A stretch of 63,937 nt of DNA from the NCBI GenBank assembly GCA_964612215.1, contig CAZTEW010000002.1, forward strand, positions 1 to 63,937, read 5' to 3'. The DNA is from an uncultured Gammaproteobacteria bacterium (lineage in GTDB: Bacteria; Patescibacteriota; Microgenomatia; CAZTEW01). The position numbers were made by a program, and so were the translations under genes. How positions within the stretch are numbered: position 1 is the stretch's first letter; the number at the start of each line of letters is the position of its first letter. The notes under the pieces were generated by a model, which had not been told where the DNA came from, did not search any database, and saw only the letters and a list, made by a program, of their open reading frames with translations. Below are positions 1-63,937 of the stretch, one piece after another.

Positions 1-107
1 AATATTTCAACAATAGAATAAATACTAGGACAAAATAGATAGAAAACTGTATCTAATATCGCTTATACACCATAACAGCAAAATTCTATACCAGAGGCAA
101 GATAAAT

Positions 108-1754
108 ATGGTAGAAAAATATGATAAATTCATCACTAAAGCCAAGACACCTCCGAGGTGGCCGAATGCCTGCCCGCCAGGGCTTTCGGCCGCAGGCCAT
201 GGCAGGCGGGGACTCCTCGGAGGTGGAATTAACAGAAATCACCTCTTTCTTCTCGCGTTTTTAGTCATCGCGGTTTATTTTAACTCCCTGAAAAATGATT
301 TTGTTTCTGATGACATTACTGCCATTGTCCAAAATGAAAACATTGGCAATTTTGGTTATTATTTGCCGCACCACTCGCTCAATTTTCTCCGTTATTTCTT
401 TTATGCTTTAAGCTATCACCTAGCTGGCTTGAATCCTCTAGTCTTCCGATTAATTAATAATCTTCTTTTCCATTTCGGGTCAGTCTTGGTGATTTATTAT
501 TTAATTAATTTCTTCTATGAACCTTTTTTAGCTTTAATTGTCAGCTCGGTTTTTGCTGTTCACCCGATTTTAAGCGAAACCGTGGTTTGGATTTCCGGCG
601 GCGTTCACAGCCAGTATGCTTTTTTTCTTTTTCTCGCTTTGCTCCTTTATTTGCGCAAAAAGCAATTTTGGGCGGTGATTAGTTTTCTTTTGGCTTTATT
701 TACCACTGAAAAGGCAATTATTTTTCCTTTAATTCTTTTAAGTTTTGAGTTTTCTTTCGGCCGGCTGAAAAAGAATTGGCAGCGGCTAATACCCTTCTTT
801 TGCTTAAGCGCTTTCTGGGGAACCGCTATTCTTTCGGCTGGGATTTTAGGCCAAAGAATGGGCGCGCTTCAGTCGCAATTCTACCAGCAACAAGGCTTTT
901 ATAATCCTCTGATTCAAATTCCCACGGCCATCAGCTCTTATTTACAGTTAATTTTCTGGCCAATAAAATTGACTCTTTACCATTCGGAAACAGTCTTTTC
1001 TCAAACCGAATACTTGTTGATGCTCGCCGTCACGCTGGCTTTTTTCTGTCTTGGGTTGTTCTGGCTTTTCAAGAGGTCTCAACGACCTTCTTTCTTCTGG
1101 CTCAGTTTTTTCTTTATTGGTTTGCTACCAATGCTCGCGCCTTTGAAAATCGCCTGGGTAGTCGCCGAACGCTATGTTTATTTCAGCTCACTGGGCATTT
1201 TTGTTCTGGTTGGTCTAGCAATTCAAGGATTCTTTAAATACACCTCCGAGGTGGCCCGCCGGCTGGCGGGGACTCCTCGGAGGTGGAGTCAATATGCGCT
1301 TCTCGCCATTATCCTCATCCTTCTTTCTGTTCGGACAATCATTAGAAATCAGGACTGGCAAAACCAAGACACTCTTTGGCTGTCAGCCGCCAGAACTTCA
1401 CCTTCCAGCCCGCAGAATCATAATAATTTAGGCGATCTCTATGGCCGGCAGGGCAATTACCAGCGAGCCATCGCCGAATTTAAAAAAGCCATTGAACTGC
1501 AGCCTAATTATGCTGATGCCTATCACAATCTTGCCAACACTTACACCCAGATTGGTGAAATGGATTTGGCAATTAGCTATTATCAAAAAGCGCTGGAATT
1601 TAATCCTCAACTCTGGCAATCGCATCAAAACCTAGCGGCGATTTACTATCAGCAAGGTAAAATCGAACTAGCCAGACAAGAATTAGAAAAAGCCGCGGCA
1701 ATTAATCCAGAAAACGCTAATATCCAGCAAGCGCTTGAACTCCTAACACCTTAA
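108..1754 (+). CDS. TPR-repeat polytopic membrane protein, TMTC/PMT_2-like GT-C glycosyltransferase
   Basis: 548-aa ORF with many hydrophobic segments. Acidic first-loop motif NDFVSDD. C-terminal TPR repeats (YGRQGNYQRAIAEFKKAIELQPNYADAYHNLANTY...). Contains two in-frame palindromic elements. Confidence 0.8.
   Translation: MVEKYDKFITKAKTPPRWPNACPPGLSAAGHGRRGLLGGGINRNHLFLLAFLVIAVYFNSLKNDFVSDDITAIVQNENIGNFGYYLPHHSLNFLRYFFYALSYHLAGLNPLVFRLINNLLFHFGSVLVIYYLINFFYEPFLALIVSSVFAVHPILSETVVWISGGVHSQYAFFLFLALLLYLRKKQFWAVISFLLALFTTEKAIIFPLILLSFEFSFGRLKKNWQRLIPFFCLSAFWGTAILSAGILGQRMGALQSQFYQQQGFYNPLIQIPTAISSYLQLIFWPIKLTLYHSETVFSQTEYLLMLAVTLAFFCLGLFWLFKRSQRPSFFWLSFFFIGLLPMLAPLKIAWVVAERYVYFSSLGIFVLVGLAIQGFFKYTSEVARRLAGTPRRWSQYALLAIILILLSVRTIIRNQDWQNQDTLWLSAARTSPSSPQNHNNLGDLYGRQGNYQRAIAEFKKAIELQPNYADAYHNLANTYTQIGEMDLAISYYQKALEFNPQLWQSHQNLAAIYYQQGKIELARQELEKAAAINPENANIQQALELLTP
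148..226. repeat. Type-1 palindromic element (long 79-nt form), in frame in the N-terminus of the TPR/GT-C gene
   Basis: Outer arms CACCTCCGAGGTGG (148-161) and CTCCTCGGAGGTGG (213-226) flank a GC-rich, partly self-complementary core. Translated as TPPRW...GLLGGG. Confidence 0.8.
1241..1286. repeat. Type-1 palindromic element (46 nt), in frame
   Basis: CACCTCCGAGGTGG-CCCGCCggctGGCGGG-gaCTCCTCGGAGGTGG. Translated as TSEVARRLAGTPRRW. Confidence 0.85.
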
Positions 1755-1760
1755 CTCCTA

Positions 1761-1797
1761 ACACCTTAGAGGTGTAATCCTACCTACACCTTGGGTA
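1761..1797. repeat. Left flanking hairpin plus inverted-repeat arm of the Y1 transposase unit
   Basis: ACACCTTAGAGGTGT at 1761-1775 and ACACCTTGGGTA at 1786-1797. Confidence 0.75.
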
Positions 1798-1806
1798 TTA
1801 ATCAAT

Positions 1807-2484
1807 TTATTCTTCTAATAAAAGGTGTTTTATCTCTTCAAGTCTTCTCTGATAATCAGCTTGATCAAAAATAAATTTTTTATAAGACAGAATATCATCA
1901 ACATCATCAAAAATAATCTCTTTACTACAAATCTCTATTTGTGACTTACCCAAATATTCTGGAAAAGAGGAATAAGGATAATTTTTCAGTTCTTTAAAAG
2001 ATTTGACCACATAAGAAGAATATGGATTAAGATGAATATATCTTGAAACATGAAGAAGTTGTGCAGCTGTTTCGATCCTGACAGCCTTGAATTTACCTTG
2101 AAATAAAGGACCGATTCTTTTATTTTTAAAATTAAAATACCGAGTATAGCTATTGGTAAAATTACTCATAAACTTAGAAATGCCATTATCAATTTTTTGC
2201 TTCAAAATTAAATGAAAATGATTGGGCATAAAACAAAAAGCAATGATTTCAGCTAAAAATTCTTTTGCTTCGGTTAATTCTTCCCGAATTTCCATTCTTT
2301 TTTTTTGAGAAATAACTATAAATTGAGCATATCGTAAAGGAAAGTTTTCATTCTGATAATATCTTAATGTTTCGATGGCCCGACTAAAGTCTCTTTTAGT
2401 TTTAAAGGTGGGTTGAGAAGCAACGCCTCTGTTTAAGACGTGATAAAAATTATCAGTAATAAGCGGTATTTTTCTACCTGGCAT
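1807..2484 (-). CDS. IS200/IS605-type Y1 (HUH) transposase, RAYT-like
   Basis: 225 aa. HUH motif in MPNHFHLILK. Catalytic-Tyr region HVSRYIHLNPY. N-terminal YHVLNRG is typical of the Y1_Tnp/COG1943 family. Confidence 0.8.
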   Translation of the reverse strand: MPGRKIPLITDNFYHVLNRGVASQPTFKTKRDFSRAIETLRYYQNENFPLRYAQFIVISQKKRMEIREELTEAKEFLAEIIAFCFMPNHFHLILKQKIDNGISKFMSNFTNSYTRYFNFKNKRIGPLFQGKFKAVRIETAAQLLHVSRYIHLNPYSSYVVKSFKELKNYPYSSFPEYLGKSQIEICSKEIIFDDVDDILSYKKFIFDQADYQRRLEEIKHLLLEE

Positions 2485-2513
2485 ATCTTAATAACTATTA
2501 CTTTACTAAAAAT

Positions 2514-2550
2514 TACCCAAGGTGTCAAGGGTATAACACCTTAGAGGTGT
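2514..2550. repeat. Right flanking inverted-repeat arm plus hairpin of the Y1 transposase unit
   Basis: TACCCAAGGTGT at 2514-2525 and ACACCTTAGAGGTGT at 2536-2550. Confidence 0.75.
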
Positions 2551-2556
2551 TAGGTT

Positions 2557-3546
2557 TTATTGACTTAAGTAGGGAGCAAAAAAACCGACAATAAAAATAA
2601 TGCCATAGACAAAATGAGTTAGAAAGATAGCCGGCCCGACCATCAGGGTCATATTAAGATCTTTTTCCCGCCAATAAACTACCAGGCTGGTCCAAACCAG
2701 CCCCAAAACATAAACACCAACCGCTGTCAGATAAAAAGGCCGCAAACAGCTAAAAAACATCGCTAAAATTGGCGCCACGAGAACGCCTAAAGCAAACAGG
2801 CTCGGCGCCAAATAGCCCAGACGTAATGAGGTTTGCGGTAAAATTCTGGCAAAGTGGCCCCGATGCAAAGCGTAACGGCTGATTTGCTCCAAGTGAGGGC
2901 CGAAAACTTCCCGACGATGATGGTAGACTAAAACTTTCGGGTCATAAATAATTCTCTTTTTCAGTTTTTGGGTGAGATAAAGACAAAGCTTCGTATCTTC
3001 ACCGGACCAGAAATGAGTATTAAAACCACCGGCCTGGAAAAAATATTTTCTTTTAATCAAAAGATTGGCCGTAGGAAAATCATCTACCTGCCGCTGCGGT
3101 CTAATCGCATAACGGTAAGTACCGGCGCCTTCGCTGCCAAAAGCCAAAGACCAAACATAACCGGCTACTTTTTGGCGAAAGTTATCTTGAGGCGGCGTGA
3201 TCATTGGTCCGCAGACGGCAACAATTTCCTTGCCTTCCTGGAAAATTTTCACCGCTTCCCTCAGCCAATTTTTGCTCGGATAAGAATCGTCATCAATAAA
3301 AGCGAGAATTTCACCCTGGGCTTTTTTGGCACCCAGATCGCGCTTATCTGCTGGTCCGGTTTGCGGCCAAGTGGCAATAATTTTCGCTCGCTGCAGTTTC
3401 TCTTTGGTTTTTTTGTCCGGCAGAATAATAATCTCAAAATTCTGATAGCTCTGTTTCAAAAGGGCAGGAATAGTTTCCTGACGCAGATAGTCATTAACCT
3501 CTTTCACCGGAATAATAATCGACACCAACGGCCCTTGTTTTTTCAC
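2557..3546 (-). CDS. GT2-family glycosyltransferase with C-terminal TM segments
   Basis: 329 aa. VSIIIPVKEVNDYL start, DDDSYP (DxD) motif, hydrophobic C-terminal third. GTG start. Confidence 0.8.
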   Translation of the reverse strand: MKKQGPLVSIIIPVKEVNDYLRQETIPALLKQSYQNFEIIILPDKKTKEKLQRAKIIATWPQTGPADKRDLGAKKAQGEILAFIDDDSYPSKNWLREAVKIFQEGKEIVAVCGPMITPPQDNFRQKVAGYVWSLAFGSEGAGTYRYAIRPQRQVDDFPTANLLIKRKYFFQAGGFNTHFWSGEDTKLCLYLTQKLKKRIIYDPKVLVYHHRREVFGPHLEQISRYALHRGHFARILPQTSLRLGYLAPSLFALGVLVAPILAMFFSCLRPFYLTAVGVYVLGLVWTSLVVYWREKDLNMTLMVGPAIFLTHFVYGIIFIVGFFAPYLSQ

Positions 3547-4616
3547 TAAGCTACCCAGTACCCTCTAGTAAAAAGAATGACGCAAACCATTAAAAGTAAA
3601 AAGCAAAAAGTAAAAAGCAAAAAGTGAATCTTCTTATTTTTCAGCAAGGCTAAATAAAGAAAGCAGGGAAAACAAGCTAAAACATAGCGCGGCAAAGAAG
3701 AGAAGGTTCCGGTTAGAGTCGGAATTAGATAAGCCAAGACGGCAAAAATCAGATAAGAATGTCTCAGGCCTTGACGGTAAGCCAGGATCAAAATTGCTAG
3801 AAAGCCCGAGGCAATTAATGCTTCCAAAACCACCACAAAATAGGTCAACGTCCATTTTTGAACAGTAACCAGCATTTTCAGATAGCGCCAAAAAACCTGG
3901 TACAAAAGAACGATTTTGCCACCACTTCTCTCGGCACCAAAAAACGGCTGAACATGGATAAAATAAAACGGGTCTTCTGCAGTCTGTTTTAAATACCACA
4001 TGTAAGCTAAAAGACCCAGCGGAATCAAAAGTAAAGCAGCGAAGCTTTTGCGCTTGGCTTCCTGCCGCTCGTAAAATAGAGCCGGCAAAAGGAAAATGCC
4101 TGTTAATCGCGTGGCGCTGGCCAGGCCGCCTAAAATCCCGGCTAGCCACCAGCGCTTCTTTCTGGCCGCGTAAAAAGACCCTAAAACCAAAGCCAAAAAA
4201 AGCGATTCAGTATAAACGCTGGCAAAATAAAAAGAGGTGGGAAAAATTAGTAAGTAAAAAATACTTCGCCAAGCTGTCTTTTCGCTAAAGTCAAGTTTGA
4301 CCAATAAATAAAGTAAAACTAAAGAAGCAAAAAACGCCAGATGAGAAATAAATAAACCAGAGAAAACATAATTCCGAGTGAAAAAAGTCAGCCAGCGAAT
4401 CAAAAGAGGATAAAAAGGAAAAAAAGCCTGCTCGTAGTGGAAATAGCCGTGCTCAGCAATGCTGAGGTAATGAACGCCGTCAAAGTTTGACCAGGAATTT
4501 GGGCCGAAAAAATCCGGCCGCTTCACCAGCAACCGTTCGGCTATCATGACCAGCAGCGACAACCCTGTTCGCCAAAAAACAAAAAGAATGAAAATTTTTC
4601 TAAACGACTTTTTCAT
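3546..4616 (-). CDS. PIG-V-like (GT76-type) membrane mannosyltransferase, GT-C
   Basis: 356 aa, polytopic. Motif SNFDGVHYLSIAEHGY...AFFPFYPLL resembles the WDGxxYxxIAxxGY signature of PIG-V-like proteins. Confidence 0.6.
   Translation of the reverse strand: MKKSFRKIFILFVFWRTGLSLLVMIAERLLVKRPDFFGPNSWSNFDGVHYLSIAEHGYFHYEQAFFPFYPLLIRWLTFFTRNYVFSGLFISHLAFFASLVLLYLLVKLDFSEKTAWRSIFYLLIFPTSFYFASVYTESLFLALVLGSFYAARKKRWWLAGILGGLASATRLTGIFLLPALFYERQEAKRKSFAALLLIPLGLLAYMWYLKQTAEDPFYFIHVQPFFGAERSGGKIVLLYQVFWRYLKMLVTVQKWTLTYFVVVLEALIASGFLAILILAYRQGLRHSYLIFAVLAYLIPTLTGTFSSLPRYVLACFPCFLYLALLKNKKIHFLLFTFCFLLLMVCVILFTRGYWVA
3595..3622. repeat. Period-7 tandem repeat (AGTAAAA/AGCAAAA) x4 inside a CDS
   Basis: agtaaaa agcaaaa agtaaaa agcaaaa. 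Encodes the TM segment HFLLFTFCFLLLM. Confidence 0.85.
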
Positions 4617-5604
4617 AGACTTTAATGGTTTCCTCGGCTGTTTTTTGCCAAGTGAATTTTTTCGCCTGATTAATGCCTTTGGCTGATAATTTTTTCCTGA
4701 GCTGGGTGTCTTTCATTAATTTCTCAATTGCTCCCGCCAGCTGGCGGGGATCAACCATCATCGCCGCCTGACCACAAATCTCTGGCAAGCTCGCTACCGC
4801 CGACGCCACCACTGGTGTACCGCAAGCCATCGCCTCTAAAACTGGCAAACCAAAGCCCTCATAAAAAGACGGCTGAACATAAATCGTTGCTAAGTTATAA
4901 ATCTCCACTAATTCTTGGCTGCTCACCCAGCCTAAGATCTTCACTTTTTCTTTTAAACCAAGCCTTTCGATTAATCGAAGAATCACCTTCGCTTCAGGTA
5001 CCTTGGTTTTTTTCAAGGCCCGGCTGACGAAAACTAAATTGGTTTTTGTTTTGGCAACCGCCCGCAACAAACCATCGACATTTTTATTCCAATTCACGTC
5101 GCCGACGTAGAGAACAAAACGCTCGGGGAGGTTATGTTTTTCTTTAATTGGTAATTTTTTGAATTCTTTTGCGGGCGCCAGATAAACAACGTGGATTTTC
5201 TTTGCCGGAACATGAAGATATGTAATAATATCTTCTTTAGAACTTTCTGAATCAGTAATAATTGCGGCGGTGTTGCGCAGAGAGAGTTCTTGAAGTTGAA
5301 GCTTTACTTCACCCTTAATCCCCCGGGGAAAATGCTGGGGAAAAACCAAAGGAATCACGTCATGAATCGTGACTACTGCCGGCTTTGGTTTTTTAAAAGG
5401 CAAAGTCGGAAAAAAAAGATCAAAATAAGGATAGTGAATCAGGTCAGCGTCAACTGGCAAAGGCCCTTGTTTAATTACCTGAAAAGAAAAGTCTTTTTTT
5501 TTGATTCGCTGCAGTCCGGCTAACAACTGCTCGACATAGACACCCATGCCCCGGCCGCTGTGGGCTGAACTGAATTTTCTCAAGTCAAAGACAACCTTCA
5601 TCAC
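4600..5604 (-). CDS. GT4-family (GT-B, group 1) glycosyltransferase
   Basis: 334 aa. Classical EGFGLPVLEAMACGTPVVAS motif. Confidence 0.85.
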   Translation of the reverse strand: MMKVVFDLRKFSSAHSGRGMGVYVEQLLAGLQRIKKKDFSFQVIKQGPLPVDADLIHYPYFDLFFPTLPFKKPKPAVVTIHDVIPLVFPQHFPRGIKGEVKLQLQELSLRNTAAIITDSESSKEDIITYLHVPAKKIHVVYLAPAKEFKKLPIKEKHNLPERFVLYVGDVNWNKNVDGLLRAVAKTKTNLVFVSRALKKTKVPEAKVILRLIERLGLKEKVKILGWVSSQELVEIYNLATIYVQPSFYEGFGLPVLEAMACGTPVVASAVASLPEICGQAAMMVDPRQLAGAIEKLMKDTQLRKKLSAKGINQAKKFTWQKTAEETIKVYEKVV

Positions 5605-7211
5605 TTGTTTTTAAATAGTAGCAGAACCAACAGCAAAAAACTAATTAATGACAGGCCGTCGCTAAATAAGCGCAGCGGCGTTTCGGTAAAGTTCACCCTG
5701 ATCTTACCTTCTCCTTGAACCGCAGCAATACTAAAAGCGCCGTCTGGTTCGATTTCAAGCAGCTGCTTCTGACCATTCCAGCCAGAGGCTGGTCCGCCTT
5801 TGGTGGAAACCAAAACTTGCCAGCCAGGATAATAATTGATATTAAACCGCAGGCGGTTATTTTCTTGAAACTCAGTTTTTGGTTCTGCTGGTTGATCATG
5901 GTTAGCCCAAATCGTCTGAAAACTGTTGCCTAAAGTCGCTGTCCCCTGAGTCCAGTCCGGATTATTTAAATAAAAACCATTATCTCGAGCCGGATAAATA
6001 ACCGGCCGGCTGTAACGCCAATTACAGAGTAAGACGGCTGCCAACAAAGCCAAGGTCAACCAACGCTTCTTCAGTTTCCCAACCAACCATCCGGCCAGAA
6101 AGCTGGTGATCAGCATCATCAGTGACAACAGCCGCCAGGGATATTGAAGATAGGCCAACCAGGGGAAAAAACGCCAGAGCGGCAAAGAAATTTCCAGCAT
6201 TAAAAAAACTAGAAAAATAAACCAAGTCAAGAAAAAGACCGGCTTACTGGAGAGAATTTTTTGCCGCCAGATGACTACCAGGCTCGTCAGCACCACCAAC
6301 CAATGAACCAAACCGACCTGAAATGACATCCCGTCCATAATGCCGCTGACGGAAAAACCATTCCCCCAGGAAGGAAAGACCAGTTGGAAAAAGGCCGGAA
6401 AGTGGTCGCTATAGTTAATCAGCTCTAGCCCGCGGACGAATCTTTTTTCGACCAAGGCCGGCAGCCAAAAATAGGCGCTTAACCCCAAACCAAGAATTAA
6501 AGACACTCCGGACAGCCACTCCTCGGACGGTGGCAGGCTGAATCCGCCAGCTGGCGGAGAAAGCCATGACTCCTCCGAGGTGGGGCGGCAAAAAACTAAA
6601 TAGCTCACTAAAAATACACTGAAAATCATAGCGAGAATATTGTGAGAAAGAATGAGTAAAGCAAAAAATAAGCCCGCTAGTGCTAACCGGCGCTTCTCCC
6701 AAGCCCAAAGAATCGCTGCTAACCAAACCAAAGCCCAGGCTTCGCCGACCGAACCACGAATGTAAGCATCAACAAAATGATAGGGCGCGTAAAGATAGAA
6801 AACAGCGCCAACTAAGGCTGGCCAGGAACCGAAAAGTTCTTTTAACCAAAGATAAAAAAACAGGGTTGACAAAATTAAGGTTAAAGCCAGGCTGAACTTG
6901 AAAGAATCGGCCAGACTGGCACCCAAAAGCAGAAAAATTTCCGCTCCGTAGTTCGGCAACGGATAGAAAAAATTAAAAAGCGGCGCGCCAAAACCATGAT
7001 CTAAATCCGGCGCCCAGCGGGAAAAGGGTCGGCCGCTGCGAAAATTCTTGTCAAACTGCCAAAAACGGATTAGGTGATACTCGCCATCGTGAGTCGGTAT
7101 AAAACCGGCCCGCCATAAGGGCCAGCTCGCCAGAACCACCAATAGCCCCAGAATTAACCATGGCCAGTATTTTTTCATTGTAAAGCAATAATGCCTAAAT
7201 AATGAATCCAA
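5601..7211 (-). CDS. Family A polytopic membrane protein, putative GT-C glycosyltransferase (PTPS-related/COG5617-like by recollection)
   Basis: 536 aa. THDGEYHLIRF, YFWLPAL and YYPGWQVLV motifs, plus a C-terminal TM anchor. The likely true start is ATG at 7178, which forms an ATGA overlap with the upstream stop. Confidence 0.7.
   Translation of the reverse strand: MDSLFRHYCFTMKKYWPWLILGLLVVLASWPLWRAGFIPTHDGEYHLIRFWQFDKNFRSGRPFSRWAPDLDHGFGAPLFNFFYPLPNYGAEIFLLLGASLADSFKFSLALTLILSTLFFYLWLKELFGSWPALVGAVFYLYAPYHFVDAYIRGSVGEAWALVWLAAILWAWEKRRLALAGLFFALLILSHNILAMIFSVFLVSYLVFCRPTSEESWLSPPAGGFSLPPSEEWLSGVSLILGLGLSAYFWLPALVEKRFVRGLELINYSDHFPAFFQLVFPSWGNGFSVSGIMDGMSFQVGLVHWLVVLTSLVVIWRQKILSSKPVFFLTWFIFLVFLMLEISLPLWRFFPWLAYLQYPWRLLSLMMLITSFLAGWLVGKLKKRWLTLALLAAVLLCNWRYSRPVIYPARDNGFYLNNPDWTQGTATLGNSFQTIWANHDQPAEPKTEFQENNRLRFNINYYPGWQVLVSTKGGPASGWNGQKQLLEIEPDGAFSIAAVQGEGKIRVNFTETPLRLFSDGLSLISFLLLVLLLFKNK
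5782..5806. repeat. Type-3 palindromic micro-insertion (KGGPASGW cassette)
   Basis: CCAGAGGCTGGTCCGCCTTTGGTGG. Encodes STKGGPASGW directly after the YYPGWQVLV motif. Confidence 0.8.
6519..6583. repeat. Type-1 palindromic element (65-nt variant) in frame
   Basis: CTCCTCGGAcGGTGG (6519-6533) ... TCCGCCAGCTGGCGGA (6543-6558) ... CTCCTCCGAGGTGG (6570-6583). Translated as PTSEESWLSPPAGGFSLPPSEEW. Confidence 0.75.
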
Positions 7212-8365
7212 ATGGCAAAAACCGTTCCTAAAAAGAAAAGAAGATTGATCCTGCCTTTAACGCCGAAAATCGAAAGCAGCAACAGCGGCACCATAAAGTC
7301 CAAACTATAGCGATAACCAAATTGCAGCCAGCCGCTACTGTAAATCAGAAGAATCGGGCAAACCACTGCCAGCAAGGACAACCAAAGTGAGCGACGGTAA
7401 ATGTCCCGAGGCGCGGCTAAGAAAATCGCTAAAAGCGGTGGCGTCAAAAAGAAAATCGAGCTGCCGTCTAGGTTGAAGCTCAGCTTCACGCCGTCCTGCC
7501 AGCTTAAAGCCGGTATCTCCAAAAGCATAATCCAGAGATTTTTCAACAGATAGGCCAGAGAATAAATGCCGTGTTGATCAATCCAGGACTGAAAATGAGG
7601 ATGATAAATCACGTGGCGATAGCCGTTTTCCAGCGGATTATCAAATCGCAGCCAATTATAAAGAAACATCAGCGAGGCGAAAAACAAGACCGGCCAAACC
7701 ATGAGGCCTAAACAGCGTTTTCTTTTCTCAGCAGATTCAGTTAAAACCAAAGAAAATGTAATTAACAGCAGAAAAATCATTGGTCCTCGACCCAGAAAAG
7801 CTAGACTAATTAATAATGAAGAAAAGAAATAATCGCGAAGCGAGCGCTTTTTTTTGAAGATTAAATAAATACCCAGAGCCGTTGGGAAAAAAGAGACTAC
7901 CTGAGCCGTGTGCCAAACGCCGGCATTGGTCGCCAGGTAAAAATGAGTCGTCCCAAAAGCAAAAAGCGCTGTGGTCAATAAAATGCCCCATTCGGTAAGC
8001 TGAGACAGGAAGTCTTGCTGGAGCCGTTTTAAAAGCAGATAAATAATCACCACATTCAGGCTGCCAAAAAAAACATTAAGATATAAAAGGGGCAGGTAGC
8101 GATGCATTAATACCTGATAAGGCATTAAAATCAGAGCCGACAAGACACCCCAATAAGGATACCAGCGGCCTTGATAAAAAGCGAGGTCATAATTGGTTGC
8201 TGGCTCGGGAATATCCAACCTGCCTTGAAGCAGGGATTGGGCTAAGGGGTTGAAGTGATCTAAGTCCAGGGGAACAATAAAGCTGCCTCTCGTGCCAACG
8301 TAAAAATAAATCAGAGAAACCACTAAAAAGATAAGCAATTTTTTCATAGCCGGAAAACTAACCAA
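7175..8365 (-). CDS. Polytopic membrane protein, putative GT-C glycosyltransferase
   Basis: 396 aa with about 10 hydrophobic segments. Loop motif YDLAFYQGRWYPYWGVL. An alternative ATG at 8347 gives an ATGA overlap with the upstream stop. Confidence 0.55.
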   Translation of the reverse strand: MVSFPAMKKLLIFLVVSLIYFYVGTRGSFIVPLDLDHFNPLAQSLLQGRLDIPEPATNYDLAFYQGRWYPYWGVLSALILMPYQVLMHRYLPLLYLNVFFGSLNVVIIYLLLKRLQQDFLSQLTEWGILLTTALFAFGTTHFYLATNAGVWHTAQVVSFFPTALGIYLIFKKKRSLRDYFFSSLLISLAFLGRGPMIFLLLITFSLVLTESAEKRKRCLGLMVWPVLFFASLMFLYNWLRFDNPLENGYRHVIYHPHFQSWIDQHGIYSLAYLLKNLWIMLLEIPALSWQDGVKLSFNLDGSSIFFLTPPLLAIFLAAPRDIYRRSLWLSLLAVVCPILLIYSSGWLQFGYRYSLDFMVPLLLLSIFGVKGRINLLFFLGTVFAIWIHYLGIIALQ

Positions 8366-9894
8366 TCAGCGTTCTGATAAGCCAATTCTAAATTTTCCTG
8401 AAAAAAGTCAGTTTTCAGTCTTAAGGGCAACAGCAAGTAATCAATCTCTTGGCTTTTCATCAGCGCCAGCGTCTCTTGATCACCAGCGCTAAAAAAACGT
8501 TTGGCCAGATTTTTTCTATCAGTAAAATTATAGCCCATCACCTCAAGATAATAATTAGCGCCGCAATAATTAAAGCGGCCAGCCAGGGTCACTGGATCTA
8601 AAATCTCGGCCGGCGCCAGAAAAACAGACTGACGGTCTGTTTCTATTTTAATCCAAGCCATCAACTCCCTAGTTGACGCTTCCGGAAAAGAGAGCTGAAA
8701 ATCATTCTTGACGGCCAGGAAATTCAAGCCGCCGGAAAAAGTCAATAGAAAAAAGGTGGTAAAAAATAAAATTTTTCCCACGTTTTCTTGTTTGATTAAC
8801 CAAACAAGAAAAAAGGCAGTATAAAAATTCGCCCCAAGAAAAAATAAATTAAACAACGAGTGATTATGGTCAATCCGAAAACCTAATTGAAACAAATTGC
8901 CAATGATAAACAACGGTAAAAAGCTAAAAAAAATCTGCCGTTGTTTTTTGCCGGCCAGAATCACGCCGGCCGGAATGGTGAAAAGAGCCGCGCCGAAATT
9001 CAGCCACCAGAATTTAAACCACTCCCCTAGTCCATCTACTAAAAAGCCCGGCCGCCAAAAAGGATGAGTTAGGTTCTGGTTTAAAATCTGAAGGCCGTGA
9101 GGTAAAAAAATCAAGCCAGCTGGCAGAAAAACTAGCCAAATTTGCCGCCAACGCCGGAAAAAGATAAAAAGAAAAAACAGGGTTAGGCTACTACTGAAAA
9201 AAATTAAAGTATGGATTCGCGAAGAAAGCCCTAAAATTAAACCCAGACCAACCAACAGCCGCGACGCCAGCGGCTGATCATTAAACAATCGCTTAATAAT
9301 GAAATTAAGAATCGCCAGACTGATGGCCAGGCCGGCAAGCAAATGCCGCTGGTTCAACCAAACATTAGGGGTGAAAAAAATCGAAATCAACGACCCGTCA
9401 AAGGGTCCTTTGTGGAGATAATCTGGCAAAAACCAGAAGTCCCGCCAAGTCGGCCCTTGTTGGAAAAAATCAACAAAACTTAAACTGCTCGAAAAAAGAA
9501 AAAAAGCCACTGATAATATCCCCAACCAAGGATTAAGGCCGAAAATAGTCTGGGAAAGTTTATAAATCAAAAATAAAATCGCGGTGAAAGCGATAACGCT
9601 TAAACCATTAAAAGCATAGTCCAACCGCCAGCCTAATCTCTCTAAGCCGCCGACCACCAGATCAAAATAATAATGATAAGGCAGGGGTTTGCCCGGAAAA
9701 AACGGCGACTCGACTGGAAAATTGTTGCCCCAAGAAAAAGAACGGATTAAAGACAGGTGTAGGCCAAAATCGCCTACCTGATGCCGGGCGATCCGGAACT
9801 GGCCGATCTCCGGCAAATAGCCAAACGACTTATTCATCAGCCAGCAGGAAAAAAGAAAGAAGAAAACCAGCAGCAGAATTTCAAACTTTTTCAC
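8344..9894 (-). CDS. Polytopic membrane protein, family unassigned (possible GT-C)
   Basis: 516 aa, multi-TM, with a soluble C-terminal domain. GTG start. Family not recognised by eye. Confidence 0.5.
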   Translation of the reverse strand: MKKFEILLLVFFFLFSCWLMNKSFGYLPEIGQFRIARHQVGDFGLHLSLIRSFSWGNNFPVESPFFPGKPLPYHYYFDLVVGGLERLGWRLDYAFNGLSVIAFTAILFLIYKLSQTIFGLNPWLGILSVAFFLFSSSLSFVDFFQQGPTWRDFWFLPDYLHKGPFDGSLISIFFTPNVWLNQRHLLAGLAISLAILNFIIKRLFNDQPLASRLLVGLGLILGLSSRIHTLIFFSSSLTLFFLFIFFRRWRQIWLVFLPAGLIFLPHGLQILNQNLTHPFWRPGFLVDGLGEWFKFWWLNFGAALFTIPAGVILAGKKQRQIFFSFLPLFIIGNLFQLGFRIDHNHSLFNLFFLGANFYTAFFLVWLIKQENVGKILFFTTFFLLTFSGGLNFLAVKNDFQLSFPEASTRELMAWIKIETDRQSVFLAPAEILDPVTLAGRFNYCGANYYLEVMGYNFTDRKNLAKRFFSAGDQETLALMKSQEIDYLLLPLRLKTDFFQENLELAYQNADWLVFRL

Positions 9895-10996
9895 GGAAAA
9901 AAATAGATAAAAATTTAATTAAGATTAAATAAAGAAACGGCAGGATGGGCAAAAGATAGCGGATGTTGGCTTGGCCAAAAGAAATAAAAAGGCTGTAAAT
10001 CAAAAACCAAAAAAGAATTAGTTCTAGCTTTTCGTCTTTTATTTTTTTTAACCAGTAAATAAGAGCAAACACAAAAGCAAAAGTAAATAAGATGGGTAAG
10101 CCAAACCACCATTGAGGGTCGCTAATAATCGCCCGATCAGCCCACCAGGTTTGCCAGCGATTAAAATAAATCAAGGGCCAAATCGTCCCGATTGAGGTTA
10201 ATTTACCCTGATGAAACCAAAGAATCCATTTCTGAATGCTCAAAGCCTTTAAAGGATTTGGTTCTTCTAATAAAACTCTTAAATAACTCAAGCTTAAAAC
10301 GAGATAAGTCGATAACCCCACCCAAAAGACCAAAGAAAAAGTCTGTTGCCATCTTTTTTTGACGAGCAAAAAAAGCACCCAGCTAACAAAAATCACCAAA
10401 GCGGTAATAAAAAACATCACTGACGCAGTAATTCCTAAGCTTAAAGAAGCTAAAACAAGATCTTTTCTTTTTTTAGTTTTCAGCCATTGAATGAAGAAAA
10501 AGAAAGAAAAAAGAATAAAACAAAGCTGAAAGATACTAAGCACCGGTGGATAACGTAATTGATTTGAAAATAGTTTTTCAAAGCTAAAAAGCAAGGTCGT
10601 AACCAGAGCCAAATTAAAATTTTTTAAAATTAGCCTAGCGAGAAGAAAAAAAGCCAAAAGAGTTAAATAAAAAAAGAAATAGGTCGCTATTCTCGTGTTC
10701 TGGAAAAAAAGCACGGAGAGCGACAAAAAATATTTTCCCAAGGGCGGATGTTCTGGATTAACTAAAATGGGATTGCCGCCACGGAGATAATAACCAGCGC
10801 AAAAATTGTAAAGGGCATTGTCCGGCATCACCCCCTCAGGGTTTTCCACCATATATTGAGAACTGTAATAAGCTCTTGCCATTCTTTCATAGTCATAGTC
10901 CCTCTTAAATAACTCCTTCATTGGCGGCGTGACTTGAATTAGCCGACCAACAAGCAAAATAAGAAAAATTACTGTTAACCAATTCTTTTTAAGCAT
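9881..10996 (-). CDS. PMT/GT39-like membrane glycosyltransferase
   Basis: 371 aa, polytopic. The EHPPLGKYFLSL motif resembles the HPPLGK loop motif of protein O-mannosyltransferases. Confidence 0.6.
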   Translation of the reverse strand: MLKKNWLTVIFLILLVGRLIQVTPPMKELFKRDYDYERMARAYYSSQYMVENPEGVMPDNALYNFCAGYYLRGGNPILVNPEHPPLGKYFLSLSVLFFQNTRIATYFFFYLTLLAFFLLARLILKNFNLALVTTLLFSFEKLFSNQLRYPPVLSIFQLCFILFSFFFFIQWLKTKKRKDLVLASLSLGITASVMFFITALVIFVSWVLFLLVKKRWQQTFSLVFWVGLSTYLVLSLSYLRVLLEEPNPLKALSIQKWILWFHQGKLTSIGTIWPLIYFNRWQTWWADRAIISDPQWWFGLPILFTFAFVFALIYWLKKIKDEKLELILFWFLIYSLFISFGQANIRYLLPILPFLYLILIKFLSIFFREKV

Positions 10997-12138
10997 CTTT
11001 TTAATTGCCAGTAAGCTAGTGCCAACAACGGCGGCAGAAAGCTGACTATTTTTTTAATTAACGGTGTTGTCCCTGCCCAGCTGGCAGTATAAAGAAAAGG
11101 AGTTAAGCGGAACATCAAGCCAAACGAAAAAGCAAGAATAATCGCCACCAATAACTCGCTGGCTGGCAATAAAGCCGCAAAAGTCAGCGGCCAAATCAAG
11201 TACCAAGCGTAAATTTCTTCGCGCAAAGGCGACAGGAGGAAAACCAGCATCATACTTAAGGCTGACCAGCGCCAAACCACCGGCCAGTTAATTTTTCGGC
11301 GCTGACACTCCTGCCTGCCGGCAGGCAGGGTCTGCCAGGCCGTCCAGATAAACATCGGCAACAAAAATAAAGTGGCAAACTTAATCAAAATCGAAGAGAA
11401 CAAGCTGGCCACAGCTAAACAGAAACGCCTTTTTTTCAAAAGATAAAAAGCTGCCAAGGCCAAAGCCATCATCACGACATCATTATGACCGTCAACCAGA
11501 GTTTGCACCGTTACCAAAGGATTAAGACCAAAAAAAGCCAGCGTCCACAGCCGGTGACCGCTTAGTTGCCAAATCAGCCAACAAAGAAGAAAATAAAAAA
11601 CGATTACTAAAAGCTTAAAGGTGAAAATCGTTAAAAATAAATGGCCGGCGCCGAGAAAATGAGGCAAAGCCGTCAATAAAATCCAAAATGGCCCATAAAG
11701 AGCGGTTTTATTAGCGGCGTGCATAAATTTCAACATTGGTTCGTTGGAAATTTCGATGGGCATAATCAAATAAGGATTTTCGCGGTAAAGAAAACCCACC
11801 CGGGCGGTGGCCATATAATTGAAAATATCATAAGAAAAAGCCGGGTAGCTGAAAAAAAGAATGATTGTCGTTAGGAAAATCAGACGCCAGACCGCCTGAC
11901 TGGTCAGTTTTTTTTGCTTAACCAGCCGGAGAATCTGCCAATAAAGCAGGAAAGCAAAAACAATCAAAAAGCTGTAAATCGCGGTCATCAGCAACCGGCG
12001 AGAAAAAAGAAACGCCTCCAGAGCCGGCCAGTGTGGAAAAGGCGAACTGGAATTAACAAAGCCATATGAATAAACGACAAATGACAAATGACAAATGACA
12101 AATAAAAGATAAAAAATCTGTTTTCTAAATTTTCTCAC
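10975..12138 (-). CDS. GT87/DUF2029-like membrane glycosyltransferase (paralogue of 48037-49194)
   Basis: 387 aa. ALYGPFWILL and GHNDVVMMALALAAFYLLKK motifs are shared with the 48037 ORF. GTG start. Confidence 0.6.
   Translation of the reverse strand: MRKFRKQIFYLLFVICHLSFVVYSYGFVNSSSPFPHWPALEAFLFSRRLLMTAIYSFLIVFAFLLYWQILRLVKQKKLTSQAVWRLIFLTTIILFFSYPAFSYDIFNYMATARVGFLYRENPYLIMPIEISNEPMLKFMHAANKTALYGPFWILLTALPHFLGAGHLFLTIFTFKLLVIVFYFLLCWLIWQLSGHRLWTLAFFGLNPLVTVQTLVDGHNDVVMMALALAAFYLLKKRRFCLAVASLFSSILIKFATLFLLPMFIWTAWQTLPAGRQECQRRKINWPVVWRWSALSMMLVFLLSPLREEIYAWYLIWPLTFAALLPASELLVAIILAFSFGLMFRLTPFLYTASWAGTTPLIKKIVSFLPPLLALAYWQLKRCLKRIG
11310..11329. repeat. Perfect 20-nt GC-rich palindrome inside a CDS
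   Basis: CCTGCCTGCCGGCAGGCAGG. Encodes LPAGRQ in a loop. Confidence 0.85.
12076..12103. repeat. Perfect heptanucleotide tandem repeat (GACAAAT) x4 inside a CDS
   Basis: Four exact units. Encodes FVICHLSFV in the first TM helix of the GT87-like protein. Confidence 0.9.
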
Positions 12139-12652
12139 GAATGTTTTTAGCTTGGTCTAATAATTGATGAATTTTTAATTCCTCAGCGGCTTGCTTTTCC
12201 GGCTGCCAGAGAATTTCTTCAGGCAGTTCTTGGCGCAATTTATTCAACACCGCTTGATGCTTGCTAGCGGCAGCCTGAAAAATCTCTTTTTTCTGGCTGG
12301 CATCTATTTGCTGCCAATGAAAATTGGATTTTTCCAGGGCCCGCTCGGCCAGGAGATATTGCTCGTACTCAAAAAGAGTTTTTGCTTCCACTAAATATTT
12401 ATTTGCCATTTTCAGGTGATATTTAAACTGAGCCAGGTTGCCAAAAGACCAGTATTCCTGAAATTTTTCCCAAACCTGCCGGAGCCGATAAAGCTTATGT
12501 CCGGGCATGTAAGAAGGGTAAGGCAAAACATCGCCTGAAGCATTCGCTTCAGGAATGATCAATAACCAATAACCAATAACCAATAATAAAGACAAAAAAA
12601 TAATTTTAAATTTAAAATTATTCATTGCTTTCGGGCAACAACGCCAATGCAC
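12125..12652 (-). CDS. Secreted or anchored helical protein, DUF5667-like
   Basis: N-terminal hydrophobic helix followed by YMPGHKLYRLRQVWEKFQEYW...YLVEAKTLFE. The likely start is ATG at 12625, which forms an ATGA overlap with the methyltransferase stop. Confidence 0.55.
   Translation of the reverse strand: MHWRCCPKAMNNFKFKIIFLSLLLVIGYWLLIIPEANASGDVLPYPSYMPGHKLYRLRQVWEKFQEYWSFGNLAQFKYHLKMANKYLVEAKTLFEYEQYLLAERALEKSNFHWQQIDASQKKEIFQAAASKHQAVLNKLRQELPEEILWQPEKQAAEELKIHQLLDQAKNIREKI
12554..12588. repeat. Period-7 tandem repeat (AATAACC) x3 plus 2 imperfect units inside a CDS
   Basis: aatgatc aataacc aataacc aataacc aataata. Encodes the signal/TM segment LLVIGYWLLII. Confidence 0.85.
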
Positions 12653-13332
12653 CAGTTAAGATATAGTTTCAGACGGGTTTTTTCTATTTTTTGCCAAAAT
12701 TTTTCATACCAAGAACCCATCCGCAAATAACGGAGTTGGTGAAGCTTGCCATAATAGCCCCAACCGTAACTTTTTAAAATTTTAAAGCCAGCGCCTCTGA
12801 TTAAATTTTCCAACTCTGAAATCGAATATTCCCTTTCCCAACCGGCGAACCATTTTTTTCTTAAAATTAACCAATGCTTTTTAAGAGTATAAGTGGTAAA
12901 GCGCTGGGGCACATCGACCACTAAAATAGCTTCCTTTTTTAAAACCCGTCTTTGTTCCTTTAAAAAAGTCATCGGATCATGAAAATGTTCTAAAAAGCCC
13001 TGATGAAAAACAATATCAAAAGTTTCACTCTTAAAAGGAATTTGTTTAGCATCAGCTAAAATCGTTTCCAGCCTGATTTTTTCTTTTTGAGCATTCCCCC
13101 GTATTGCTTCCAGGGCCTTGGGACTATTATCTAAAACTGTCACCCTGGCTTCTTTTTTAGCCAGATAAAAGCTGTCGCCGCCCATGCCGGCGCCAATCTC
13201 TAAAATCTTTTTGTTTTTTATTGCAATAACGGCCATTAAATTTTTCAATAATTCTCTATGAATGACTCGGGGTTGGTGATTTTCAGAAGCCCAGTATTTT
13301 TCCCAAACCTGGCGATCATTTTTTCTTGGCAT
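12622..13332 (-). CDS. Class I SAM-dependent methyltransferase
   Basis: 236 aa. Motif I ILEIGAGMGGDSFYLAKK, then VTVLDNS and DIVFHQGFLEH. Confidence 0.8.
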   Translation of the reverse strand: MPRKNDRQVWEKYWASENHQPRVIHRELLKNLMAVIAIKNKKILEIGAGMGGDSFYLAKKEARVTVLDNSPKALEAIRGNAQKEKIRLETILADAKQIPFKSETFDIVFHQGFLEHFHDPMTFLKEQRRVLKKEAILVVDVPQRFTTYTLKKHWLILRKKWFAGWEREYSISELENLIRGAGFKILKSYGWGYYGKLHQLRYLRMGSWYEKFWQKIEKTRLKLYLNWCIGVVARKQ

Positions 13333-14164
13333 TTTTCAATTCCCAGAATTTAAGATAAGCACTCGCCTCAAGCAAGCCGGAAAACAAAGCAAAAATAAAG
13401 CCTAAAAAGCCGTCTAAAAATCCTTTATTGACAAAATAAACCTTGAGAAAGGTCTGCATCGGGACGATCAGTAAATAGCGAAAGCTGTTAAAAAAATTCG
13501 GAGTCAGAGAAGAACGCCAGTGCTCTTGGGCGCGGAGCGAAGAATAAGTATTAAACTTTTTAAGATATTCAGAAAAAGTCGGAAAAGGATAATGGAGTAA
13601 ATGACCCTTTAAATAACCGGTTTTGCCTTTTCCGCCAGAGGCGGATCCGCCTTTGGCGGAGACGACCATCTGTTCATGAACTGATTTGCAGGGCAAATAT
13701 GCTTGGCCGCGTTTTAAGAGGCGGATAACCGCATCCGGATACTGGCCGCCTTTTTTCAACCACCGGCCCAGAAAAAAATTCTTTCGGGGCAGATAATAGG
13801 CCGCTGGCGCGTCCTTTTGCCATGTCCGGCCGGCAATTTCCCTAATTTCTTGAGCCAGTTGCTGATCAACCACTTCATCCGCATCCAACTGGAGAATCCA
13901 ATCGCCTTTGGCCTGATCAATCGCTATTTGTTTATTGATGTGAAAAATGGGTTTATTGGTCGTCACGATAACCTTGGCGCCGTATTTTTTAGCCACTTTG
14001 ACGGTCTGGTCAATTGATTGGCCATCAACCACAATAATCTCATCCGCCAGCTGGCGGACCGCCTCCAAACACGCACCGAGGTTTTTTTCCTCATTAAAGG
14101 TTGCGAGAACAACGCTAATTTTAGATTTCATTTCTTTTGGCGCTTCACGAAAACTTCTTTGCAA
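13316..14164 (-). CDS. GT2-family glycosyltransferase (paralogue of 38591 and 40903)
   Basis: ISVVLATFNEEKNL, IIVVDGQSIDQT and LDADE motifs. The likely start is ATG at 14131, which forms an ATGA overlap with the small upstream ORF. Confidence 0.8.
   Translation of the reverse strand: MQRSFREAPKEMKSKISVVLATFNEEKNLGACLEAVRQLADEIIVVDGQSIDQTVKVAKKYGAKVIVTTNKPIFHINKQIAIDQAKGDWILQLDADEVVDQQLAQEIREIAGRTWQKDAPAAYYLPRKNFFLGRWLKKGGQYPDAVIRLLKRGQAYLPCKSVHEQMVVSAKGGSASGGKGKTGYLKGHLLHYPFPTFSEYLKKFNTYSSLRAQEHWRSSLTPNFFNSFRYLLIVPMQTFLKVYFVNKGFLDGFLGFIFALFSGLLEASAYLKFWELKNAKKK
13632..13660. repeat. Type-3 palindromic micro-insertion in a GT2 gene
   Basis: CCGCCAGAGGCGGATCCGCCTTTGGCGGA. Encodes SAKGGSASGG, which is absent from the two GT2 paralogues at the same position. 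Confidence 0.8.
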
Positions 14165-14370
14165 AAACTACAGACCGGCCAGCTGGCGTCTGGAAAAGCA
14201 TCGTGACAAACCATTTCTATTTCTTTTCGTCCTCGTTGCCCTACCTGCAGAAAACCTGGACAGTAGGACCGCGCACAACCCAAGCTTATTCTTGTCGCCG
14301 CCACAATTTCTTCGTTCTTTAAACCACCAACTTCTTGAGGATTCGTAATGATGAACTGTCTTTCGCTCAT
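14128..14370 (-). CDS. Small Cys-rich hypothetical protein (80 aa)
   Basis: Fills the gap between two genes. Its TGA overlaps the ATG at 14131 of the GT2 gene (ATGA). Contains five Cys, including CxxxxC and CxxC pairs. No family recognised. Confidence 0.4.
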   Translation of the reverse strand: MSERQFIITNPQEVGGLKNEEIVAATRISLGCARSYCPGFLQVGQRGRKEIEMVCHDAFPDASWPVCSFCKEVFVKRQKK

Positions 14371-14385
14371 GATTATTTCTTCTTA

Positions 14386-16011
14386 TTATAATCTAAATAG
14401 TGCCAATAAGCTTATTAAGCTTCCCAGGGAAATTAAATCGGCAAACAGACGCAATCTAGTCTCTCGAAAAACAACTTCAATTTGATGTTCGCCCGCCGAT
14501 GAGGCGGGTATCCAGAAAGTCATAATTCCCCGGTAATTCGGGTCTTGAAATTCAATCTCTACTGGTTGGTTATCAACTAAGACTTTCCAGCCGGGAAAAT
14601 AAAGAGTGTTTTCCGCGATTCTCGTTTTTTCGCCTGCTTTAACCTGGTAAAGGTGGCGGTTGGTCAACCGTTTAATTTCTTTTATTTCGGCCTGGCCTTC
14701 AATCACCTCGATCGGTACCCCCGCAAACTGTTCCATAAAACGGATTGACCAGCGAGGAGAACTTTCACCGGTATCATTGGTCGTGCCCTCTGTAAACTGA
14801 GTATAAAAAGCTTCGTCCCGGTAAAGAAAGCCTTCTGGCCGATAAAAGTTTTTATTAAACCATAAAGCCAAACCCAGGAAAATCATTAAAACCACTGTCT
14901 GTTTTTTTTGGGGCAAAGAGGCAATAACAGCCCCAGCGAAAATCCCTGGCGGCAAAACCGCCAAAGAGAGAAAACGCCAGGCAAACTGGAATTTGCGGAG
15001 TAAACCGACTCGATCATAAACAAAACCAGAAGCTGGCAGAATCAGAAAGATCGCCAGCCAAAAACAGACAAACATCAGTGATAAAAACAGCCATTCTTTT
15101 TGTTTGTTTTTAAAAAACCGCCAAATCAAAAAGGGAGCGATGATTACCATCAGCCACTGTAAAATTCCCAGCTGAACGCTGAACTGACCGGTAATGCCGT
15201 AATTCCAATCAGACCAGATTAACCGAGAAAATGGTTCAAAGCCGCCGAAAAATCCTTTCATAACAATATCTCTTAAAGTGTACTTGGCTTCAAAAAAGGC
15301 CGGCACCCAGAAAAAAACCGACAGAGAAAAACCCAGAATCACGAATAATGAATTATGAATCATGAATTTAAATTTTTGAGATCGCGGCAATGTTAAAAAT
15401 AAAAAGGCGATATAGCTAAAAATCACTACCAGGAACATTAAGCTCAAAGCATTATGAGATAAAATCAAACCGGCTAAAGACAGGCTGGCAACGGCTAAAT
15501 AGCGGTATTTAAACTGCCGGCTTAATTTCAAAAGAAAGTAACAGATTAATGGCGGCCAGAGAAAAGCCGTGCATTCGCCGATGGCGCCCCGAACATAAAG
15601 GTCAACAAAACGATAAGGAGCAAACAAATAAATCAAGCCGGCGGCCCCGCCAGCTGGCGGGCCCCAAATTTCCTTAATCCAGAAATACATAAAAAGACCC
15701 GAGAGAATAAAACCCAGAACAAAAACCAGTTTGGTGCTGAAGACAAAAGAAAAACCGAGAAAGTGAAAAAATGACCCTAAATAACTGGAAAGCGGATAAA
15801 AAAACATTAAAACCGGGTGACCGTAACGCCGGTTTAAGTTGCCGGCCCAGCGGGGCACCAGATTCCCCTCGGACAACGACTGGTAAAAGCTGGCAATCCT
15901 GACCACATGATCTCTACCGTCATGAGTTAACGGCAACCCCGGCCGGAAAAAATCCAAGAGCGGTATCAAAGAAACAAGAATCAATAAAAAGAAAAGGTTT
16001 TTATTCCTCAT
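14386..16011 (-). CDS. Family A polytopic membrane protein, putative GT-C glycosyltransferase
   Basis: 541 aa. THDGRDHVVRI, FFWVPAF and LYFPGWKVLV motifs, plus a C-terminal TM anchor. Confidence 0.7.
   Translation of the reverse strand: MRNKNLFFLLILVSLIPLLDFFRPGLPLTHDGRDHVVRIASFYQSLSEGNLVPRWAGNLNRRYGHPVLMFFYPLSSYLGSFFHFLGFSFVFSTKLVFVLGFILSGLFMYFWIKEIWGPPAGGAAGLIYLFAPYRFVDLYVRGAIGECTAFLWPPLICYFLLKLSRQFKYRYLAVASLSLAGLILSHNALSLMFLVVIFSYIAFLFLTLPRSQKFKFMIHNSLFVILGFSLSVFFWVPAFFEAKYTLRDIVMKGFFGGFEPFSRLIWSDWNYGITGQFSVQLGILQWLMVIIAPFLIWRFFKNKQKEWLFLSLMFVCFWLAIFLILPASGFVYDRVGLLRKFQFAWRFLSLAVLPPGIFAGAVIASLPQKKQTVVLMIFLGLALWFNKNFYRPEGFLYRDEAFYTQFTEGTTNDTGESSPRWSIRFMEQFAGVPIEVIEGQAEIKEIKRLTNRHLYQVKAGEKTRIAENTLYFPGWKVLVDNQPVEIEFQDPNYRGIMTFWIPASSAGEHQIEVVFRETRLRLFADLISLGSLISLLALFRL
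14490..14510. repeat. Type-4 GC hairpin (CCCGCC-GATGA-GGCGGG) in frame
   Basis: Encodes PASSAGEH. Paralogues lacking it read P(A/D)GEH. Confidence 0.7.
15344..15371. repeat. Imperfect period-7 repeat (AATAATG/AATTATG/AATCATG/AATTTAA) inside a CDS
   Basis: Encodes KFKFMIHNSLF just upstream of the FFWVPAF motif. Confidence 0.7.
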
Positions 16012-17660
16012 TAAATTTCTCCGACGACAATCGCTGGTTCACCATCTAGAAAATAAACTGTTTTTTGCGGCTGAAAACTTTCCGGAAAGTCCTGGGGTCG
16101 GCCGACGTAGAGAATGGCCTGATTTTTTTCTTCTGTTTCCCATTTTATCGGCCGGAAAACATACTTGCCGAAACCCTGATTTGATCCGGTTTTTTGATAA
16201 GTCAGCGGGTCGAATTGCAAATAAAACAAGAAGAAGATATAAGACTGATCCAGGTGCGGCTGGTTAGAAACAATGATTTTTTGATAATTATCTGTAATTG
16301 CCTGAATCTCGGCCACGGCCGGCTGGTAACCGTATTGCCAGGCTTGGGAATTAAAATAATTCTGCTGGACAAAATACTGGTTGAGAAAATAAACAAAATT
16401 AAAAATAAAAAATAAAAAATAAAAAACTAAAACGCCAAACTTAAAGCTTTTTTTCTTGGTTTGCAGCCACTGCCAGAATTCAATTAAACCCAAGCCAATA
16501 AAAACATAAATCATCGGCAGGAAGCGTAAGGTTCGGACCGCGTGAGGCGAACCACTGCTAAAAGCCGCTGGCACTGACGCCAAAAGAAACCAAGAAAAAA
16601 CCGTTGCTTTGACCCGACGGCTGAATTTCCCAAAAACCAACTGATAAACTCCCCAAAGTAAAAACAAAATTTCCCAAAGATAAAGCAGGCCCATGCCTGG
16701 CGCGTGATGGCGGATCTCATCGCCGGTCAGAAACAACCAGTTAAGATCGAAGTGAGCAACATAACCATTAATAAAACCCGTTAGGTAGGCAATCCTGCGA
16801 TTATCAAAAATCAAACCAAGATAATTTTTTTGCTGATAATCACGCAGTAAGCGATTGGCGCTTTTGGCTAAAAAGGGTGTTTGATCGGCCGCCAAACTCG
16901 TATCTCTAGCTCTCATGAAAATTTCCGGACTGGCAAAAATCAAATAAATGAAGGGCAACACCACCAGCAGGCCGACTATCAGACTGGCCAGCAAATAGCG
17001 CCACGGTATTTTCAGGATCTTTCGCCGCCAAATGAAAAGCATGGCCAAAACCAACAAAGGCGTGAAAACTTTTTCCGCCTGATAAACATAAATGTTCAGG
17101 CCAGCAAAGAAAGAAGCTAAAGCCAAAAACTTTGGCTGGCGCAGGCCTTTTAAAAATAACCAGACCCAAAGAATGCTAAAAAAAACGCCGATGTTAGATT
17201 CAAAAGCCACCCGAGAGAATTGCAAATGCCAAGGACTGATCGCCAATAGAAAGGCTGTTGTTAAAGGCAGTACTAACCACCTCCGAGGTGGCGCTTGACG
17301 ACTCCTCGGAGGTGAAATCTCTGAAAATATCTCTTTCACCAAAAAATAAGTCAACAAAATCGCCAATGTCCCCAGGATGGCGGCCGGCAAACGAACCGTA
17401 AAAACATTAAGCCCAAAAAGCTTTATAAAGGGGATTATTAAATACCCATAAAGAGCCGGCTTGTAGTCACCAAAAGAACGCAGGAAAAGCGGCCAAGACT
17501 GACCATGCTCGTCACGGCCGGTTCGCAATAGCGAAAAAGCATTATAACCCAAAGAGGCTTCGTCCCAATCAGGCGAGGCCGGTACCTGACCTAGCTGCCA
17601 AAAACGGAGCGTCGCTCCTAGAATCAAAATCAAAACTAACCCCAACCACCTTTTTTTCAT
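16011..17660 (-). CDS. Family C PMT/ArnT-like (GT39/GT83, PMT_2-type) membrane glycosyltransferase
   Basis: 549 aa. LRFWQLGQVPASPDWDEASLGYNAFSLLRTGRDEHG first loop with a DE motif, AISPWH motif, polytopic. Confidence 0.8.
   Translation of the reverse strand: MKKRWLGLVLILILGATLRFWQLGQVPASPDWDEASLGYNAFSLLRTGRDEHGQSWPLFLRSFGDYKPALYGYLIIPFIKLFGLNVFTVRLPAAILGTLAILLTYFLVKEIFSEISPPRSRQAPPRRWLVLPLTTAFLLAISPWHLQFSRVAFESNIGVFFSILWVWLFLKGLRQPKFLALASFFAGLNIYVYQAEKVFTPLLVLAMLFIWRRKILKIPWRYLLASLIVGLLVVLPFIYLIFASPEIFMRARDTSLAADQTPFLAKSANRLLRDYQQKNYLGLIFDNRRIAYLTGFINGYVAHFDLNWLFLTGDEIRHHAPGMGLLYLWEILFLLWGVYQLVFGKFSRRVKATVFSWFLLASVPAAFSSGSPHAVRTLRFLPMIYVFIGLGLIEFWQWLQTKKKSFKFGVLVFYFLFFIFNFVYFLNQYFVQQNYFNSQAWQYGYQPAVAEIQAITDNYQKIIVSNQPHLDQSYIFFLFYLQFDPLTYQKTGSNQGFGKYVFRPIKWETEEKNQAILYVGRPQDFPESFQPQKTVYFLDGEPAIVVGEI
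16394..16428. repeat. Period-7 A-rich repeat (AAAAATA x3 plus imperfect flanking units) inside a CDS
   Basis: caaaatt aaaaata aaaaata aaaaata aaaaact. Encodes the TM helix FYFLFFIFNFVYFL. Confidence 0.7.
17277..17314. repeat. Type-1 palindromic element (38-nt form) in frame
   Basis: CCACCTCCGAGGTGGCGCTTGACGACTCCTCGGAGGTG, identical to 20665-20702. Translated as SPPRSRQAPPRRW. Confidence 0.85.
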
Positions 17661-19339
17661 ATTTGAAAAGCCTTTAATATCGGCTCGCCATTTAAAAGTT
17701 TAAATTCCCTTTTAATATCGGCTCCAGAAGGAACATTTTCAGGTAAATCCACATAAAGCATGCCTTTTTCCCAACCAGTGTCTTTGTCAAAATGATATTT
17801 GCCAAAACTTTTCACTTTAACAAACCCCATCACCTCTCTCTCAACTTCAGCTAGCCGGCGAAATTCCTCTGGTGACCGCTTTTGATGAAAAAGTAAATAA
17901 ATATAGGGGCGGCCAAGGGCATTAGTCATCCAAATCCGATCATGTTGACCCTCAACCTCTTGAAGATAAGCCGCAACCTCACGATAACCATATTGCCATT
18001 CCCGAGAATATTCTCTGGGGTAATGAACAATATAACTATGAAGAAAATAAGTAAAATTTAAAATTACAAATGACAAATTAAAAATTAAAAATATAAATTT
18101 AAAATCTCTTTTTATCTGTCTCTTCTCCAGCCATTCTAAAAAACCAATCACGCCTAAAGCGCTGATCATTTGCCAGGTCGGCAAAGTGTTTTCAATCCGC
18201 AGGCTATGCGGCGTTTCCCGGGCCGTCGCCGCCGGCAAAATACCAACCAACAACCAGAAGGGAATTAACCACCAATAACCTGGTTTTCGTTTAAACAAAA
18301 GCAAAATACCAGCGATCAAAAAAGGCAGCTCCCAGAGATAAAGCTGGCCGACGTCCTGAATGGAGAATTTCGGATTGCCGTCGCCCCGAATAAAAAGAAA
18401 AGCCGGATTAAAATGATCAAAATAATGGCGAAGAAATTCGCGAGTATAGCCCCAGCGCCGGTTATGGATAATCTTTGACCACCAAACCAATTCGCCAGCT
18501 GGCGAATCATTCTCCATTTCTTGATTAGCCTGAATAACCACGCTTGAATCAGAAAAGATATTCACTTCGTGGAAACGCAGTTTGGCTTGGGGGGTGAGTA
18601 AAAAAGGAAGTATCGGTAATAAAAAAACAATCCCGGTTAAAGCTGCCAACACCGCCTGTTTCTTTTTCTGCCAAAGTTCTTGGCGGAAACCGACAACCAG
18701 TCCTAAAACCAGCAGCGGCGCTATTATCCGGGCCGTATTAAAAGTGTAAAGAGAGAGAGTAAAACTGATTACCGACGCCAGCAGCCAGCGGCTTGACTGG
18801 CGCATGGCTTTCAAAAAACCAAGTACGCCGGCCACTAAAAAGAAACTGGCTACATTGGCTTCAAAAGCAGCCCGGGAAAGCATGATATGCCACGGACTAA
18901 TTGCCAGCAGCAAAGCAGCAACGGCGCCAAGTAGAGATAGTCTCTCCTCGGAGGTGGCGAAGCAACGACTTCGACTCCTGCAAGGTGGGACGACATGACG
19001 GCAAAGAATCTCTTTTGCCAGCCAGTAGGTCAGCCAAACTGTTAAAACGCCAGCGAAAGCCGAGGCAAACCGGGTCGCGAACGCATTTAATCCGAAAAGC
19101 TTCACCGGTAAAATCGTCAGGTAGGCATAGACTGGCGGCTTAAAATCGCCGAAAGATTCCAAATAATTGAGAGGTAAAAATCTGCCAAACTCATCCCGAC
19201 CATCTAATCCCAGGCTGTAAGCATTGTAACCCCAGGCGGCTTCATCCCAACTTAGAGCCGGCGGATTACTGCCTAACCAACAAAAGCGCAAAGCGCTGGC
19301 CAAAACTAGAATAAAAAATAAAGCGCGGGATTTTTTCAT
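17657..19339 (-). CDS. Family C PMT/ArnT-like membrane glycosyltransferase
   Basis: 560 aa. LRFCWLGSNPPALSWDEAAWGYNAYSLGLDGRDEFG and AISPWH motifs. ATGA overlaps at both ends. Confidence 0.8.
   Translation of the reverse strand: MKKSRALFFILVLASALRFCWLGSNPPALSWDEAAWGYNAYSLGLDGRDEFGRFLPLNYLESFGDFKPPVYAYLTILPVKLFGLNAFATRFASAFAGVLTVWLTYWLAKEILCRHVVPPCRSRSRCFATSEERLSLLGAVAALLLAISPWHIMLSRAAFEANVASFFLVAGVLGFLKAMRQSSRWLLASVISFTLSLYTFNTARIIAPLLVLGLVVGFRQELWQKKKQAVLAALTGIVFLLPILPFLLTPQAKLRFHEVNIFSDSSVVIQANQEMENDSPAGELVWWSKIIHNRRWGYTREFLRHYFDHFNPAFLFIRGDGNPKFSIQDVGQLYLWELPFLIAGILLLFKRKPGYWWLIPFWLLVGILPAATARETPHSLRIENTLPTWQMISALGVIGFLEWLEKRQIKRDFKFIFLIFNLSFVILNFTYFLHSYIVHYPREYSREWQYGYREVAAYLQEVEGQHDRIWMTNALGRPYIYLLFHQKRSPEEFRRLAEVEREVMGFVKVKSFGKYHFDKDTGWEKGMLYVDLPENVPSGADIKREFKLLNGEPILKAFQI
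18061..18102. repeat. Imperfect period-7 repeat (about 6 units) inside a CDS
   Basis: aaattac aaatgac aaattaa aaattaa aaatata aatttaa. Encodes FIFLIFNLSFVILNF. Confidence 0.7.
18944..18988. repeat. Type-1 palindromic element (degenerate second arm) in frame
   Basis: CTCCTCGGAGGTGG-CGAAGcaacgaCTTCG-aCTCCTgCaAGGTGG. Translated as VPPCRSRSRCFATSEE. Confidence 0.7.
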
Positions 19340-21045
19340 GGTTGATATTCTAAAATTATAAAGGCCAGCGAATTATCCGCCCGCCTGATTTCCGCCAATT
19401 GCCGGCTGCCAGGGACTGCCCCGCCGCACAAACCGCTGTTGACATACAAAACTCCTTTTTCACCATTAACATCAGAACGACCATTCTCATCTGTGACCAA
19501 CCTCATAGGACACTCCTCTTGTAAAAACTGATACTTCCCAAAACTGATTCGATCAAAATCAGGAATTGCCGGATTTTTGGTTTCCTGCTGGAAACCCGCT
19601 GGGTCATACTGACTAAAAAACAAAAAATAGATTGTCGGGGCTGATTCGCGATCAGTGATGACTGCTTTTCGATAATCCGGCAGCAGCTGATTGACTTTTT
19701 CAACTAAAGCCTGATAGCCATCCTGACGATCCCAGGGTTGATAAAGAGGCGCGTGGATATAATATTGATGAAGATAGGCGCTAAAATTATAAAAACCAAA
19801 AAGAATAAAAACTATCACAAAAGGCAAAAAAATCCTTTTCCTTTTTAACCAGGTGACCATTTCCAGCCAACCAAAACCAGCCAACCAACAAAAAACAGGC
19901 AAAGCAATTAAAGTCCGCTGGAGATTAGGGACATCATTAAAAGTTAAGGCACTGCCAATCATCGATAAGAAAAGCCAAGCAAAAAGAAGCGTCTTGAGAT
20001 CAACATTTTTCTTAAATATCGTCCAAAGACCAATCAAAAGAAGCGGCAACTCAAAAAGATAGAACAAACCAGTCAAGGGGACTCGATAGCGATTAGGAAA
20101 ACCCTGGTCTGTAAATAAGAAATCAAAAGAAAAGTGAGCAAAGTAATTTCTTAAAAACTGGTTCAAATAACCCATCACTTTGTTATGAAATAACCGGGTA
20201 ACAATGATCGGCAAGGAAGAAACACCATCTTCTCGAATATGGCGTTCAATTAAAAGTTGGGTTTCTTGACCGCCTAAAAGACTAATTGACCGTACCCAAA
20301 GAGAAAGATTCTTGGAAAACATAAACCAAGCTGAAGGCAAAACAATCATCAGGAAGAATAAAAGCCAAACAAAAAACTTTGTTTTTCTCTCTGTCTTAAT
20401 CTTACTAAAAGATAAATAAATCAAAACTGGTAGAAAAAGAGGTAGAAAAGACCGAGCCGCTAAATAAATATATAAGTTAATTCCTATGCAAACAAAAGCA
20501 AGAAAGAGCCATAACCGACTTTTCTTTTTCAAGCCAGAAAAGTAGAGACAGACACCAAGAACAAGAAAAAAAAGAATCAAAACACTCTCAGTTGCGGTCC
20601 GAGAAAGATTAATGTGCCAAGGTGAAATCGCTAGTAGAAAACTAGAAACTAGAGGAAGCGTTAACCACCTCCGAGGTGGCGCTTGACGACTCCTCGGAGG
20701 TGAATTCTCTGGAAATATCTCTCTTGTCAAATAATAAATCGCAACCACTGTCAAAGACCCTAAAAGAGCCGCAGGAAAACGAACCGCAAATTGATTTAAG
20801 CCAAAGATTTTAATCGGAAAAATCGTGAAGTAGCTATAACCTCCTGGGCTATAAACAATAGATTGGAAATTTAAGGGTAAAAAATTAGCGTTAATATCCC
20901 GGCCGGTTTTGAGGATTGAAAATCCATTGTAACCCAAAAAGGCCTCGTCGCGATGAAAACCCAACGGCACCTGTCCCAGCTGCCAAAACCGCAGCCCCAG
21001 CGCTAAAAGCAGAATTAAAGCTAAGGCCGTGATCTCTTTTTTCAC
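19336..21045 (-). CDS. Family C PMT/ArnT-like membrane glycosyltransferase
   Basis: 569 aa. LRFWQLGQVPLGFHRDEAFLGYNGFSILKTGRDINAN and AISPWH motifs. Confidence 0.8.
   Translation of the reverse strand: MKKEITALALILLLALGLRFWQLGQVPLGFHRDEAFLGYNGFSILKTGRDINANFLPLNFQSIVYSPGGYSYFTIFPIKIFGLNQFAVRFPAALLGSLTVVAIYYLTREIFPENSPPRSRQAPPRRWLTLPLVSSFLLAISPWHINLSRTATESVLILFFLVLGVCLYFSGLKKKSRLWLFLAFVCIGINLYIYLAARSFLPLFLPVLIYLSFSKIKTERKTKFFVWLLFFLMIVLPSAWFMFSKNLSLWVRSISLLGGQETQLLIERHIREDGVSSLPIIVTRLFHNKVMGYLNQFLRNYFAHFSFDFLFTDQGFPNRYRVPLTGLFYLFELPLLLIGLWTIFKKNVDLKTLLFAWLFLSMIGSALTFNDVPNLQRTLIALPVFCWLAGFGWLEMVTWLKRKRIFLPFVIVFILFGFYNFSAYLHQYYIHAPLYQPWDRQDGYQALVEKVNQLLPDYRKAVITDRESAPTIYFLFFSQYDPAGFQQETKNPAIPDFDRISFGKYQFLQEECPMRLVTDENGRSDVNGEKGVLYVNSGLCGGAVPGSRQLAEIRRADNSLAFIILEYQP
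20665..20702. repeat. Type-1 palindromic element (38-nt form) in frame
   Basis: A 38/38 match to 17277-17314, while the flanking coding sequence of the two paralogues is visibly diverged. Confidence 0.85.
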
Positions 21046-21053
21046 CTCTCCTA

Positions 21054-21062
21054 TGATACAAT
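21054..21062 (+). promoter_or_regulatory. Extended -10 box (TGATACAAT) in the 26-nt divergent intergenic spacer
   Basis: TGnTAnAAT-like box ending 9 nt before the ATG at 21072, which implies a leaderless or near-leaderless mRNA. No clear -35 box. Confidence 0.3.
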
Positions 21063-21071
21063 ATTTAGGTC

Positions 21072-22784
21072 ATGTTTGCATTTTTTCAGCGGCGGCAAAA
21101 AATTCTCCTGGGAATGATTTTCTTCTTAGCTTTATTTCTCCGAACCTATAAATTAAGCAGTTTTCCGGTTGGGTTTCACGGTGACGAGGCCGAAATCGGC
21201 TATAATGCTTTTTCGTTACTCCAAACCGGACGCGATAAAAACAACCAATTCCTGCCGCTGGCCACTGACCAATGGGGTGATTTCCGGCCGACCGGCTATC
21301 ATTACACGGCTATTCTGCCGATCGCCATTTTTGGCTTAAACGAATTTGCCACCAGACTGCCGGCCGCTATTTTCGGCTCCTTAACGGTGATTGTTATTTA
21401 TTTTTTGGCTAAAGAACTCTTTCGCCCCCGCGGTGTAGCTACAAATCCACCGCGGGGGCGGTTAGAGGGGCGGTTAGAGCTAATTGCTACTTTCCTGTTG
21501 GCCATCAATCCCTGGCATGTCATTATCTCCCGGGCCACTTCAGAAAGCGTCATCAGTCTGTTTTGGATTATTTTAGGCGCTTATCTTTTTTTAAAAGCGA
21601 TCAAAGCCAAACAGGCAAACAGCGGCTTATTGAGCCTTGCCTATCTGTTTTTTACCCTGAGTTTTCTTTTTTACCATGCGGCCAGATTTTTTACGCCCCT
21701 GTTGGCTTTCTTTTTAACTCTTTTTTACTGCCGGCGCCAGCCAGAAAAGAGAAAGCTCTTAATTGGTCTTAATCTCCTCCTGATGGTCGCTTGCTTAGTG
21801 GTTTTTATGGCCTCAAAAGGCCGGGTGAGGCCTTTTGATATCAGTATTTTTCATCACCAGGAAACTCAACTGGTGATTAAAGAACAAATTCGCGAAGACA
21901 ATCTTCATCCTTTAATCGTGCGTTTTTTTCATAACAAGTTAATTGGTTATGGCCTAGCTTTTCTTAAAAATTATTCTCAACATTTCACTGCTGATTTTTT
22001 GTTTTTTAAAGGCGGCCTACCGGCTCGCTACCCAATTCCCTGGACAGGCAATTTTTATTTAGCCGAGGCTTGGTTAATGATTCTTGGTTTTTGTTTTTTA
22101 GTCTCCAGTGGTTTCCGGAAAAAAAATCTCGACTATCTCCTACCTATTTTCTGGACTATCATCGGTCCCTTGCCGGCCGCTTTGACCTTTGAAGATATTC
22201 CTAATCTCCAGCGCAGCAGCCTGATGCTGCCGGGATTAGTCATGATCACCGCTTACGGCTTGGTGGAATTGATGAAAGCTGTCCGGCCGGCGCGACTCAG
22301 AAAAGCAATCCTCCTTTTGCTGACCCTTGCCTTGGCTTATAATTTTGCCTTTTTTCTTCATCATTATTTTCATCATTCTTTAACTCACCAGCCGTGGCAT
22401 CGCAATTATGGTGAAAAAGAGTTGATTAGGAGCTTTCAGGAGCTTTCTCCTCAATATCAGCGGATAGTGACCACCAGTTATGACGATAATCAGCTTATCT
22501 TTTATCTCTTTTATACCCAATTTGATCCTCAAGTTTTTCAAGACTTAGGTTCGCCTAGAGATAAAAACTTTTTAACCTTCCAAAACCTGACTTATGTCTA
22601 TGACCATTGTCCTCTCAAAGGCGACGAGAAAAACGAGGCCGAAGGCGAACTGGAAGTCCTTTATGTCAATATCGGCCCCTGCCAACTGCCGAAAAACGCC
22701 GAAAAAATCAGGAGCATCCGCAGAACCGACGACACCGAGGCTTTCCAGCTTGTAAGGCTTCGTTATTTAAAAGCTAAAAATTAG
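21072..22784 (+). CDS. Family C PMT/ArnT-like membrane glycosyltransferase
   Basis: 570 aa. LRTYKLSSFPVGFHGDEAEIGYNAFSLLQTGRDKNNQ and AINPWH motifs. Divergent from the three minus-strand paralogues. Confidence 0.8.
   Translation: MFAFFQRRQKILLGMIFFLALFLRTYKLSSFPVGFHGDEAEIGYNAFSLLQTGRDKNNQFLPLATDQWGDFRPTGYHYTAILPIAIFGLNEFATRLPAAIFGSLTVIVIYFLAKELFRPRGVATNPPRGRLEGRLELIATFLLAINPWHVIISRATSESVISLFWIILGAYLFLKAIKAKQANSGLLSLAYLFFTLSFLFYHAARFFTPLLAFFLTLFYCRRQPEKRKLLIGLNLLLMVACLVVFMASKGRVRPFDISIFHHQETQLVIKEQIREDNLHPLIVRFFHNKLIGYGLAFLKNYSQHFTADFLFFKGGLPARYPIPWTGNFYLAEAWLMILGFCFLVSSGFRKKNLDYLLPIFWTIIGPLPAALTFEDIPNLQRSSLMLPGLVMITAYGLVELMKAVRPARLRKAILLLLTLALAYNFAFFLHHYFHHSLTHQPWHRNYGEKELIRSFQELSPQYQRIVTTSYDDNQLIFYLFYTQFDPQVFQDLGSPRDKNFLTFQNLTYVYDHCPLKGDEKNEAEGELEVLYVNIGPCQLPKNAEKIRSIRRTDDTEAFQLVRLRYLKAKN
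21423..21460. repeat. Type-2 hairpin element (13-bp stem) in frame
   Basis: CGCCCCCGCGGTG-tagctacaaatc-CACCGCGGGGGCG, followed by a direct duplication of GGCGGTTAGAG. Translated as RPRGVATNPPRGR. Confidence 0.8.
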
Positions 22785-25194
22785 GCCGGCTTCTTAAAAA
22801 AACCAGCCGGCCGGCGAATAATAACAAGGAAAAACAGCTGATGCCTAAACCCCAGTCAAAAACCTTGGGCCGATAGGAAAAAATAATTCTGTGCTCGCCG
22901 GCCGGTACGGCTACGGCCCGAAAAGCATAGTCAGCTCGGTAGATTTTAGCTTGCTGTGCGCTGCCATAGTTCGTCAGCGGGCGAACGACGGCGCGCCAAC
23001 CGGGATAATCAGTGTCGGAAAGAAAAAGCAAACCGGGGCAAACGCTGTTAACTGATATTTCGACTTTATTAGGAGTATATTTGGTTATTCTGGCGCTATT
23101 CTCCATTGTTTCATGGTTGCATGGTTCGATTGTTGACTCTGGATTTTCTTCTAAAATAACGGTTTTTCTTAAATCAAAATCTTCGTTAAAAAGATAGTCG
23201 GCGATTTTCTGCCTGTCGGTTTCAATCAGATAATCACTCACCAGAAAGGCCCGCGGCAGGGCTTCTTGATAATCCCAAATTCTAAAACTATTGTCCTCCC
23301 AGGCGAGATTAAAAAGCTCCGGTGGAAATCGCTCGCTAGTAGTTTTCCACTCTTTCCCCTCGCCCACTTTCGCTTCCATGATGTATTTCACAGCCAAAAG
23401 AGACAGGAGTTTTTGTCGCTGTTGATTGTCCAGAATCCCCTCCCTTTCCGAGGCTTGTTTTAAGCCGGCATCGCTGCGGGTAATCCGATCGGTAATTTTT
23501 CCTGCTGTCTCTGTTGCATAAAGAAGCTGACCGTATCTTCCGGAAAACAAACCTTCATAGCCGTCCGGCGAATAAAGCTGGTAAAAGGCGTTCATGTTTT
23601 TTTCCAGATAAGCATTGCCATAGCCCCAAATCCGGTTAAGACCGACTGTCTTTTTTAATTGACTGATGACGCCTACTTCCGGAAAAACAAACTTTCTCTC
23701 AGAAAAGTAAAGAAACTTATTGGCAAAATAAAAAGAAGAGACCAGAGAAAGGAAAACCAATCCGAAAAACGACAGTGGCTTCAGTCTTTGTTTAAACAAA
23801 GATACTAAAATCATGGCAGCTGAACCAAGAAAAAATCCAGTTGGCAAAATCAGGTTGCGGAGCGAAATCAAAGCTGATGCATCTTGAGGTAAGCGCTTGA
23901 TCACCAACCACCAAAGGCCAGCAAAAACAAGGGAAATAACCACAAAAACAATTTTCCAATCTCGCCAATTGTTTTGGCGCTGCCAAAAAAGGTCAATCCC
24001 AAAACCAGCCAGAACGCAAAAACCAAAGGTTGACAAAAAAGTAATCCGCACCGGAATCATCGTCGAAATCAAAGGCAAGCGGGAAAAATAAAGCAACCAG
24101 CCAAAAGGATCAAAAGCTAAAAGTAAAACAATGAAACTAAAGCGCTGAAAAAAGGATAGGATACTGTTCTTCGTCTCTGAAATCAGAGCGAATAAAGCCA
24201 AAAGCAGCGCCGGAATGCCGAAATAAATCACTTTTTCGTGATAAAAACCAGAACCGAAATAATTATAAGAGCCGGGGTTGCCCCAAAAGTCCGGCACCAA
24301 AAAAGTGATCAGGTGTTTAGCCGGCAGCAGATACTGCTCAAAAACAAATCTCGCGTCAACGCCGGCTCGGGCAGAATTAAGATAGGCTTCAATGGCCGGC
24401 AAAATCTGAGCCGCGCTAATTAGCAAACTAAACAAAAAACCTGTCCCTAAAAACGCCAGTTTTTTAAACCTGTTTTTCTTCTCCTGTGAAAGCCGGAAAA
24501 CCAGCCAGCTGAAAACAGCGACGAAAACATAAATGGTGGACTGTAAAAATCCAGCCAGAATTGAACAGGCGGCGCTGAAAACTAACAAGCTGGTATGGCC
24601 GGCTGACGGTTTTTTCATGGTTTTTTCCGTGGCGTATAAAATCAAGGGCAGCCAAAGAGCGCTATGTTCGATCACCAAAGATTCTTCGGACCAGGCCAGC
24701 ATCCAGCCGGAAAAAGCGAAAGCCAAACTGCCGAAAAAAGAGGCTTTTAGAGATAGGCCTATCTCTCTCAAGAAAAGATACATAAACCAACCGGCTAAAA
24801 TCGGCTGGATAATCACCAATAAAGACCAGGCATCAATCAAGGGCAGGATGAAATAAAGAAAATTCAGCGGATAAAAAACCGCCGTCTGATAAGTTGCCAG
24901 ATGAATATTGCCGCTGAAATTATAAGGATTCCAAAGCGGCCACTGACCTGCTTTCAGTTGGGTAATCGTCAACTGCCGGTAAGGATAAAAGCTCCGGATG
25001 ACATCAAAGCCGATCGGTTTATTCGGCGGCCCATTGGGGTAGCCGGCCCATTGATAATATCGCCAGGGTGAATAAGAAGCGACCAAAAGGTTGGCCGGAA
25101 AAGGCACTTGGCCTTTGAAAAAATATCGCCAAAAAAAACCCAAGCTTAAAAAAATAAAAACCAGCAAAACAATTAGGCTGTCTCTTTTTCTCAT
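22774..25194 (-). CDS. YfhO-family GT-C membrane glycosyltransferase
   Basis: 806 aa. FPANLLVASYSPW, WNPYNFSGNIHLATYQTAVFYPLNFL, PDFWGNP and DYPGWRAVV motifs, plus a C-terminal TM anchor. Confidence 0.8.
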   Translation of the reverse strand: MRKRDSLIVLLVFIFLSLGFFWRYFFKGQVPFPANLLVASYSPWRYYQWAGYPNGPPNKPIGFDVIRSFYPYRQLTITQLKAGQWPLWNPYNFSGNIHLATYQTAVFYPLNFLYFILPLIDAWSLLVIIQPILAGWFMYLFLREIGLSLKASFFGSLAFAFSGWMLAWSEESLVIEHSALWLPLILYATEKTMKKPSAGHTSLLVFSAACSILAGFLQSTIYVFVAVFSWLVFRLSQEKKNRFKKLAFLGTGFLFSLLISAAQILPAIEAYLNSARAGVDARFVFEQYLLPAKHLITFLVPDFWGNPGSYNYFGSGFYHEKVIYFGIPALLLALFALISETKNSILSFFQRFSFIVLLLAFDPFGWLLYFSRLPLISTMIPVRITFLSTFGFCVLAGFGIDLFWQRQNNWRDWKIVFVVISLVFAGLWWLVIKRLPQDASALISLRNLILPTGFFLGSAAMILVSLFKQRLKPLSFFGLVFLSLVSSFYFANKFLYFSERKFVFPEVGVISQLKKTVGLNRIWGYGNAYLEKNMNAFYQLYSPDGYEGLFSGRYGQLLYATETAGKITDRITRSDAGLKQASEREGILDNQQRQKLLSLLAVKYIMEAKVGEGKEWKTTSERFPPELFNLAWEDNSFRIWDYQEALPRAFLVSDYLIETDRQKIADYLFNEDFDLRKTVILEENPESTIEPCNHETMENSARITKYTPNKVEISVNSVCPGLLFLSDTDYPGWRAVVRPLTNYGSAQQAKIYRADYAFRAVAVPAGEHRIIFSYRPKVFDWGLGISCFSLLLFAGRLVFLRSRPNF

Positions 25195-26690
25195 TCTCTT
25201 CTCCTTTTTTGCAGGGTAATGCCGCCCTTCACTTTCTTCTCAAAAACAATTTTACCATCGCCGCCATGAGCTAAAAGCCAGTCTCTTTGACGATCAGGAT
25301 CATAGGCGTTCGGTTCAATAATAAAATAAACAAGTTCGTTTTCGGGTCGGGGAAGATTGTGATATTTTTTTTCTGAAAGCCAGGTAAAAAGATATTGATA
25401 GGCATAAGGAGTCATTGGCGGGGTGTAAACAACACAACTAAATGGTTCACCGTCAGCATCTTGAAAAACCCCTTCGACCACCGCTTTAACATTGCGATAA
25501 ACAGCCGCATCACCTTCCCAACCAGGCTGTCTCAAGGTCATAAAAATTTTAGCTGGCTGGGCTGTAAAAACAAGATAAAAAATTAAGCCTAGCCAAAAAA
25601 CCTTTCTCGGTATTACTTGATAAAGGCGATGGAGAAGGAAAATAAAAAGGAGAGTATAAATAGTCGGCAAGCCAATCAGATAATACCACCAAAAATCACC
25701 ACCATAAAAAGAAAAAAGCAAATAGAGTCCTAATATTAGTAAAATCAAGAAATTAACTATCCGCTTCTCTGTCTTAGAAGAATTTTTCCGCAAGAAAAAA
25801 AAAGAAGCAATTCCTAAAATTAATAAAACTAAGCCTAAAAAAGAATTGCCCCTCGCCAGGGCGTTATGCCAAACACTGATAAAGGCCATTAATCTTTCCT
25901 GCGATCGCCCAAGCAAATTCCCGTCTCCGCCGACCGCCAATCCTTTCTCTCTAAGAAAATTTAAAGCATTCCTCGTCACTAAAAAGTTATGTCTCGTTTC
26001 AAAAAGGATTCGTGGTGAAAAAATCACTAAAAGACCGAGAAAAAACAAAAGCGCTTTTTTAAAAGAAACCTCTTTTCTAAAGCAAGCGATTAAAGCAAAA
26101 ATTTCTGCCAAAATGAAAAAAATCCCAAAAGCCACTTCTGATTCCAAAATTAAAGCCGAAAAAAAGCCCAGCCAAAAAAAAGCCAGCTTCTGGCTTTTTA
26201 AAAAAGCCAAAAAAAACAAAAACCAAAGCATTATAAAAAGCGGCGCTAAATTAGGACTCCAGATTTGGGTTGACATCTCGGCGTGTGAGCTGGAAAAAGC
26301 CAATAAGCTGGCTAAAATTAACGGCCAGGCCTGATTTTTAACCCCAAAAATTAATTTACCCAAAACAAATCCCAAAAAAACAATAATCATGCCGACTAAG
26401 CCCATGAAAAAAGCAATACCGACCGGATTGCCTTGAAATATTAAAAAAGGGATTGCCAAGAAGTAATACCACCAGGGTCCGTAAAAAACCCCGGCAATAC
26501 CAGTCGTCGGCCCCAGAAGGGTCAGTTTTTGATCAACAACAAGACTCCGTACCGCCAAAAGATCGCGGCCAACATCATAGGTGTAGGCAAAATCGCCGCG
26601 CCAAGCTCCCCATAAACGAATAAAGCCGGCTAAAAGAAGAATGACGGAAAAGATTATTATTTGGCGAAAACTCTTGATTTGATTCCCCAT
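25191..26690 (-). CDS. Family E polytopic membrane protein, putative GT-C glycosyltransferase (paralogue of 55452)
   Basis: 499 aa. YDVGRDLLAVRSLVVDQKLTLLGPTTGIAGVFYGPWWYYF matches GDEGRDVLVVKRMLVDHKWTLLGPTASVGGFFLGPIYYYF in the 55452 ORF. Confidence 0.65.
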   Translation of the reverse strand: MGNQIKSFRQIIIFSVILLLAGFIRLWGAWRGDFAYTYDVGRDLLAVRSLVVDQKLTLLGPTTGIAGVFYGPWWYYFLAIPFLIFQGNPVGIAFFMGLVGMIIVFLGFVLGKLIFGVKNQAWPLILASLLAFSSSHAEMSTQIWSPNLAPLFIMLWFLFFLAFLKSQKLAFFWLGFFSALILESEVAFGIFFILAEIFALIACFRKEVSFKKALLFFLGLLVIFSPRILFETRHNFLVTRNALNFLREKGLAVGGDGNLLGRSQERLMAFISVWHNALARGNSFLGLVLLILGIASFFFLRKNSSKTEKRIVNFLILLILGLYLLFSFYGGDFWWYYLIGLPTIYTLLFIFLLHRLYQVIPRKVFWLGLIFYLVFTAQPAKIFMTLRQPGWEGDAAVYRNVKAVVEGVFQDADGEPFSCVVYTPPMTPYAYQYLFTWLSEKKYHNLPRPENELVYFIIEPNAYDPDRQRDWLLAHGGDGKIVFEKKVKGGITLQKRRRE

Positions 26691-27394
26691 GACCGTAATA
26701 AATATTTAAGCAGGGTCAATAAAGTCATCAGACCATAACGCACCGACCGGAAAAAATTAATCGAGGAAGCCTCGGGAAAATAGCGCACTGGCACCGGTAT
26801 TTCACTAATCTTTAAGCCGGCGCTGACTGCGGCGATTAAAATCTCTTGATCAAAAACAAAGTCGTTAGAAAAACGCTGGAAAGGCACTGTTTGCAAAGCC
26901 CGGCGGCTGAAAGCCCGAAAACCGGTGTGATACTCGGAAAGATTCAGGCCTAAAATAATATTCTCCAGAATCGTTAAAAAGCGATTGGCAAAATATTTAT
27001 ATAAAGGCATGCCGCCAGCTAAAGCTTCTTGCCGGCTTCTGATCCGGCTGCCCAAAACAATGTCAAAGCGGCCGTCAAGAATCGGTTTGACTAAATCAGG
27101 AATTAAAGTAGCGTCGTACTGGTAGTCCGGATGAACCATCACCACAATATCCGGCTTGCTTTTTAAGGCTTCCCAATAGCAGGTTTTCTGGTTGCCGCCA
27201 TAGCCAAGATTAGTAGAATGGATAAAAACTTTTGAACCCAGTTTTTTGGCCAGCTTGACGGTCTCATCATGGCTGTCGTCATCGACAACAATGATTTCAC
27301 TGACCAGATTTTTGGGGATATCGCGATAAGTTTTGCTGATGGTTCTGGCGGCGTTGTAAGCCGGCATCACCACGGTGATTTTTTTAGGAGACAT
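26657..27394 (-). CDS. GT2 polyprenyl-phosphate glycosyltransferase (DPM1/GtrB/ArnC-like)
   Basis: 245 aa. ITVVMPAYNAARTI, IIVVDDDSHDET and HPDYQYD motifs, plus a short C-terminal amphipathic/TM tail. Confidence 0.75.
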   Translation of the reverse strand: MSPKKITVVMPAYNAARTISKTYRDIPKNLVSEIIVVDDDSHDETVKLAKKLGSKVFIHSTNLGYGGNQKTCYWEALKSKPDIVVMVHPDYQYDATLIPDLVKPILDGRFDIVLGSRIRSRQEALAGGMPLYKYFANRFLTILENIILGLNLSEYHTGFRAFSRRALQTVPFQRFSNDFVFDQEILIAAVSAGLKISEIPVPVRYFPEASSINFFRSVRYGLMTLLTLLKYLLRSWGIKSRVFAK

Positions 27395-29735
27395 GGCCTT
27401 TTTTTATTCTACTATATCCCAGCCAGAAAGCCAAAATTAAAAAGCCGCTTAGAGAAACCAGCAATCCTTGCTTAAAGCTTTGGGGGAAATAAGAGAAAAC
27501 CACTTGGTGTTCGCCCGCCGGCGAGGCGGGCACCGGTACGGCCCGGAAAGCATAATCGGCTTGATAAATCTTAGTCGGCTGGCCATTGATGGTGGCGCGC
27601 CAACCAGGATAATAAACATCAGATAAAAAAACCAAACCGTCTTGGCCGGCTTCCACTTCTAAAACCACTTTGTTCGGCTGATAAGCAAGCACTTTCACTT
27701 TTCCTTCGCCTTCTTCTTTAAATTCCCAATCACCAATAACCTCTTCTGCCAAAACCACTTTCTTTTCTAAAGAAAACTCCGGATTAAAAATCAAATCAGC
27801 CCTTTTCTGTTTGTCTTTCTCAACCACAAAATTAGCCACCCAAAAAGCCCTCGGCAGAGCTTTTTGGTATTCCCAAGCCGCCCATTTTTCTTCTTCCCAA
27901 ACCTTCTGAAAAGAATGCTCTGGCGGTAAAAACTTTTCATCTTTAAGACCAACTATATATTTAACTCCAGTCAAAGAAAGAAATCGGTATCGAAACTTGT
28001 TCTCCCAATCAATAGCCGCATCGCCAACCTGGGTGATGCTGGGCTCAATCCGGGGAATGCTTTGGCGAATTTCGCCTTGTTTATCCACGGCCTCGATTAA
28101 TTCTCCGTACCAAAGAGGATACATCGCATCAACCCCTTCAGGCGAGTAAATTTGGTAATAAGTGGCTAGGTTAGGCAAAATATGGCTCTTTCCCCAACTC
28201 CAAAATCGGTTAATGTTGGCCTCCTTGCGGAGGAATTCAAAAACCGGATGCGGGGGATAAAGAAATTCTTTTTCCGAGGCATAAAGAAACTTATTCGCCA
28301 AATAAAGCTGGGGAAAAATGGTTAAAACAAAAAGGCCGATAAGCAGCCATTTCACTGGCAAAAACTTAACGGAAAACACTAAGCCGCTAAAGCCCAGGAA
28401 AACCGCCAAAGGCAGGATCAAATTGCGAGCCATAATTTGACTCTGATAAGAACCCTGAAGCTGGCTGTGCTGTACTCCTTTTAAAAGAGCATAAAAAAAG
28501 ATTCCCAAAATAATTATTAAACCACCCTTATTTTTTCTCTTTAACAAAGAAAACCCAAAAGCAGAAAGAACAGAAAAACAAAAAGTATTAATAAAAAATA
28601 TTCTGGTTGGCAAAAAGCTGGAAATTATCGGCAGGGGCAAAGTAAGCAACCAACGAGTGGTTGGCAAATCAAAACCTAACGACAAGCTGAGAAGCCCCAA
28701 AAGACCGAAAAAGAGGACTGTTTTTCCCTGTCGCCAAAAAATAATCAGCGCCCAAAGCGCCAGGGCTAACGGCACTAAGCCAATGTACAGCATGGTTTCC
28801 TGATAAAAACCTTTGCCGAAAAAGTTATAAACCGCCGGATTGCCGAAAAAATCCGGCGCCAGAAAAGTCAGTAAATGTTCTTTAGTGGCCAGAAAGCGGT
28901 CCAATAATTCCTGGCTCTGATTTAACCCCCGGGGCGACAAAGAAAGCGCTTCCAGCGCCGGCAAAAGATGAAAACCGGCCAAAAAAAGAGCGCTGATAAA
29001 AGGATAAATGACCGGTTTTCCCCTTCTAAAAAAGGCATAGAGAAAACTAATCAACCAAACATAAAAAGTCATTTGCAGCCAGCCGGTCAAAAGAGAATTC
29101 AGGAGGCCGAAAATAGCGAGTAAAACATATTTTCTTCTGCTGGTCAGCCAGTATTTTTCAAGATTAAACAAGATAAAAGGCAGCCAGATAGCGCTGTGGC
29201 CGATGACCAAACCGTCCTCCCAGCGGGTAATCATCAAGCCGGAGAAGCTAAAAACAATCGCTCCGTATAAGGCTGCCAGCCAATCTCTGATAATTAATTT
29301 TAAAAATAAGTAAGTAAAAATCGCGCTGACCAAGGGCTGGATCACTACCAATAGCGACCAGACAAAAATCGGCTTTAAAAAGGGCAAGTAAAAAAGAAAG
29401 AAAAACGGGTAAAAAATGGCCGTTTGTGAATTGGCCAAATGAACATTGCCGGAGAAATTATAAGGATTCCAAAAGGGAATTTCCCCCAGACTGATCATCC
29501 GGTTGGTAAAAATTCTCTGCGGATAAAAAATCTTGAGATTGTCAATGCCTTGCGGCTTGCTGGGAACGCCTTGCTCCCAACCCGGAATAGTTTCTGAAGC
29601 CCAGGGCTGGAAAAAAGAAACCAAAAAATTAGCCGGAAAAGGAATCTGGCCTTTAAAAAAATAGTTCCGGAAAAAAATGAGAATTAAAAAGAGAAAAAAT
29701 AAAATAACTAAAAGATTTCTTTTCTTAGTTTTCAT
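27384..29735 (-). CDS. YfhO-family GT-C membrane glycosyltransferase
   Basis: 783 aa. FPANFLVSFFQPW, WNPYNFSGNVHLANSQTAIFYPFFF, PDFFGNP and YYPGWRATING motifs. Confidence 0.8.
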   Translation of the reverse strand: MKTKKRNLLVILFFLFLILIFFRNYFFKGQIPFPANFLVSFFQPWASETIPGWEQGVPSKPQGIDNLKIFYPQRIFTNRMISLGEIPFWNPYNFSGNVHLANSQTAIFYPFFFLFYLPFLKPIFVWSLLVVIQPLVSAIFTYLFLKLIIRDWLAALYGAIVFSFSGLMITRWEDGLVIGHSAIWLPFILFNLEKYWLTSRRKYVLLAIFGLLNSLLTGWLQMTFYVWLISFLYAFFRRGKPVIYPFISALFLAGFHLLPALEALSLSPRGLNQSQELLDRFLATKEHLLTFLAPDFFGNPAVYNFFGKGFYQETMLYIGLVPLALALWALIIFWRQGKTVLFFGLLGLLSLSLGFDLPTTRWLLTLPLPIISSFLPTRIFFINTFCFSVLSAFGFSLLKRKNKGGLIIILGIFFYALLKGVQHSQLQGSYQSQIMARNLILPLAVFLGFSGLVFSVKFLPVKWLLIGLFVLTIFPQLYLANKFLYASEKEFLYPPHPVFEFLRKEANINRFWSWGKSHILPNLATYYQIYSPEGVDAMYPLWYGELIEAVDKQGEIRQSIPRIEPSITQVGDAAIDWENKFRYRFLSLTGVKYIVGLKDEKFLPPEHSFQKVWEEEKWAAWEYQKALPRAFWVANFVVEKDKQKRADLIFNPEFSLEKKVVLAEEVIGDWEFKEEGEGKVKVLAYQPNKVVLEVEAGQDGLVFLSDVYYPGWRATINGQPTKIYQADYAFRAVPVPASPAGEHQVVFSYFPQSFKQGLLVSLSGFLILAFWLGYSRIKKGHVS
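27513..27531. repeat. Type-4 GC hairpin (GCCCGCC-GGCGA-GGCGGGC) in frame
   Basis: Encodes PASPAGEH. Confidence 0.7.
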
Positions 29736-29881
29736 AAACCTGATAAATAGTGATTGCCTGGTTTTGATAAATCTGCTGAACAGCTTCCATTTCGTCGAAA
29801 GAAGGCAGCGGATAAGGGCTGTAAATAAAAACAGCTAAAAATAGCCAGAAAAAAAAGGGCGGTTTCAATGATTATCGGCAT
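29732..29881 (-). CDS. Small hypothetical membrane protein (49 aa; below the ORF-track cutoff)
   Basis: My own translation gives MPIIIETALFFLAIFSCFYLQPLSAAFFRRNGSCSADLSKPGNHYLSGL. The ATG lies 1 nt after the upstream GT2 stop, and the TGA overlaps the YfhO ATG at 29735 (ATGA). It exactly fills an otherwise empty 147-nt gap. Confidence 0.4.
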   Translation of the reverse strand: MPIIIETALFFLAIFSCFYLQPLSAAFFRRNGSCSADLSKPGNHYLSGL

Positions 29882-29882
29882 G

Positions 29883-30590
29883 TTAAAAACGTTCTCGTAA
29901 AATTACCCAGATTGCTTTGAGGCCATCTTTCCAGGTGATTTTCTTGCCTTCGTGGTAGTCGCGGCCGGCATAACTAATCGGCACTTCGTAAATTTTAAGA
30001 CCTTTTTTTAATAACTTCGCGGTAATTTCCGGCTCAAAATCAAAACGATTGGCAGTCAGATGAAGACCGGTCAAAAGTCGACTGTTAATCAATTTATAGC
30101 CCACTTCCATATCAGAAAGCGTGGTGTTATAAAGCAGATTAATCAACAAGCTCAGCAGTTTATTACCAACCATATGCCAAAAAAACATGTTGCGGCGCTC
30201 GCCGGTGAAACGAGAACCATAAACCACCTCAGTTTTACCCTCTTTAATCGGTTTGAGCAATTTGCTAATGTCCTCGGGGTCATACTCCAGGTCAGCATCC
30301 TGAATTAAAACATAATCGCCACTGGTTTCGGCCAAGCCGGTGCGAACAGCTGCGCCTTTACCTTGATTTTCCGGATGAAAAATCACTTTGAAGCTTTGAA
30401 ACCTTTTCTCTTTTTGAGACTGTTTTTCGATGGCTGCCAAGAGTTTTTTTGTCCTGTCCGTCGAGCCGTCGTCAACCACCACTACTTCTTTCTCCACTCG
30501 GTTCAGTTCTGCTTCAGCTAGGCGCTGCAAAATTTCCCCAATCGTCTTTTCTTCGTTAAAAACGGGTACAATAATCGAGAGCTTCATCAT
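29883..30590 (-). CDS. GT2 polyprenyl-phosphate glycosyltransferase (DPM1-like)
   Basis: 235 aa. LSIIVPVFNEEKTI, VVVVDDGSTDRT and IQDADLEYDPEDI motifs. Confidence 0.8.
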   Translation of the reverse strand: MMKLSIIVPVFNEEKTIGEILQRLAEAELNRVEKEVVVVDDGSTDRTKKLLAAIEKQSQKEKRFQSFKVIFHPENQGKGAAVRTGLAETSGDYVLIQDADLEYDPEDISKLLKPIKEGKTEVVYGSRFTGERRNMFFWHMVGNKLLSLLINLLYNTTLSDMEVGYKLINSRLLTGLHLTANRFDFEPEITAKLLKKGLKIYEVPISYAGRDYHEGKKITWKDGLKAIWVILRERF

Positions 30591-30592
30591 CT

Positions 30593-32257
30593 CTATTTTA
30601 ACATGAAAGACTTCAGGCCGCGGCCAACAAGGAATAATAAAGAGAGACAGCTGATGGCTTCGCCTAAGATTCTATCCCAAGTTCTGGTAAATTTAATCAT
30701 CACCTCATGTTCGCCCTCTTCCAATGGGAATTGAATCAGCCCTGATATTAAAGTAATATCAAATTTTCTTTTTTGACCATTCCAGCCAGAGGCTGGTCCG
30801 CCTTTGGTGGAGACCCAGAGCCGCCAACCAGGATAATAAACCGTATTCAGTCGCACCTGACTATCCTCGACTGCTTTGACGCGATATTTTTGCCAATGAG
30901 AATGAACTTCTTCGCTTAAAACCTCAACTTCACCAGCCATGGCTTCTAAAACTGCCTGTCTCGGACCTTCATGTTTACCGCTAACCGACCAGCGAGGCCG
31001 GTATTCATTATAAGAATTGCTGGTTGCTGGTTTATTTAAAAAGTAGTCGTCAGTCAGATCTTGATAAAGATTGACGCGCAGATGGTTGCGGTTGCCATAA
31101 AAAGTTAAAGCCAATAAAAAAATGGTCAGCGGCAAGAAAAGAGTCTTTTTTTTGAGAGCTGTTAAAACCCCGCCGGTGATTAAAGAACTAAAAAGAGTGG
31201 TCAAGGCCAAGTAGCGAAAAGGAAAGTCAATCTTTAGAAAAAAGCTGATCGCTTGCCAATAAGGATTGGCAACAGGCAGCATCAAAAAAACTGCGCTGAA
31301 GAAAAAAACTATCAATAAGCCGAGCAACCGCTGGCGTTGTCGCCACCAAACCAAAACTGCTAAAGCTACCGCCAACCACTGAGCAATGCCAACCTGAAAA
31401 GACATGGCATCGAGTTCGGTCCCGGGATGGGATAAACCATAGCCCCAAGATGAATAGATTAATTGTTTTAGGCTAGGAAAGTGATCGCGATAAAAAACCA
31501 TCATTTCTTGGGAAAACATGGTCTCTTTTTTTTCTACTAGGGCTGGCAGCCAGTAAAAGGCGCTGAGGGCTAGCGCCAGAATTATGAATTTAGAATTATG
31601 AATTATGAATGCTTTTTTATCTTTCCTCTGGTAAAGAAAAAAGATAATCAAAACCAGTAAAAAAGGCAAAAATAAAAAGGCCAGCATCATGTGAGAAAGA
31701 AAAAGACAGGCTAAAAAGATGCCGCCGAAAATAGGCTTTTTTGCCAACACCGCCCAAATCAAAAGCGGCAAGAAGAGAAAACAAACCGCCTCGCCTAAGC
31801 TGGCTCTGACCAAAATGGTGGAAAAGCGCCACGGCGTCCAAAGATAAAAAACAGCGCCGGTAAAAGCTGCCAATCGGTTTGACCAAAGTTTTTTTTGCGT
31901 CAAATACATCGCCAGGCCGGACAAAACATAAGTCAGAATAAAAACCGCCTTAATTGAATCAATAAACGAAAGTCCTATTAAATGAAAAAAAGTGCCTAAA
32001 TAAAAAGGGAAGCGGTAGATGAAAATAAAAAGAGGGTAACCATAGCCATCAAAAGCCGGTGGGCCGGCCCAGCGCACCGGCAGCTGACCATCCTTTAATC
32101 CTTTGACAAAATGAATTAGTCTGATAACTTGATGTTCGCCGTCGTGGCTGGTATAAAAGCCCGGCTGAAAAAGGGCTTTCACACCAAAAACACCAATGAG
32201 AAGCAATAAAATTAAAGCCAGCCAATCAATCTTTTTCATGAAAAAACCAATGTTCAA
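30593..32257 (-). CDS. Family A polytopic membrane protein, putative GT-C glycosyltransferase
   Basis: 554 aa. SHDGEHQVIRL, AFYWLPAL and VYYPGWRLWV motifs. Alternative ATG at 32239. Confidence 0.7.
   Translation of the reverse strand: MNIGFFMKKIDWLALILLLLIGVFGVKALFQPGFYTSHDGEHQVIRLIHFVKGLKDGQLPVRWAGPPAFDGYGYPLFIFIYRFPFYLGTFFHLIGLSFIDSIKAVFILTYVLSGLAMYLTQKKLWSNRLAAFTGAVFYLWTPWRFSTILVRASLGEAVCFLFLPLLIWAVLAKKPIFGGIFLACLFLSHMMLAFLFLPFLLVLIIFFLYQRKDKKAFIIHNSKFIILALALSAFYWLPALVEKKETMFSQEMMVFYRDHFPSLKQLIYSSWGYGLSHPGTELDAMSFQVGIAQWLAVALAVLVWWRQRQRLLGLLIVFFFSAVFLMLPVANPYWQAISFFLKIDFPFRYLALTTLFSSLITGGVLTALKKKTLFLPLTIFLLALTFYGNRNHLRVNLYQDLTDDYFLNKPATSNSYNEYRPRWSVSGKHEGPRQAVLEAMAGEVEVLSEEVHSHWQKYRVKAVEDSQVRLNTVYYPGWRLWVSTKGGPASGWNGQKRKFDITLISGLIQFPLEEGEHEVMIKFTRTWDRILGEAISCLSLLFLVGRGLKSFMLK
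30786..30810. repeat. Type-3 palindromic micro-insertion (KGGPASGW cassette)
   Basis: CCAGAGGCTGGTCCGCCTTTGGTGG, identical to 5782-5806. Encodes STKGGPASGW. Confidence 0.8.
31577..31610. repeat. Period-7 repeat block containing the 28-nt string CAGAATTATGAATTTAGAATTATGAATT
   Basis: aattatg aatttag aattatg aattatg. Encodes FIIHNSKFIIL before the YWLPAL motif. Confidence 0.85.
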
Positions 32258-33086
32258 TGGCCCAGAAAAAAGCGAGAAGAAAAAGGCCTCGGGATTTAAT
32301 GGTGGTGAAAATGAGGTGATAAGGTAGCCAGAAAAGATGGCTCAGCCATTGTCGGAGATTAGCATTGCGCCAGACAAAAAGAAATTGATTTCTATAGGCG
32401 ATCAACTCCACTGGCCGCGGTGAATATTTTTGCTTAATCGCGCCTTGCTCATGTTCATGAACCACCGCTGACTGAGGTTCAAAAACCAGCCGGTAGCCGG
32501 CCTGAACCGCCCGGTAAGAAAGATCAATGTCTTCCCAGTAAAAAGGATTATAAATCTCGCTGAAGCCACCTAATTGAAGAAAGGTTGATTTCCGAAAAGC
32601 ACCGCTGCCAGCGGCTACCCAAGCAGTGTCACTCTGGTCAATCTCGCCGCGCTGGTGGACATAAAAACCCCGTTGCCACTGAGCCACTCCCCTGCCCCGC
32701 AAAACCACTTTATCTCCTTCGACGCTCTTATCCATCATGCCCACTGCAAAAACTTTCGGATCGCTAAAGTGTGGTAATAACGGCGCTAAAAAACCCTTTT
32801 CCGGATAAACATCAGTGTTTAATAAAACGATTATCTCAGCTTTAGCGGCCCGAACGCCGCGATTCACTGTTGACGCAAATCCGAGATTCTTTTGATTTTT
32901 AATTAATTTAATTATTCTTTTATTATTTATTAACGAGTTAACGAGTTGAACTGATCTATCCGTTGAGTTATCGTCAACCACAATAATTTCTCTACACTGT
33001 TTACCAACAGCAACAATCACCTGCGACAGATGGCGACGCAGTAACGCTTCGCCGTTGTAATTAGGAATAACAATGCTGACTGTCAT
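32226..33086 (-). CDS. GT2-family glycosyltransferase
   Basis: 286 aa. VSIVIPNYNGEALL, IIVVDDNSTDRS and NLGFA motifs. Confidence 0.8.
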   Translation of the reverse strand: MTVSIVIPNYNGEALLRRHLSQVIVAVGKQCREIIVVDDNSTDRSVQLVNSLINNKRIIKLIKNQKNLGFASTVNRGVRAAKAEIIVLLNTDVYPEKGFLAPLLPHFSDPKVFAVGMMDKSVEGDKVVLRGRGVAQWQRGFYVHQRGEIDQSDTAWVAAGSGAFRKSTFLQLGGFSEIYNPFYWEDIDLSYRAVQAGYRLVFEPQSAVVHEHEQGAIKQKYSPRPVELIAYRNQFLFVWRNANLRQWLSHLFWLPYHLIFTTIKSRGLFLLAFFWAIEHWFFHEKD

Positions 33087-33087
33087 C

Positions 33088-35274
33088 TCAATAACTAAAT
33101 TCTACTTGAGTTTGGCCCGCCGATGAGGCGGGTACAACTATAGCTCGATAATGATAATTGGCGCGGTAAATGGCTGCTTCCTGGCCGTTGACGCGCGCTG
33201 ACCAACCCGGATAAAAAGCGTCAGAGAGAATAAGAAGCGCTGGGCAAGGAGAGTTCACTTGTAGCTTAATCTGATTAGGAGTATAGCTGGTTATCTCAAC
33301 TGACTGATCTCCCATTGTCAAATTGTTACATTGTTCGATGGTTAAGGCTGGCTTCTCTTCGAGAATGGCTGTCTGGCTCAAATCAATCTCTTCACTCATC
33401 ATTAACTCAATCACTTCTTGCTGATCTTTGGCCACTTGATAATTATTCACCAAAAAAGCCCGGGGAAAAAATTGTTTATTCTCATAAATTTTTGTTTCGC
33501 CCTCTTCAAAAACAAGGTCTAATTTTTCTGATTCAAGCGCCTCAAGAGAAAGAAGATATCTCACATTTAAAAAATCAACCAATTTTGATTGGTAATTATG
33601 TAAGGTAATAATCCTATTAAAACCAAAGGGCGCTGAAATGTCTGGCTTGTCTCGTTCGATGGCCGCCACTAGCTCACCATAACGCCGGAGATAAAGCGGA
33701 TCATAACCAGACACATCTTCTAAATGATAAACAGCGCTGAAATTAGGCGCTAAGATGCGATCGTCAACGCCCATAATCCGGAACGGCTGCTCTTCGGTTT
33801 GTCGTTGCTGGAGAAATTCAATCGTTTTTGTTTTGGGAAAAATAAATTCTGCCGGTGAAAAAGGAGTGAATTTTTTGGCAAACCGAAGCAAGTCAAAACA
33901 GATCAGCAATAAAAGACTGCTGATAAATAACCAACGAGGCAAGCTGATAAGTCGGCGGGCTGCCACCAGCAACCAAAGCCCAACTAATATCGCTGTCGGT
34001 AAAATTAAATTCCGCCGGGCCACGGGCAGATTAGCCGGATCGGCTCCGCCACAAAAAGCAACCAGCCACAGCAAAAGAAAAACAGCGCTGATAACCGTCA
34101 ACCACCGCCAAGGAACGGTTTTGTTTTTAATTAATTTTTCCCAGCCAAAAGCAGCCAGGACTGCCAGGGAAAAATCAACCAGAAACAAAAGCCTGGTCGG
34201 TTGGCTGGTCGAAAGAAACGGAATTTTCAACTGATAGATCAATTTTGCCCAGGGCGTTGATAAAGCAAAAGACAAACTTATCAGCGCCAGCCAGGCAAAG
34301 AATTTTGTTTTCTTGTTTACAAAAATACCGCTTAAAGCTAAAACCAAAGGAATAATGCCAATAAAACCGATAAATTCTCCGTAATTCCATTCGCCCCAGT
34401 AATTCAGAGTCGTCGGATTGCCGAAAAAATCCGGCGCCAGGAATTGCACTAAATGCGGCCAGGGAATAAACCAGCCGGGCTGATGCCAGTTAAGATCGGC
34501 ACCTCGCCCGCTCCTTTCGATTAAACGAAAAGTCGGCAACCACTGAATCGCTGTCGCTAAAGTAAAAAGTAAAAAGTAAAAAGTAAAAAGTTTAATTATC
34601 TTCTTTCTTTTTTTGATCTGAAATAAACGCCAGATAATATAAATCGCACTGGCCAGGATAACATAAAAAGCAGTTTGGAGGTGGCCGGCGAAAAAAGAAC
34701 AGGCCAGGCTGAAAACGAAGATAAAGCTCCAGCCGCATCCTTGCCGGCCAATAATTTTATCAATTGCTAGCAGAATTAAAGGCAGCCACAAGGCCGCCTG
34801 ACCAATCGTTCCCCATTCCAGCCAGGCAACCATAAAGCCGGAAAAAGCAAAAGCTAAACCGCCAAGAAAAGCGGCCGTCCGGCCGAGCTTCAGGTTTCGT
34901 AAAAAAAGAAACATAAAAATCGCCGCCAGCAGCGGCTGTAAGAAAACCAGTATGGCCCAGCCAAAATTAAAATTAAAAAACCCTTGGCTGTCAGCAGGCA
35001 GGAAAAATAAAAAATTCAACGGGTAAAACGAGCCGGACTGAAAATTTGCTAAGAGCGGACTGCCGGTCAACTGATAAGGATTCCAACCTGGCCAATGACC
35101 AACCTGCCAGCTTTTAATAGCCAGCCAGCGCCAGGGATACTGCTGACGCACCGGGTCAGTAATCAAAAAGTTTTTAAAAGGAAAGCCACGCGGCCAGAGA
35201 TTAACAAAAAAATCCCGAAAAGGATGGTACATCCCGACCAAAGCATCTGCCGGAATCGGAAAAAAACTTTTCAT
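33088..35274 (-). CDS. YfhO-family GT-C membrane glycosyltransferase (lacks the N-terminal TM helix of its paralogues)
   Basis: 728 aa. WNPYQLTGSPLLANFQSGSFYPLNFL, PDFFGNP and FYPGWSARVNG motifs. Starts at MKSFFPIPADALV with an ATGA overlap to the upstream GT4. Confidence 0.75.
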   Translation of the reverse strand: MKSFFPIPADALVGMYHPFRDFFVNLWPRGFPFKNFLITDPVRQQYPWRWLAIKSWQVGHWPGWNPYQLTGSPLLANFQSGSFYPLNFLFFLPADSQGFFNFNFGWAILVFLQPLLAAIFMFLFLRNLKLGRTAAFLGGLAFAFSGFMVAWLEWGTIGQAALWLPLILLAIDKIIGRQGCGWSFIFVFSLACSFFAGHLQTAFYVILASAIYIIWRLFQIKKRKKIIKLFTFYFLLFTLATAIQWLPTFRLIERSGRGADLNWHQPGWFIPWPHLVQFLAPDFFGNPTTLNYWGEWNYGEFIGFIGIIPLVLALSGIFVNKKTKFFAWLALISLSFALSTPWAKLIYQLKIPFLSTSQPTRLLFLVDFSLAVLAAFGWEKLIKNKTVPWRWLTVISAVFLLLWLVAFCGGADPANLPVARRNLILPTAILVGLWLLVAARRLISLPRWLFISSLLLLICFDLLRFAKKFTPFSPAEFIFPKTKTIEFLQQRQTEEQPFRIMGVDDRILAPNFSAVYHLEDVSGYDPLYLRRYGELVAAIERDKPDISAPFGFNRIITLHNYQSKLVDFLNVRYLLSLEALESEKLDLVFEEGETKIYENKQFFPRAFLVNNYQVAKDQQEVIELMMSEEIDLSQTAILEEKPALTIEQCNNLTMGDQSVEITSYTPNQIKLQVNSPCPALLILSDAFYPGWSARVNGQEAAIYRANYHYRAIVVPASSAGQTQVEFSY
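33115..33133. repeat. Type-4 GC hairpin (GCCCGCC-GATGA-GGCGGGT) in frame
   Basis: Encodes PASSAGQT. Confidence 0.7.
34561..34588. repeat. Perfect heptanucleotide tandem repeat (AGTAAAA) x4 inside a CDS
   Basis: Four exact units. Encodes the TM helix LFTFYFLLFTL preceding the QWLPTF motif. Confidence 0.9.
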
Positions 35275-36341
35275 TTAATCAACTCCTCAAATTGCTGACA
35301 AAAAACCTTTTTACTGAACTTTTTGCTTTTTTGCTGACCCCGTCGCGCCAGCTTGCTGCGCAATCCTTCATTAATCATCAATTCCCGGGTGTATTTCAGC
35401 AGCTCTTTTTTCTTTTGCCAAAGAAAGCCGTCAAGCGCCTGATCAACAATCTCTTTCTGGCCGCCTTTAGCGCAAACCACGGGCACGCAGCCGGCAGCCA
35501 TGGCTTCCACGGTTCCGATGCCAAAGTGCTCGACTTTCTCCGGACTTTTCTCTTCATTAACGCCAAAGCCGGCGGCGTGCCAGTAAATTTTGGCTTCTCC
35601 GTAAAGATTCTGGAGGGTACTAAAATCAACGTTGGCCAAAATTTCTACGGACAAACCTTGAGCTGATTTTTTTAATTTTTCTAGCTTCCGGACGGCTCTC
35701 GCTTGAACCCCACCCGCCAGAATTAGACGCCAACCTCTTCGCTCTGCCTCTTCCATTTCTTTAAAAGCGCTCAAAAGGATGTTTTGCTTCTTAGCATGCA
35801 GAGGCGAATCAAATCTGGCTACCGAAAGAATAATATTTTTTTTCGGTTTGGCTGAGAATTCTTCTATGGCTACTGGCGGATAAATAACTTGGCTTTGAAT
35901 ATTGAACTCGCGGTCAATAAACTTTTTGGTAAAGAAAGAGTTGCAAACCACGGCGTTAACCTGACGTAGCTTCAGTTGATTCAGTAAAGAGCGACCGTGA
36001 ACACCAGTAAACGGCACCTGAAAATGGATAATCTTCTTTTGGCTGAAAAGAAAGGGCAGACTACCGTCAGAAAGATAGAAAATCAAATCATAAACGCGGG
36101 TGTTGTTTCTTCTTTGCCGAAAACCAGCCGGCTGAGAGAAAAGACGGTAGAGTCGGGGATTATACTGCAGGCCTTGAAAACGCAGATTAAATCGGGCGCT
36201 GGCTCTTTCCAAAGTTTCTTTTTCCGGCCAGAAAATTTCCACCTGATGGCCTTGAGACAACCAATATTCGGCTAAGGTCAAAGTATAGCGCTCGCCGCCG
36301 CCTAAAGTGTCTAAATAAGGATCAAAAAAACCAATTCTCAT
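35271..36341 (-). CDS. GT4-family (GT-B) glycosyltransferase
   Basis: 356 aa. EHFGIGTVEAMAAGCVPVV motif. Confidence 0.8.
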   Translation of the reverse strand: MRIGFFDPYLDTLGGGERYTLTLAEYWLSQGHQVEIFWPEKETLERASARFNLRFQGLQYNPRLYRLFSQPAGFRQRRNNTRVYDLIFYLSDGSLPFLFSQKKIIHFQVPFTGVHGRSLLNQLKLRQVNAVVCNSFFTKKFIDREFNIQSQVIYPPVAIEEFSAKPKKNIILSVARFDSPLHAKKQNILLSAFKEMEEAERRGWRLILAGGVQARAVRKLEKLKKSAQGLSVEILANVDFSTLQNLYGEAKIYWHAAGFGVNEEKSPEKVEHFGIGTVEAMAAGCVPVVCAKGGQKEIVDQALDGFLWQKKKELLKYTRELMINEGLRSKLARRGQQKSKKFSKKVFCQQFEELIK

Positions 36342-38631
36342 TATCTTTTAAACTCCATAAAATTCCGGCTAAGGCTAAACAAGCAATCATCAGGCCCCAG
36401 CGGAAAGCAGCTGGTCGATATTCAAAAACCACCTCATGTTCTCCGTCAGGAACCACCACTCCTCGGAAAGAATAATTAGTCCGGTAAGTTTTAGTGGTTT
36501 CGCCATCGATAGTCGCTTGCCAGCCAGGATAAAAATTATCAGTTAAAACCAGCAAGCTCCAACAATCAGCTTCCAAGTCAATCACCACTCGATGAGGTTG
36601 ATAATCAATAATTTCCGCGCCTCCTTTGTGACCACAAGTTTGAATTTCAAAATCAGGCTCGACTTCTAAAACGGCTGTTTGTTTTAGTTCTGTCTCCTCA
36701 ACCAACATAAAATCAACAATCTTCTGGTCTTCCTTGATCACTTGATAATCATTCACTAAAAAGGCTCGCGGCAAGGCCTGTTTGTTCAGCCAAACTTCAT
36801 ATTGATCATCTTCCCAGGTCTTTTCAAAACCTTCCGGATATTGCCAAAACGGAAACGCCCAAATATTTTGACCATCAGCTTTGGCATGAAGTAAATACTT
36901 AACTCCCAAAAAATTCAACAGTTTATAGGTGTAATCGCCGTTTTTACTGATATAAACAGTTAGTGGTGACGGATCACCAATTTTACCTGTTACTGCCGTT
37001 GCTATTAACTGACCATAGCGCCGGATAAAAAGAGGATCATAACCCTCAATGCCCGGAATTTGAAAAACATTTAGTTCGCCGCCGAAATTACCAAACACCC
37101 GTTCGCCTTTTTCAGTTTTTTCCTGAAGAACTTTAATGACTTCCAGCTGAGGGTAAAAGTGCTCTCGCGAATCAAATGGCAGCCATTTTCGGCTAAAACG
37201 AAAAACATCAAAGATCGTCAGCAATAGAATTGCTGACAGAATTATGAATTTAGAATTATGAATTTTTTCGAGCAAAGCTCCGCTAATTATCAAGCCAGAA
37301 AAAGTTAAAAATATCGCTGAAGGCAAAATAAGATTGCGGCGGCTGACCTGACGCCACTCACCTTTGCTTAAAAACGTCCACCCCCAAGCAACAGCCAAAA
37401 TAAAAGCAAAAACAAATAGAAAAACCACCAGCCTCTTGAGGCGCTTCTTTGACCAATCAACCAATAAGGCCTCTAGTCCAAAGCTAGCTAAAACTGCCAT
37501 GGCAAAACTATAAAGAACAATAATCCGGGAAAAGGCGCTGGTGGATAATACCGGAATTTTCAGCGACACCAAGAACTTTTGGACCGGCGAACGAACTACA
37601 ATAACTAAAGACAAAAAAACCAAGAAGATGAAAAAATGCCGCCGCCTGTCCTGCCGGCCGAAAAACAAACCGTAAGCTCCTAAAACCAGCGCTACGACGC
37701 CAATAAAGCCTGACCATTCGGCATAGTGACCGAACCAATTATTAGCGGTCACCGGGTTGCCAAAAAAGTCCGGTGCCAATAAAGTAATTAAATAGCGAAA
37801 CGGAATGCTTTCGCCGGGGTGAAAGGCTTCGCTTCGGACTGACTGTTGATAAAATTCAACTGTTGGCAGAATCTGCGGCCCGGCCAAACAAATTCCCAAA
37901 ACAAAAAATATCAGCAGTTTCCCTGAGCCGCGGCCGCGGCTCAACCAATAAAGAAAAACCGCCATTAAAAAATAAAGACTGATCTGAAAGTGGCCGGAAA
38001 AAAGGGAAAAAGCCGTTACCAGGGAAAAAAACGGACCTACCCAAATTTGACCTTGACGAAACTTTTCCACTAAGTAAAGCGCCAAAGGCAGCCAAACCAT
38101 GACCCAGACTAAGGTCCCGTAAGCCAGCCAGCAGGTAAAAAAACCGCTAAAACCAAAGCTAAAACTGCTGATCAGCGCCGCCCCGGCGGAAAATTTAATT
38201 TCCCGGAGATAAAGGAAGGTAAAAAGCGGCCCTAATAATAAGGGTAAAAGAACTAAAATGCTCCAAGCGTTTAAGACCGGTAAGAACGCAAACAGCCAGT
38301 TTCCGGGATGAAAAGGGGCTGACTGATAGTTTGCCAGCAGGGGCGTGCCGCTGAAATTATAAGGATTCCAACCCGGCCACTGACCGGACTGCCAGTCTTT
38401 AATCGCCAGCTGGCGCCAGGGAAAAATTTGCGAACCAACATCCGGCATGGCCGGGTTTCTCACCGGAAAGCCGTAATAATATTGCCAGGGCGTAAAGTTA
38501 TTGACTAAATGACTGGCCGGAAAAGGAATTCTCCCCTGTCCCCAAAAAGGAAAAGTAAAGATGATGAAAACCGCTAAAATCAGCAGGAAGCTAAACCTGT
38601 TTCTGTTGAAAACTACGATCGATTTTTTCAT
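36322..38631 (-). CDS. YfhO-family GT-C membrane glycosyltransferase
   Basis: 769 aa. FPASHLVNNFTPW, WNPYNFSGTPLLANYQSAPFHPGNWL, PDFFGNP and FYPGWQATIDG motifs. Confidence 0.8.
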   Translation of the reverse strand: MKKSIVVFNRNRFSFLLILAVFIIFTFPFWGQGRIPFPASHLVNNFTPWQYYYGFPVRNPAMPDVGSQIFPWRQLAIKDWQSGQWPGWNPYNFSGTPLLANYQSAPFHPGNWLFAFLPVLNAWSILVLLPLLLGPLFTFLYLREIKFSAGAALISSFSFGFSGFFTCWLAYGTLVWVMVWLPLALYLVEKFRQGQIWVGPFFSLVTAFSLFSGHFQISLYFLMAVFLYWLSRGRGSGKLLIFFVLGICLAGPQILPTVEFYQQSVRSEAFHPGESIPFRYLITLLAPDFFGNPVTANNWFGHYAEWSGFIGVVALVLGAYGLFFGRQDRRRHFFIFLVFLSLVIVVRSPVQKFLVSLKIPVLSTSAFSRIIVLYSFAMAVLASFGLEALLVDWSKKRLKRLVVFLFVFAFILAVAWGWTFLSKGEWRQVSRRNLILPSAIFLTFSGLIISGALLEKIHNSKFIILSAILLLTIFDVFRFSRKWLPFDSREHFYPQLEVIKVLQEKTEKGERVFGNFGGELNVFQIPGIEGYDPLFIRRYGQLIATAVTGKIGDPSPLTVYISKNGDYTYKLLNFLGVKYLLHAKADGQNIWAFPFWQYPEGFEKTWEDDQYEVWLNKQALPRAFLVNDYQVIKEDQKIVDFMLVEETELKQTAVLEVEPDFEIQTCGHKGGAEIIDYQPHRVVIDLEADCWSLLVLTDNFYPGWQATIDGETTKTYRTNYSFRGVVVPDGEHEVVFEYRPAAFRWGLMIACLALAGILWSLKDNENWFF
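37236..37266. repeat. Period-7 repeat block containing the same 28-nt string as 31577 and 44257
   Basis: CAGAATTATGAATTTAGAATTATGAATT, here inside a YfhO-family gene. Encodes KIHNSKFIIL. Confidence 0.85.
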
Positions 38632-39409
38632 AGGTTTGCTCTAATGATTCTGACCGCTGCCTTTCCCAGAGTCGGCTGTAAGTGATAAAGCGGCTAAACA
38701 CCTGGAAAATGCTCTCTAACCAGCCTTCAAGACCATAGCGCCAATTTTGCTCCAGCAAAACTTGGCATCTCAATTCCCGGGCCAGCGCTCTTAAAAGCCG
38801 CCACCAGGTTATCGGTGGATGACCGGACTGCATCATCAATTCGGCTTCTATTTTTGACCATTTCAGGGTTTTTTTGGTCATGGATTCAATATCGCGATGC
38901 GTCAGATGAACGAGATGATTTTTTAAAGTTCCTTTTCTGCCTTTGACCTGGGGGCTCTCGTGAATAACGCCTTGCCAAGACATTAATGCCTTTCTTTTGA
39001 ATAACTTCTCTACTTTATCTGGTTTTTGCTCCCTGCCGAGGAAAATATTTTTCCGCCAGATGTAATAAACCGCCGGTAGTCGCTCCTTGAGGTGGGACGG
39101 CATTTTGCCGACAATCCCCTTAATTTCTTTAGCCAGCTCTTTTGTTAGTCTTTCATCCGCATCCAGATAAAGCACCCAATCAGCCTGAGCCTGTCGAAGG
39201 CCAAATTCTCGCTGCGTCGCAAAGCTTTTTTTTTGATGGACGAAAACTTTGGCGCCATATTTTTTGGCAATCTCAATTGTCCTGTCGGTTGATTGATCAT
39301 CAACCACAATGATTTCAGCCGCCCACCTCTCCGGCGGGCGGACAGAATTCAAGCAGCCCGGCAGCCATTTTTCTTCGTTTTGAGTGAGAACAATTACGCT
39401 AAGTTTCAT
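38591..39409 (-). CDS. GT2-family glycosyltransferase (paralogue of 13316 and 40903)
   Basis: 272 aa. LSVIVLTQNEEKWL, IIVVDDQSTDRT and LDADE motifs. Confidence 0.8.
   Translation of the reverse strand: MKLSVIVLTQNEEKWLPGCLNSVRPPERWAAEIIVVDDQSTDRTIEIAKKYGAKVFVHQKKSFATQREFGLRQAQADWVLYLDADERLTKELAKEIKGIVGKMPSHLKERLPAVYYIWRKNIFLGREQKPDKVEKLFKRKALMSWQGVIHESPQVKGRKGTLKNHLVHLTHRDIESMTKKTLKWSKIEAELMMQSGHPPITWWRLLRALARELRCQVLLEQNWRYGLEGWLESIFQVFSRFITYSRLWERQRSESLEQTYEKIDRSFQQKQV
39083..39095. repeat. Solo type-1 arm (CTCCTTGAGGTGG), an apparent empty or excised site
   Basis: It sits at the position where paralogue 40903 carries the full 46-nt element. Protein is HLKERLP here versus HLRGVPPRRRATSEERLP in 40903. 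Confidence 0.6.
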
Positions 39410-40316
39410 AACTGCCTTTGCCGAACCGTCTTAAATAAAAGTCACGGACAGCTTTCTTTTGGCTAGATCTGCCTTTAAATAATAGTTTACCACTTTCTTT
39501 CAAAAGGGCTAATCGGGTTTTTAACCCTGCCCAGCGCCAGCCAAAAAGCAACCGGTTGCGGGTTAAATAATAATCCTGAAGCGGCTGGCCACTTGTTCCG
39601 GTGCCTAAATTTTTATGCCAAACCTTGGCCTGGGGCACGAAAAGCAGCTTAAAACCAGCTTGATTGGCGCGCTGACAGAAATCAGCGTCCTCATAATAAA
39701 GAAAATATTTTTCATCAAAACCGCGGATTTTTTCTAGAACTTCCCTTTTAATTAACATCGCGCAGCCAGAAACAAATTCTGTTTCTTCAACCTGGTCATA
39801 TTGACCGCGATCAACCTCATCCACGCCCCGATGCTGGCTGATCACATTCTGCCAGTCCATCAGGCCGCCGGCATACCAGAATACTTTCCCTCTTTCTTCT
39901 TTTGAATAGCGCTCGCGGTGAAACTCATAACCTTCGCTAAAATAGATTTTGGGGGACAGAATGCCGGCTTTTTTATCTTTCTGCGCCGCTTCGATTAAAC
40001 GAACTAAGGCTTTTTTGGCAATTTCCGTATCCTGGTTTAATAAAAAGACCCAGTCAGCATCGTTTTCCAGGGCGTAGCGAATACCAACATTGTTGCCACC
40101 AGCAAAACCAAGATTTGCTTGATTTTTAATGACTTTAACCCGTGAACTCGTTAACTCGTTAATAGATAATAATGAATTGTCAGTAGAAGCATTATCAACA
40201 ACGACAACATTCAAATCAACCCCGCGGACATCCAGCTGTTTAACAGACTCTAAACATTCGGTCGTCACTGAGCCGCTGTTAAAATTAAGAATAAGGAGAA
40301 AAACTGATTTTTTCAT
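39399..40316 (-). CDS. GT2-family glycosyltransferase (rhamnosyltransferase-like)
   Basis: 305 aa. LLILNFNSG, VVVDNASTDNS, NLGFAGGNN and YYEDADFCQR motifs. Confidence 0.8.
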   Translation of the reverse strand: MKKSVFLLILNFNSGSVTTECLESVKQLDVRGVDLNVVVVDNASTDNSLLSINELTSSRVKVIKNQANLGFAGGNNVGIRYALENDADWVFLLNQDTEIAKKALVRLIEAAQKDKKAGILSPKIYFSEGYEFHRERYSKEERGKVFWYAGGLMDWQNVISQHRGVDEVDRGQYDQVEETEFVSGCAMLIKREVLEKIRGFDEKYFLYYEDADFCQRANQAGFKLLFVPQAKVWHKNLGTGTSGQPLQDYYLTRNRLLFGWRWAGLKTRLALLKESGKLLFKGRSSQKKAVRDFYLRRFGKGSYET

Positions 40317-40945
40317 TGGGTGGTGATTTTGATTCTTGACTGGGTCAGAATGGCCACATCGCCAACAGTTGTTTTCATCTGGACGCGGTAAAGTTTTTTG
40401 CCAGGCGAAAGCGTCAACGGTGAAGAAATGACTAATCCCGGCGTACCGCCTTCCAAAGAAACCTCAGAATTCCAAACCATATGGCCGTCGGTGACATTAA
40501 AAAGTCGGGCATAGCCGCGCTGGTTGCCGTTAGGAATATTCAGACTGGCTTCAAAAACAACTTCTTTAATAGAACCGTATTGGGAAGAATCAATGTAGGT
40601 TTCCAGACCGATCATCTCCAGCCATTCGCGCGCCGTGGTTGAACCGCTGCCAAAGCTCACGAAGAATTCTTTAACTCCTTGGGCCGCTACGACTGGCTGT
40701 TTTTGGACTGATGGAGGCGCTGTTGCTTGAATAATTTCATCAATTTTTTCCAAACAGGCCGCTGGACAAACATCTATTTCAGCCGCCGGACTCGCTGTTT
40801 CTTCGATGATTGGTTCTTCTGGCGCGGGCGGTTGTGGCTTAACTGAATCAAGTTTTTGGAAAAACTTCATGTCTAAAAAAATCAGATTGGCAACAACCAG
40901 TATTAAAAGCGCCCAAAAAATGACTTGGAAAACCTTTGCCACCAT
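40313..40945 (-). CDS. N-terminally anchored extracytoplasmic protein of unknown function
   Basis: 210 aa. One N-terminal TM helix, a Pro/Glu-rich linker (KPQPPAPEEPIIEE), then a beta-rich C-terminal domain. No family recognised. Confidence 0.5.
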   Translation of the reverse strand: MVAKVFQVIFWALLILVVANLIFLDMKFFQKLDSVKPQPPAPEEPIIEETASPAAEIDVCPAACLEKIDEIIQATAPPSVQKQPVVAAQGVKEFFVSFGSGSTTAREWLEMIGLETYIDSSQYGSIKEVVFEASLNIPNGNQRGYARLFNVTDGHMVWNSEVSLEGGTPGLVISSPLTLSPGKKLYRVQMKTTVGDVAILTQSRIKITTQ

Positions 40946-41835
40946 TTTCCCTCCTTAGTCCAACTATTAATTAACCAGTGGTGTAATTCAGCGCCCATTT
41001 GTTTAAATTCTTTAGCGACTGCCTTTAAAAATTCTTTTTCTTGACTGGGAGGAAAGCCTTGTTTTTCCCAAATCTTGGCAAAAACGACCAAAGCATAAAA
41101 AGACTGCAGCAGCGCCAGCACCAAACCATGAAGGCCATCTTTAAAACCTTCCCGGGCAAAGAAAACCGAAAGAAAATCACGGGCCGGCATTCTGATGGCA
41201 TCATACCAATAGACTTTTTGACCGCGCTGCCGCAGACCTTTAACTTCATCCTCGGTATAAATCCGGTCCATCTTTTGGATAAACTGGGAAACGGTTTGGT
41301 AATTATGGTGCAGCAGCGGCGAGGTTAATTTCGCGGTTTCTCCCTGGACTTTGATTTTTTCATGAACATGCTGGCAGGGAAATTTCCCCTTGTTCCGCTG
41401 GAAAAGCCGCAGCTGATAATCCGGCCACCAGAGACCGTGTTGAATCCACTTACCAAAAATAATATTCTGCCGCGGCATCTCATAGCCTACTGGTAGTCTC
41501 TCCTCCGAGGTGGCCCGCCGACGAGGCGGGACTCCTCGGAGGTGGGACGACATTTCAGCGCTCAGCGCTGGTGTCACCCGTTCGTCGCCATCGAGGTTAA
41601 GAATCCAATCACCAGTCGCCTTTTCAAAGCCGAAGTTTTTGTTTTTATTAAGCATCGCTAGATTAGGTTTCACAAAAACCTTATTTGTGTATTGCCTGGC
41701 AATCGCCGCGGTTTTATCGGTCGAAGAGTTGTCAACAACAATCACCTCGTCCGCCAAGCCGCGGACCGATTCTAAACAGTCAGCTAAATTATTTTCTTCG
41801 TTAAAAACAGAAACCACTACCGAAATCTTCTTCAT
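40903..41835 (-). CDS. GT2-family glycosyltransferase (paralogue of 13316 and 38591)
   Basis: 310 aa. ISVVVSVFNEENNL, VIVVDNSSTDKT and LDGDE motifs. Confidence 0.8.
   Translation of the reverse strand: MKKISVVVSVFNEENNLADCLESVRGLADEVIVVDNSSTDKTAAIARQYTNKVFVKPNLAMLNKNKNFGFEKATGDWILNLDGDERVTPALSAEMSSHLRGVPPRRRATSEERLPVGYEMPRQNIIFGKWIQHGLWWPDYQLRLFQRNKGKFPCQHVHEKIKVQGETAKLTSPLLHHNYQTVSQFIQKMDRIYTEDEVKGLRQRGQKVYWYDAIRMPARDFLSVFFAREGFKDGLHGLVLALLQSFYALVVFAKIWEKQGFPPSQEKEFLKAVAKEFKQMGAELHHWLINSWTKEGKWWQRFSKSFFGRF
41500..41545. repeat. Type-1 palindromic element (46-nt canonical form) in frame
   Basis: CTCCTCCGAGGTGG-CCCGCCgacgaGGCGGG-aCTCCTCGGAGGTGG. A 46/46 match to 45882-45927, which lies in an unrelated gene. 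Confidence 0.9.
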
Positions 41836-43286
41836 CTTTTCACTGCTCCTTTCACTAAACCAACGGCCTCAATTAATTTTGGTTTAGCCAAAAACCACAT
41901 GACAGTTAAGTAAATTATAGCACCGCCGAGCATTAAAGCGGCGATTCCCCATAAGCTGATTGCCAGCTGCGGCCCCAGCCAATAAAGCACTCCGGCCATG
42001 AATAAAGCACCCAAAAACGGTTTGCCTACATTTTCCCAAAGGGAAAAATCCGTCAACTGACGGACCAACCGGATCGGTAAAATGACTGTCGTCGCTACCA
42101 AAAGCGCGGCTAGGGCCACGCCGTGAAAACCAAAATACTTAATCGCCACTAGAGTGAAAAGCCAAGTTAAACCTGTCCATAAAATCATTAACTGCAAAGT
42201 TTTTTTAATCCGGCCGGTAGCATTAAGAACATTGGTTAAGGTCGTCGAAACGCAAGCCAGGGCGGCTTGGCCGCAGAAAAAATAAAGCGACCATAAGGCC
42301 GGCTGCCATTTCAGGTAGCGGGGCAGAGTTTCGGTCAGCGGCCGGGCTAAAATCACCAAACCGGCCAAAGTGGGAAAAGTCAGGAAACAGACACTGAAAA
42401 GCGCTTTTTCAATACCGGCTCGCAGTGCCTGAAGGTTATCCTGAATCCGGGAGTAAGCCGGAAAAGTAACTTTGGTAACACTGTCCATGATAAAGCGTAA
42501 GGGTAGGTTCGCCCACTTCTGAGCCCAGCCGATAAAACCTACTTGGCTGAAAGCTAAAATTTTGCCTAAAAAAACTGTCAATAAGTCGTCTTTCGCTAAA
42601 GCCAGCAGACTATTGGCCTGAAAAGGCAGGCCGAAAGCCAGCAAGCGCTTGATGCTCCCAGCCGCCAAAGCGAAGCCTGGCCGCCAGGGCGAAATTAAAT
42701 ACATTAAAATCAAACCTGAAAAACCGCGCACTAAAACTGCCCAGGTAAAACTGGCGATACCGCTACCCTGCCAGGCCAGAGTCACTGCCACCAAGTTAAA
42801 AAGAACTGTTTCCGCAATTTGCGGAATGATTAAGCGGTTAAAATCAAGTTTTCTTTCCAATAAAACCGACGGGATCGTTTTCAGCGATGACAGGAAAAAT
42901 GACAAAACCAGGGCCCGAAACAGCCACAACCCTTCCGGGCTTAATTGATAGAACCTGGCCACCCAGGCTGAACCCAGCAGCGCCACAATCACCAGGAAAA
43001 TGACCAGAATTTGTTGAATAGTAAAGGTTGTTTTCAAATCCTCATCGGTCACTTTTTCTTTTTTCTGGATTAAAGCCGCAGCTAGGCCAATGTCTGAAAA
43101 ATAATTCAAGAAGTTGACAGCGGCTGTCACTACGAAAAAAACGCCAAAAACTTCTGGCGCCAGAAAAACGGTCAGTAAAAACATGGAGAAAAAATTCACA
43201 ATCTGCAGGAAAATCGTCCGCGAAGTCAAAGCGACCACGCCCCGCACCGACCGCTCCTTCACCACCCCCAAATCCATCTCATCCAT
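41832..43286 (-). CDS. wzx: Wzx-like oligosaccharide flippase (MOP superfamily, Polysacc_synt)
   Basis: 484 aa with about 12-14 TM helices. The N-terminus VRGVVALTSRTIFLQIVNFFSMFLLTVFLAPEVFGVF is typical of polysaccharide biosynthesis/export proteins. Confidence 0.7.
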   Translation of the reverse strand: MDEMDLGVVKERSVRGVVALTSRTIFLQIVNFFSMFLLTVFLAPEVFGVFFVVTAAVNFLNYFSDIGLAAALIQKKEKVTDEDLKTTFTIQQILVIFLVIVALLGSAWVARFYQLSPEGLWLFRALVLSFFLSSLKTIPSVLLERKLDFNRLIIPQIAETVLFNLVAVTLAWQGSGIASFTWAVLVRGFSGLILMYLISPWRPGFALAAGSIKRLLAFGLPFQANSLLALAKDDLLTVFLGKILAFSQVGFIGWAQKWANLPLRFIMDSVTKVTFPAYSRIQDNLQALRAGIEKALFSVCFLTFPTLAGLVILARPLTETLPRYLKWQPALWSLYFFCGQAALACVSTTLTNVLNATGRIKKTLQLMILWTGLTWLFTLVAIKYFGFHGVALAALLVATTVILPIRLVRQLTDFSLWENVGKPFLGALFMAGVLYWLGPQLAISLWGIAALMLGGAIIYLTVMWFLAKPKLIEAVGLVKGAVKR

Positions 43287-44904
43287 AAGAATATCTTAGC
43301 ATAAAAAAAGCCAAGCCTAGCCAGGTTATTAGGCTAATCAGATTGGCCAGAGTTCTGATGGGCGTATTGGTAAAGCGCAGGTTCACTTGGTGCCGGCCAG
43401 CGGGCAGAGAAAGTTTGATTTTGCCGGCTTGGATTTGCGGCTCTTGTTCCTGGCCATCCATCCAGAGCCGCCAGCCGGGAAAATAGGCGGTGTTAATTAA
43501 AATTTCTCCGCCGGTTGGCGGATTGGCAGTAACCTCGAAGTTCAGTCGATGTGATTTAGAAATCAAATCGCTAATCGCCACTTCACCTGCCAAGACTACC
43601 ACCTTTTTCCAAGCCGCCTCATCCCGGTTGGTTGACACGGGAAAATCACGCGGCAGATATTCGTCAGAAATTCTCGAGGTCGTCCATTTAATATTTTCTT
43701 CATTGACATATTCGGCAACGCCAAAAGACAACATCCTTTCTGGCTGAAAAAATTTGGCGTTCAAAGTCAAAAGAATCAAAATCACCAAACCAACGCCCAG
43801 TTTTCCTCGCCAGCCTTGCTGGTTTAACCACCAAGCGGCGCTGCCGGCTAAAAACGAGCTGGCGGCCGTCGCCAAAACCAAAAACCGCCAAGGATATTGA
43901 ATAAAAGACATCAGCGGCGCTAATTGCCAGATAAAAGCGGAAAAGCGGCTCATTAGGAAAACAGCGAAAATTAATATTCCTAGGGTGACACCGATCGCCC
44001 GCTGCTGAAATTTAGTCTTAAGACAAATCAACGCTGCCACCCCAGCCATAATTAAGTGAAGTTTGCCAATCATCAAGCTCATCCCATCCCAGGGTCCGGG
44101 GGCGGAACCAGCAAAACCCCAAGGGCTATCCCAAAGCTGGCGTAGATAAACAAAATGCTCTCGCCAATCTGCGCCGGCGCCAATCTGGCTAAAAACCTGA
44201 GTCAATTTCATTTCTGTTAAGGCTGGCAACCAGTAAAAGGCGCTGGTTCCCAGCGCCAGAATTATGAATTTAGAATTATGAATTATGAATTGTCTTTTTT
44301 CTTGACTAAAGTAATAAAATATTAAAATAATAATGAATAAAAATATCGTCAGCATTAAAGCCGTTAAATTGTGAGAAAGAATCACGGCCGCATAAGCCAG
44401 GCCGCTGATGATCCACGAACGCCGCTTGAGACCGTAAAAAACCAAAGGCAGCCAGGCCATCGCCCAAAACTCACCGACGGCGCCCCGGACATAAATGTCC
44501 ACCGCATGATAAGGCGCGTACAGATAGAAAAGAGCGGCCACTATTCCACCGATTACTCCCCAGAATTCGCGAGCCAGTAAGAACATGGTTATCCCAGCCA
44601 GCAAGACACCGACCAGCATCATCATCTTTGTCGCTAATAAGGCGTTAAAGCCCAGAAGACATAGTCCGCCGCCAAAATAATAAGCCAGAGGCGCGTAGAA
44701 ATTAAAAATCGAATAGCCGTAACCATAACCCAAATCCGCCAGCTGGCGGACCGGAAACTGGCCGTCGCGCAGCGCCTCTCCCATTTGCTGAACCCGAACC
44801 ACTTGAGTATCGTCGTGAATCGGAAAAAAGCCATTAACCAGCAGCGGCCTGACTGCCCCAAGAGAAAGAATTAAAACAACTAATAACGGCCAAATTTTTT
44901 TCAT
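43279..44904 (-). CDS. Family A polytopic membrane protein, putative GT-C glycosyltransferase
   Basis: 541 aa. IHDDTQVVRV, AFYWLPAL and AYFPGWRLWM motifs, plus a C-terminal TM anchor. Confidence 0.7.
   Translation of the reverse strand: MKKIWPLLVVLILSLGAVRPLLVNGFFPIHDDTQVVRVQQMGEALRDGQFPVRQLADLGYGYGYSIFNFYAPLAYYFGGGLCLLGFNALLATKMMMLVGVLLAGITMFLLAREFWGVIGGIVAALFYLYAPYHAVDIYVRGAVGEFWAMAWLPLVFYGLKRRSWIISGLAYAAVILSHNLTALMLTIFLFIIILIFYYFSQEKRQFIIHNSKFIILALGTSAFYWLPALTEMKLTQVFSQIGAGADWREHFVYLRQLWDSPWGFAGSAPGPWDGMSLMIGKLHLIMAGVAALICLKTKFQQRAIGVTLGILIFAVFLMSRFSAFIWQLAPLMSFIQYPWRFLVLATAASSFLAGSAAWWLNQQGWRGKLGVGLVILILLTLNAKFFQPERMLSFGVAEYVNEENIKWTTSRISDEYLPRDFPVSTNRDEAAWKKVVVLAGEVAISDLISKSHRLNFEVTANPPTGGEILINTAYFPGWRLWMDGQEQEPQIQAGKIKLSLPAGRHQVNLRFTNTPIRTLANLISLITWLGLAFFMLRYSYG
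44257..44290. repeat. Period-7 repeat block containing the 28-nt string CAGAATTATGAATTTAGAATTATGAATT
   Basis: Identical block to 31577-31610. Encodes FIIHNSKFIIL. Confidence 0.85.
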
Positions 44905-46514
44905 TTTTTCAAAAGAAAGAGAACCACTAAAACGCTGATTAAGGAAACTAGGTCGGCCAAAAGACGCAATGGCGTTTCCTTAAAGACAGCCATCACTGAA
45001 TATTGACCGCCGGGCAGAGAAAAATCAATTAAGCCGGCTTGCTCATAATCAATCGGCTGGCGTTGACCGTCCCAGCCAGAGGCTGGTCCGCCTTTGGCGG
45101 AAATCACTAACTTCCAACCGGGAAAATAATGAGTGTTGAGGCGTAATCGGCTCGGCGCTGATAAGTCGGCCCGGAAAGCAACCCGGCGCGAATTAATGTC
45201 CAAGTCACTGATTTCACCGCTACCAGCAATAATTTCTACTTTTTGTTTAGCCCGCTTGTCCGGCATTTCTTTTACCCAAATGGGCGTGTATTCGGCGCCG
45301 ACGGTAGTCGTGTCTTCATTGGTCGTATAAAACCCAAGAGGTTGATTACTAAAATAAGCCGGTCGAGCGTATTGCCAGCCTTGCCAAACTAAAACTAGCG
45401 CCAAAATAATTACCAGGCCTTTTTGCCAGCGCCGGCTTGCTTGAGAAACTAAAAAACCGCCTAAGACTGAAGCAATAAAAGTGGTGAGCGCCAATAACCG
45501 CCAAGGGAACTGGATAAGATTGTAAACTGGAAAAAGCCGCCAAAGCCACCAAGACGGCGCTAACATCAGAAAAAAAGCCAGCCAAAAAGCAGAAACCCAG
45601 AATTTTAATTTTCGCCACCAAAATAAGCTGAGAGCGGCTACGGCTAAACTTAAAAGGCCGACTTGAAAAGAAATCCCATCTTCAAGAGAAAGGGGCAGAG
45701 ACGGACCATAGCCCCAAGAAGGTAATAATAATTGCTTTAAGCTCGGAAAGTGAAGAAAAAAATTACTGATCCTGGTCTGGCGGAAAAAAGTAAATTGCTG
45801 ATCCCAAAGAGCCGGCAACCAGAAAAAGCAACTCAAACCCAAACCCAATAAGATAGCGGCAGTCACTCTCTTGGCGGTAGGACTCCTCCGAGGTGGCCCG
45901 CCGACGAGGCGGGACTCCTCGGAGGTGGACGGCAAGAAAAGCCACCCCACCAGCAGGCCGCTAAAAAGCATCGCCATCGTATTATGCGACATTATTAGGC
46001 CGGCAAAAGCCAACCCAGCGACGATTTGATTTTGGCGAGATGGCTTCTCAATCTGCCAAAAGAGGAGAGGAGGGAAAACAAAAGCCAGGGCCTCGCCTAG
46101 TGAGCCGCGAACATAAACATCAACCAAGCGGTAGGGCGCGTAAACATAAAGCAAAGCGGCCATTAAACCAGCCAGTCTTCCCCACTTTTCCTTAAGCCAA
46201 AGGTACATGAAAATTCCAGACAAGAAAAAGCTAAGAATAAAAACCGCTTTTATCGCTTGGACAAAATCAAAGCCAATCAGATGAAAAAATTCCCCTAAAT
46301 AAAGCGGGAGCGGATAAAGAAAATTAAAAACCGGATAACCAAACTGGTGATTGAGACGGGCGGCCCAGCGCACCGGAATCTGGCCGGAAACAAAACTGCG
46401 GTGAAAATCAGAAAGCCTGACCACCATCCATTCGCCGTCGTGCGAAGGGAAAAAGCCGGGCGGCAGCAAAGAAAACACTAGCGGCAGCATTAAAAACAAA
46501 AGAAGCATTATCAT
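44901..46514 (-). CDS. Family A polytopic membrane protein, putative GT-C glycosyltransferase
   Basis: 537 aa. SHDGEWMVVRL, CFFWLPAL and HYFPGWKLVI motifs. Confidence 0.7.
   Translation of the reverse strand: MIMLLLFLMLPLVFSLLPPGFFPSHDGEWMVVRLSDFHRSFVSGQIPVRWAARLNHQFGYPVFNFLYPLPLYLGEFFHLIGFDFVQAIKAVFILSFFLSGIFMYLWLKEKWGRLAGLMAALLYVYAPYRLVDVYVRGSLGEALAFVFPPLLFWQIEKPSRQNQIVAGLAFAGLIMSHNTMAMLFSGLLVGWLFLPSTSEESRLVGGPPRRSPTAKRVTAAILLGLGLSCFFWLPALWDQQFTFFRQTRISNFFLHFPSLKQLLLPSWGYGPSLPLSLEDGISFQVGLLSLAVAALSLFWWRKLKFWVSAFWLAFFLMLAPSWWLWRLFPVYNLIQFPWRLLALTTFIASVLGGFLVSQASRRWQKGLVIILALVLVWQGWQYARPAYFSNQPLGFYTTNEDTTTVGAEYTPIWVKEMPDKRAKQKVEIIAGSGEISDLDINSRRVAFRADLSAPSRLRLNTHYFPGWKLVISAKGGPASGWDGQRQPIDYEQAGLIDFSLPGGQYSVMAVFKETPLRLLADLVSLISVLVVLFLLKK
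45076..45100. repeat. Type-3 palindromic micro-insertion (KGGPASGW cassette)
   Basis: CCAGAGGCTGGTCCGCCTTTGGCGG. Encodes SAKGGPASGW. Confidence 0.8.
45882..45927. repeat. Type-1 palindromic element (46-nt canonical form) in frame
   Basis: Identical to 41500-41545. Translated here as PSTSEESRLVGGPPRRS, a different frame from the GT2 copy. Confidence 0.9.
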
Positions 46515-48013
46515 GGCTTCACCTGATAAAGCCTTAACGAATAAGGTCTCTGAATCTTAGGATATTCAGCCACTAATTCCAAAGGCCACTCCTTGGGAAT
46601 ATCTCGCGTTTCATTAAAAACAAAATAAACCGGCCTCAACGCTGCTTTATCAATCAATTCTTGATTAATCTCATTAACTGGCCAATAACTTTTAATTTCA
46701 ACATTGTCATTATCCCAAAGATAAAGCTCGATCGAAGCTGGAAACATGCCAAAAGTGCCTTCAGTCGCCACCAAGATTGGTTGCTTCGCTGCCTTTGTTT
46801 CTAAAAGAACAATCATTTCTTTAATGCCGATACCTGATGGCCAGCTGGTGACGTATTGGCTTTTATCGCTGAAAGTAATTGGGGCCTGGGGCGGATTAAA
46901 AAGAATTTGATAATTAAAATATAGAATAAAGGCAAAAATCAAAATGCAAAATGCAAAAACCAAGAATCGTTTCGCCAGTCTCTGCGCTAGGCGATTAAAA
47001 GAATAAGCTGCCAGGATTAACAGAGGTAAAGTCATAAAAAAAATAAACCGAGGATAAAGAACCCTGCCAAAAAGAGCTAGAGCCGTAAAGGATGCCAAAA
47101 ACCAGCCGAAAAGCAACAGTCTTTCTTTTAAATATTTTTTCCAAAAAAATGAGCTGAAAACTAAAAGCAGCCAAGGCCAGGTCAAATATCTTCTAAGCCA
47201 ATCAAGCTCGCCCTTCAGATTGCCCCAGAGAAAAGTAAGCGGATGCTCAAGCCAATCTTTAAAGGGATAAACAAAAGTGGTGTCTTTCTGACTAATCATA
47301 TTGAAAAGCGGCGACAGCCGCAGGACCAGGTAAAAAAGCTGGGAAATAAAAACCGCCAAAACGGTTAAGCCAAGCCAAGCCAATAAGCGCCAGCGTTGAT
47401 TTTTTCTCCGCCAATCAAAAAGAATTAGGGTCAGGGGTAAAAAATAAATGCTTAGAAAACCAGAGGTTTTCGTTAAAACACCGCCGCCTAAGGCAAAACC
47501 CAAAATCAAGGCAATGTCTAGACGGAGAGTTTTGACCAATAACACGGCAAGTAATAAACTTAACAGTGAAAAAGTCCCGACTAAGCTGTCCATTAAAGCC
47601 ATTCGATCGTAAATCATGGCAAAGGGATAAAGAAGATAAAAGAACGAGGCCAGAAAGCTGACTTTCTTGTTTTTGAAAAAAACCCAGGCCAGCCACCAAG
47701 TCGTCACCATGCTTACCAAACCAGCCCCGACTGAAACCAAGCGGCCGGCGACCAAAGGGTCGGCAACAAGCTTCATCATCACCATGGTTAACCAAACAAA
47801 AAGAGGCTGTTTGCCGTCAGTCAGAGAAATAAACCGCCAGGAAGCGTCATTTTTAGCAATCTGAGCCCAGCGCAAATAAATCGCTTCATCAGTAAAAATA
47901 GGAATGATGGTGAGATTAATTAGCCGGATAATTAAAAAACCAAATAATAAAAGAAGAGCGGTTAAAATATCTTTGCGATTAAATCTCGGCCAAGCCATAT
48001 AAAGACAAGCCAT
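46511..48013 (-). CDS. ArnT-like (GT83-type) GT-C membrane glycosyltransferase
   Basis: The PIFTDEAIYLRWAQ...DGKQPLFVWL loop is typical of ArnT-like enzymes. I trimmed the ORF-track start (48319) to the ATG at 48013, because the longer form overlaps the upstream gene by 283 nt and that extension has no TM or family character. Confidence 0.65.
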   Translation of the reverse strand: MACLYMAWPRFNRKDILTALLLLFGFLIIRLINLTIIPIFTDEAIYLRWAQIAKNDASWRFISLTDGKQPLFVWLTMVMMKLVADPLVAGRLVSVGAGLVSMVTTWWLAWVFFKNKKVSFLASFFYLLYPFAMIYDRMALMDSLVGTFSLLSLLLAVLLVKTLRLDIALILGFALGGGVLTKTSGFLSIYFLPLTLILFDWRRKNQRWRLLAWLGLTVLAVFISQLFYLVLRLSPLFNMISQKDTTFVYPFKDWLEHPLTFLWGNLKGELDWLRRYLTWPWLLLVFSSFFWKKYLKERLLLFGWFLASFTALALFGRVLYPRFIFFMTLPLLILAAYSFNRLAQRLAKRFLVFAFCILIFAFILYFNYQILFNPPQAPITFSDKSQYVTSWPSGIGIKEMIVLLETKAAKQPILVATEGTFGMFPASIELYLWDNDNVEIKSYWPVNEINQELIDKAALRPVYFVFNETRDIPKEWPLELVAEYPKIQRPYSLRLYQVKP

Positions 48014-48036
48014 ATAAAGAATAGTATACCCAAGTT

Positions 48037-49194
48037 TTAAGAAGAAGTAAAAAACAACCAGGCGGTGAGGAGACCGAAACCGAAAGAGATAATGTTGAGG
48101 TTGGTTTTGATTTCTGGCACCGGTGGATTCCAATGGCCGAGATAAAAGAAAGGCGCGTAGTGTAAAAGTAGACCAATGGACAAAGCCATCATCGGCCAAA
48201 ACAGCCAGCGGCGCTGGCGGAGAAAAACCAGAAAAGGAAAGAGATATAACCAATACCAAGGCTGCATATTGGTTCTTCTGATTGCCAATAAAACCGCCAC
48301 CGCCATTAACCCAAAACAAGCTATCCAGATCTGATCATATTTAACTTTTTTCTTTTGCCATTGCTGAAAAGTTAACCAGAGAAACACCGGTGCCAACAAA
48401 GCAGTCGCGAATTTAATACCAATCGACAAAAACAACATTAACCAGCTTAAACCTGGCTTCTTTTCCAAGAAAAACCAAAACCCAGCTAAAATAAACATCA
48501 TCATCAAAAGATCATTATGACCAGAAACCAAGGCTTCAATAATCAGCAAAGGTTGAAAAGCAAAAAGGCCAAGAGCGAAAAGGGGCTGTTTTGTTTTCAG
48601 GCGAACAAGAATTTTTTCTAAAAACCAGCAGCTCCCTAGATAGCTGGCCACGGCTAAGGCTTTAAATAAAATCAGCGTCGGCAGCAGTTTTTGCCAACCC
48701 AAGAAAGATAAAGGTAAGCTTAATAACAGCCAAAATGGACCATAAGGATAATAAACATGAGTCCAGTGCATAAAACCCAACATGGGATCACCAGGAAAAT
48801 CTAAAGGTCGTTTAATGTACGGACTTTGCTGATAATAAGTAATAATCTTCGCCCAGAAAACATAATTAAACAGATCATAAGAAAAAGCATTGTAGGCTAG
48901 CCACAAAATACCGGCCGTCAGAAAAATCAAGCGCCAAACCTGCCGACGGTCTAATTTTCTCCTCTGAATCGTCCTTAACATTAGGCAGTAAAAAGTAAAA
49001 AGAGAAATCAAAATTCCCAGATAAAGTCCGGTTGATAATGGCCTTTGAAAATAGCCAATCTGCTGAAACACTTTCTGGGTCGTTTGCCACCAAGAAGCCC
49101 GGGTTAAAGTTAAACCCAAATCTATCTGGACGAAAGAGTAAAAAAAGAGAGCAATAATCGTCGCCAGCCAACCGATAATAATCATTGATAGCAA
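48037..49194 (-). CDS. GT87/DUF2029-like membrane glycosyltransferase (paralogue of 10975)
   Basis: 385 aa. YPYGPFWLLLSLP and GHNDLLMMMFILAGFWFFLEKK motifs. Confidence 0.6.
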   Translation of the reverse strand: MLSMIIIGWLATIIALFFYSFVQIDLGLTLTRASWWQTTQKVFQQIGYFQRPLSTGLYLGILISLFTFYCLMLRTIQRRKLDRRQVWRLIFLTAGILWLAYNAFSYDLFNYVFWAKIITYYQQSPYIKRPLDFPGDPMLGFMHWTHVYYPYGPFWLLLSLPLSFLGWQKLLPTLILFKALAVASYLGSCWFLEKILVRLKTKQPLFALGLFAFQPLLIIEALVSGHNDLLMMMFILAGFWFFLEKKPGLSWLMLFLSIGIKFATALLAPVFLWLTFQQWQKKKVKYDQIWIACFGLMAVAVLLAIRRTNMQPWYWLYLFPFLVFLRQRRWLFWPMMALSIGLLLHYAPFFYLGHWNPPVPEIKTNLNIISFGFGLLTAWLFFTSS

Positions 49195-49940
49195 CCTAAT
49201 AAATCATTTAATTTTACCCGGAGAATTTCCTGCAGCATTTCTTTTGATTCTTTGAAAAACTTTCTTTTTTTACCACTGGCGACATCCCGATCTTGCCAAT
49301 CAACAATCACTTCTTTGATTTTATAGCCTCGCTTCTGAGCCAGAAAAAGCAGTTCGACGTCAAAAGCGCTCACTCGCCAGCCTTTGGTTTTGGTCGCTTT
49401 CTGGAAAATTAAAAGCCGGCTAAAAAGTTCTTGAGCGATTTTGGTTTTGAAAGCTTTAAAGCCGCATTGGGTATCAGTCAAATTGCGCAGCAAAAAAGTT
49501 TGTCTGAAAACCCGAAAACCATGACTGACCAAAAGTCGAAAAAAAGAAAACCCTTCTCTTTTCTGGCCGCGCGAGCCGATGACGATATCAAAACCTTTTT
49601 TAAAAAATGGCAGCAGCTTCGCTATTTCTTTGATTGGCGCTGATTGGTCCATGTCCGCAAAAAGAACGATTTCGCCTTGAGCCGCGGTGACGCCGGCCCG
49701 AATGGCAAAAGCCTTGCCGGCGTGATGATTTTCTAAAAGCCGGAACCGCCGGTGATCTGTCAGGTATTTTTTCACCAACGCCAGACTACCATCACTCGAG
49801 CCGTCATCACTGATAATCACTTCGCTGGCGTATTTTTGTTGGACCAAATAACCCTCAATCTGCTCTAAGACGCCGCGCTCCAAATTCTCTTTTTCGTTAT
49901 AGCAGGGAACCACCACCGAAAGATAGATTTTTTCAGACAT
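49182..49940 (-). CDS. GT2 polyprenyl-phosphate glycosyltransferase (DPM1/GtrB-like)
   Basis: 252 aa. LSVVVPCYNEKENL, VIISDDGSSDGS and FADMDQS motifs. Confidence 0.75.
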   Translation of the reverse strand: MSEKIYLSVVVPCYNEKENLERGVLEQIEGYLVQQKYASEVIISDDGSSDGSLALVKKYLTDHRRFRLLENHHAGKAFAIRAGVTAAQGEIVLFADMDQSAPIKEIAKLLPFFKKGFDIVIGSRGQKREGFSFFRLLVSHGFRVFRQTFLLRNLTDTQCGFKAFKTKIAQELFSRLLIFQKATKTKGWRVSAFDVELLFLAQKRGYKIKEVIVDWQDRDVASGKKRKFFKESKEMLQEILRVKLNDLLGCYQ

Positions 49941-52227
49941 ATTTCTTTTTAATTCTACACCAAGCAGCGGTTAAGAGCCAAACTCCCAGGCTGATGGCTG
50001 ACAAATAAAGTCCGATTTGAAAAGACAGGGGTTGGTAATGAAATTCTATTTCGTGTTCTCCAGGTGCTATCGCCACGGCCCGTAAGGCATGGTTGGCGCG
50101 TCGAATCGGCACTGTTTGGCCATCCACACGGGCACGCCAGCCAGGATAATCAGCGTCTGTTAAAACTAGCAAGCCCGGACCGTTACTTTTGGTTTGAAGC
50201 CTGATTCGCTGCGATTCTCCGCTGATAATTTCCGTTTGGCCGCGGCTAAATTCCTGATCTTCACTCTCACCAGCCAAAATCACTTGGCTTCCCGGGTTAA
50301 AATCCGGTGAATTAAAAATCTCTTCAAATTCGGTCTGGTCAGCAACATAATAGACTTTTGTCGCTAAGAAGGCTCGGTCAGCTGCTTTTTTGTTTTCATA
50401 AATTCGCCAGCCGTCTTTTTGGTAAATTAAAGGGTAGTCTTCTGGTAAAAAAGTAGTTTCGTCAGTATCATTTTCTATTCGGTCCAAAATATAGCGAACA
50501 TTTAACATTTTCAGTATTTTTTGCCGAGCTTGGTTCTGGGGAAAATCTTCACGGCCAAAACCAGGAGCAATATTGGCGTTGGAACGAATCGCCGGTTTAA
50601 ATTGACCGCCTTCGGATAAACGAAGATATTCACCGTACCAGCGCGGATAAAGCGGGTCATAGCCGTCAGACGAAAAAAGACCATAAATTAAGTTGTAATT
50701 AGGACTCACCGCCGCGGTGCCATAACCCCAGAAACGGCCATCTCTTTGCTTGAGAAAATTAAAGATTTCTGTTTCCGGAAAAATAAATTCCGGCGGTGAA
50801 AACGGCGTGATTTTCTGGAAAAAGCGGCCCAAGTCAAGAACCACAAAAATAATCAGCAGCCATGGCAGCAGCCAGCCGGCAAATCTGATTTTTTTGAGCA
50901 AGAGTAATCCTGCCGCCACCGCCAATACAGCACTGGAATAAAGCAAGTTTCGCTGGGTCACGCTGGCAAATTTCCCTAAAGAAAAAAGCCAGGCAGTTAA
51001 AAAAACTAAACCAATACCCAGTAAGGCATACCGCCAGCGCCTGACCGCTACTTTTTGCCACCAGTCAAAACCAAAACCGGCCAAAACCGCTAAACTGAAT
51101 TGAAAGATAAAGAGAATTCTGGTCGGTGAAAGACTGGAAAACAGCGGCCAAGAATAAAGCCAGCTTGATAACGGCGTGGCCATCGCCAATAAAAGCGTCC
51201 CGCCAGCGCTAATTAAGAAAAACTTCAAATACCAATCCTTTTTACGAAGCAGATTAATGACTGCCAATAATAACGGCAGTAGGCCGATATAAAGAACCTT
51301 GCCGATGTAAGTATCGTCAAGCAGGTAATTCCGCGTGGCCGGGTTGCCAAAATAATCAGGCACGAAAGCGTTAATTAACTGGTAGGGCCGGAGCAGGACT
51401 TTACTCATTAAAAAGTCTTTTGCCAGTGGACTGCGAGCGCTGTGAAAAATTAGTTCTAATCCCGGCAAAAGCTGAACCGCGCCTAAAAAGAAAGGCAATA
51501 ACCATAACCACACCAATCTTCGCGAACGAAGTAAATAGTAAATCAAACTAAACAACCAAACAACCGCAAAATCCTGAAAATGACCGGCTAAAAGAGAGAA
51601 GGTCAGCGACCAAACCAGCAAGCTTCCCCGCCAAAAAGAAACTTTCTCGAGCAAAAGCTCAATCGCCAGTAAAACCAAAGGCAACCACAAAATAACCTGA
51701 CCGACTGTGTTGTATTCCAACCAAACTGTCATAAAGCTGGAATAGCCAAAAGCAATTGCTGACAACAAGCTGCCGCTTAAAGAAATTTTTAGTCGACGAG
51801 CAAAAAGATAAAAGAAAAGCGAAGCTAATAATGGCTGGAGAATGACCTGAATTCCCCAGGCCAATTTAAAATCAGCCAAACCGTATAAAAAGTTTAAAGG
51901 ATAAAAAACAGCTGACTGGAAATTAGCCAGTAGCGGGGCGCCGCTGAAATTGTAAGGATTCCAAAGCGGCCATTGACCCTGCTTCAGCTGAGATATCGCC
52001 AGCCAGCGCCAAGGGTAAAGCTGGCAAAGAGTGTCAAATGATTGGGCTTTATGGGGAATGGCTCCCGCGGCAAAGCCAAAAAACGAAGATTGCCGATAGG
52101 GATTATACTCGGCTAAAAGCAGGTCGCCGGGAAAGGGCAGTTGTCCTTTCAGATAAAAAGGGCGAAAAAAGAAAAGATTAACCAGAAATAAAATCGTCAA
52201 AGCCAGAAAAACAGATTTCTTCACCAC
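49933..52227 (-). CDS. YfhO-family GT-C membrane glycosyltransferase
   Basis: 764 aa. FPGDLLLAEYNPY, WNPYNFSGAPLLANFQSAVFYPLNFL, PDYFGNP and DYPGWRARVDG motifs. Confidence 0.8.
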   Translation of the reverse strand: MVKKSVFLALTILFLVNLFFFRPFYLKGQLPFPGDLLLAEYNPYRQSSFFGFAAGAIPHKAQSFDTLCQLYPWRWLAISQLKQGQWPLWNPYNFSGAPLLANFQSAVFYPLNFLYGLADFKLAWGIQVILQPLLASLFFYLFARRLKISLSGSLLSAIAFGYSSFMTVWLEYNTVGQVILWLPLVLLAIELLLEKVSFWRGSLLVWSLTFSLLAGHFQDFAVVWLFSLIYYLLRSRRLVWLWLLPFFLGAVQLLPGLELIFHSARSPLAKDFLMSKVLLRPYQLINAFVPDYFGNPATRNYLLDDTYIGKVLYIGLLPLLLAVINLLRKKDWYLKFFLISAGGTLLLAMATPLSSWLYSWPLFSSLSPTRILFIFQFSLAVLAGFGFDWWQKVAVRRWRYALLGIGLVFLTAWLFSLGKFASVTQRNLLYSSAVLAVAAGLLLLKKIRFAGWLLPWLLIIFVVLDLGRFFQKITPFSPPEFIFPETEIFNFLKQRDGRFWGYGTAAVSPNYNLIYGLFSSDGYDPLYPRWYGEYLRLSEGGQFKPAIRSNANIAPGFGREDFPQNQARQKILKMLNVRYILDRIENDTDETTFLPEDYPLIYQKDGWRIYENKKAADRAFLATKVYYVADQTEFEEIFNSPDFNPGSQVILAGESEDQEFSRGQTEIISGESQRIRLQTKSNGPGLLVLTDADYPGWRARVDGQTVPIRRANHALRAVAIAPGEHEIEFHYQPLSFQIGLYLSAISLGVWLLTAAWCRIKKKYV

Positions 52228-52254
52228 TATTAACTATTATATAATAAAGTTAGT

Positions 52255-53865
52255 GTGTTGAAAAAATTAATCATTGTTGGCTTTCTTTTTAGCTTATTAC
52301 TTCGTTTCTATCAATTTGGCCAAATTCCGCCGGGATTAAACCGCGACGAAGCTTCTTTAGGCTATACTGCTTATTCGCTCCTGAAGAGCGGCCGCGACGA
52401 ATATGGAATAAAGTTCCCATTAACCATCAAGTCTTTTGGCGATTGGAAACTGCCGGGCTATATTTACACCCTGATTCCTTTTATCGCTATTTTTGGTCTT
52501 CAAGGCTGGGTCATCCGCCTGCCGTCGGCTCTGGCCGGCTTAGGCACGATTATTGTCATTTATTTTTTAGGGAAAGTTATTCCGCCCCCGCAGTGGAGCC
52601 ACAAATCCACTGCGGGGGCGGTTATGGCTAGCTTTCTCCTCGCCACCAGTCCCCTGCATCTCCACCTCTCCCGAGCTGGTTATGAAGCTAGTCTGGCGCT
52701 TTTCTTTTTTAGTCTCGCTCTCCTCTTTTTTCTCCGCTCTCGGTTCATCATCTCTTTTATCCTCTTTGCTCTGACTCTTTATACTTATCATGCCTATCAT
52801 CTTCTAGCGCCTCTTTTTCTGGTCCTGCTTCTTTATCAGCGGCGTCAGTCGCTTAACCGCAAGCTGATTGCCGGTTTGGGGATTTTTTTGGTCTTGGCTG
52901 CGATTATCTTTTATCTCAATTTCAGCGCCAATCTGACCAAAGCCAGCGGCATCACCTTTATAACTGACCCTGTTTTTATTCATAATCAAATTAATGAACC
53001 CCGCTCTCAAATTGCCAATCCCCTGCTCGGCCGCCTCATTTATAACAAGCCAGTTATCTTCGGGAAAACTTTTATGCTTAACTATCTAGCCAGTTTCTTG
53101 CCGCGATTTCTGGTCTTTCAAGGCGGCCGCCATCCAGTTCACAATGTTCCTGGTGTTGGCCCGGTTCTGCTTGTTGTTTATCTTTTGTTTTTTGTCGGCC
53201 TCTATCAGCTAATTAAAAAACCAAATAACCGCCTCCTTCTTGGCTGGCTCTTATTAACGCCCCTAGCTTCAAGCATTACTATTGATGCTCCTAGTACCGT
53301 TCGTTTAACACCAATGATTGTTCCTTTCTGTTTGATTAGCTCTTTGGGTTGGGAAAAATACAAACGCTTCACTTCAATTATTATCCTGATTATTTTTGTT
53401 AATCTGGCGCTTTTCGGCCGCCAGTATTTTCAAATCCTGCCTCGAGAACGAGCCCAAAATTGGGGGGCTGGTTATCAAGAATTAGCCAGCTATCTTAATC
53501 TGCCGGAAAGCGTCGCCCGCCCGGTCATCATGTCCCGACCAAATTATTCACCTTATATCTACTTTCTTTTTTACCAAAATTACCCACCGGCCCGGTATCA
53601 ACGAGAAGCGGTTCGCTACCCAGCGACCACTGACGGCTTCTTTCATGTTAAAAGCTTTAGCCGTTATCAGTTTGGAGATTTTGATCCCTTAGAAGCTGTC
53701 AATCAGGGTAAGGCTGTTGTTCTCTGGGCTGATGAAGAAATTGAGACGCTGATCGCTCCTTTTCTCCAAAAAACTATCTCTTATCGAGAAAAGCCGGTAT
53801 TTTATCTCTTTGCCAAAAAACAAGACCTAGCAAAACCAGCGCTCCCAGAGAAATCATTTCGCTGA
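52255..53865 (+). CDS. Family C PMT/ArnT-like membrane glycosyltransferase
   Basis: 536 aa. LRFYQFGQIPPGLNRDEASLGYTAYSLLKSGRDEYG and ATSPLH motifs. The 3' end overlaps the convergent gene by 92 nt. Confidence 0.8.
   Translation: MLKKLIIVGFLFSLLLRFYQFGQIPPGLNRDEASLGYTAYSLLKSGRDEYGIKFPLTIKSFGDWKLPGYIYTLIPFIAIFGLQGWVIRLPSALAGLGTIIVIYFLGKVIPPPQWSHKSTAGAVMASFLLATSPLHLHLSRAGYEASLALFFFSLALLFFLRSRFIISFILFALTLYTYHAYHLLAPLFLVLLLYQRRQSLNRKLIAGLGIFLVLAAIIFYLNFSANLTKASGITFITDPVFIHNQINEPRSQIANPLLGRLIYNKPVIFGKTFMLNYLASFLPRFLVFQGGRHPVHNVPGVGPVLLVVYLLFFVGLYQLIKKPNNRLLLGWLLLTPLASSITIDAPSTVRLTPMIVPFCLISSLGWEKYKRFTSIIILIIFVNLALFGRQYFQILPRERAQNWGAGYQELASYLNLPESVARPVIMSRPNYSPYIYFLFYQNYPPARYQREAVRYPATTDGFFHVKSFSRYQFGDFDPLEAVNQGKAVVLWADEEIETLIAPFLQKTISYREKPVFYLFAKKQDLAKPALPEKSFR
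52582..52621. repeat. Type-2 hairpin element (16-bp perfect stem, 8-nt loop) in frame
   Basis: CCGCCCCCGCAGTGGA-gccacaaa-TCCACTGCGGGGGCGG. Translated as PPPQWSHKSTAGAV. Confidence 0.9.
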
Positions 53866-55471
53866 TTTGGCGGAGTTTGGTGCGGGTGAAGCGAACTTCG
53901 ACTTGGTACTCACCAGGAGACAATCGGAAAGTAATCAAGCCGCGATGATTCTGATCCTGAAACTGAATCGGCGGCTCGGCACCATCTCGGCCAAAGGCCG
54001 ATCCGCCTTTGGCGGAAACCAAAACCCGCCAGCCGGGAAAAAAGTGAGTTCGATCTAAAACATTGACTTCGGTGCTGGCTTTAAGCGCGAAGCGATGACT
54101 GGTAGAACTGCGTTCAAGATTAATTATTTCGCCATCACCCTCAATAATTTCCACATACTCCCCTGGATATCTAGCCGGCGGACTGGCCGCCCAAATCGTA
54201 TCCGCCTCACCAAAATAGGTCGTATTCAACGGGTAATGCCAATAATCCTGCTCGTTAATCTGATCAAACCCCAAAGTTTGCCAAAAAGGCAAGCTAGTGA
54301 AAAAAACAGCGATGACAATTAACCAATAAAATCCGATCCGCCCCCGCAGTGGAGCCACAAATCCACTGCGGGGGCGGTTATAGGTGATCGCGGCTGTCAG
54401 AGAAGTCGCCAAAACCACCAGAGTCAAAAAGCGCCAGGAAAATTGAAACTGCCGCAGCACCGGCATTCGCTGCCACAAAGGAATTGAAATTTCCTGCATC
54501 ACTACCAGACAAATCAAAAACAACAACCAAGAAAAAATAACCAGTCGTTTTTCGCATACCGGTAGCTTTTTTTGCCAAACCAGCCAACCGGCCAGCGCCA
54601 AGCTCAACAGCGGCAATAAGCCCACCTGAACACTAATATCATGAACCTGACCCCAGGCTTGATTAAGAAGATTAGGAACAAATAATTGCTTTAAGCTCGG
54701 AAAATGCTCTAAATACAGGTTTTTCATGAATAAATCGCCATAAGTGTATTTTCTTTCCAATAAGGCCGGCAGCCAATACCAGCTGGCCAGCGCCATCCCC
54801 CAACCGGCCGCTAACCAAGCAACAACTCGACTTGACCAATTCGGCGCGGCCAGCAGTGTAAAAAGCAGCAGGGCACTAAAGAAAACCAGGCTAATCGAAT
54901 TGTGAGTCAAAATTAACAAAGCCACTCCCAAAACCGTCAAGAAAAATCCCTGACGATAATTTTGTTTAAAAATCTTGGCGATGCCCCATAAAGCCAAAGC
55001 TAAAAAAGCATAAGTCCAAACCTCGCCGAAAGCGCCGCGGACCAGCATTTCGATTAAACGAAAACCGTGAAACTGATAAAACAAGGCCAGTAAAAAGGCT
55101 TTTCTCTCGTCAGTCAAGAGTTCGCGGCCGGCCAGAAACATTAACGGCCCGGAAAATAAAAAACTTAGAAAAAGAACCAGTTTATAAGTGAAAACCAACC
55201 CTAAGCCGGTTTTCAAGAATAAATAGCTGAGAAAATACGGCCAAGGATAAGTAAAAATCAGAATCGGCGTGCCGTAACCGTAATCTAGTCCACTCGCCCA
55301 CCGCGGCGGCCATTGACCGTCTTCAGCCGCCTGAAACCAAGCCGCCATTCTCGCCAAATGAACCGGACCGTCATGCGTATGAAGCATTAATGACGACCGG
55401 AAAATCACCAGTCCTGGCAACAACGATAAAAAAAGAATCAGCCAGAGAAATTTATTCTTCTTGAATTTCAT
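53774..55471 (-). CDS. Family A polytopic membrane protein, putative GT-C glycosyltransferase
   Basis: 565 aa. THDGPVHLARM, SWYWLPAL and HFFPGWRVLV motifs, plus a C-terminal TM anchor. Confidence 0.7.
   Translation of the reverse strand: MKFKKNKFLWLILFLSLLPGLVIFRSSLMLHTHDGPVHLARMAAWFQAAEDGQWPPRWASGLDYGYGTPILIFTYPWPYFLSYLFLKTGLGLVFTYKLVLFLSFLFSGPLMFLAGRELLTDERKAFLLALFYQFHGFRLIEMLVRGAFGEVWTYAFLALALWGIAKIFKQNYRQGFFLTVLGVALLILTHNSISLVFFSALLLFTLLAAPNWSSRVVAWLAAGWGMALASWYWLPALLERKYTYGDLFMKNLYLEHFPSLKQLFVPNLLNQAWGQVHDISVQVGLLPLLSLALAGWLVWQKKLPVCEKRLVIFSWLLFLICLVVMQEISIPLWQRMPVLRQFQFSWRFLTLVVLATSLTAAITYNRPRSGFVAPLRGRIGFYWLIVIAVFFTSLPFWQTLGFDQINEQDYWHYPLNTTYFGEADTIWAASPPARYPGEYVEIIEGDGEIINLERSSTSHRFALKASTEVNVLDRTHFFPGWRVLVSAKGGSAFGRDGAEPPIQFQDQNHRGLITFRLSPGEYQVEVRFTRTKLRQISEMISLGALVLLGLVFWQRDKIPAFLDKR
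53991..54015. repeat. Type-3 palindromic micro-insertion
   Basis: CCAAAGGCCGATCCGCCTTTGGCGG. Encodes SAKGGSAFGR after HFFPGWRVLV. Confidence 0.8.
54338..54377. repeat. Type-2 hairpin element (16-bp perfect stem) in frame, in a gene on the opposite strand from the identical 52582 copy
   Basis: A 40/40 match to 52582-52621, with flanking tccg...ttat also shared. Translated on the minus strand as RPRSGFVAPLRGR. Confidence 0.9.
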
Positions 55472-56996
55472 CTTCGCCTTGCCAATGAACCAATTTCATG
55501 ATGGTGACAAAATTAACTTGTCCCTGATCAATGATTTCCGCCCGGCCAAAACCAGCTATTTCCCAAAGCGGATGGCCTAGGGGCTTGCATTCGTCCATTT
55601 CGCAAACCACCCAAAGTTGATCAGTCACGCTTTCTCTTTCCGGATCAGATTCGTAAGTTTGAATCACCACCGGTGGATTACCACCGGTCTCTAAAAAGTA
55701 GCGATAAGCATGATCAGAATTATTAGCGGTAATCAAAGCAAAATTCAGCGGCTGATCTTCATCCCACTCAAGAATAAAATCAGCCACTTGTTGAGCATGA
55801 AGCACGAGATTGTTGCCAGGTGATTTAATCGGCCGCTGCCACCAGTTAACTAACAACAGACTGATAAACAAGAAAACAGCTAAGCCGTGTAATATTTTTT
55901 TGCGGCTTAAGAAAACCAATAAATTGGTTACCAATAAAAAAGGCAAAGCAAACATGATCCCCAAATAATAGTCATAGACCGCCCGGCGGTAAAACGAAAA
56001 TAGACCAACGCCAAAAACCAGCCAAAAAAGAAGCAAAAGTTGATCTGGTCGCCGTTTCTTAATTGTTTGCCAAAGCAACAGTGCTAAAGCACTGACTAAT
56101 AAAAAGATCACCCCCCAGCGCCAAGATTCCAACAGCCAACGCTGTTGGTCATAGCGGTAAAAATGTTCTGGAGAGGGAAAAGCAAGTGGCAATCGGCCGA
56201 AAAGTCGAAAAACAATGTCGGCCAGTTTTATCCCCAGCTTCTCGGCGACAAACCCGGTTTCTTTACCGCGAAAAATAAAATCATAGATGGTGCGGGCATT
56301 GGGAAAGCCATGACGCAGTTCGAATAAAAGAAACGGCGACCAACCCGCAATGCCGCCTAACACCTTTATTCCCCAAAGCTTAAGATCTGCTTTCTTTCTT
56401 TTATAAATCAGTAAGAAAGCAGCCCCCATCGGGATCAGAAAAGTAAAAAGATAATGCAGTTGGAGACCGATACCGAGACTGACACCAGCGCTGAGCCACC
56501 ATTGCCAGCGGTTGGTTTTCACAATCTGATAAAGAGACCAGATGTAAAATAAGCTGAAAAACGGCACCAGATTCGGGTTCCAAGACGACCGGGAATAAAC
56601 AATCACCAACGGCGATAAAGCATAAAGACTGGCCGCCATTAATCCGCCAACCTTACCAAAAAATTCCTGACCGACCCGATAAATCAAATAAACAGTCGCC
56701 ATCCCAAAAAGAGCGACCATAATGGCTGGCCCAACCGGATCCAAGCGCCAAGCCCACAAAAAAGGCAACATGAAATAGTAATAAATTGGCCCTAAGAAAA
56801 AGCCGCCGACGCTGGCGGTTGGTCCAAGCAAAGTCCATTTATGATCAACCAACATCCGCTTAACCACCAAAACGTCCCGGCCCTCATCACCGAGAAAAGT
56901 CATGTATTCACTGATCCGGTAAAGCCGCATAAAAGCGGCCAGAACTAGAATTATGAATAACGAATAACGAATTATGAATTGCTTAAGCTTTGCCAT
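55452..56996 (-). CDS. Family E polytopic membrane protein, putative GT-C glycosyltransferase
   Basis: 514 aa. GDEGRDVLVVKRMLVDHKWTLLGPTASVGGFFLGPIYYYF motif. Paralogue of 25191, and like it lies directly downstream of a DPM1-like GT2. Confidence 0.65.
   Translation of the reverse strand: MAKLKQFIIRYSLFIILVLAAFMRLYRISEYMTFLGDEGRDVLVVKRMLVDHKWTLLGPTASVGGFFLGPIYYYFMLPFLWAWRLDPVGPAIMVALFGMATVYLIYRVGQEFFGKVGGLMAASLYALSPLVIVYSRSSWNPNLVPFFSLFYIWSLYQIVKTNRWQWWLSAGVSLGIGLQLHYLFTFLIPMGAAFLLIYKRKKADLKLWGIKVLGGIAGWSPFLLFELRHGFPNARTIYDFIFRGKETGFVAEKLGIKLADIVFRLFGRLPLAFPSPEHFYRYDQQRWLLESWRWGVIFLLVSALALLLWQTIKKRRPDQLLLLFWLVFGVGLFSFYRRAVYDYYLGIMFALPFLLVTNLLVFLSRKKILHGLAVFLFISLLLVNWWQRPIKSPGNNLVLHAQQVADFILEWDEDQPLNFALITANNSDHAYRYFLETGGNPPVVIQTYESDPERESVTDQLWVVCEMDECKPLGHPLWEIAGFGRAEIIDQGQVNFVTIMKLVHWQGEDEIQEE
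56949..56976. repeat. Period-7 repeat (AATTATG AATAACG AATAACG AATTATG) inside a CDS
   Basis: Encodes FIIRYSLFII in the first TM helix of the family E protein. Confidence 0.85.
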
Positions 56997-57679
56997 AAGC
57001 GAAAACTTTCTTTGATTGACCGCCAGATTACTTGCGGATCAGCGCCGGTTTGCCGACCCGCTTGACGCGGATAATGAGTCACTGGAATTTCTATAATTTT
57101 AAAACCAGATTTTTTCGCTTTCACCAAGAGCTCAGTTGCAGTCATGCCGCTGCTGGTTTGTAAAGTGCCAATTTGGTCAATCACTTCTTTTTTGATCAAC
57201 TTAAAACCACAATCAACGTCATGCATCCAAAGACCGAAAAAAATCAGATTCCAAAATTTCAGCATCTGGCCGATTAAAATCCGCTGCCAGGGATCGCGGC
57301 GCGGCGAGCGATAGCCGATAATTAAATCAGCTTCATCGCGTCGATCTAGAAAATTATCAATCTCCTGGAAGTTAAATTGACCGTCAGAATCAGTGTAGGC
57401 AATCCAGGGATATTGGCAATGAGTAAAGCCAGATTTCAGGGCAGCGCCATAGCCGCGGTTCGGCGTGTGAGCAATGAGCTTAATTCTTGGGTTTCTCTTG
57501 ATCAGCTTTTTGACAATCACCGCTGTTTGATCAAGACTGCCGTCATCAACCACAATGACTTCATAACTCCCAGCGGTTTTTTTCAGCTTCTCGACGCTAG
57601 CGTTCACTGTTTTCTTAATATTTTTCTCTTCGTTATACGCCGGAAAAAACACCGAAAGTGCTGCAATCTTCATCACCAA
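56972..57679 (-). CDS. GT2 polyprenyl-phosphate glycosyltransferase (DPM1/GtrB-like)
   Basis: LSVFFPAYNEEKNI, VIVVDDGSLDQT and YTDSDGQF motifs. The ORF-track start at 57679 is TTG. The ATG at 57673 (MKIAALS) is more likely. Confidence 0.75.
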   Translation of the reverse strand: MVMKIAALSVFFPAYNEEKNIKKTVNASVEKLKKTAGSYEVIVVDDGSLDQTAVIVKKLIKRNPRIKLIAHTPNRGYGAALKSGFTHCQYPWIAYTDSDGQFNFQEIDNFLDRRDEADLIIGYRSPRRDPWQRILIGQMLKFWNLIFFGLWMHDVDCGFKLIKKEVIDQIGTLQTSSGMTATELLVKAKKSGFKIIEIPVTHYPRQAGRQTGADPQVIWRSIKESFRLWQSLSNS

Positions 57680-57722
57680 AAGTATAACATAGAAGGCTAA
57701 AAAGCATTATCTAAGCGTTTGA

Positions 57723-57751
57723 TTGACAGGAATCAGCTTTTGTGTTATCTT
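57723..57751 (+). promoter_or_regulatory. Sigma70-like promoter: TTGACA-N17-TATCTT with a TGn extension
   Basis: TTGACA at 57723-57728, a 17-nt spacer ending in TGT, and TATCTT at 57746-57751. Points into the 345-nt non-coding region. Confidence 0.45.
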
Positions 57752-57757
57752 ATGAGA

Positions 57758-57994
57758 TGTGCACAGAGCAGAAAAACCCGCTACTTGGCAAGAAATGAAC
57801 CACAGGCTTAAGCCAGGAGAAAAGCTTATGGGCTGTATTGGACCAGAAGAACATCTCTGTAGCTTAAGCATTCCTCCTCAATTGGAAAACAACATAAGGT
57901 TTGTTGGGGTAAGAGATTCTGAAACAGGAAGAACAGCAAATGCCGCATGGGCAATTCTAACTTTCACGGTCTCCTAAATGGCTATTTTCAGCTC
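57758..57994 (+). ncRNA. Candidate structured small RNA of unknown class (alternatively the long 5' leader of the minus-strand GT2 operon)
   Basis: Lies between the promoter-like box and a perfect hairpin with a T-tract. The 5' segment AGAGCaGAAAA (57765-57775) is complementary to TTTTCaGCTCT (57985-57995). Two self-complementary GCTTAAGC octamers (57806-57813 and 57862-57869) can pair with each other. An inner hairpin spans roughly 57817-57857. No convincing ORF. Confidence 0.35.
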
Positions 57995-58032
57995 TTGACA
58001 AATTATCACAGGTGTCATAATTTGTCAATTTT
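57995..58032 (+). terminator. Perfect 12-bp inverted repeat plus T-tract (intrinsic terminator on the plus strand; could also be an operator or promoter palindrome)
   Basis: TTGACAAATTAT-cacaggtgtc-ATAATTTGTCAA followed by TTTT. It overlaps the dedA stop codon (58025-58027). On either strand it also reads TTGACA-N17-TAATTT. Confidence 0.5.
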
Positions 58033-58693
58033 GGAGTTGATTTTTATTTTTATTTTGCCAGTGGCGGTGACGTTTAAGCTTGTGGCGGAAGTAGCCGATG
58101 CCGGCAGCAAGAAAAAGGCCAACCAAAACCGCGTCGAATTTATGAAAATAGCCACCCAGAGAATCCCAATTTTCTCCTAGTTTCACTCCCAGCCAGGCTA
58201 GAGCCGCTGACCAGAGAAACGAACCGACGGTCGTATAAAAAGCAAACTTAGGGAAGTTCATCCGGCTAATTCCGGCCGGCAAGGAAATAAAAGTCCGGAC
58301 TACGGGTAATAATCGCGAGGTAAAGGCAATCACTTCGCCATGTTTTTGGAACCAGTGAATCGCTTCGTCCAGTTCATACTCAAAAACCAAAACAAATTTT
58401 CCCCAGCGCCGGATTAACTGGCGGACAATCTCCTCGCCAAAACGCGCTCCTAACCAATAAGCCAAGGCTGACCCTAAAAGGCAGCCAATGGCGCCGGCCA
58501 AAGCCACCAGCCAGAAATTAAACGCACCCAGAGCCACTAAAAACCCGGAGAAAGGCATGATAATTTCCGAAGGCAAAGGAATGCAGGCGGATTCGATGGC
58601 CATCGCCAAAACAATGCCGAAATAGCCTAAACTGGAAATCAGGTTTTTGACAAAAACAGCCAGAATAATCAGGATTTGAGAAACGAAGTTCAT
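58025..58693 (-). CDS. dedA: DedA-family membrane protein
   Basis: 222 aa. LGYFGIVLAMAIESACIPLPSEIIMPFSGFL is typical of the DedA/SNARE-associated family. Confidence 0.8.
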   Translation of the reverse strand: MNFVSQILIILAVFVKNLISSLGYFGIVLAMAIESACIPLPSEIIMPFSGFLVALGAFNFWLVALAGAIGCLLGSALAYWLGARFGEEIVRQLIRRWGKFVLVFEYELDEAIHWFQKHGEVIAFTSRLLPVVRTFISLPAGISRMNFPKFAFYTTVGSFLWSAALAWLGVKLGENWDSLGGYFHKFDAVLVGLFLAAGIGYFRHKLKRHRHWQNKNKNQLQN

Positions 58694-59859
58694 TATCGAG
58701 TTTTCCAGATAAAGCGGTTGTAGATGGTGTAGTTCCAGGCGATGGTCGCTACTAAACCTAAAACAAAGAAGGCATGAATGAAAATGCTTTCCGGAGTCAC
58801 TAAAATTTCACCTAAACGGACAATCCCTCCCTGTAATAACCAAACAGCAATATTTGATGTCAGCCAAAACTGAAGAAATTTAAATAAAAACTTAGCCGGC
58901 TGGTTGATTCTTTTGTCCCGGAAAGTCCAGAGATTATTTAAAAGATAGTTAGAAATAATCGCCAGCTGGCCACCGAGAATCGTGGCCAAGGCTGGAGTAA
59001 CTGCTTTGATACCGAAAGCAAGTAAATAATAAACGACTGTCTGAATCACTAAACCAGTGCCGCCGACAACCGCAAATTTAATAAAGCGGGCTGAGCGGTC
59101 TAAGCGGATTAAAATCGCCAGCTTCATGTATTCAAAAACGTCCCGCAAGTAACTTTTAAGATATTTTTTACCAATCTTCGCCTCGCCCCTGGTTCGGAAT
59201 TTGAAAACTACCGGTACTTCGCTAAATTTATCCGTCACCTTTGAAAGAGCGTAAAGAATATAGGCCTGAAAGCCAAAGCCGCGAACCTTAATTTTATTCA
59301 TCAGCTGGTCTAAAGGGACCTGATCCAGAACGCCTCTGACCCGAATCGCTTTAAAGTTACCGTTATGATCTTTAACTTCCTTAATGCCGGCCACGTAAGT
59401 AGCAAAGAGGTCGTTGGCCACCCAATGATTAAGTTTCCGGAAAAGGCTCCAGCCTTCGGTGCCAGCCTGACCCACGTGCCGGGAAGCGACGACGACATCA
59501 TCACCGGCTTCTATTTTGGCCAGCAAATCAACAATGTGCTTGGGATCAAAAGAAAAATCGCAATCATTAGGAATAATCACCTCAGCTTGCATCTTCTCCA
59601 TCGCGTACTGGTAGCCGCGAATCAAAGCATGACCTAGGCCTTTTTTAAGACCAGTGATGAGTTCCACCGAAGAATCTTTTTTCATATATTCCTTGACCAC
59701 CTCACCGGTGCCGTCAGGCGAATCGTCATCAACCACCAGCGTTGCGAATTGATACTGGGGATTATCCCGAGCAATCTTAGTCAGCGCGGTCAGCATCAAG
59801 CCGATGTTTTCTTTTTCGTTATAAGTCGGGATAATATTAACGATTTTCATAATAATCAA
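58693..59859 (-). CDS. GT2 polyprenyl-phosphate glycosyltransferase fused to a GtrA-like membrane domain
   Basis: 388 aa. N-terminal motifs IIPTYNEKENI and LVVDDDSPDGT. The C-terminal four-TM domain FIKFAVVGGTGLVIQTVVYYLL...NNLWTFR is typical of GtrA. Confidence 0.8.
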   Translation of the reverse strand: MIIMKIVNIIPTYNEKENIGLMLTALTKIARDNPQYQFATLVVDDDSPDGTGEVVKEYMKKDSSVELITGLKKGLGHALIRGYQYAMEKMQAEVIIPNDCDFSFDPKHIVDLLAKIEAGDDVVVASRHVGQAGTEGWSLFRKLNHWVANDLFATYVAGIKEVKDHNGNFKAIRVRGVLDQVPLDQLMNKIKVRGFGFQAYILYALSKVTDKFSEVPVVFKFRTRGEAKIGKKYLKSYLRDVFEYMKLAILIRLDRSARFIKFAVVGGTGLVIQTVVYYLLAFGIKAVTPALATILGGQLAIISNYLLNNLWTFRDKRINQPAKFLFKFLQFWLTSNIAVWLLQGGIVRLGEILVTPESIFIHAFFVLGLVATIAWNYTIYNRFIWKTR

Positions 59860-60775
59860 TGGTTTTCCGCAACCCTTCTTCTAATCCGATCATCGGTTGC
59901 CATTTAAGGATTTTTTTAGCCTGGCTAATGTCCGGCTGACGCTTAACCGGATCATCAGTCGGTAAGCTTTCGAACTTAATTACCGACCGGCTTTGAGTCA
60001 TGGCTTTAATCAGTTTTGCCAAGTCAATTATCCGAATTTCTTCAGGCGACCCTAAATTAAAAATTTCTCCATTAGTCTGCTCATTGTTCATCGCTTTCAG
60101 TAGACCATCAACCATGTCGCTGACAAAACAAAAAGAGCGGGTTTGTTGGCCCTGGCCAAAAACAGTGATTGGTTCGTCCCTGAGAGCTTGATTAATGAAA
60201 GTCGAAACCACCCGGCCGTCATCAGAGCGCATTTTCGGACCATAAGTGTTAAAAATGCGGCTAATCCTGAGATCGAGATTAAACTGGCGCTGATAATTAA
60301 CACCAAGGGCTTCGGCAAATCTCTTCGCCTCATCATAACAAGCTCGCGGCCCAACCGGATTCGCATTTCCCCAGTAAGTTTCTTTTTGCGGATGTTCTTG
60401 GGGATCGCCATAAACCTCAGAAGTAGAAGCCAGTAAAAAGCGGGCTTGATTTTGCTTAGCCAACTCCAATAAATGATAAGTACCGAGCGAGTTGGTCATT
60501 AAGGTTTCAATCGGATACTTCTGGTAATCAACCGGCGAAGCCGGCGAAGCTAGGTGATAGATAAAATCAATTGAAAATTTAAAATTTAAAATTGAAAATT
60601 TAGTAATATCTTCTTCTATTAAAGAAAATTTTGGGTTTTTCAGAAAAGAGGCTATATTTTCACGACGGCCGGTAATAAAATTATCCAAACAAATTACCTG
60701 ATGGCCTACCTGCAGAAGCTTTTCGACTAAATGGGCGCCAATAAAGCCCGCGCCGCCGGCAATCAAACTTTTCAT
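59837..60775 (-). CDS. uxs: UDP-glucuronate decarboxylase (UDP-xylose synthase), extended SDR
   Basis: 312 aa. GGAGFIGAHL, IYHLASPASP, STSEVYGDPQEHPQKETYWGNANPVGPRACYDEAKRFAE and RIFNTYGP closely match canonical UXS motifs. Confidence 0.85.
   Translation of the reverse strand: MKSLIAGGAGFIGAHLVEKLLQVGHQVICLDNFITGRRENIASFLKNPKFSLIEEDITKFSILNFKFSIDFIYHLASPASPVDYQKYPIETLMTNSLGTYHLLELAKQNQARFLLASTSEVYGDPQEHPQKETYWGNANPVGPRACYDEAKRFAEALGVNYQRQFNLDLRISRIFNTYGPKMRSDDGRVVSTFINQALRDEPITVFGQGQQTRSFCFVSDMVDGLLKAMNNEQTNGEIFNLGSPEEIRIIDLAKLIKAMTQSRSVIKFESLPTDDPVKRQPDISQAKKILKWQPMIGLEEGLRKTIDYYENR
60571..60601. repeat. Period-7 repeat (TTGAAAA TTTAAAA TTTAAAA TTGAAAA) inside the uxs CDS
   Basis: Encodes KFSILNFKFSI. 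This loop is about 4 residues longer than the equivalent HDVVEPLYIEVDQIY segment of canonical UXS as I recall it. Confidence 0.8.
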
Positions 60776-61740
60776 CGTCTTTTTTCTCGTTCCAAATCAG
60801 CTTCAACCATCATTGTCACTAGGTCTTTAAAGCTGACTTCTGGCCGCCAACCCAGGATTTTTCTCGCTCGGGAAGCATCAGCTAAAAGCTGGTCAACTTC
60901 TGATGGCCGTAAAAATTCTTCATCACTTTCAACGTACTGGCGCCAGTTTTTAAGACCGGCGACTTTGAAGGCCTCTTCCACAAATTCTTTTACCGAGTGG
61001 TTTTCAGCCATACCGACGACAAAATCCGATGGTTCTTTTTGCTGCAGCATTAAGCGCATCGCCCGCACATAGTCGCCGGCAAACCCCCAATCCCGCCGGG
61101 CTTCTAAATTGCCTAAAACTAGCTTTTTTTGCCGGCCGAGTTTAATCCGGGCGACCCCTAGGCTAATTTTTCTAGTAACAAACTCGAGCCCGCGACGAGG
61201 ACTCTCGTGGTTAAACAGAATGCCGGAAACCGCAAAAAGCCGATAGGCTTCGCGATAATTAATCGTTATCCAATGGCCATAAACTTTAGCCACTCCATAG
61301 GGACTCCGGGGATGAAACCGGGTTTTTTCGTTCTGCGGCGTCTCTTCTGCCTGGCCGTACATCTCGCTGCTCGAAGCCTGATAAAATTTCGCTTTCGGAC
61401 AGACATGACGCATCGCTTCCAGCATCCGCGTCACTCCCAAAGCCGTCGCCTCACCAGTATAAACTGGCTGCTGAAAAGAAGAGCCGACAAAAGACTGAGC
61501 AGCTAAGTTGTAAATCTCATCCGGCTTAACTTTCTTCATCGCTCGAATCAGAGAATACTGGTCTAGAAGATCAGCGTCAACCAGCTCAATTTTATCCAGC
61601 AGGTGGCTAATTCTCTCACAGCCGTTAGTGCTCAGGCGGCGCTGCAAACCAAAAATCTGGTAATTCAAATCCAGCAGATGCTCGGCCAGATAGGAACCGT
61701 CTTGGCCGGTAATGCCGGTAATCAAGGCCTTCTTTTTCAT
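60772..61740 (-). CDS. gmd: GDP-mannose 4,6-dehydratase
   Basis: 322 aa. ALITGITGQDGSYLAEHLL, GLQRRLSTNGCERISHL, ASSSEMYG and RSPYGVAKVYGHW motifs. Confidence 0.8.
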   Translation of the reverse strand: MKKKALITGITGQDGSYLAEHLLDLNYQIFGLQRRLSTNGCERISHLLDKIELVDADLLDQYSLIRAMKKVKPDEIYNLAAQSFVGSSFQQPVYTGEATALGVTRMLEAMRHVCPKAKFYQASSSEMYGQAEETPQNEKTRFHPRSPYGVAKVYGHWITINYREAYRLFAVSGILFNHESPRRGLEFVTRKISLGVARIKLGRQKKLVLGNLEARRDWGFAGDYVRAMRLMLQQKEPSDFVVGMAENHSVKEFVEEAFKVAGLKNWRQYVESDEEFLRPSEVDQLLADASRARKILGWRPEVSFKDLVTMMVEADLEREKRR

Positions 61741-62693
61741 TTTCTCGATAACATTTCTAGGTCGTAATTAGTCATTTTTTCAATCATTTTTTCAAAAGAA
61801 ACGCTGGGTTGCCAGCCTAAGATTCTTTTCGCCCGGGAAGCGTCGCCGAGTCTTTTTTCCGGTCCTTCCCGGCGGAAAAATTCCCGCTTCACTACCACGG
61901 ACTGCTGCCAATCTAGGCCGACGGCTGCAAAAGCAATTTTACAAATATCTTCCACTGAATGCAACTTGCCGCTGGCAATCACATAGTCCCCTGGACCCTT
62001 TTGCTGCAGCATCAGCCAGGCCGCCAGGACATAATCCGGCGCATAACCCCAGTCGCGTTGAGCCGTCAAATTGCCCAATTCCAGCTTCTTGGCTAAACCC
62101 AGTTTAATTTTGGCCGCACCTTGGGTGATTTTCCGGGTGACAAACTCTGGCGGCCGGCGCTCTGACTCGTGATTGTAAAAAATGGCGGAACAGGCATAAA
62201 GTCCGTATTTCTCTCGAAAAGACTGCACCAGAAAATGAGCAAAGGCCTTAGAGGCGGCGTAGGGATTCAGCGGCATAATCGGCGTTTTTTCGTTCTGCGG
62301 ACTTTTTGCCGTCCGGCCGAAAATTTCGGCTGATGAAGCTTGGAAGAATCTAGTTTTGGGTAATTTTTCCTGAATGATTTCTAAAATCCGTCCGACTCCT
62401 AAAGCATTGACATCAGCCACTAAGCTGGGCTTTTGCCAGGAAAGAGGCATAAAACTAATGGCCGCCAGATTATAAAGCTCATCGGGCTTTACCGCGGTCA
62501 TCACTCGTTCCAGAGAATTTTTGTCCTGTAGGTCGCCTTGATAAATCTTAATCTTCTCCTGAACCGGCAGAATATTAGCCAGGCTTTCTTTTTTCAAAAC
62601 TAAGCCGGCCACCTGGTAGCCTTTTTCCAAAAGCAGTTCTGTTAAATAAGAACCATCCTGACCGGCAATGCCGGTAATCAAAGCCTTCTTCAT
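61737..62693 (-). CDS. GDP-mannose 4,6-dehydratase-like SDR (divergent tandem paralogue)
   Basis: 318 aa. ALITGIAGQDGSYLTELLL, ASSAEIFG and NPYAASKAFAHF motifs. Lacks the RRxSxFNTxRIxHL segment of canonical GMD. Confidence 0.65.
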   Translation of the reverse strand: MKKALITGIAGQDGSYLTELLLEKGYQVAGLVLKKESLANILPVQEKIKIYQGDLQDKNSLERVMTAVKPDELYNLAAISFMPLSWQKPSLVADVNALGVGRILEIIQEKLPKTRFFQASSAEIFGRTAKSPQNEKTPIMPLNPYAASKAFAHFLVQSFREKYGLYACSAIFYNHESERRPPEFVTRKITQGAAKIKLGLAKKLELGNLTAQRDWGYAPDYVLAAWLMLQQKGPGDYVIASGKLHSVEDICKIAFAAVGLDWQQSVVVKREFFRREGPEKRLGDASRAKRILGWQPSVSFEKMIEKMTNYDLEMLSRK

Positions 62694-63937
62694 CTCCGGC
62701 CCACTCCTTCGTAGATAAAACCAAGTTTCTTTAATTTTTCCGGGTTAAAAAAGTTGCGGCCGTCAACGACAATCGGTTGACGCATCAAGCCTTTCACTTG
62801 CTGCCAGTCCAAATCCTGAAATTCACTCCACTCGGTCACCAAAACTAAAACATCAGCGCCTTTGACTGCCTGATAAGCATCCGCGGCATAGCTGATTTTT
62901 TTCAGAATTTTTTTCGCATTCTTCATCGCCGCCGGATCATAAGCGCTGATTTTTGCGCCCAAGCGCTGCAGTTTTTTAATTAACAACACGCTCCGCGCTT
63001 CCCGTAAATCATCAGTCTCGGGTTTAAAAGCCAGGCCTAGAACCGCCACCACCTTACCTTTTAAATCACCGCCGAGCCGGCGGCTGATTTTAGCGCTAAA
63101 ATAGTCAATCTGGGTGCGGTTGATTTTGTCCACGGCTCGCAAAAAACCGAAATCAACCTTTTGCTGTTTGGCAAAAGCAGTCAAAGCCCAGGTATCTTTT
63201 GGGAAACATGAACCGCCGTAGCCGAGGCCGGCTTGCAGGAAATCTCTGCCGATGCGCGGATCCAGACCCAAACCTGCCGCCACTTTGATAATGTCAGCGC
63301 CGGTTTGATCGCAAAGCCGGGCAATCAGATTAATAAAAGAAATCTTGGTGGATAAAAAGGCATTGGCGGCATACTTAATTGTCTGGCTGCTTTTGGCATC
63401 GCAAATCACTTGCGGCGCCTTGATAGGCTGATGCAGTTTTTGCAATAGTTTCACCGCCCGGTAATTGTCGGCGCCAATGACAATTCGGCTCGGATGCAAC
63501 GCGTCATGGACTGCCGAACCCTCGCGCAGGAATTCCGGACAGGCCGCCAAATCAAACGGCATTTTAGTGACCTGTTCCATAATTTCTTTTACCTGGTCGT
63601 TAGTGCCCGGCGGCACCGTGCTTTTGATGACCACTAAAGCATAGCCAGCTAGATTCCGGGCGATTGATTCTGCCGCCTGAAAAACATAGTCTAAATTATA
63701 ATCACCGTTACTTTTAGCCGGCGTGCCGACGCAGATGAAAACGATTTCCGCTCCGGCCAGGGCTTGCTGATATGAAGTGGTGAATTTTAATCTGCCGGCA
63801 TCAATATTTTTCTGAAGCAATTCTTTTAAACCAGGCTCGTAAAAAGGGACAGTTTTTGCTTTTAAACTTTTAATTTTCAATTTGTCTACGTCTAAGCCAT
63901 AAACCTGATTCCCTAAATCGGCAAAAACCGCCGCCGT
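62690..63937 (-). CDS. ugd: UDP-glucose 6-dehydrogenase, 5'-truncated by the window edge
   Basis: VPFYEPGL, FICVGTP, GGSCFPKD and LGLAFKPETDD motifs. The frame stays open upstream of the ORF-track TTG to nt 63937 (..TAAVFADLGNQVYGLDVDKLKIKSL), so the Rossmann N-terminus lies outside the window. Confidence 0.85.
   Translation of the reverse strand, partial: TAAVFADLGNQVYGLDVDKLKIKSLKAKTVPFYEPGLKELLQKNIDAGRLKFTTSYQQALAGAEIVFICVGTPAKSNGDYNLDYVFQAAESIARNLAGYALVVIKSTVPPGTNDQVKEIMEQVTKMPFDLAACPEFLREGSAVHDALHPSRIVIGADNYRAVKLLQKLHQPIKAPQVICDAKSSQTIKYAANAFLSTKISFINLIARLCDQTGADIIKVAAGLGLDPRIGRDFLQAGLGYGGSCFPKDTWALTAFAKQQKVDFGFLRAVDKINRTQIDYFSAKISRRLGGDLKGKVVAVLGLAFKPETDDLREARSVLLIKKLQRLGAKISAYDPAAMKNAKKILKKISYAADAYQAVKGADVLVLVTEWSEFQDLDWQQVKGLMRQPIVVDGRNFFNPEKLKKLGFIYEGVGRR

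Follow-up and report, generated by a model that had tools for sequence, protein, structure and literature searches.

The interval at positions 1755-2556 of the window (the whole stretch of 63,937 nt that was analysed) very probably holds a cognate enzyme-hairpin cassette of the RAYT class. Taken as a whole, the cassette is best described, with good confidence, as a resident REPtron/TIRtron-like member of a large class-2 Y1 HUH family of Patescibacteria (Microgenomates), and the palindromes dispersed inside genes of the same window, here termed type-1 elements, as descendants of a module belonging to another lineage of this family. In the Patescibacteria branch the gene family is represented by at least 586 loci among species-representative genomes and by more than 4,500 proteins; no specific description of the enzyme family in Patescibacteria was found in the literature.

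Cassette layout, enzyme class and covariation in the family

The cassette occupies the entire gap of 802 bp separating two stop codons. Its gene, located on the minus strand (1807-2484), encodes a Y1 HUH nuclease/transposase of 225 aa, and the translation of the ORF carries PNHFHLIL and SRYIHLNPY. In gene orientation it is preceded by a hairpin H with the sequence ACACCT-CTA-AGGTGT (2536-2550, minus strand; direct reading and predicted fold), the stem of which lengthens to 8 bp as TAACACCT/AGGTGTTA, and by the 12-mer a-x, ACACCTTGGGTA (2514-2525, minus strand), which repeats the 5′ arm of H and forms TTGACA together with the preceding TTG. Downstream of the gene follow the 12-mer x'-a', TACCCAAGGTGT (1786-1797, minus strand), the exact inverted partner of the one at 2514-2525, and a second hairpin identical to the first (1761-1775, minus strand). 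The latter overlaps the 3′ end region of the convergent gene 108-1754, and this junction is also present at the syntenic locus L003. On the plus strand both hairpins read ACACCT-TAG-AGGTGT with equal loop orientation. The bracketing of the Y1 gene by these hairpins and by an inverted 12-mer pair had been noted in the initial annotation and was recovered at the same positions. The gene had also been called the only transposase-like one, which holds for the Y1 homologues that were checked, as no second one was detected in the window by tblastn with 84 family queries (best E = 0.017). A tandem pair of 15-nt copies, CTCCTAACACCTTA(A/G), had been missed; it lies on the plus strand at 1740-1769 (1740-1754 and 1755-1769; direct reading). 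Each copy comprises the outer flank, the outer arm of H and two bases of its loop, and the first copy supplies the TAA stop of gene 108-1754. Outer half-site repeats were counted in the family at 10 of 41 ends on the upstream side and at 8 of 46 on the downstream side, and were found in distant relatives as well. The sequence CACCTNNNAGGTG occurs in six copies in the window (0.03 expected; six reached in 0 of 100 shuffles).

The protein had been described as RAYT-like, and this description was borne out. Based on its motifs and scores it is assigned to the RAYT class and not to IS200, because it carries the Y-x3-NP motif, because its NCBIfam score was 49.3 bits for REP_Tyr_transpos (NF047646; under the curated cut-off of 80) vs 14.5 bits for IS200 (NF033573; cut-off 55), and because its best match in a fold search was TnpAREP (4er8). 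The structural model was of moderate confidence only (pLDDT 64), with the tail predicted as helices at low confidence, and a sequence search of the PDB gave no significant match (4er8 at E = 0.26), the placement among structures being made by fold search only. Y1_Tnp was the sole Pfam domain (residues 71-151; 41.5 bits, cut-off 23), and no HTH domain was found by Pfam in the C-terminal tail. Residues H89, H91 and Y149 were invariant in 31 homologues, as were S172 and S173 of the conserved C-terminal tail. Y-x3-NP has been published as the class-2 signature, and NH[YF]H / FQ / Y[IV]HLNP as the motifs of subclass 2.1 (PMC6006769, Table 1); with NHFH, FQ (in GPLFQG) and YIHLNP, the window protein appears nearest to this subclass. 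TnpAY1 subclass 2.1 (Quentin 2018, PMC6006769) corresponds to TIRtron/TIRYT (Di Nocera 2013, PMC3733652) and to RAYT group 1 (Bertels 2017, PMC5581495).

Of about 120 Patescibacteria loci inspected, most show this flanking layout around a homologue. Read along the gene, the conserved unit runs H - ~10 nt ending in TTG - a-x - gene - x'-a' - ~10 nt - H, in which H is a hairpin of 5-9 bp (a-loop-a') and the 12-mers repeat the H arm. CACCT, CACCC, GATCC, CACAC and AACC were found as stems, and longer hairpins in relatives at the 30-45% level. With a strict perfect-stem finder the layout was found in only about half of the loci, since many stems have one mismatch or 5-nt loops, and a laxer three-part finder had a background of 20% in AT-rich DNA; hence, geometric filters and permutation controls were used. 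Stem, loop and 12-mers vary among genomes, covary inside a locus and follow protein similarity. The loop was equal at both ends in 29 of 31 loci (about 6 expected), the H arm matched the 'a' of a-x at 4.97 of 5 positions (4.16 when permuted), and x and x' were complementary at 4.13 of 6 positions (2.73 ± 0.22 when permuted). Protein identity amounted to 60.8% for the same hairpin type and to 49.9% for different types (0 of 1000 permutations). A complete module, x'a'-spacer-H-spacer-ax, has a predicted composite-hairpin fold (z = -5.7 and -6.6 for full modules). Because the flanking hairpins are conserved and covary with each other and with the protein, they can be read as the putative cognate sites of the enzyme family.

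Type-1 palindromes and their candidate mobilisers

Eight type-1 elements with 14 arms were located in the window, all inside long ORFs and all with one polarity (plus strand) on a single replichore. Long forms are found at 147-226, with the arms ACACCTCCGAGGTGG and ACTCCTCGGAGGTGG, which are related to CCG-type modules and not to the CTA type, at 41499-41545, with an inner hairpin CCCGCC...GGCGGG, and at 45882-45928. The element at 1240-1286 lies in gene 108-1754 and has a long-hairpin fold (z = -7.4). At 6544-6583 a CCGCCAGCTGGCGG palindrome is combined with the single type-1 arm ACTCCTCCGAGGTGG, and the element at 18943-18988 has degenerate arms. The short form at 17277-17315 consists of H(CCG), CGCTTGACG and ACTCCTCGGAGGTGA (z = -7.1) and aligns with the H-spacer-a-x half-module of CCG-type Y1 genes; a paralogous copy of it is present at 20665-20703, the surrounding 165 nt being 75% identical. 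The initial annotation had given the dispersed arms as CCACCT-C(C/G)G-AGGTGG. The shared stem was found again, but only 2 of the 14 arms read CCACCT...AGGTGG; the stem CACCT/AGGTG is perfect in only four, and the other ten read CTCCT...AGGTG with one stem mismatch.

That the type-1 elements are homologous to the modules of the Y1 family is held with moderate confidence, and the relationship of their arms to these modules, as proposed earlier, was substantiated in three ways. The sequence CACCTCCGAGGTG is an exact 13-mer match to the hairpins of five Y1 genes (L024, L038, L043, L046 and L086; CCG type). The short forms at 17277 and 20665 share with CCG-type modules the length of the spacer (~10 nt), its TTGAC and the second motif AC(A/T)CCTCGG. 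Hybrid forms occur at L024:2034, L030 and L068, the first of which unites x'a', H(CCG), a CCGCC hairpin and a-x in one unit. The similarity of the second arm to a-x is not independent of the palindrome.

The resemblance to the Y1 hairpins could also be coincidental, the type-1 elements then being an independent CCTC-S-GAGG family that was spread otherwise or by duplication in the paralogous glycosyltransferase array. Such an origin would fit the CTCCT instead of CACCT in 10 of 14 arms, the GC hairpin of the long forms, which is absent from Y1 modules, the position of the 17277 and 20665 copies in duplicated genes, and the rarity of the elements in 1.8 Mb of Y1-bearing contigs; moreover, the similarity was noticed post hoc among several palindrome families. 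It is nevertheless judged unlikely in view of the 13-mer match, the shared organisation of the short forms and the hybrid at L024:2034, and also of the L003 orthologue of gene 108-1754, which is shorter by ~10 residues exactly at the 1240-1286 element, a gap consistent with insertion rather than with an inherited motif.

Copies of the module also occur apart from Y1 genes. Complete solo modules were found at L020 and L024, halves at L001, L010, L022, L032 and L048, and a doublet at L041; a solo half-module of L001 is located upstream of cinA. Family-wide, about 12-20 solo copies were counted in 0.67-1.3 Mb, i.e. about one per 56-65 kb. Recombination of one module with another could have left the complete solo modules behind in the manner of solo LTRs, in which case they would not be independently mobile units.

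Homology of the type-1 elements to the family is a separate matter from their mobilisation by the product of the window gene, which the initial annotation had suggested: the enzyme would recognise the CACCT/AGGTG stem whatever the loop, and a REP/RAYT system with its REPs inside ORFs would result. This mobilisation is considered improbable. The identity of the 5-bp stem in four arms, with one mismatch in ten, agrees with it, as does the fact that the sole Y1 gene in 64 kb is the one in the cassette, and the single polarity of the eight elements on a single replichore is as expected of strand-specific single-strand transposition. However, hairpin type follows the protein clade with the loop included, and the window gene, with its own CTA loop, belongs to a CTA-type clade in which 12 other loci are its closer relatives (55-68% identity). 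These 12 loci, together ~190 kb, contain one type-1 arm, vs 14 arms in the 64-kb window. Distant CACCT hairpins mostly carry the local loop (12 of 20), and the window accounts for 4 of the 8 exceptions; in its 64 kb no solo copy of the gene's own CTA-type hairpin or 12-mer was detected.

A CCG-type paralogue, located elsewhere in the genome or lost, is a likelier mobiliser than a cross-reaction of the window enzyme. The tblastn search with the 84 family queries found no CCG-type Y1 gene in the window. The four scored CCG-type proteins (L024, L038, L043 and L046) are 51-55% identical to the window protein and 48-55% identical among themselves, and thus do not form a tight clade. CCG-type loci other than L024 had no extra type-1 copies. 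In a metagenome scan started from CCG-type proteins, most loci recovered had other hairpin types, and L086 was the only additional one of the CCG type.

Copy number, inheritance and mobility

In the contigs examined, each genome has one copy of the enzyme gene or two divergent ones, and the window contains one. Pairs of Y1 genes that are 48-51% identical, each with its own hairpin type, were found in at least four genomes. The nearest pair on one contig was found at L051, where two copies that are 76% identical lie 5.3 kb apart. L003 is syntenic with the window, with identities of 68% for Y1, 60% for GT2 and 50% for TPR-PMT. Loci L001 and L171 share the rpsG-fusA site and are 80% identical in Y1 and 81% in EF-G; the Y1 gene can diverge as slowly as EF-G. 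In L166, which is a closer relative (EF-G 92%), the site is empty and reads rpsG-AATCT-fusA. The insert of L001 begins AATCT|TCCACCT, i.e. at H, and the whole hairpin lies inside the inserted DNA. As judged from these junctions, the cassette is present or absent between close relatives despite its slow divergence.

The position of the cut appears ambiguous from the sequences compared: the half-site duplications point to the loop, while the L001/L166 junction puts the full hairpin in the insert. Two further candidates were considered and rejected. The first was a target-site duplication, AAAATC, which flanks the L001 insert; nothing comparable is present in the window or in L171, and it was attributed to chance. 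The second was integration into the loop of a pre-existing hairpin, e.g. the terminator-like CCTAACACCT-TAG-AGGTGTTAGG rebuilt from the window flanks. It was not supported by the only empty site, rpsG-AATCT-fusA, which is without a hairpin and at which the insert starts at the hairpin foot. This empty site may differ from the true pre-insertion state.

Alternatively, the cassette might be an ordinary IS200/IS605-type insertion sequence that is autonomous and selfish, has no relation to the dispersed palindromes and bears the hairpins simply as its subterminal ends. An element of this type would be in line with the equal strand orientation of the two end hairpins in the window, with genomic contexts that differ in nearly all Y1 loci, with the rpsG-fusA site, which is filled in some close relatives but empty in another and has H at its boundary, and with the L051 pair. 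It is nonetheless highly unlikely that the cassette is one. The protein has Y-x3-NP instead of Y-x3-Q, comprises 225 aa with a conserved tail vs ~150 aa for IS200, and stays far below the cut-off of the IS200 model. Near-identical copies were absent, the best non-self homologue among 4,543 hits being 72% identical, and the paralogues within a genome are as divergent as given above. The gene is syntenic and evolves in a housekeeping-like manner, and its 12-bp inverted repeats are absent from IS200/IS605.

The upstream half-module includes a promoter-like site at 2500-2528 on the minus strand (TTGACA, 17 nt, TAAAGT; 10 of 12 matches). Across the family, TAnnnT was found 16-18 nt past the TTG hexamer in 24 of 34 loci, vs 5.2 in a shifted control, and this box mostly ends 6-9 nt ahead of the ATG. 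The half-module is thus predicted to carry the promoter of the gene, often positioned for a leaderless mRNA. A purely regulatory role of the flanking hairpins, as operator, insulator or terminator of a nuclease gene with housekeeping-like behaviour, in which they never serve as recombination substrates, could be argued from this promoter, from the vertical inheritance of the gene and from the terminator-like score of H at 2534-2552 with its T-rich tail on the plus strand. Such a role is very improbable given the hairpin on both sides with loops matching in 29 of 31 loci, the solo and half modules elsewhere, H as the boundary of a cassette whose site is empty in a close relative, the half-site duplications at the outer edges and the absence of a T tract from most hairpins.

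For the resident RAYT-class cassette the following course of events is proposed. If TnpAREP and IS608 TnpA are taken as models, the enzyme would bind H as a single-strand hairpin, its specificity being set by stem and loop, and a cut at or in the hairpin would allow the H-bounded cassette, and solo modules too, to be excised, inserted or copied on rare occasions. The gene itself would mostly be inherited vertically under strong purifying selection. The type-1 palindromes would be REPIN-like inverted doublets of the CCG-loop H, derived from the module of another family lineage and presumably amplified by the CCG-type paralogue elsewhere in the genome or since lost.

Group 1 / subclass 2.1 was the largest RAYT group in one survey (PMC5581495) and the second-largest TnpAY1 subclass in the other (PMC6006769), and no associated repeats were reported for it in either. 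The Patescibacteria branch, as read here, would have a co-evolving DNA partner, an evolution about as slow as that of EF-G, and gain and loss at defined sites, and stem plus loop would constitute a natural specificity code. The branch also suggests how in-frame palindromic insertions may have arisen in genes of organisms whose genomes are very small, and if solo modules hold active promoters, the expression of neighbouring genes could be rewired. A far-reaching extension, which we regard as speculative and rather improbable, is that a domesticated branch of the 'REP-less' RAYT group 1 / subclass 2.1 extends through the whole phylum of Patescibacteria and has a cognate composite hairpin that serves as a portable promoter, that the enzyme nicks in or at the hairpin with the half-site duplications as footprints, and that doublets were copied in frame into surface glycosyltransferase genes in some lineages. 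If true, the enzyme family would be an engine of protein-coding diversification in reduced genomes.

Comparison with known systems

With IS200/IS605 elements (IS608, ISDra2) the family shares the Y1 HUH fold, hairpins near both ends that can be on the same strand, occupied and empty sites in close relatives with a target duplication that is not certain, and, for the intragenic elements, a strand/replichore polarity. TnpA proteins of IS200/IS605 (subclass 1.1) are characterised by DH[VI]H, Y-x3-Q and a core-only length of ~150 aa, whereas the window protein has NHFH and YIHLNP in 225 aa. Here, tnpB is missing, copies are not near-identical, synteny is long-term, 12-bp inverted repeats are present, and the hairpin is terminal, not subterminal, at the one mapped junction.

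The type-1 elements resemble intragenic REPs, Rickettsia palindromic elements (RPE) and REPINs in being inverted doublets that fold as long hairpins (z about -7) and in sitting in frame in ORFs without disrupting them; one of them is absent from the L003 orthologue. Unlike REPINs, all copies seen are intragenic and not extragenic, and their arm equals the hairpin found in a different Y1 clade from that of the adjacent gene, no flanking 'master' RAYT bearing these arms having been detected in the window.

The TnpAREP REPtron of E. coli (RAYT, subclass 2.2; 4er8) is likewise a single-copy Y1 HUH system with Y-x3-NP, in which the genes lie between cognate hairpins co-evolving with the protein, are vertically inherited, and occur as divergent paralogues each with its own hairpin family. 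Of the RAYT layout that had initially been ascribed to the window gene, the RAYT-class enzyme with flanking cognate hairpins stands, but the canonical REP/RAYT arrangement does not: the GT[AG]G tetranucleotide was not found at the hairpin feet, which read ..CTA|ACACCT, ..TT|CCACCT and similar, and the gene's own hairpin is not high-copy. Solo copies amount to ~1 per 60 kb in the family, with none of the own type in the window, instead of hundreds per genome. Further differences are the inclusion of the hairpin in a tripartite module that has 12-mer inverted repeats matching its arm and a predicted promoter of its own, and the 225-aa protein with its conserved C-tail that scores below the NCBIfam cut-off.

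TIRYT/subclass 2.1 proteins have the motifs NH[YF]H / FQ / Y[IV]HLNP, ~230-238 aa (vs 225 aa here) and an SS-containing tail. They occur at about 1.9 copies per genome with roughly 49% identity and are accompanied by flanking inverted repeats, some of which are self-complementary, with small repeat families. The published TIRYT consensus GGGGWSAS is absent from the window flanks, and an HTH Pfam domain was not detected in the tail of the window protein. Subclass 2.1 was reported without REP-like structures near the gene (PMC6006769), whereas most of the loci studied here have a short hairpin on either side of the gene, which covaries with the 12-mers. When motifs, length and tail are compared with the published descriptions, the family appears closest to subclass 2.1 / group 1 / TIRYT.

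The Y1 gene and its enzyme family

The interval 1755-2556 is the whole gap that separates the stop codons of two genes, a TPR/PMT-like gene (108-1754, + strand) and a GT2 glycosyltransferase gene (2557-3546, - strand). Its sole ORF (1807-2484, - strand) encodes a 225-aa protein with the motifs PNHFHLIL and SRYIHLNPY, which was matched by the Pfam Y1_Tnp model with 41.5 bits (cut-off 23). The hairpin ACACCT-TAG-AGGTGT is present at both ends (1761-1775 and 2536-2550), with equal loop orientation on the + strand, and inside the hairpins lie the inverted 12-mers ACACCTTGGGTA (1786-1797) and TACCCAAGGTGT (2514-2525), which confirms the bracketed Y1 gene of the initial annotation. A tandem 15-mer, CTCCTAACACCTTA(A/G), at 1740-1754 and 1755-1769 comprises outer flank, outer hairpin arm and two loop bases, and the stop codon of gene 108-1754 comes from its first copy. 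The C-terminal residues of the TPR/PMT protein are encoded by this duplicated half-site; the protein is one C-terminal TPR unit short of its orthologue (10702-12249) at L003, one of the homologous Patescibacteria loci (prefix L) carrying the Y1 family. Neither a second Y1-like sequence nor extra or degenerate copies of the Y1 gene's own hairpin or 12-mers were found in the 64-kb window.

A database search with the Y1 protein returned 4,543 homologues, nearly all of about 225 aa and from Microgenomates/Patescibacteria, the closest non-self homologue being just 72% identical. At least 586 loci were found in the species-representative genome set, with two copies in a few genomes. Many MAG records carrying the family (among L006-L085) are titled 'uncultured Gammaproteobacteria/Pseudomonadales', titles that may be unreliable; apart from these, every named match is from Patescibacteria (Microgenomates).

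Among 31 aligned sequences, the HUH histidines and the tyrosine never vary, nor does much of the C-terminal tail. With the NCBIfam models the Y1 protein scored 49.3 bits for RAYT and 14.5 bits for IS200, both below cut-off (80 and 55, respectively). Its NHFH, FQ and YIHLNP motifs, its length and the conserved SS residues of its tail fit TnpAY1 subclass 2.1 (Table 1 in Quentin et al. 2018, PMC6006769), a putative membership judged from motifs only. The counterpart of this subclass is group 1 of Bertels et al. 2017 (PMC5581495), and most TIRYTs of Di Nocera et al. 2013 (PMC3733652) fall in it. For a moderate-quality AlphaFold model (pLDDT 64) the best PDB match was TnpAREP (4er8), followed by the IS200, IS608 and ISDra2 transposases. 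Model scores, motifs and fold match agree with the earlier assignment to the RAYT class.

Flanking modules and predicted promoter

The flanks were read in 83 genome loci and 39 metagenome loci. In gene orientation, most loci follow one plan: a short hairpin H (arm a, loop, arm a'), about 10 nt ending in TTG, a 12-mer a-x repeating the arm, the gene, the 12-mer x'-a', about 10 nt and again H. In some loci (e.g. L017, L024 and L010) the complete palindromic module, x'a'-spacer-H-spacer-ax, stands on both sides and folds with an outer 11-12-bp stem around H (z = -5.7 and -6.6). The H stem varies by genome (CACCT, CACCC, GATCC, CACAC or AACC), the module parts all changing together across loci, and in relatives of 30-45% identity the hairpins are longer and unrelated.

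Covariation was tested in 31 loci with clean geometry. The H loop is equal at both ends in 29 of them (about 6 expected), directly in 14 and inverted in 15; since the downstream loop also differs within a syntenic pair (CTA in the window, TAG in L003), the loop flips often. The H arm matches the a of a-x at 4.97 of 5 positions (permuted 4.16 ± 0.09), and x and x' are complementary at 4.13 of 6 positions (permuted 2.73 ± 0.22; highest of 2,000 permutations 3.55). Protein identity is 60.8% for pairs with a common hairpin type and 49.9% for other pairs (0 of 1,000 permutations), and paralogues in one genome, 48-51% identical, differ in hairpin type within each pair. The closest intragenomic pair seen, the L051 paralogues at 4942-5613 and 10976-11656, is 76% identical; 5.3 kb separate the two genes, and each has flanking modules of its own. 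Such covariation of loop, arm and x/x', together with the tracking of the protein, is what one would expect of an enzyme and the site it recognises, and on this comparative sequence evidence the view that the hairpins are truly cognate to the Y1 gene is upheld.

TTG together with the a of a-x reads TTGACA in 27 of 34 loci, and a TAnnnT box follows 16-18 nt on in 24 of 34 (5.2 in a shifted control); the upstream half-module therefore doubles as the predicted promoter of the Y1 gene (in the window TTGACA-17-TAAAGT, 2528-2500, - strand). The box mostly ends 6-9 nt ahead of the ATG, a spacing that suggests leaderless Y1 transcripts, and we infer that the promoter may be regulated by the Y1 enzyme itself.

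A tandem repeat, two or three copies of outer flank, outer arm and one or two loop bases, is present at 10 of 41 ends on the upstream side and 8 of 46 on the downstream side, the window and distant relatives (e.g. L129 and L096) included. With junctions in or beside the H loop, these half-site duplications may be the footprint of nicking and rejoining, or they may have arisen by hairpin-induced replication slippage.

Intragenic type-1 elements

In the window, eight elements comprise 14 arms matching NC(A/T)CCTC(C/G)GAGGTG(G/A), all within long ORFs. They share a single polarity, in a stretch whose GC skew is negative throughout, and fold into long hairpins (z about -7). The L003 orthologue is about 10 residues shorter exactly at the element 1240-1286. 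Of the six CACCT-N3-AGGTG sites in the window (0.03 expected), two flank the Y1 gene and four lie in the dispersed elements.

The initial annotation suggested that the elements are, or once were, mobilised by the Y1 enzyme or a relative elsewhere in the genome. Sequence evidence supports their tie to the Y1 hairpin family: the perfect arm CACCT-CCG-AGGTG is the exact Y1-gene hairpin in L024, L038, L043, L046 and L086, and the short forms at 17277 and 20665 have in common with CCG-type upstream half-modules a spacer of about 10 nt with TTGAC, followed by AC(A/T)CCTCGG. A hybrid at L024:2034 combines x'a', H(CCG), a CCGCC...GGCGG hairpin and a-x, and type-1-like units occur also in L030, L068 and L115. 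The loop of the window's Y1 gene, however, is CTA, and its own type did not spread. All 12 other CTA-type loci are closer to the window Y1 protein (55-68% identity) than the CCG-type proteins (51-55%); in about 190 kb they hold one type-1 arm, and such arms are almost absent from a further 0.57 Mb of family loci, which argues against the window gene as mobiliser. Because the arms match CCG-type modules and the Y1 gene is of CTA type, the elements are best read, from sequence comparison, as REPIN-like doublets of a CCG-type module that expanded in the window's lineage, with another Y1 gene, either lost or located outside the window, as their probable partner.

Other repeats were observed in the window. 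The 14-mer palindrome CCGCCAGCTGGCGG has five identical copies inside ORFs (4734, 6544, 14044, 15647 and 44736); the copy at 6544 adjoins a type-1 arm, and long type-1 elements have at their core CCGCC-N-GGCGG hairpins related to CCGCCAGCTGGCGG. Five paralogous genes share the composite palindrome CCAGCCAGAGGCTGG-TCCGCCTTTGGCGGA (5768-5810, 13621-13663, 30772-30814, 45062-45104 and 53977-54019), which could represent a second family of palindromes within genes or a coding motif that is conserved. AT-rich repeats with a 7-nt period (GAATTATGAATT...) lie at the gene boundaries 15333, 31576, 37238, 44256 and 56945. The stretch 2557-63880, nearly all of the window, is an array of co-oriented - strand genes with negative GC skew all along, many being paralogous ORFs of 500-800 aa, of which the few examined look glycosyltransferase/PMT-like.

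Residence, mobility and related systems

In L003 a Y1 gene with 68% protein identity to that of the window lies between orthologues of the same neighbours (GT2 60%, TPR-PMT 50%), and the downstream hairpin of both loci runs into the 3' end of the TPR gene; the cassette has therefore long been at this site with its flanks maintained. In L001 and L171 (Y1 80%, EF-G 81% identical) the Y1 gene lies between rpsG and fusA, and L166, a closer relative (EF-G 92%), has rpsG-AATCT-fusA, with no further DNA between the two genes. The L001 insert starts directly after AATCT with TCCACCTTAGAGGTGGAA, exactly at H, and the last hairpin stands at its other end. The passenger gene is cinA in L001 and an HD-domain gene in L171, and a third relative has a PIN toxin pair at the site. 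The rpsG-fusA junction is a gain/loss hotspot (L001, 8500-10760, Y1 and cinA; L171, 4477-6280, Y1 and HD-domain gene; L169, 3132-3830, PIN toxin pair; L166, 1302-1308, just 5 nt), its expanded versions having a common promoter-plus-hairpin leader of about 100 nt ahead of fusA. The remaining loci are mostly in unrelated genomic contexts. The L001/L166 site and the synteny together indicate a cassette that comes and goes as an H-bounded unit but is for the most part inherited vertically. On the cut position the data conflict, half-site junctions lying in or beside the loop and the whole hairpin lying inside the insert at the L001/L166 junction.

Solo copies are few. About 0.67 Mb of flanking DNA contained another 12 exact matches to the local hairpin, and in 1.3 Mb there were 20 additional CACCT-stem hairpins at loci whose own H has a CACCT stem, 12 of them with the local loop. 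Among these, the complete solo modules (one at L020, two in L024) could also be remnants of recombination between two direct modules of a lost cassette; half modules occur in L001 (upstream of cinA), L010, L022, L032 and L048, and one inverted doublet in L041.

The proposed REP/RAYT system with REPs inside ORFs is partly supported: the RAYT-class enzyme with cognate hairpins stands, but the locus lacks both a GT[AG]G foot and dispersal in high copy, two defining features. No description of the half-site duplications, or of a conserved tripartite module that bears a promoter, was found in the searchable literature. The low solo-copy density is similar to that of RAYT group 1, for whose flanking 16-mers about 12 occurrences were given (Bertels et al. 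2017, PMC5581495). The known kinds closest to the cassette are the REPtron and, judged on protein motifs and inverted repeats, the TIRtron / subclass 2.1; H-bounded gain and loss with mostly vertical inheritance is RAYT-like rather than IS-like behaviour.

Follow-up and report, generated by a model that had tools for sequence, protein, structure and literature searches.

The general scheme of systems that combine polyprenyl-phosphate sugars with GT-C enzymes has been described (PMC8035078, PMC11127046, PMC11898649), and YfhO and PMT_2 are known decorating enzymes in Firmicutes (PMC8035078, PMC11898649). Here, a 63,937-nucleotide stretch of DNA (the window) was analyzed on a contig of a Microgenomates bacterium (CPR/Patescibacteria), whose closest named relative is Candidatus Shapirobacteria. 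The literature searched contained no paper describing a locus like the one reported below, in agreement with the initial annotation, which knew of none.

Pfam was run on all 49 long ORFs of the window. With the ORF listing and a hydropathy count, 47 genes were placed between 2557 and 63937, 45 of them on the minus strand and two (g18, 21072-22784; g40, 52255-53865) on the plus strand, which bears out the early impression of almost exclusively glycan-related genes lying mostly on one strand. Coding sequence made up 98.7% of this interval, and the GT-C genes covered 67.6% of its bases. The reported 12 junctions with 4-nt overlaps (longest-ORF coordinates) were exact. Five further ATGA overlaps had been proposed at internal ATGs, of which those at 7178, 8347 and 12625 were recovered, while 14131 and 29735 adjoin intergenic gaps (221-254 nt and 147 nt, respectively) and form none; the ATG at 49185, absent from that list, also yields one. 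The left border is marked by a transposase and the right border lies beyond view, as g49 runs past the window end. The genes at the two ends and those of other function are as follows.

g1, 108-1754, plus: PMT_2-type GT-C, 8+ TM, invariant DD after TM1, C-terminal TPR (TMTC-like)
g2, 1807-2484, minus: IS200-like Y1 transposase, nearest to REP-associated tyrosine transposases (PF01797, E 1.7e-10)
g11, 12125-12625, minus: DUF5667 membrane-anchored protein, conserved beside the methyltransferase
g12, 12622-13332, minus: SAM-dependent methyltransferase
g31, 40313-40945, minus: conserved 210-aa protein, one N-terminal TM; orthologue at the matching position in related locus L011
g46, 59837-60775, minus: SDR-type NDP-sugar epimerase/dehydratase
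g47, 60772-61740, minus: GDP-mannose 4,6-dehydratase (TIGR01472 421.9 bits, passing the cut-off of 415)
g48, 61737-62693, minus: GMD paralogue, 50% identical to g47
g49, 62690-63937, minus: UDP-glucose 6-dehydrogenase, cut at the window end

Profile searches gave no family match for g31. The match of g2 to the RAYT model NF047646 (E 4.5e-13, 49 bits) did not reach the cut-off of 80. GC-rich REP-like palindromes were also seen in frame within several genes of the locus, next to this RAYT-like transposase.

Between 2557 and 63937, 26 GT-C enzymes had been claimed; 25 were found there, the 26th being g1, just outside.

g4, 3546-4616, minus: GT87/PIG-V-like, 356 aa (GT87 27.3 bits, above cut-off); orthologue in related locus L010 matches Mannosyl_trans2
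g6, 5601-7178, minus: family A, PTPS_related-like (BLASTP to g35 7e-113; PMT_2 weak; family A hhalign)
g7, 7175-8347, minus: GT-C without Pfam family, 390 aa (pLDDT 95.5; Foldseek top 13 all GT-C; hhalign to PMT_2 96.1%)
g8, 8344-9894, minus: Dpy19/STT3/AftA-like fold (pLDDT 92.8; Foldseek DPY19 1e-7, AftA TM 0.59); start codon probably GTG at 9894
g9, 9881-10996, minus: probable GT-C, 7 TM (PMT_2 E 3.3e-4, below cut-off; hhalign to PMT_2 family 89%)
g10, 10975-12138, minus: GT87/MptA-like, family D, paralogue of g37 (GT87 weak; TIGR03459 1.9e-11); orthologue matches MptA_B_family
g14, 14386-16011, minus: family A, PTPS_related (PF10131 32.5 bits)
g15, 16011-17660, minus: family B, PMT_2 with DE motif (Pfam)
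g16, 17657-19339, minus: family B, PMT/PMT_2 (Pfam)
g17, 19336-21045, minus: family B (Pfam)
g18, 21072-22784, plus (opposite strand): family B (Pfam)
g19, 22774-25194, minus: YfhO, family C (PF09586 96.9 bits; homologues)
g20, 25191-26690, minus: family E (BLASTP to paralogue g42 2e-25; PMT_2 E 0.018)
g22, 27384-29735, minus: YfhO (Pfam; BLASTP)
g24, 30593-32257, minus: family A (BLASTP to g35 9e-104)
g26, 33088-35274, minus: YfhO (Pfam)
g28, 36322-38631, minus: YfhO (Pfam)
g34, 43279-44904, minus: family A (Pfam)
g35, 44901-46514, minus: family A (Pfam)
g36, 46511-48319, minus: PMT_2 singleton (34.3 bits); start probably ATG 48013 or 47998, not TTG 48319
g37, 48037-49185, minus: GT87/MptA/MptB-like, family D (GT87 28.2 bits; TIGR03459 6e-14; MptB 1.6e-7)
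g39, 49933-52227, minus: YfhO (Pfam)
g40, 52255-53865, plus (opposite strand): family B (Pfam)
g41, 53774-55471, minus: family A (BLASTP to g14 1e-73)
g42, 55452-56996, minus: PMT_2, family E (62.5 bits)

On sequence profiles and structure models, the polytopic proteins of the locus are GT-C enzymes rather than transporters. Seventeen of the 25 scored above Pfam cut-offs (YfhO, PMT/PMT_2, PTPS_related, GT87), and for the other eight the assignment comes from paralogous relationships, profile-profile alignment or AlphaFold models of high confidence. BLASTP linked g6, g20, g24 and g41 to Pfam-supported GT-C paralogues (1e-25 to 1e-113), and hhalign aligned family A with YfhO (99.65%) and PMT_2 (95.9%), and the g7 family (96.1%) and the g9 pair (89%) with PMT_2; g9 is a probable GT-C and the least-supported member of the set. 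The AF2 models of g7 and g8 (pLDDT 95.5 and 92.8) had GT-C enzymes as all of their top PDB matches (DPY19, STT3, AglB, ALG3/9/12, ArnT, AftA, AftD, EmbB, Pmt4), and some g8 homologues match Dpy19/DUF2298. For g1, the TPR was found by Pfam, PMT_2 was matched by 17 of 38 homologues, and hhalign against the PMT_2 family gave 96.5%. An acidic motif following TM1 was invariant within each family: HD(G), DE(A), D, FSYDxFNY, DxGRD, GD or DD. All-vs-all BLASTP gave five multi-member families (6, 5, 5, 2 and 2) and five singletons, consistent with the earlier figure of at least eight, with only 30-40% identity between paralogues. The Pfam and Foldseek checks proposed with the initial annotation thus both returned GT-C families and folds, the latter for g7 and g8.

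The remaining genes encode enzymes resembling donor synthases, cytoplasmic transferases and lipid-handling proteins, and the tally given earlier was reproduced: 11 GT2 (GT2-GtrA fusion included), two GT4, one Wzx, one DedA, one methyltransferase and four sugar-nucleotide genes.

g3, 2557-3546, minus: GT2 (MftF/EpsD-like), C-terminal TM segments
g5, 4600-5604, minus: GT4, cytoplasmic glycosyltransferase
g13, 13316-14164, minus: GT2, same family as g29 and g32
g21, 26657-27394, minus: GT2, polyprenyl-phosphate-sugar synthase-like (AglJ 3.6e-24, PpgS 2.3e-19, full length)
g23, 29883-30590, minus: GT2, polyprenyl-phosphate-sugar synthase-like (AglJ 9.3e-36, ArnC 8.4e-20)
g25, 32226-33086, minus: GT2 (MftF/EpsD-like)
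g27, 35271-36341, minus: GT4 (Pfam)
g29, 38591-39409, minus: GT2
g30, 39399-40316, minus: GT2 (rhamnosyltransferase/MftF-like)
g32, 40903-41835, minus: GT2
g33, 41832-43286, minus: Wzx/MOP flippase (Polysacc_synt_3 3.8e-56; MOP flippase 4.9e-40)
g38, 49182-49940, minus: GT2, polyprenyl-phosphate-sugar synthase-like (PgfS 4.8e-18, ArnC 1.8e-17)
g43, 56972-57679, minus: GT2, polyprenyl-phosphate-sugar synthase-like (ArnC 1.2e-18)
g44, 58025-58693, minus: DedA family, nearest the undecaprenyl-phosphate transporter UptA (VTT_dom 3.4e-24)
g45, 58693-59859, minus: GT2 with fused GtrA/DPMS transmembrane domain (Pfam)

Five GT2 (g21, g23, g38, g43, g45) had polyprenyl- or dolichyl-phosphate sugar synthases as best full-length matches; all five scored far below the NCBIfam equivalog cut-offs, so that the acceptor could be polyprenyl phosphate or a glycan. 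The membrane anchor was missing in four of them by hydropathy count. The match of g44 to UptA (1.3e-42, 146 bits) stayed below the cut-off of 250.

Gene order was kept in related Microgenomates genomes, the outcome of a synteny survey that had also been proposed. In GCA_040960095.1, positions 111110-154652 (43.5 kb) were colinear with g31 through g4, with one-to-one orthologues of 35-62% identity, every paralogue being paired with its own orthologue. A core of Wzx-GT2-GT2-GT2-YfhO-GT4-YfhO-GT2 was common to Shapirobacteria, Gottesmanbacteria and metagenome contigs. The locus is a conserved Microgenomates feature, already present unremarked in public genomes, and is not unique to this contig. 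At least one cassette differs between close relatives: in place of g24 and g23, a relative about 80% identical in nucleotide sequence carries an unrelated 644-aa polytopic protein. The contig is of metagenomic origin, and many paralogues and internal repeats might in principle confuse an assembler; a chimera joining paralogous genes of several organisms is nevertheless hardly credible, given that GC content is even along the window (0.40-0.48), as is the negative GC skew, that the paralogues are too divergent (30-40% identical) for mis-joining, and that gene order matches in independent ENA, JGI and NCBI assemblies.

On balance, we lean towards a conserved envelope-glycan biosynthesis locus whose GT-C set forms one assembly pathway, or a few, with fixed steps, because distant Microgenomates carry a separate orthologue of every paralogue and keep their order; conserved gene order alone does not establish sequential action on one glycan. 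Judging from their enzyme families, UDP-glucose dehydrogenase, the two GDP-mannose dehydratase paralogues and the SDR would supply UDP-glucuronate and GDP-4-keto-6-deoxymannose derivatives, the actual sugars being presumed. g21, g23, g38, g43 and g45 would place single sugars on polyprenyl phosphate at the cytoplasmic face, because their best full-length similarity is to AglJ, PpgS, ArnC, PgfS and a dolichyl-phosphate hexose transferase. The lipid-linked sugars would be flipped by the GtrA domain and/or Wzx, and a lipid-linked oligosaccharide primer, made by the six other GT2 and the two GT4, is probably a further substrate of Wzx. At the outer face, each of the 25 GT-C enzymes, recognized by family or fold and by the acidic motif of the first loop, would add one particular sugar in a particular linkage, with donor, acceptor and order presumed. 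The released polyprenyl phosphate may be returned to the inner leaflet by the UptA-like DedA protein, as its family suggests, and the glycan may be modified by the methyltransferase. Such a pathway resembles mycobacterial lipomannan/arabinan synthesis and the ER-lumenal ALG steps, and candidate products are lipoglycans, wall-linked polysaccharides and glycoprotein glycans.

The initial annotation had proposed an extracytoplasmic decoration system using polyprenyl-phosphate monosaccharide donors. Its extracytoplasmic, polyprenyl-phosphate-dependent character agrees with the five synthase-like GT2, the GtrA domain, Wzx and the UptA-like DedA protein. "Decoration" is probably too modest, as the ordered own-orthologue pattern points to fixed, non-redundant pathway steps, and Wzx together with eight cytoplasmic GT2/GT4 implies a flipped lipid-linked oligosaccharide too, so the system is not purely monosaccharide-donor-based.

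Independent three-component decoration modules, in which a few GT-C enzymes draw on one GT2 synthase and add side-chain sugars to different pre-existing polymers as in CsbB/GtcA/YfhO and GtrABC, are a less likely but serious alternative, with teichoic-acid-like polymers, peptidoglycan-linked polysaccharides or lipids as candidate acceptors. The synthase-like GT2 do directly adjoin GT-C genes (g21 between g22 and g20, g23 between g24 and g22, g38 between g39 and g37, g43 after g42), YfhO and PMT_2 decorate in Firmicutes (PMC8035078, PMC11898649), and one cassette is exchanged between close relatives as in serotype-converting systems. However, the paralogues are old (30-40% identity), and each has a separate orthologue in the corresponding place in distant Microgenomates, which is unexpected for interchangeable accessories; the window holds no backbone-polymer synthesis genes of the teichoic acid or rhamnan type, and the ratio of GT-C enzymes to synthases is 25:5. 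Mainly protein O-glycosylation, with PMT-like, PMT_2 and TMTC-like enzymes acting on secreted or S-layer proteins or pilins and the other GT-C enzymes extending the glycans on these proteins, appears improbable. The PF02366 (PMT) match and DE motif of family B, the TMTC O-mannosyltransferase architecture of g1 (GT-C plus TPR; PMC7801869), the best GT2 match to AglJ of archaeal S-layer N-glycosylation and the resemblance of Wzx to an "O-glycosylation flippase" model (8.9e-37) speak for it, but no STT3/PglB/PglL-type oligosaccharyltransferase rose above any threshold, the known roles of YfhO, GT87/MptA-like and PIG-V-like enzymes lie in lipid and polymer rather than protein glycosylation, and the locus contains no gene for a candidate acceptor protein.

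The initial annotation had found no initiating transferase, Wzy, WaaL or chain-length regulator and judged the locus unlike a classical O-antigen or capsule locus; family profiles likewise detected no phosphoglycosyltransferase, Wzy, WaaL or Wzz among window ORFs of at least 150 aa. The absence of the initiating transferase applies to this 64-kb contig, one end of which is cut. In a classical reading, polymerase, ligase and initiator would lie among unassigned polytopic proteins or past the cut right end of the contig; the locus does have a Wzx flippase and eight cytoplasmic GT2/GT4, and Wzy and WaaL are notorious for their sequence divergence. Such a classical Wzx/Wzy locus is nonetheless very improbable: no ORF matched Wzy_C, O-antigen polymerase, Wzz, Bac_transf or Glycos_transf_4, the family-less g7 and g8 fold as GT-C and not as Wzy/WaaL, the g1 family is PMT_2-like, and none of these profile families turned up in the related loci of 43.5 kb and 22 kb either.

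About 61 kb of the genome of an ultra-small bacterium is thus given almost wholly to sugar-adding genes, which suggests that the sugar coat built by these poorly known Microgenomates/CPR bacteria at the outer face of their membrane is unusually elaborate.

We found that the window encodes 26 GT-C proteins, 25 of which lie inside the locus at 2557-63937 and one, g1 (108-1754, plus strand), just outside it (g1 to g49 are the long ORFs numbered from left to right). The initial annotation had placed all 26 within the locus; the total stands when g1 is included, and the number for the locus itself becomes 25. Their use of polyprenyl-phosphate donors is predicted from the sequence. All 25 candidates in the locus are polytopic, with 6-13 segments in each by a crude hydropathy scan and short basic N-termini ahead of the first transmembrane segment (TM1), as was checked for in a GT-C enzyme (a polytopic membrane protein of about 8-13 TM with a cytoplasmic N-terminus). 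Pfam profiles were run on every long ORF and assigned most of the polytopic proteins to GT-C families: 17 of the 25 were above the gathering scores of YfhO, PMT/PMT_2, PTPS_related or GT87, and YfhO and PTPS_related are presumably members of Pfam's GT-C clan.

Pfam matches above cut-off
YfhO, five proteins: g19, g22, g26, g28, g39
PMT/PMT_2, seven or eight: g15-g18, g36, g40, g42 (g16 also PMT)
PTPS_related, three: g14, g34, g35
GT87, two: g4, g37

The PMT_2 or GT87 matches of g6, g9 and g10 fell below cut-off, and no reportable Pfam match was obtained for g7, g8, g20, g24 and g41. Even with permissive Pfam thresholds (E up to 10), g7, g24, g41 and the g1 N-terminus yielded nothing useful, and sequence searches of PDB chains with the g1 N-terminus and g9 returned nothing. 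These eight proteins below or without a Pfam cut-off match were tied to GT-C by BLASTP, hhalign or structure. None of the polytopic candidates resolved as a transporter, polymerase or ligase; assignment of most of them to transporter or other non-glycosyltransferase families is what the initial annotation had named as speaking against it. All-versus-all BLASTP grouped the 25 proteins as follows.

GT-C families by all-versus-all BLASTP
Family A, PTPS_related-like: g6, g14, g24, g34, g35, g41
Family B, PMT_2: g15, g16, g17, g18, g40
Family C, YfhO: g19, g22, g26, g28, g39
Family D, GT87-like: g10, g37
Family E, PMT_2: g20, g42
Singletons: g4, g7, g8, g9, g36

BLASTP placed g24 and g41 in family A (1e-50 to 1e-100) and paired g20 with g42 (2e-25). 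Profile-profile comparison with hhalign connected family A with YfhO (99.65%) and with PMT_2 (95.9%), and g9 plus its orthologue with PMT_2 (89%). An acidic motif after TM1 is the catalytic signature of GT-C enzymes (PMC8035078). Directly after TM1, such a motif was invariant in each family alignment, being HD in A, DE in B, D64 in YfhO, FSYDxFNY in D and DxGRD in E. Among the first-loop acidic residues of the other alignments, G22-D23 (g8 family) and D68-D69 (g1 family) were invariant and D54 (g7 family) was nearly invariant.

The predicted structures of g7 and g8 were compared with the PDB, and the top matches were all GT-C (probability 1.0, TM up to 0.59). For g8, the AlphaFold model from a 60-sequence alignment reached a pLDDT of 92.8, and its 21 best matches, all GT-C, included DPY19 (1e-7), STT3, AftA (TM 0.59), PglB, ArnT and AftD. 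Hundreds of g8 homologues with about 50% identity were found across Microgenomates, a few of them with Dpy19 or DUF2298 matches; this conservation is unusually high compared with the other GT-C genes. Since the g8 and PMT_2 families showed no significant hhalign match (3% probability), the assignment of g8 rests on structure together with the Dpy19/DUF2298 matches in homologues. The public gene call of g8 (497 aa, ATG at 9837) lacks TM1. Because the model opens with strands, not a helix, and the homologue consensus extends further at the N-terminus, TM1 is placed upstream of the called ATG; the likely start is the GTG at 9894, in agreement with that consensus. No Pfam match was obtained for g7, homologues included. 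Its model (pLDDT 95.5) had only GT-C proteins as its top 13 PDB matches (AglB, ALG12, ArnT, ALG3, ALG9, Pmt4, AftA and EmbB), and the g7 family profile aligned with that of PMT_2 family B over 346 columns (96.1%, E 3e-9). Homologues of g7 and g8 recur on contigs of the same size (e.g. 7518, 6961, 15875, 347585 and 85572 bp) and are adjacent in the distant syntenic locus, which argues for a conserved gene pair across Microgenomates. The protein g1 combines at least 8 TM segments with TPR repeats. PMT_2 was matched by 17 of 38 g1 homologues, and the g1 profile aligned with family B (96.5%) so that its invariant DD falls on the DE motif. GT-C plus TPR, as in g1, is the architecture of TMTC O-mannosyltransferases (PMC7801869). 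The possibility of g1 as a hidden O-antigen ligase or polymerase was ruled out, as the g1 family is PMT_2-like.

From 2557 to the window end, the locus contains 47 genes, 45 on the minus strand, with 98.7% of bases coding, and GT-C genes occupy two thirds of its DNA; the last gene, g49, continues past the window end. The window makes up one entire contig of 63,937 bp. Across the window the GC content is even (0.40-0.48) and the GC skew is negative throughout, and a tRNA scan and an Rfam scan of it gave no matches. The twelve junctions with 4-nt overlaps reported by the initial annotation were recovered exactly from the ORF coordinates. Five internal ATGs had been proposed to create more overlaps, which holds for 7178, 8347 and 12625; those at 14131 and 29735 border gaps of about 221 nt and 147 nt, and a fourth added overlap comes from the internal ATG at 49185. 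By Pfam and NCBIfam, the other genes were identified as previously listed, namely ten GT2 and a GT2-GtrA fusion, two GT4, a Wzx, a DedA, a methyltransferase and four sugar-nucleotide enzymes, to which the DUF5667 protein g11 and the 210-aa protein g31 were added. The former (12125-12625) is small and membrane-anchored; the latter (40313-40945) is membrane-anchored with a Pro-rich linker and a C-terminal domain, and had no match in Pfam, NCBIfam or PDB chains, nor anything useful in permissive Pfam (E up to 10). The positions of both are kept in the distant syntenic locus, and both could be acceptor-binding or partner subunits.

The only plus-strand genes are g18 and g40, both of family B. Each starts 26-27 nt from the start of a neighbouring minus-strand gene (21045-21072; 52227-52255) and overlaps the next minus-strand gene tail to tail, g18 by 11 nt (22774-22784) and g40 by 92 nt (53774-53865). 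Any long minus-strand transcript would cross both genes antisense. A search for flanking inverted repeats that might mark g18 and g40 as invertible segments found none convincing and turned up intragenic palindromes instead. The largest non-coding gap in the locus (57680-58024, 345 nt), between g44 (DedA) and g43 (GT2), is free of credible ORFs. At 57995-58028, overlapping the g44 stop codon, lies a perfect AT-rich palindrome, TTGACAAATTAT-N10-ATAATTTGTCAA, which gives TTGACA-N17-TAATTT whichever strand is read. In the three intergenic gaps, scans for consensus promoters and terminators stayed at background level. In g36 (46511-48319), the longest ORF runs 283 nt into g37; ATG 48013 or 47998 is the more plausible start.

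The intragenic palindromes are GC-rich and near-perfect (REP-like), lie in frame within coding genes and form two families. Type 1, with core CCTCCGAGGTGGC, gave 21 pattern matches against 0.73 expected, and its copies are all in one orientation on the plus strand; type 2, CCGCCCCCGCAGTGGAGCCACAAATCCACTGCGGGGGCGG, gave 5 matches against 0.05 expected.

In-frame palindrome sites
Type 1, g1 (twice): 146-227 and 1241-1287
Type 1, g6: 6572
Type 1, g15: 17276-17312
Type 1, g16: 18946
Type 1, g17: 20664-20700
Type 1, g32: 41502-41546
Type 1, g35: 45885-45929
Type 2, g18: 21423-21460
Type 2, g40: 52582-52621
Type 2, g41: 54336-54379

On translation they read as short Pro/Arg/Ser-rich inserts. An insert occupies the same loop in all five family B paralogues; Gottesmanbacteria family B orthologues have no insert and only four residues at that loop, and in Shapirobacteria-like contigs the inserts there are different ones that bring hairpins of their own. 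The adjoining gene g2 (1807-2484) encodes a Y1 transposase nearest to REP-associated tyrosine transposases (49 bits, below cut-off). The pattern resembles a spread of REP/REPIN-type elements into those loops of coding genes that tolerate them, the genome having next to no intergenic DNA; the Rickettsia palindromic elements offer an analogy. RAYTs and REPs have been described elsewhere (PMC2817692, PMC3116915).

Candidates for donor synthesis, flipping and recycling were found among the remaining genes. The full-length best NCBIfam matches of the GT2 proteins g21, g23, g38 and g43 were AglJ, PpgS, ArnC, PgfS and dolichyl-phosphate hexose transferase (E 1e-12 to 1e-36, all far below equivalog cut-offs), enzymes that load sugar on polyprenyl or dolichyl phosphate. 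That scan covered the ten GT2 proteins, and the GT2-GtrA fusion g45 was grouped with the synthase-like GT2 by BLASTP, by its GtrA/DPMS domain (GtrA_DPMS_TM, 53.8 bits against a cut-off of 26.1) and by a partial PgfS match, also far below the equivalog cut-off. The flippase g33 is of the Wzx/MOP type (190.9 bits). In NCBIfam, g3, g25 and g30 resemble ordinary glycan-extending GT2 enzymes (MftF, EpsD, rhamnosyltransferase), and g13, g29 and g32 form a third GT2 group; the GT4 protein g5 has a generic resemblance to MshA/GlgA-type enzymes. The DedA protein g44 is nearest to UptA, the undecaprenyl-phosphate recycling transporter (1.3e-42), whose role as carrier-lipid recycler has been described (PMC11898649). 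Among the sugar-nucleotide enzymes, g47 is a GDP-mannose 4,6-dehydratase above the equivalog cut-off with g48 as its paralogue, g49 is a UDP-glucose 6-dehydrogenase and g46 is a generic SDR enzyme.

A synteny survey found the same organisation in several Microgenomates. Two ENA contigs of a close relative (L001 and L002) have 70-92% protein identity and about 80% DNA identity to the window, and the organisation was also present in Shapirobacteria GCA_002793635.1, two JGI contigs (L004 and L007) and another contig (L008). Gottesmanbacteria MFJV01000001 (1.02 Mb) carries Wzx-GT2-GT2-GT2-YfhO-GT4-YfhO-GT2-MT-YfhO-PMT, matching g33 through g25 and g19. The distant syntenic locus, assembled from two overlapping pieces (L010 and L011) of one contig of GCA_040960095.1 (111110-154652, 43.5 kb), is colinear with the window genes in the following order.

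Colinear order in GCA_040960095.1
g31, g30, g29, g28, g27, g26, g25, g19, g16, g15, g14, g13, g12, g11, g10/g9, g8, g7, g6, g5, g4

Each protein of this locus is nearest to a different window paralogue, at 35-62% identity and clearly above the other paralogues. This one-to-one colinearity, together with the independent assemblies, points to old duplications and a preserved order. The same comparisons with related loci indicate that the block g39-g41 moves as a unit. A genome-collection scan with g19 returned two loci, and synteny was built from individual contigs instead. For g19, g7 and g8, the nearest homologues belong to Candidatus Shapirobacteria, Gottesmanbacteria, Levybacteria, Woesebacteria and other Microgenomates/Patescibacteria, the closest named one being 60% identical, which places the organism in the Microgenomates group of the Candidate Phyla Radiation (CPR); homologues in public genomes are annotated as 'hypothetical protein' or 'YfhO family protein', and an exact-sequence look-up of one window protein gave no record. 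In the close relative, an unrelated 644-aa protein (L001, 3516-5417) with about 13 hydrophobic segments and an RRDD loop stands in place of g24 and g23 (window about 29778-32257), between flanks of about 80% nucleotide identity; one cassette has been swapped, and the rest of the locus is colinear. The g20 orthologue (L001 8497-10004; L002 5155-6654) is one 499-aa gene in one ENA assembly, whereas the sister assembly, from the same population, has two ORFs of 182 aa and 314 aa in its place, which may reflect a frameshift, a pseudogene or an assembly error.

Family, fold, catalytic-loop motifs, gene order and its conservation are results of the analysis, to which a proposed mechanism can be added. 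Polyprenyl-phosphate sugars would arise at the inner face through the synthase-like GT2 enzymes and be flipped by GtrA and/or Wzx; the GT-C enzymes would transfer the sugars outside the membrane, and the UptA-like g44 would recycle the carrier lipid. A lipid-linked oligosaccharide primer probably comes from the cytoplasmic GT2 and GT4 enzymes together with Wzx. These steps follow what is known of the families (PMC8035078, PMC11127046, PMC11898649). One-to-one orthology over a large evolutionary distance speaks for a fixed, non-redundant task of each GT-C enzyme. Judging from sequence, we somewhat favour the reading that the locus encodes a pathway which assembles one defined glycan or a few, and that it includes a variable cassette.

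Several rival readings were weighed against this pathway. A set of independent decoration modules is, we think, rather unlikely. The locus has the same parts list as GtrA-GtrB-GtrC, CsbB-GtcA-YfhO, ArnC-ArnEF-ArnT and GacI/J-GacK-GacL: a GT-A-fold GT2 for polyprenyl-phosphate sugar (a role the GT2 enzymes of the locus would have by prediction), a GtrA/Wzx flippase (here g45 with its GtrA domain and the Wzx g33) and a polytopic outer-face GT-C, with the YfhO and PMT_2 families common to both. The GacI/GacK variant, too, has soluble GT2 enzymes and a Wzx-type flippase (PMC8035078). Those systems have one GT-C per module and 1-3 modules per genome, and add side-chain sugars onto a polymer made elsewhere, whereas the locus has 25 GT-C of about ten sequence families, only five candidate synthases and two flippase candidates in one 61-kb co-directional array, instead of one synthase, one flippase and one GT-C; unlike known modules, its GT-C genes are conserved one by one throughout a class-level lineage whose genomes measure roughly 1 Mb. 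That this is a classical Wzy locus in disguise is very improbable in our view. Wzx/Wzy O-antigen and capsule loci share with the locus the sugar-nucleotide genes, cytoplasmic GT2/GT4, a Wzx (g33), the one-strand layout and cassette variation among close relatives, but GT-C genes fill two thirds of the DNA of the locus, and the initiating phosphoglycosyltransferase, Wzy, Wzz and ligase are absent from the window. As the initial annotation had stated, profile searches of the window recovered none of these: no PF00953 or PF02397 match (WecA/MraY- or WbaP/PglC-type) was found in ORFs of at least 150 aa, and no Wzy, Wzz/PCP or WaaL-type ligase family match in Pfam or NCBIfam. The gaps are too small for another gene, and a phosphoglycosyltransferase could be encoded at another place in the genome; of the polytopic proteins that had lacked an assignment, g7, g8 and g1 came out as GT-C, not Wzy/WaaL. 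An assembly artefact has next to no probability, as a chimeric assembly, which the initial annotation had held out as a possible undoing, was ruled out by the even GC and skew, the BLASTP comparison of paralogues and the same order in independent assemblies, GCA_040960095.1 included.

Larger GT-C pathways are closer in scale. The mycobacterial/corynebacterial lipomannan-lipoarabinomannan-arabinogalactan pathway (PimA/B, Ppm1, PimE, MptA/B/C, EmbA-C, AftA-D) likewise has many outer-face GT-C enzymes acting in sequence, with polyprenyl-phosphate sugar donors, after cytoplasmic GT4 steps. In the locus, g10 and g37 resemble MptA/MptB, g4 matches GT87 and the g8 model matches AftA and AftD, but all matches are far below equivalog cut-offs (TIGR03459: g10 1.9e-11, 43.5 bits against 439, and g37 6e-14; MptB: g37 30.1 bits against 40), YfhO and PTPS_related dominate, and the window showed no phosphatidylinositol/inositol-lipid or arabinose (DprE/UbiA-type) genes. 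In mycobacteria the genes lie dispersed over the genome, not in one locus. The eukaryotic ER-lumenal set (ALG3/9/12/6/8/10, STT3, PMT, TMTC, DPY19, PIG-B/M/V/Z), fed by Dol-P-Man/Dol-P-Glc-type donors, is comparable in GT-C number and diversity; the g7 model resembles ALG3/ALG9/ALG12, the g8 model DPY19 and STT3, the g4 orthologue the PIG-V family, and g1 has the TMTC architecture. In contrast to that set, the locus is bacterial, in a tiny genome, with clustered and apparently co-transcribed genes and no oligosaccharyltransferase above thresholds, and the resemblance is at fold level only (8-14% identity). A mainly protein-O-glycosylation role is improbable and ranks below the pathway for defined glycans. 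For comparison, the locus occupies a place between the simple three-component decoration systems of bacteria and the GT-C pathways with many enzymes that mycobacteria and the eukaryotic ER possess. More tentatively, and with some doubt, Microgenomates with genomes of about 1 Mb may give about 6% of their DNA to one operon-like array, an ER-lumen-like or mycobacterium-like extracytoplasmic assembly line in which at least 25 GT-C enzymes build a large defined heteroglycan almost wholly from monosaccharides carried on polyprenyl phosphate; their main envelope polymer would then be this glycan, and swappable cassettes would give strain-specific surfaces. If true, no organism would be known to have a larger or more diverse clustered GT-C pathway.

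In conclusion, every part of the locus falls in a known superfamily; its scale, diversity and conservation would surprise a glycobiologist, and it gives a concrete entry to the CPR envelope. A full-text literature search, not exhaustive, found no description of a GT-C or YfhO expansion in CPR, Patescibacteria or Microgenomates. To our knowledge, the envelope chemistry of these mostly uncultured organisms is essentially unknown. The locus is also a resource for GT-C enzymology, with about ten divergent families, two of which have no Pfam model and are predicted with high confidence to adopt the fold, and the sequence of steps in the pathway could be worked out with the help of its conserved gene order. 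That a conserved 61-kb locus gives two thirds of its length to outer-face glycosyltransferases would suggest that a complex surface glycan is central to CPR biology, and this glycan may matter for host attachment or phage evasion.

Follow-up and report, generated by a model that had tools for sequence, protein, structure and literature searches.

A 30-nt double-hairpin element within genes of candidate phyla radiation and other bacteria, and a candidate nuclease partner

Why should four members of one protein family and an unrelated GT2 protein carry the same ten extra residues? The question arises from a window of 63,937 nucleotides (the whole stretch of DNA analysed here), in which a sequence-only reading had noticed a palindromic cassette of 25-30 nt encoding KGG(P/S)A(S/F)G and had taken it for a micro-palindrome invading open reading frames. 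The cassette is quite probably a copy of a 30-nt double-hairpin element (DHE), i.e. a selfish repeat acting at the nucleotide level. Below we examine the element, its insertion, its translation and the enzyme that might move it.

Five copies in the window and their structure

The pattern CCAGAGGCTGGTCCGCCTTTGG, allowing up to three mismatches, matches the window at 5782, 13635, 30786, 45076 and 53991, always on the plus strand, and never in 100 shuffles of the window. A scan for two consecutive hairpins, each with a 6-bp stem and a 3-nt loop, returned the same five window sites, against 0.05 per shuffle. The five proposed copies are thus confirmed. The cassette is real, but the true unit measures 30 nt at all five sites instead of 25-30 nt. 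All copies lie within minus-strand ORFs, in one common frame, and each makes its protein exactly 10 aa longer than the paralogues. The insert directly follows (Y/F)(Y/F)PGWxxxV in the YfhO/PTPS-related family and VHEQMVV in the GT2 host, so that the claimed ten-residue addition at a single family site and in the GT2 protein holds.

Copy 1 (5778-5807, minus strand as all others) is in the YfhO/PTPS-related gene 5601-7211; it reads TCCACCAAAGGCGGACCAGCCTCTGGCTGG in the gene sense, encodes STKGGPASGW and is flanked by GTT|AAT. Copy 2 (13631-13660) has the consensus sequence TCCGCCAAAGGCGGATCCGCCTCTGGCGGA, encodes SAKGGSASGG in the GT2 gene 13316-14164, and is flanked by GTC|AAA. The three others are in YfhO/PTPS-related genes. 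Copy 3 (30782-30811; gene 30593-32257) matches copy 1 at 30/30 positions, as had been stated, and both carry the rare TCCACC variant. Copy 4 (45072-45101; gene 44901-46514) is TCCGCCAAAGGCGGACCAGCCTCTGGCTGG and encodes SAKGGPASGW, whereas copy 5 (53987-54016; gene 53774-55471) is TCCGCCAAAGGCGGATCGGCCTTTGGCCGA, encodes SAKGGSAFGR and has a compensated stem, TCGGCC/GGCCGA, in its second hairpin.

The 30-nt unit, TCCGCC-AAA-GGCGGA|TCCGCC-TCT-GGCGGA, is made of two abutting 15-nt hairpins with a 6-bp stem and a 3-nt loop, the purine loop coming first and the pyrimidine loop second. Under this two-hairpin model the fraction of paired cells is 97.7%, compared with 87.0% in shuffles (0/500), and covariation scores 0.282 compared with 0.087. 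The inverted-repeat arms described by the sequence-only reading do pair, but the single long hairpin that they would form is not the conserved structure: 83.3% paired against 83.6%, and no covariation. Among metagenome copies (n=121) the free positions are paired in 96-98% of cases. Compensatory changes are dominated by double transversions, G-T intermediates are rare, and the pairing of the stems is better preserved than their sequence. Judging from these sequences, the element consists of two independent hairpins whose stems are maintained through compensatory changes. A 16-nt palindrome belonging to another palindrome family of the window, TCCGCCAGCTGGCGGA, has the same stem as the DHE, and the two may not be as independent as the sequence-only reading proposed.

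Each 15-nt half is close to the reverse complement of the other, and the two form terminal inverted repeats, trivially, since the repeat is the whole element. Solo halves are rare (13 in 1.66 Mb) and mostly degenerate doublets. This rejects a model of footprints or solo ends, in which halves separated by a gene are expected; no separated half-elements were seen around a DDE-type transposase gene in the same 1.66 Mb. Rfam covariance models found no family at gathering score over the window. We saw no CRISPR-like arrays: copies are single and dispersed, and the closest pairs are irregularly spaced, 42-44 nt or hundreds of nt apart.

Insertion, spread and translation

Orthologues at 77-87% nucleotide identity contain clean empty sites (GTC|AAT, GTC|AAA). 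The gene of copy 1 has one orthologue with an empty site (L121) and one that is filled (L122); in the latter PASGW is replaced by SASGR and the hairpin is preserved by two compensatory pairs. The GT2 gene of copy 2 faces empty sites, GTC|AAAGGC, in L244 and L245, and the closest orthologue of the copy 3 gene (65%, P0122) lacks the insert. Contig L122 carries one additional copy that is not in the window. Presence or absence differs at three sites between close relatives. Filled sites have gained exactly 30 nt relative to empty ones, with no duplicated bases, and TC|AA pre-exists in the empty site; a target-site duplication can therefore be discarded in these comparisons. The logo of 123 copies, TY|TCCGCC...GGCGGA|RA, gives TY|RA as the target. 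T(-2) and A(+2) are equally conserved in intergenic, frame-0 and other-frame copies, and are jointly present in 57% of copies, as expected for independent sides; the preference is symmetric and two-sided. As far as sequence comparison goes, exactly 30 nt are inserted, with TY on one side and RA on the other, and nothing is duplicated. No empty sites were found among the fetched loci, as expected because all were chosen for carrying the DHE. Hairpin loops do not make a general target: non-ORF copies show a weak excess in them (12% vs 4.6%, p=0.046), and ORF copies none.

Near-identical copies occur in at least 240 sampled loci: at least 120 genome loci, where by our own calculation about 2 are expected by chance, and at least 120 metagenome loci. 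Hosts among the matches listed include candidate phyla radiation (CPR) bacteria, Omnitrophota, Ignavibacteria, KSB1 and others, with GC contents of 25-66%. In one groundwater run, sequencing depth piled up about 1000-fold at the DHE. Copies are found in every frame, in either orientation and also between genes; 120/244 are inside ORFs of at least 200 aa and around 30% are outside any ORF of at least 100 aa. The 97 host proteins correspond to 203 Pfam families. Unrelated genes that contain this 30-mer number in the hundreds; it is present in every frame and also in non-coding DNA. Within genomes we found sub-variants. Hence, the DHE is nearly unchanged in many bacterial phyla and it spreads inside genomes as local sub-variants. 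A phage or plasmid vehicle was sought and discarded: IMG/VR gave one partial, non-genuine match, and INPHARED phages and PLSDB plasmids gave nothing real. Intergenic copies are oriented without regard to neighbouring genes or GC skew, and show none of the replication-strand bias of IS200/IS605. We located no description of this 30-nt element in the literature.

Is the element translated where it lies in genes? Its length equals 10 codons and none of its common variants has a stop in any frame, which would let it be read through. Frame 0 (SAKGGSASGG) is the commonest, and variants with a frame-0 stop codon avoid that frame, which argues that the element is translated. The counts thus indicate that DHEs in ORFs are read through as 10 codons. 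Other frames would give products such as PPKADxPLA or RQRRIRLWR. Freedom from stops in six frames should not be seen as a special adaptation: 30% of shuffles are also stop-free, and the TCAGCC/GGCTGA variant contains a stop. Inside ORFs 82 copies are in sense and 15 in antisense, whereas outside ORFs there is no bias. Purifying selection is evident in the frame and orientation counts. In AlphaFold (AF2) models of the hosts of copies 1 and 2 the ten residues form a loop of low pLDDT lying between strands. Both modelled inserts are thus predicted to be surface loops, a point that the sequence-only reading had proposed to check, and the frame-0 peptide to be flexible. Translated copies would yield junction peptides such as VLVSTKGGPASGWNGQK or MVVSAKGGSASGGK.

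If confirmed, the DHE would rank with the smallest mobile DNAs so far described. It explains the Gly/Ser/Ala insert of 10 residues that recurs in proteins of CPR bacteria, an insert that would otherwise be taken for a lineage-specific motif and that impairs alignments, domain calls and structure predictions. It also shows that selfish DNA can seed surface loops in essential enzymes (aminoacyl-tRNA synthetases, GyrB, UvrC), and it is a marker of DNA recently exchanged by CPR bacteria with other phyla of groundwater.

Peptide, signal or mobile element

One could still regard KGG(P/S)A(S/F)G as a functional protein motif, e.g. a sorting or glycosylation signal, whose DNA palindrome is incidental. 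The window itself invites this idea, with all copies in one frame and four out of five at the same structural position. Yet, among some 360 homologues the segment is only present in the window's own proteins and in one 81% orthologue, and the insert is found in 0/119 GT2 homologues. The sole orthologue retaining it, that on L122, has changed the peptide and kept the hairpin. The low-confidence loops in both models, the occurrence of the 30-mer in other frames and in non-coding DNA and the breadth of host families also speak against a motif, which we consider barely credible. The sequence-only reading had named conservation of the peptide in homologues lacking the repeat as the observation that would refute it; the outcome favours its nucleotide view. 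Together with the empty sites and the unrelated hosts, it supports an ORF-invading micro-palindrome, with the structure of a double hairpin. A nucleic-acid signal useful to the host and kept by selection (protein-binding site, pause or terminator hairpin, RNA-stability element or DNA-uptake signal) would fit the extreme conservation of sequence across phyla, the preserved hairpin pairing, the orientation bias within genes and the T-rich or A-rich flanks of some intergenic copies. It is at odds with the three sites that vary among close relatives, with copies at arbitrary positions within essential genes and with the unbiased orientation of intergenic copies. Furthermore, the element originates by insertion and not by point mutation, unlike uptake sequences. 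Such a signal is very unlikely.

That four copies share one homologous site might point to one old insertion, predating the split of the family A paralogues, or to gene conversion among them, without any transposition. The site is limited to this lineage, copies 1 and 3 are identical down to the rare variant, and they have the 3' flank AATGGTCA in common. But the similarity of flanks ends within a few bases upstream, and the paralogous proteins are only about 30-40% identical whereas the elements match at 29-30/30 positions. Orthologous copies in the window and in L122 already differ at 4/30 positions, for a gene identity of 80%, and therefore an ancient copy could not have remained identical. 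Neither event explains why the GT2 gene has a copy, or why unrelated genes have hundreds, and we find this account highly improbable. Under the mobile DHE, the recurrence would stem from a target motif, xTY|RAx, combined with strong selection for tolerated sites; in protein terms the motif means N/K/D/E right after a hydrophobic residue, where a strand gives way to a turn. A single gene contains 28-41 TYRA sites, of which 10-15 coincide with codon boundaries, and hence the 4-nt target alone fails to explain four copies at the same site. Short-tract copying from paralogue to paralogue may contribute.

What could move the DHE? Twelve out of 19 tiny GIY-YIG nuclease genes in the sampled loci are within 200 nt of a DHE copy, compared with 185/2815 (p=3e-10). 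Their GIY-YIG identity comes from Pfam and PDB. They encode proteins of 81-106 aa, of the UPF0213 type, with the catalytic domain only; one of 81 aa is encoded at L153 11984-12228. Around 5% of DHE copies are physically linked with one of these genes, in units of 290-422 nt inserted at the D-, anticodon- or T-loops of tRNAs, with the DHE at the unit end. At 9/11 loci the direct repeats of the tRNA segment stop exactly at the DHE edge, and at one locus (L053) the nuclease gene is bracketed by two whole DHE copies. Deleting the DHE does not generally restore a tRNA, since this happens in 2/268 copies only; the link to tRNAs consists of partial duplications. We infer, with confidence just short of even, that this family of nucleases moves the DHE in trans. 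A nuclease without a DNA-binding domain would plausibly recognise hairpin or cruciform structure and not sequence, and this would account for stems that keep their pairing better than their sequence. Against this inference, the 64-kb window contains no GIY-YIG gene, and the assembled contigs showed no intermediate of excision or insertion. The coupling could have other reasons: GIY-YIG genes could home into or beside DHEs, or both could share a preference for tRNA loops. Classical GIY-YIG homing endonucleases make cuts with 2-nt overhangs and spread via homology-directed repair. This alone leaves unexplained a duplication-free insertion of 30 nt at non-homologous sites.

A different mover would be a hairpin-specific single-strand transposase of the HUH/Y1 type (IS200/IS605 or RAYT-like, as for REP/REPIN). 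The precise empty sites, the lack of target duplication and the conservation of pairing over sequence all suit it, and the two hairpins might bring the element ends together as in a nicked dumbbell. The frequent double transversions and rare G-T intermediates also fit DNA pairing better than RNA pairing. Against it, the GTAG/CGTC tag (as defined in PMC3733652) is absent, the target preference is not one-sided, and our non-exhaustive scan of the loci revealed no Y1 transposase beside the copies, whereas GIY-YIG genes are present there. We thus see HUH/Y1 as unlikely, though less so than a host signal. More tentatively than for mobilisation itself, the GIY-YIG nuclease (about 80-100 aa, catalytic domain only) and the 30-nt DHE may together represent a previously unrecognised class of minimal, structure-guided mobile elements. 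Its autonomous form would be a unit of about 300-400 nt that enters tRNA loops and regenerates the tRNA. Its non-autonomous form would be the 30-nt element, inserted at TY|RA without duplication, also within genes for essential proteins, to which it would add a translated loop of 10 residues. Nuclease and DHE would together have passed between CPR bacteria and several other phyla. We found no description of UPF0213-type nucleases as mobile genes in the literature. The tiny nuclease provides a concrete candidate mover, and tRNA loops are indicated as entry sites.

Relation to known hairpin repeats and nucleases

Among known repeats, the Allomyces mitochondrial double-hairpin elements, the GC clusters and the repetitive hairpin elements are, like the DHE, short GC-rich pairs of adjacent hairpins. 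They are also dispersed, variable among close relatives, and found in intergenic DNA, RNA genes and, in frame, in protein genes. Flanking duplications are also lacking around the Allomyces elements (PMC2800124, citing Paquin et al. 2000), and in Neurospora mitochondria tRNA genes are flanked by GC-rich palindromes (reference list of PMC2800124). In yeast, GC clusters are associated with AG/ACT duplications (PMC4478555). The mitochondrial elements are organellar and lineage-confined, whereas the 30-nt DHE is bacterial, fixed in length, near-identical across phyla, targeted to TY|RA and coupled to GIY-YIG genes. The analogy would be one of architecture only, and sequence homology is not expected. 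If confirmed, the DHE would be a bacterial counterpart of these elements.

Rickettsia palindromic elements (RPEs) are inserted in frame in many unrelated genes, where they are read through and are compatible with protein folding (PMC10969869). They share with the DHE the palindromic nature and the in-frame presence in unrelated genes, but measure about 100-150 bp and are confined to Rickettsia, whereas the DHE has 30 nt and is found in CPR and other phyla. RPE ends bear a CGTC tag (PMC3733652), unlike the untagged DHE. The REP/REPIN are closer in size, being very short hairpin units arranged as inverted doublets, with variants amplified within genomes as for the DHE. They have a GTAG or CGTC tag at one hairpin end, and now and then they interrupt genes, in some cases with orthologues sharing the position (PMC3733652). 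As in REPtrons, a putative mobilising gene is flanked by a minority of the DHE copies. Yet, REPs are mostly extragenic and associated with Y1 (RAYT) transposases, while more than half of the DHE copies are in ORFs, their neighbour is a GIY-YIG gene and they have no tag. The DHE may resemble in part the hairpin elements derived from IS200/IS605 (PATE-like): these insert without duplication, as does the DHE, and 3' of a one-sided tetra- or pentanucleotide, the DHE preference being two-sided. A MITE should leave a target duplication, and the DHE leaves none.

Elhai and colleagues are said to have described in 2008 cyanobacterial small dispersed repeats (SDR), palindromes of 20-30 nt for which genes, and other copies of the repeat, serve as insertion sites, much as for the DHE. 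They are limited to cyanobacteria, with sequences unlike that of the DHE; we know of no nuclease partner and no tRNA-loop units for them. For the nuclease, the nearest parallel is phage T4 SegB, a free-standing GIY-YIG gene located in a tRNA cluster and inherited along with the tRNA sequence beside it (PMC2330249). It shares with the DHE-linked gene its small size and its place among or within tRNA genes. The Seg proteins, encoded by phages, possess DNA-binding domains, use homology-directed repair and lack a 30-nt hairpin repeat, whereas the DHE-linked nuclease is reduced to a UPF0213-like catalytic domain, is chromosomal, and is bordered by the DHE and by the duplication of a tRNA segment. 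Finally, mitochondrial GC clusters merge and nest (PMC4478555); composite inserts are likewise present in the window.

Structure and insertion of the double-hairpin element

The sequence-only reading had described a palindromic cassette at five sites of the window and the peptide that it adds to its host proteins, and our alignments show that this description was accurate. The 22-mer CCAGAGGCTGGTCCGCCTTTGG, searched with at most three mismatches, matches the + strand five times (5782, 13635, 30786, 45076 and 53991) and is found in 0 of 100 dinucleotide-preserving shuffles of the window. The five host ORFs are all on the minus strand. Four of them (5601-7211, 30593-32257, 44901-46514 and 53774-55471) encode membrane proteins of 536-565 aa with weak YfhO, PTPS_related or PMT_2 matches (GT-C type), which we call family A, and the fifth (13316-14164) encodes a family 2 glycosyltransferase (GT2). 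Among the six family A paralogues, the four hosts carry a gap-free insert of 10 residues, S(T/A)KGG(P/S)A(S/F)G(W/R), directly C-terminal to (Y/F)(Y/F)PGWxxx(V/I), which is absent from the other two; in the GT2 the insert is SAKGGSASGG, with no counterpart in its two paralogues. The genomic setting (1-63937) is nearly entirely a single minus-strand glycosylation island with more than 20 GT-C-type membrane proteins (YfhO, PTPS_related, PMT_2) along with GT2 genes, many 4-bp overlaps, and negative GC skew on the + strand throughout.

Extended alignment defines a unit of 30 nt made of two hairpins, in gene sense TCCGCC-AAA-GGCGGA then TCCGCC-TCT-GGCGGA, hence the name double-hairpin element (DHE; 5778-5807, 13631-13660, 30782-30811, 45072-45101 and 53987-54016). 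A scan for two abutting hairpins with 6-bp stems and 3-nt loops returned exactly these five sites, against 0.05 per shuffle. When variable stem positions were left free in a metagenome scan (121 copies examined, a lower bound), these positions were Watson-Crick paired in 96-98%, with as many as four kinds of pair at a position, and the two hairpins varied independently of one another. A formal test on 36 distinct 30-mers gave 97.7% of cells paired, against 87.0 ± 1.0% in shuffles, and a covariation score of 0.282 against 0.087, both values being reached by 0 of 500 shuffles. The arms had initially been read as one inverted repeat, but the single long hairpin that they would form shows no pairing excess (83.3% paired, against 83.6% in shuffles; 335/500) and we abandoned it. 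Predicted folding energy favours the long hairpin for the fully symmetric consensus and the two hairpins for asymmetric variants. The most frequent double changes in the stems are C-G to A-T and C-G to G-C, and G-T intermediates are no more frequent than other mismatches. Hence, we infer that pairing matters in DNA, or that one arm is copied from the other, rather than that the stems are slowly evolving RNA helices. On either strand the loops are always in the order purine-rich then pyrimidine-rich, including in 14 copies outside the constraint of the search pattern.

Comparison with relatives shows how the element enters genes. The 5601-7211 protein was compared with its 120 best homologues: the identical protein and an 81% orthologue have the segment, whereas an 80% orthologue and all the remaining ones do not. 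The empty site of one orthologue (locus L121, 86.8% nt identity) reads CAA GTT TTG GTC|AAT GGT CAG, and the filled one in the window GTT TTG GTT[30 nt]AAT GGT CAG. The GT2 insert is found in 0 of 119 homologues, and two orthologues (77-79% nt identity) have GTC|AAA GGC where the window has GTC[30 nt]AAA GGC. Both sites thus gained exactly 30 nt, without duplication and with TC|AA already in the empty site. Over all copies, T is found at -2 in 63-82% and A at +2 in 78-88%. Since intergenic, frame-0 and other-frame copies are alike in this respect, the target is TY|RA and not a codon effect. The two positions are independent (57% of copies have both) and show no stem-like covariation.

Another orthologue (locus L122, 80.5% nt identity) carries the insert with four differences from the window copy, which make two compensatory pairs (CCAGCC/GGCTGG vs TCGGCC/GGCCGA) and change the peptide from PASGW to SASGR. 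Its neighbouring gene holds a diverged DHE (2708-2737, TCGTCCAGAGGACGATCGGCCCCTGGCCGA) with both stems compensated; the window orthologue of that gene (8344-9894) has none. At the site in gene 5601-7211, the nearer relative L121 lacks the copy that the farther relative L122 has, which implies either two hits on one site or a precise loss of the element. Exact 30-nt insertion, hairpin covariation and turnover between relatives are shown. The DHE is real, non-random and acts at the nucleotide level, and the sequence-only interpretation of the cassette is upheld.

Distribution and amplification

A scan of GTDB representatives, one genome for each species, with CCAAAGGCGGANCNGCCTYTGG gave at least 120 loci, where by our calculation chance would give about 2 matches in 596 Gb. 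The abundance and range derived from the genome and metagenome scans are lower bounds, and host taxa are the labels of the records themselves. Around two-thirds of these loci are titled CPR/Patescibacteria, from many classes. Other hosts include Omnitrophota (an 820-kb contig and a single-cell genome), Ignavibacteria (a 1.65-Mb contig), KSB1 (a single-cell genome), Elusimicrobia, Planctomycetota, Lentisphaerae, Margulisiibacteriota, Cloacimonadota and MAGs labelled Gammaproteobacteria; no cultured isolate is among the matches listed. Host loci range from 25 to 66% GC, and the DHE itself is near-identical and constant at 67%. One groundwater run showed a depth spike of about 1000-fold restricted to 5776-5810, where dozens of contigs diverge on either side. 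IMG/VR gave a single partial match, which is not genuine, and INPHARED phages and PLSDB plasmids gave no real one.

When copies from one genome are paired, 18 of 65 pairs are identical where chance would give 8.4 (p ~0.017), and rare variants are genome-specific, which indicates that the DHE has been amplified inside genomes. The window fits this pattern, with CCAGCC/GGCTGG common to three copies and the rare TCCACC to two.

The closest systems in architecture and behaviour are the double-hairpin elements of Allomyces mitochondria, likewise without flanking duplications (PMC2800124), and yeast GC clusters (PMC4478555). The DHE resembles Rickettsia RPEs in lifestyle (PMC10969869), but size and host do not fit, and REP/REPIN-RAYT systems in genome dynamics (PMC3733652). 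It lacks features that define MITEs (a target duplication), REPs (a GTAG/CGTC tag; copies here are also mostly genic) and CRISPR repeats (arrays). No Rfam family matches anywhere in the window, and we found no published description in the literature searched.

Life within genes

Nearly half of the copies (120/244) lie in ORFs of at least 200 aa and about 30% of the 244 lie outside any ORF of 100 aa. The 97 host proteins match 203 Pfam families and include class I and II aminoacyl-tRNA synthetases, UvrC, UvrD, GyrB and DnaJ. Frame 0 (SAKGGSA[SF]GG) accounts for 84 of the 120 ORF copies, frame 2 (PPKADxPLA) for 23 and frame 1 (RQRRIRLWR) for 13. None of the frames of the common variants contains a stop codon, which is unremarkable in itself as it is also true of 30% of shuffles. 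The TCAGCC/GGCTGA variant has a TGA in frame 0 and provides an internal control: half of its copies are outside ORFs and only 2 of its 20 ORF copies are in frame 0, against 82 of 100 for stop-free variants. To judge from these frame counts, the DHE is translated and filtered by selection. Orientation-defined copies within ORFs are sense in 82 cases and antisense in 15; outside ORFs there is no orientation bias relative to GC skew or neighbouring genes. This could reflect the quality of the peptide or the weaker predicted mRNA fold in sense (-21.6 vs -25.4 kcal/mol in antisense).

The structure prediction that had been suggested places the insert in a loop between strands in both modelled proteins. 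In the AlphaFold2 model of the 5601 protein (mean pLDDT 92.2) the only low-confidence blocks are residues 201-220 and 461-470; the latter is the insert, between strands 453-459 and 470-471. In the GT2 (mean pLDDT 93.1) the sole low internal block, 161-170, is also an inter-strand loop. Where the target is read in frame 0, xTY|RAx translates as F/L/I/V then N/K/D/E, a typical strand-to-turn boundary, which partly explains these positions.

Four family A genes carry the element at one homologous site. Any one of these genes contains 28-41 TYRA sites, of which 10-15 fall on codon boundaries, so that chance does not account for the four hits. A single ancient insertion is excluded: the insert is absent from about 240 homologues in other genomes, the paralogues have diverged far more than the copies, and similarity between sites does not continue upstream of the element. 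The target motif is also insufficient by itself, since usable sites are unoccupied in paralogue 14386 (GTT|GAT) and GT2 paralogue 38591 (GTC|AAAGGC). Very short-tract copying from paralogue to paralogue may give same-site copies. In our preferred reading a local master copy has inserted repeatedly, with strong selection keeping the insertions at the few sites that tolerate them.

GIY-YIG nucleases, tRNA loops and other palindromes

A search for genes bracketed by two DHE copies found, in locus L053, a 106-aa GIY-YIG ORF between two identical rare-variant copies, both splitting the T-loop of tRNA-Asn (GGTTC[DHE]GAATCC). Its homologues occur at 19 places in 18 of 240 loci. Of these, 12 are no more than 200 nt from a DHE, compared with 185 of 2815 small ORFs taken as controls (odds ratio 24, p=3e-10), and 12 of the 19 have a tRNA within 300 nt. 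DHEs are themselves within 150 nt of a tRNA in 28 of 263 cases, against 92 of 5260 random positions (about sixfold), and in 21 of 263 the flanking sequence is that of a T-loop (GGTTC|RAWTCC) or a D-loop (CAGTT|GGY). These comparisons of position show a physical coupling of DHEs to GIY-YIG genes and tRNA loops. The linked nucleases consist of the catalytic domain only, and their closest relative of solved structure is the UPF0213 protein EF2693. The 64-kb window contains no gene of this type.

Of 11 loci examined, 9 have a directly repeated tRNA segment of 12-83 nt, which extends from one tRNA end to a position in the D-, anticodon- or T-loop and stops exactly at the edge of the DHE. An intact tRNA adjoins the nuclease gene, and the repeats are spaced with a period of 290-422 nt. 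The order tRNA fragment, DHE, GIY-YIG ORF of 81-106 aa and intact tRNA, with the repeat ending at the DHE, is found at L053 4235-4771, L153 11926-12291, L015 225-720 and L103 3305-3734. In several such units the nuclease ORF, stop codon included, runs at its 3' end into the 5' part of the intact tRNA. This arrangement is most simply read as a small mobile unit made of DHE, GIY-YIG gene and tRNA part, with the DHE as one terminus, which would enter a tRNA gene at a loop and regenerate the tRNA. The 30-nt copies in ORFs would be its non-autonomous form, moved in trans by a nuclease recognising the hairpin or cruciform. This candidate mover is put forward tentatively, from association, at somewhat short of even chances. 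The main alternative, an HUH/Y1 single-strand transposase, seems to us improbable. According to the independent inference of a groundwater study, GIY-YIG catalytic-domain genes have passed from Patescibacteria to other bacteria (PMC12455944), which would fit the cross-phylum spread of the DHE. Three solo hairpins of 15-16 nt (CCCGCCAAAGGCGGG, TCCGCCTAAAGGCGGA, CCCGCCATAGGCGGG) lie among tRNA genes downstream of a GIY-YIG ORF at L125 5640-5860, and thus single hairpins may also be deposited or left behind.

The window holds other palindromes. Gene 5601-7211 has a 63-nt composite insert (~6512-6585; CCACCTCGGAGGAGTC...[TCCGCCAGCTGGCGGA]...CCGTCCGAGGAGTGG, peptide TSEESWLSPPAGGFSLPPSEEW), a palindrome nested within a palindrome, which L122 has and the closest orthologue (L121) does not; it corresponds to residues 201-220, the other low-pLDDT block. 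A 16-nt perfect palindrome, (T/C)CCGCCAGCTGGCGG(A/G), encoding PPAGG, occurs at 4733, 6543, 14043, 15646 and 44735, with a variant at 18490. It has the 6-bp stem of the DHE hairpins, but a 4-nt loop; at 15646 length is unchanged relative to paralogues, and other fetched loci contain a few further copies. An identical 40-nt hairpin with a 16-bp stem (CCGCCCCCGCAGTGGAGCCACAAATCCACTGCGGGGGCGG) lies in two genes on opposite strands (52582-52621 and 54338-54377), and is read as PPPQWSHKSTAGA or RPRSGFVAPLRGR depending on the gene. A 17-nt hairpin, CCCGCCG(A/G)(T/C)GAGGCGGG, has five intragenic copies (14492, 27514, 33116, 41514 and 45897), two of them nested within PPRR/SEER type 1 composites. Finally, there is a 20-nt palindrome, CCTGCCTGCCGGCAGGCAGG, at 11310-11329; other fetched loci repeatedly contain related CCTGCC...GGCAGG hairpins, which suggests a further dispersed family.
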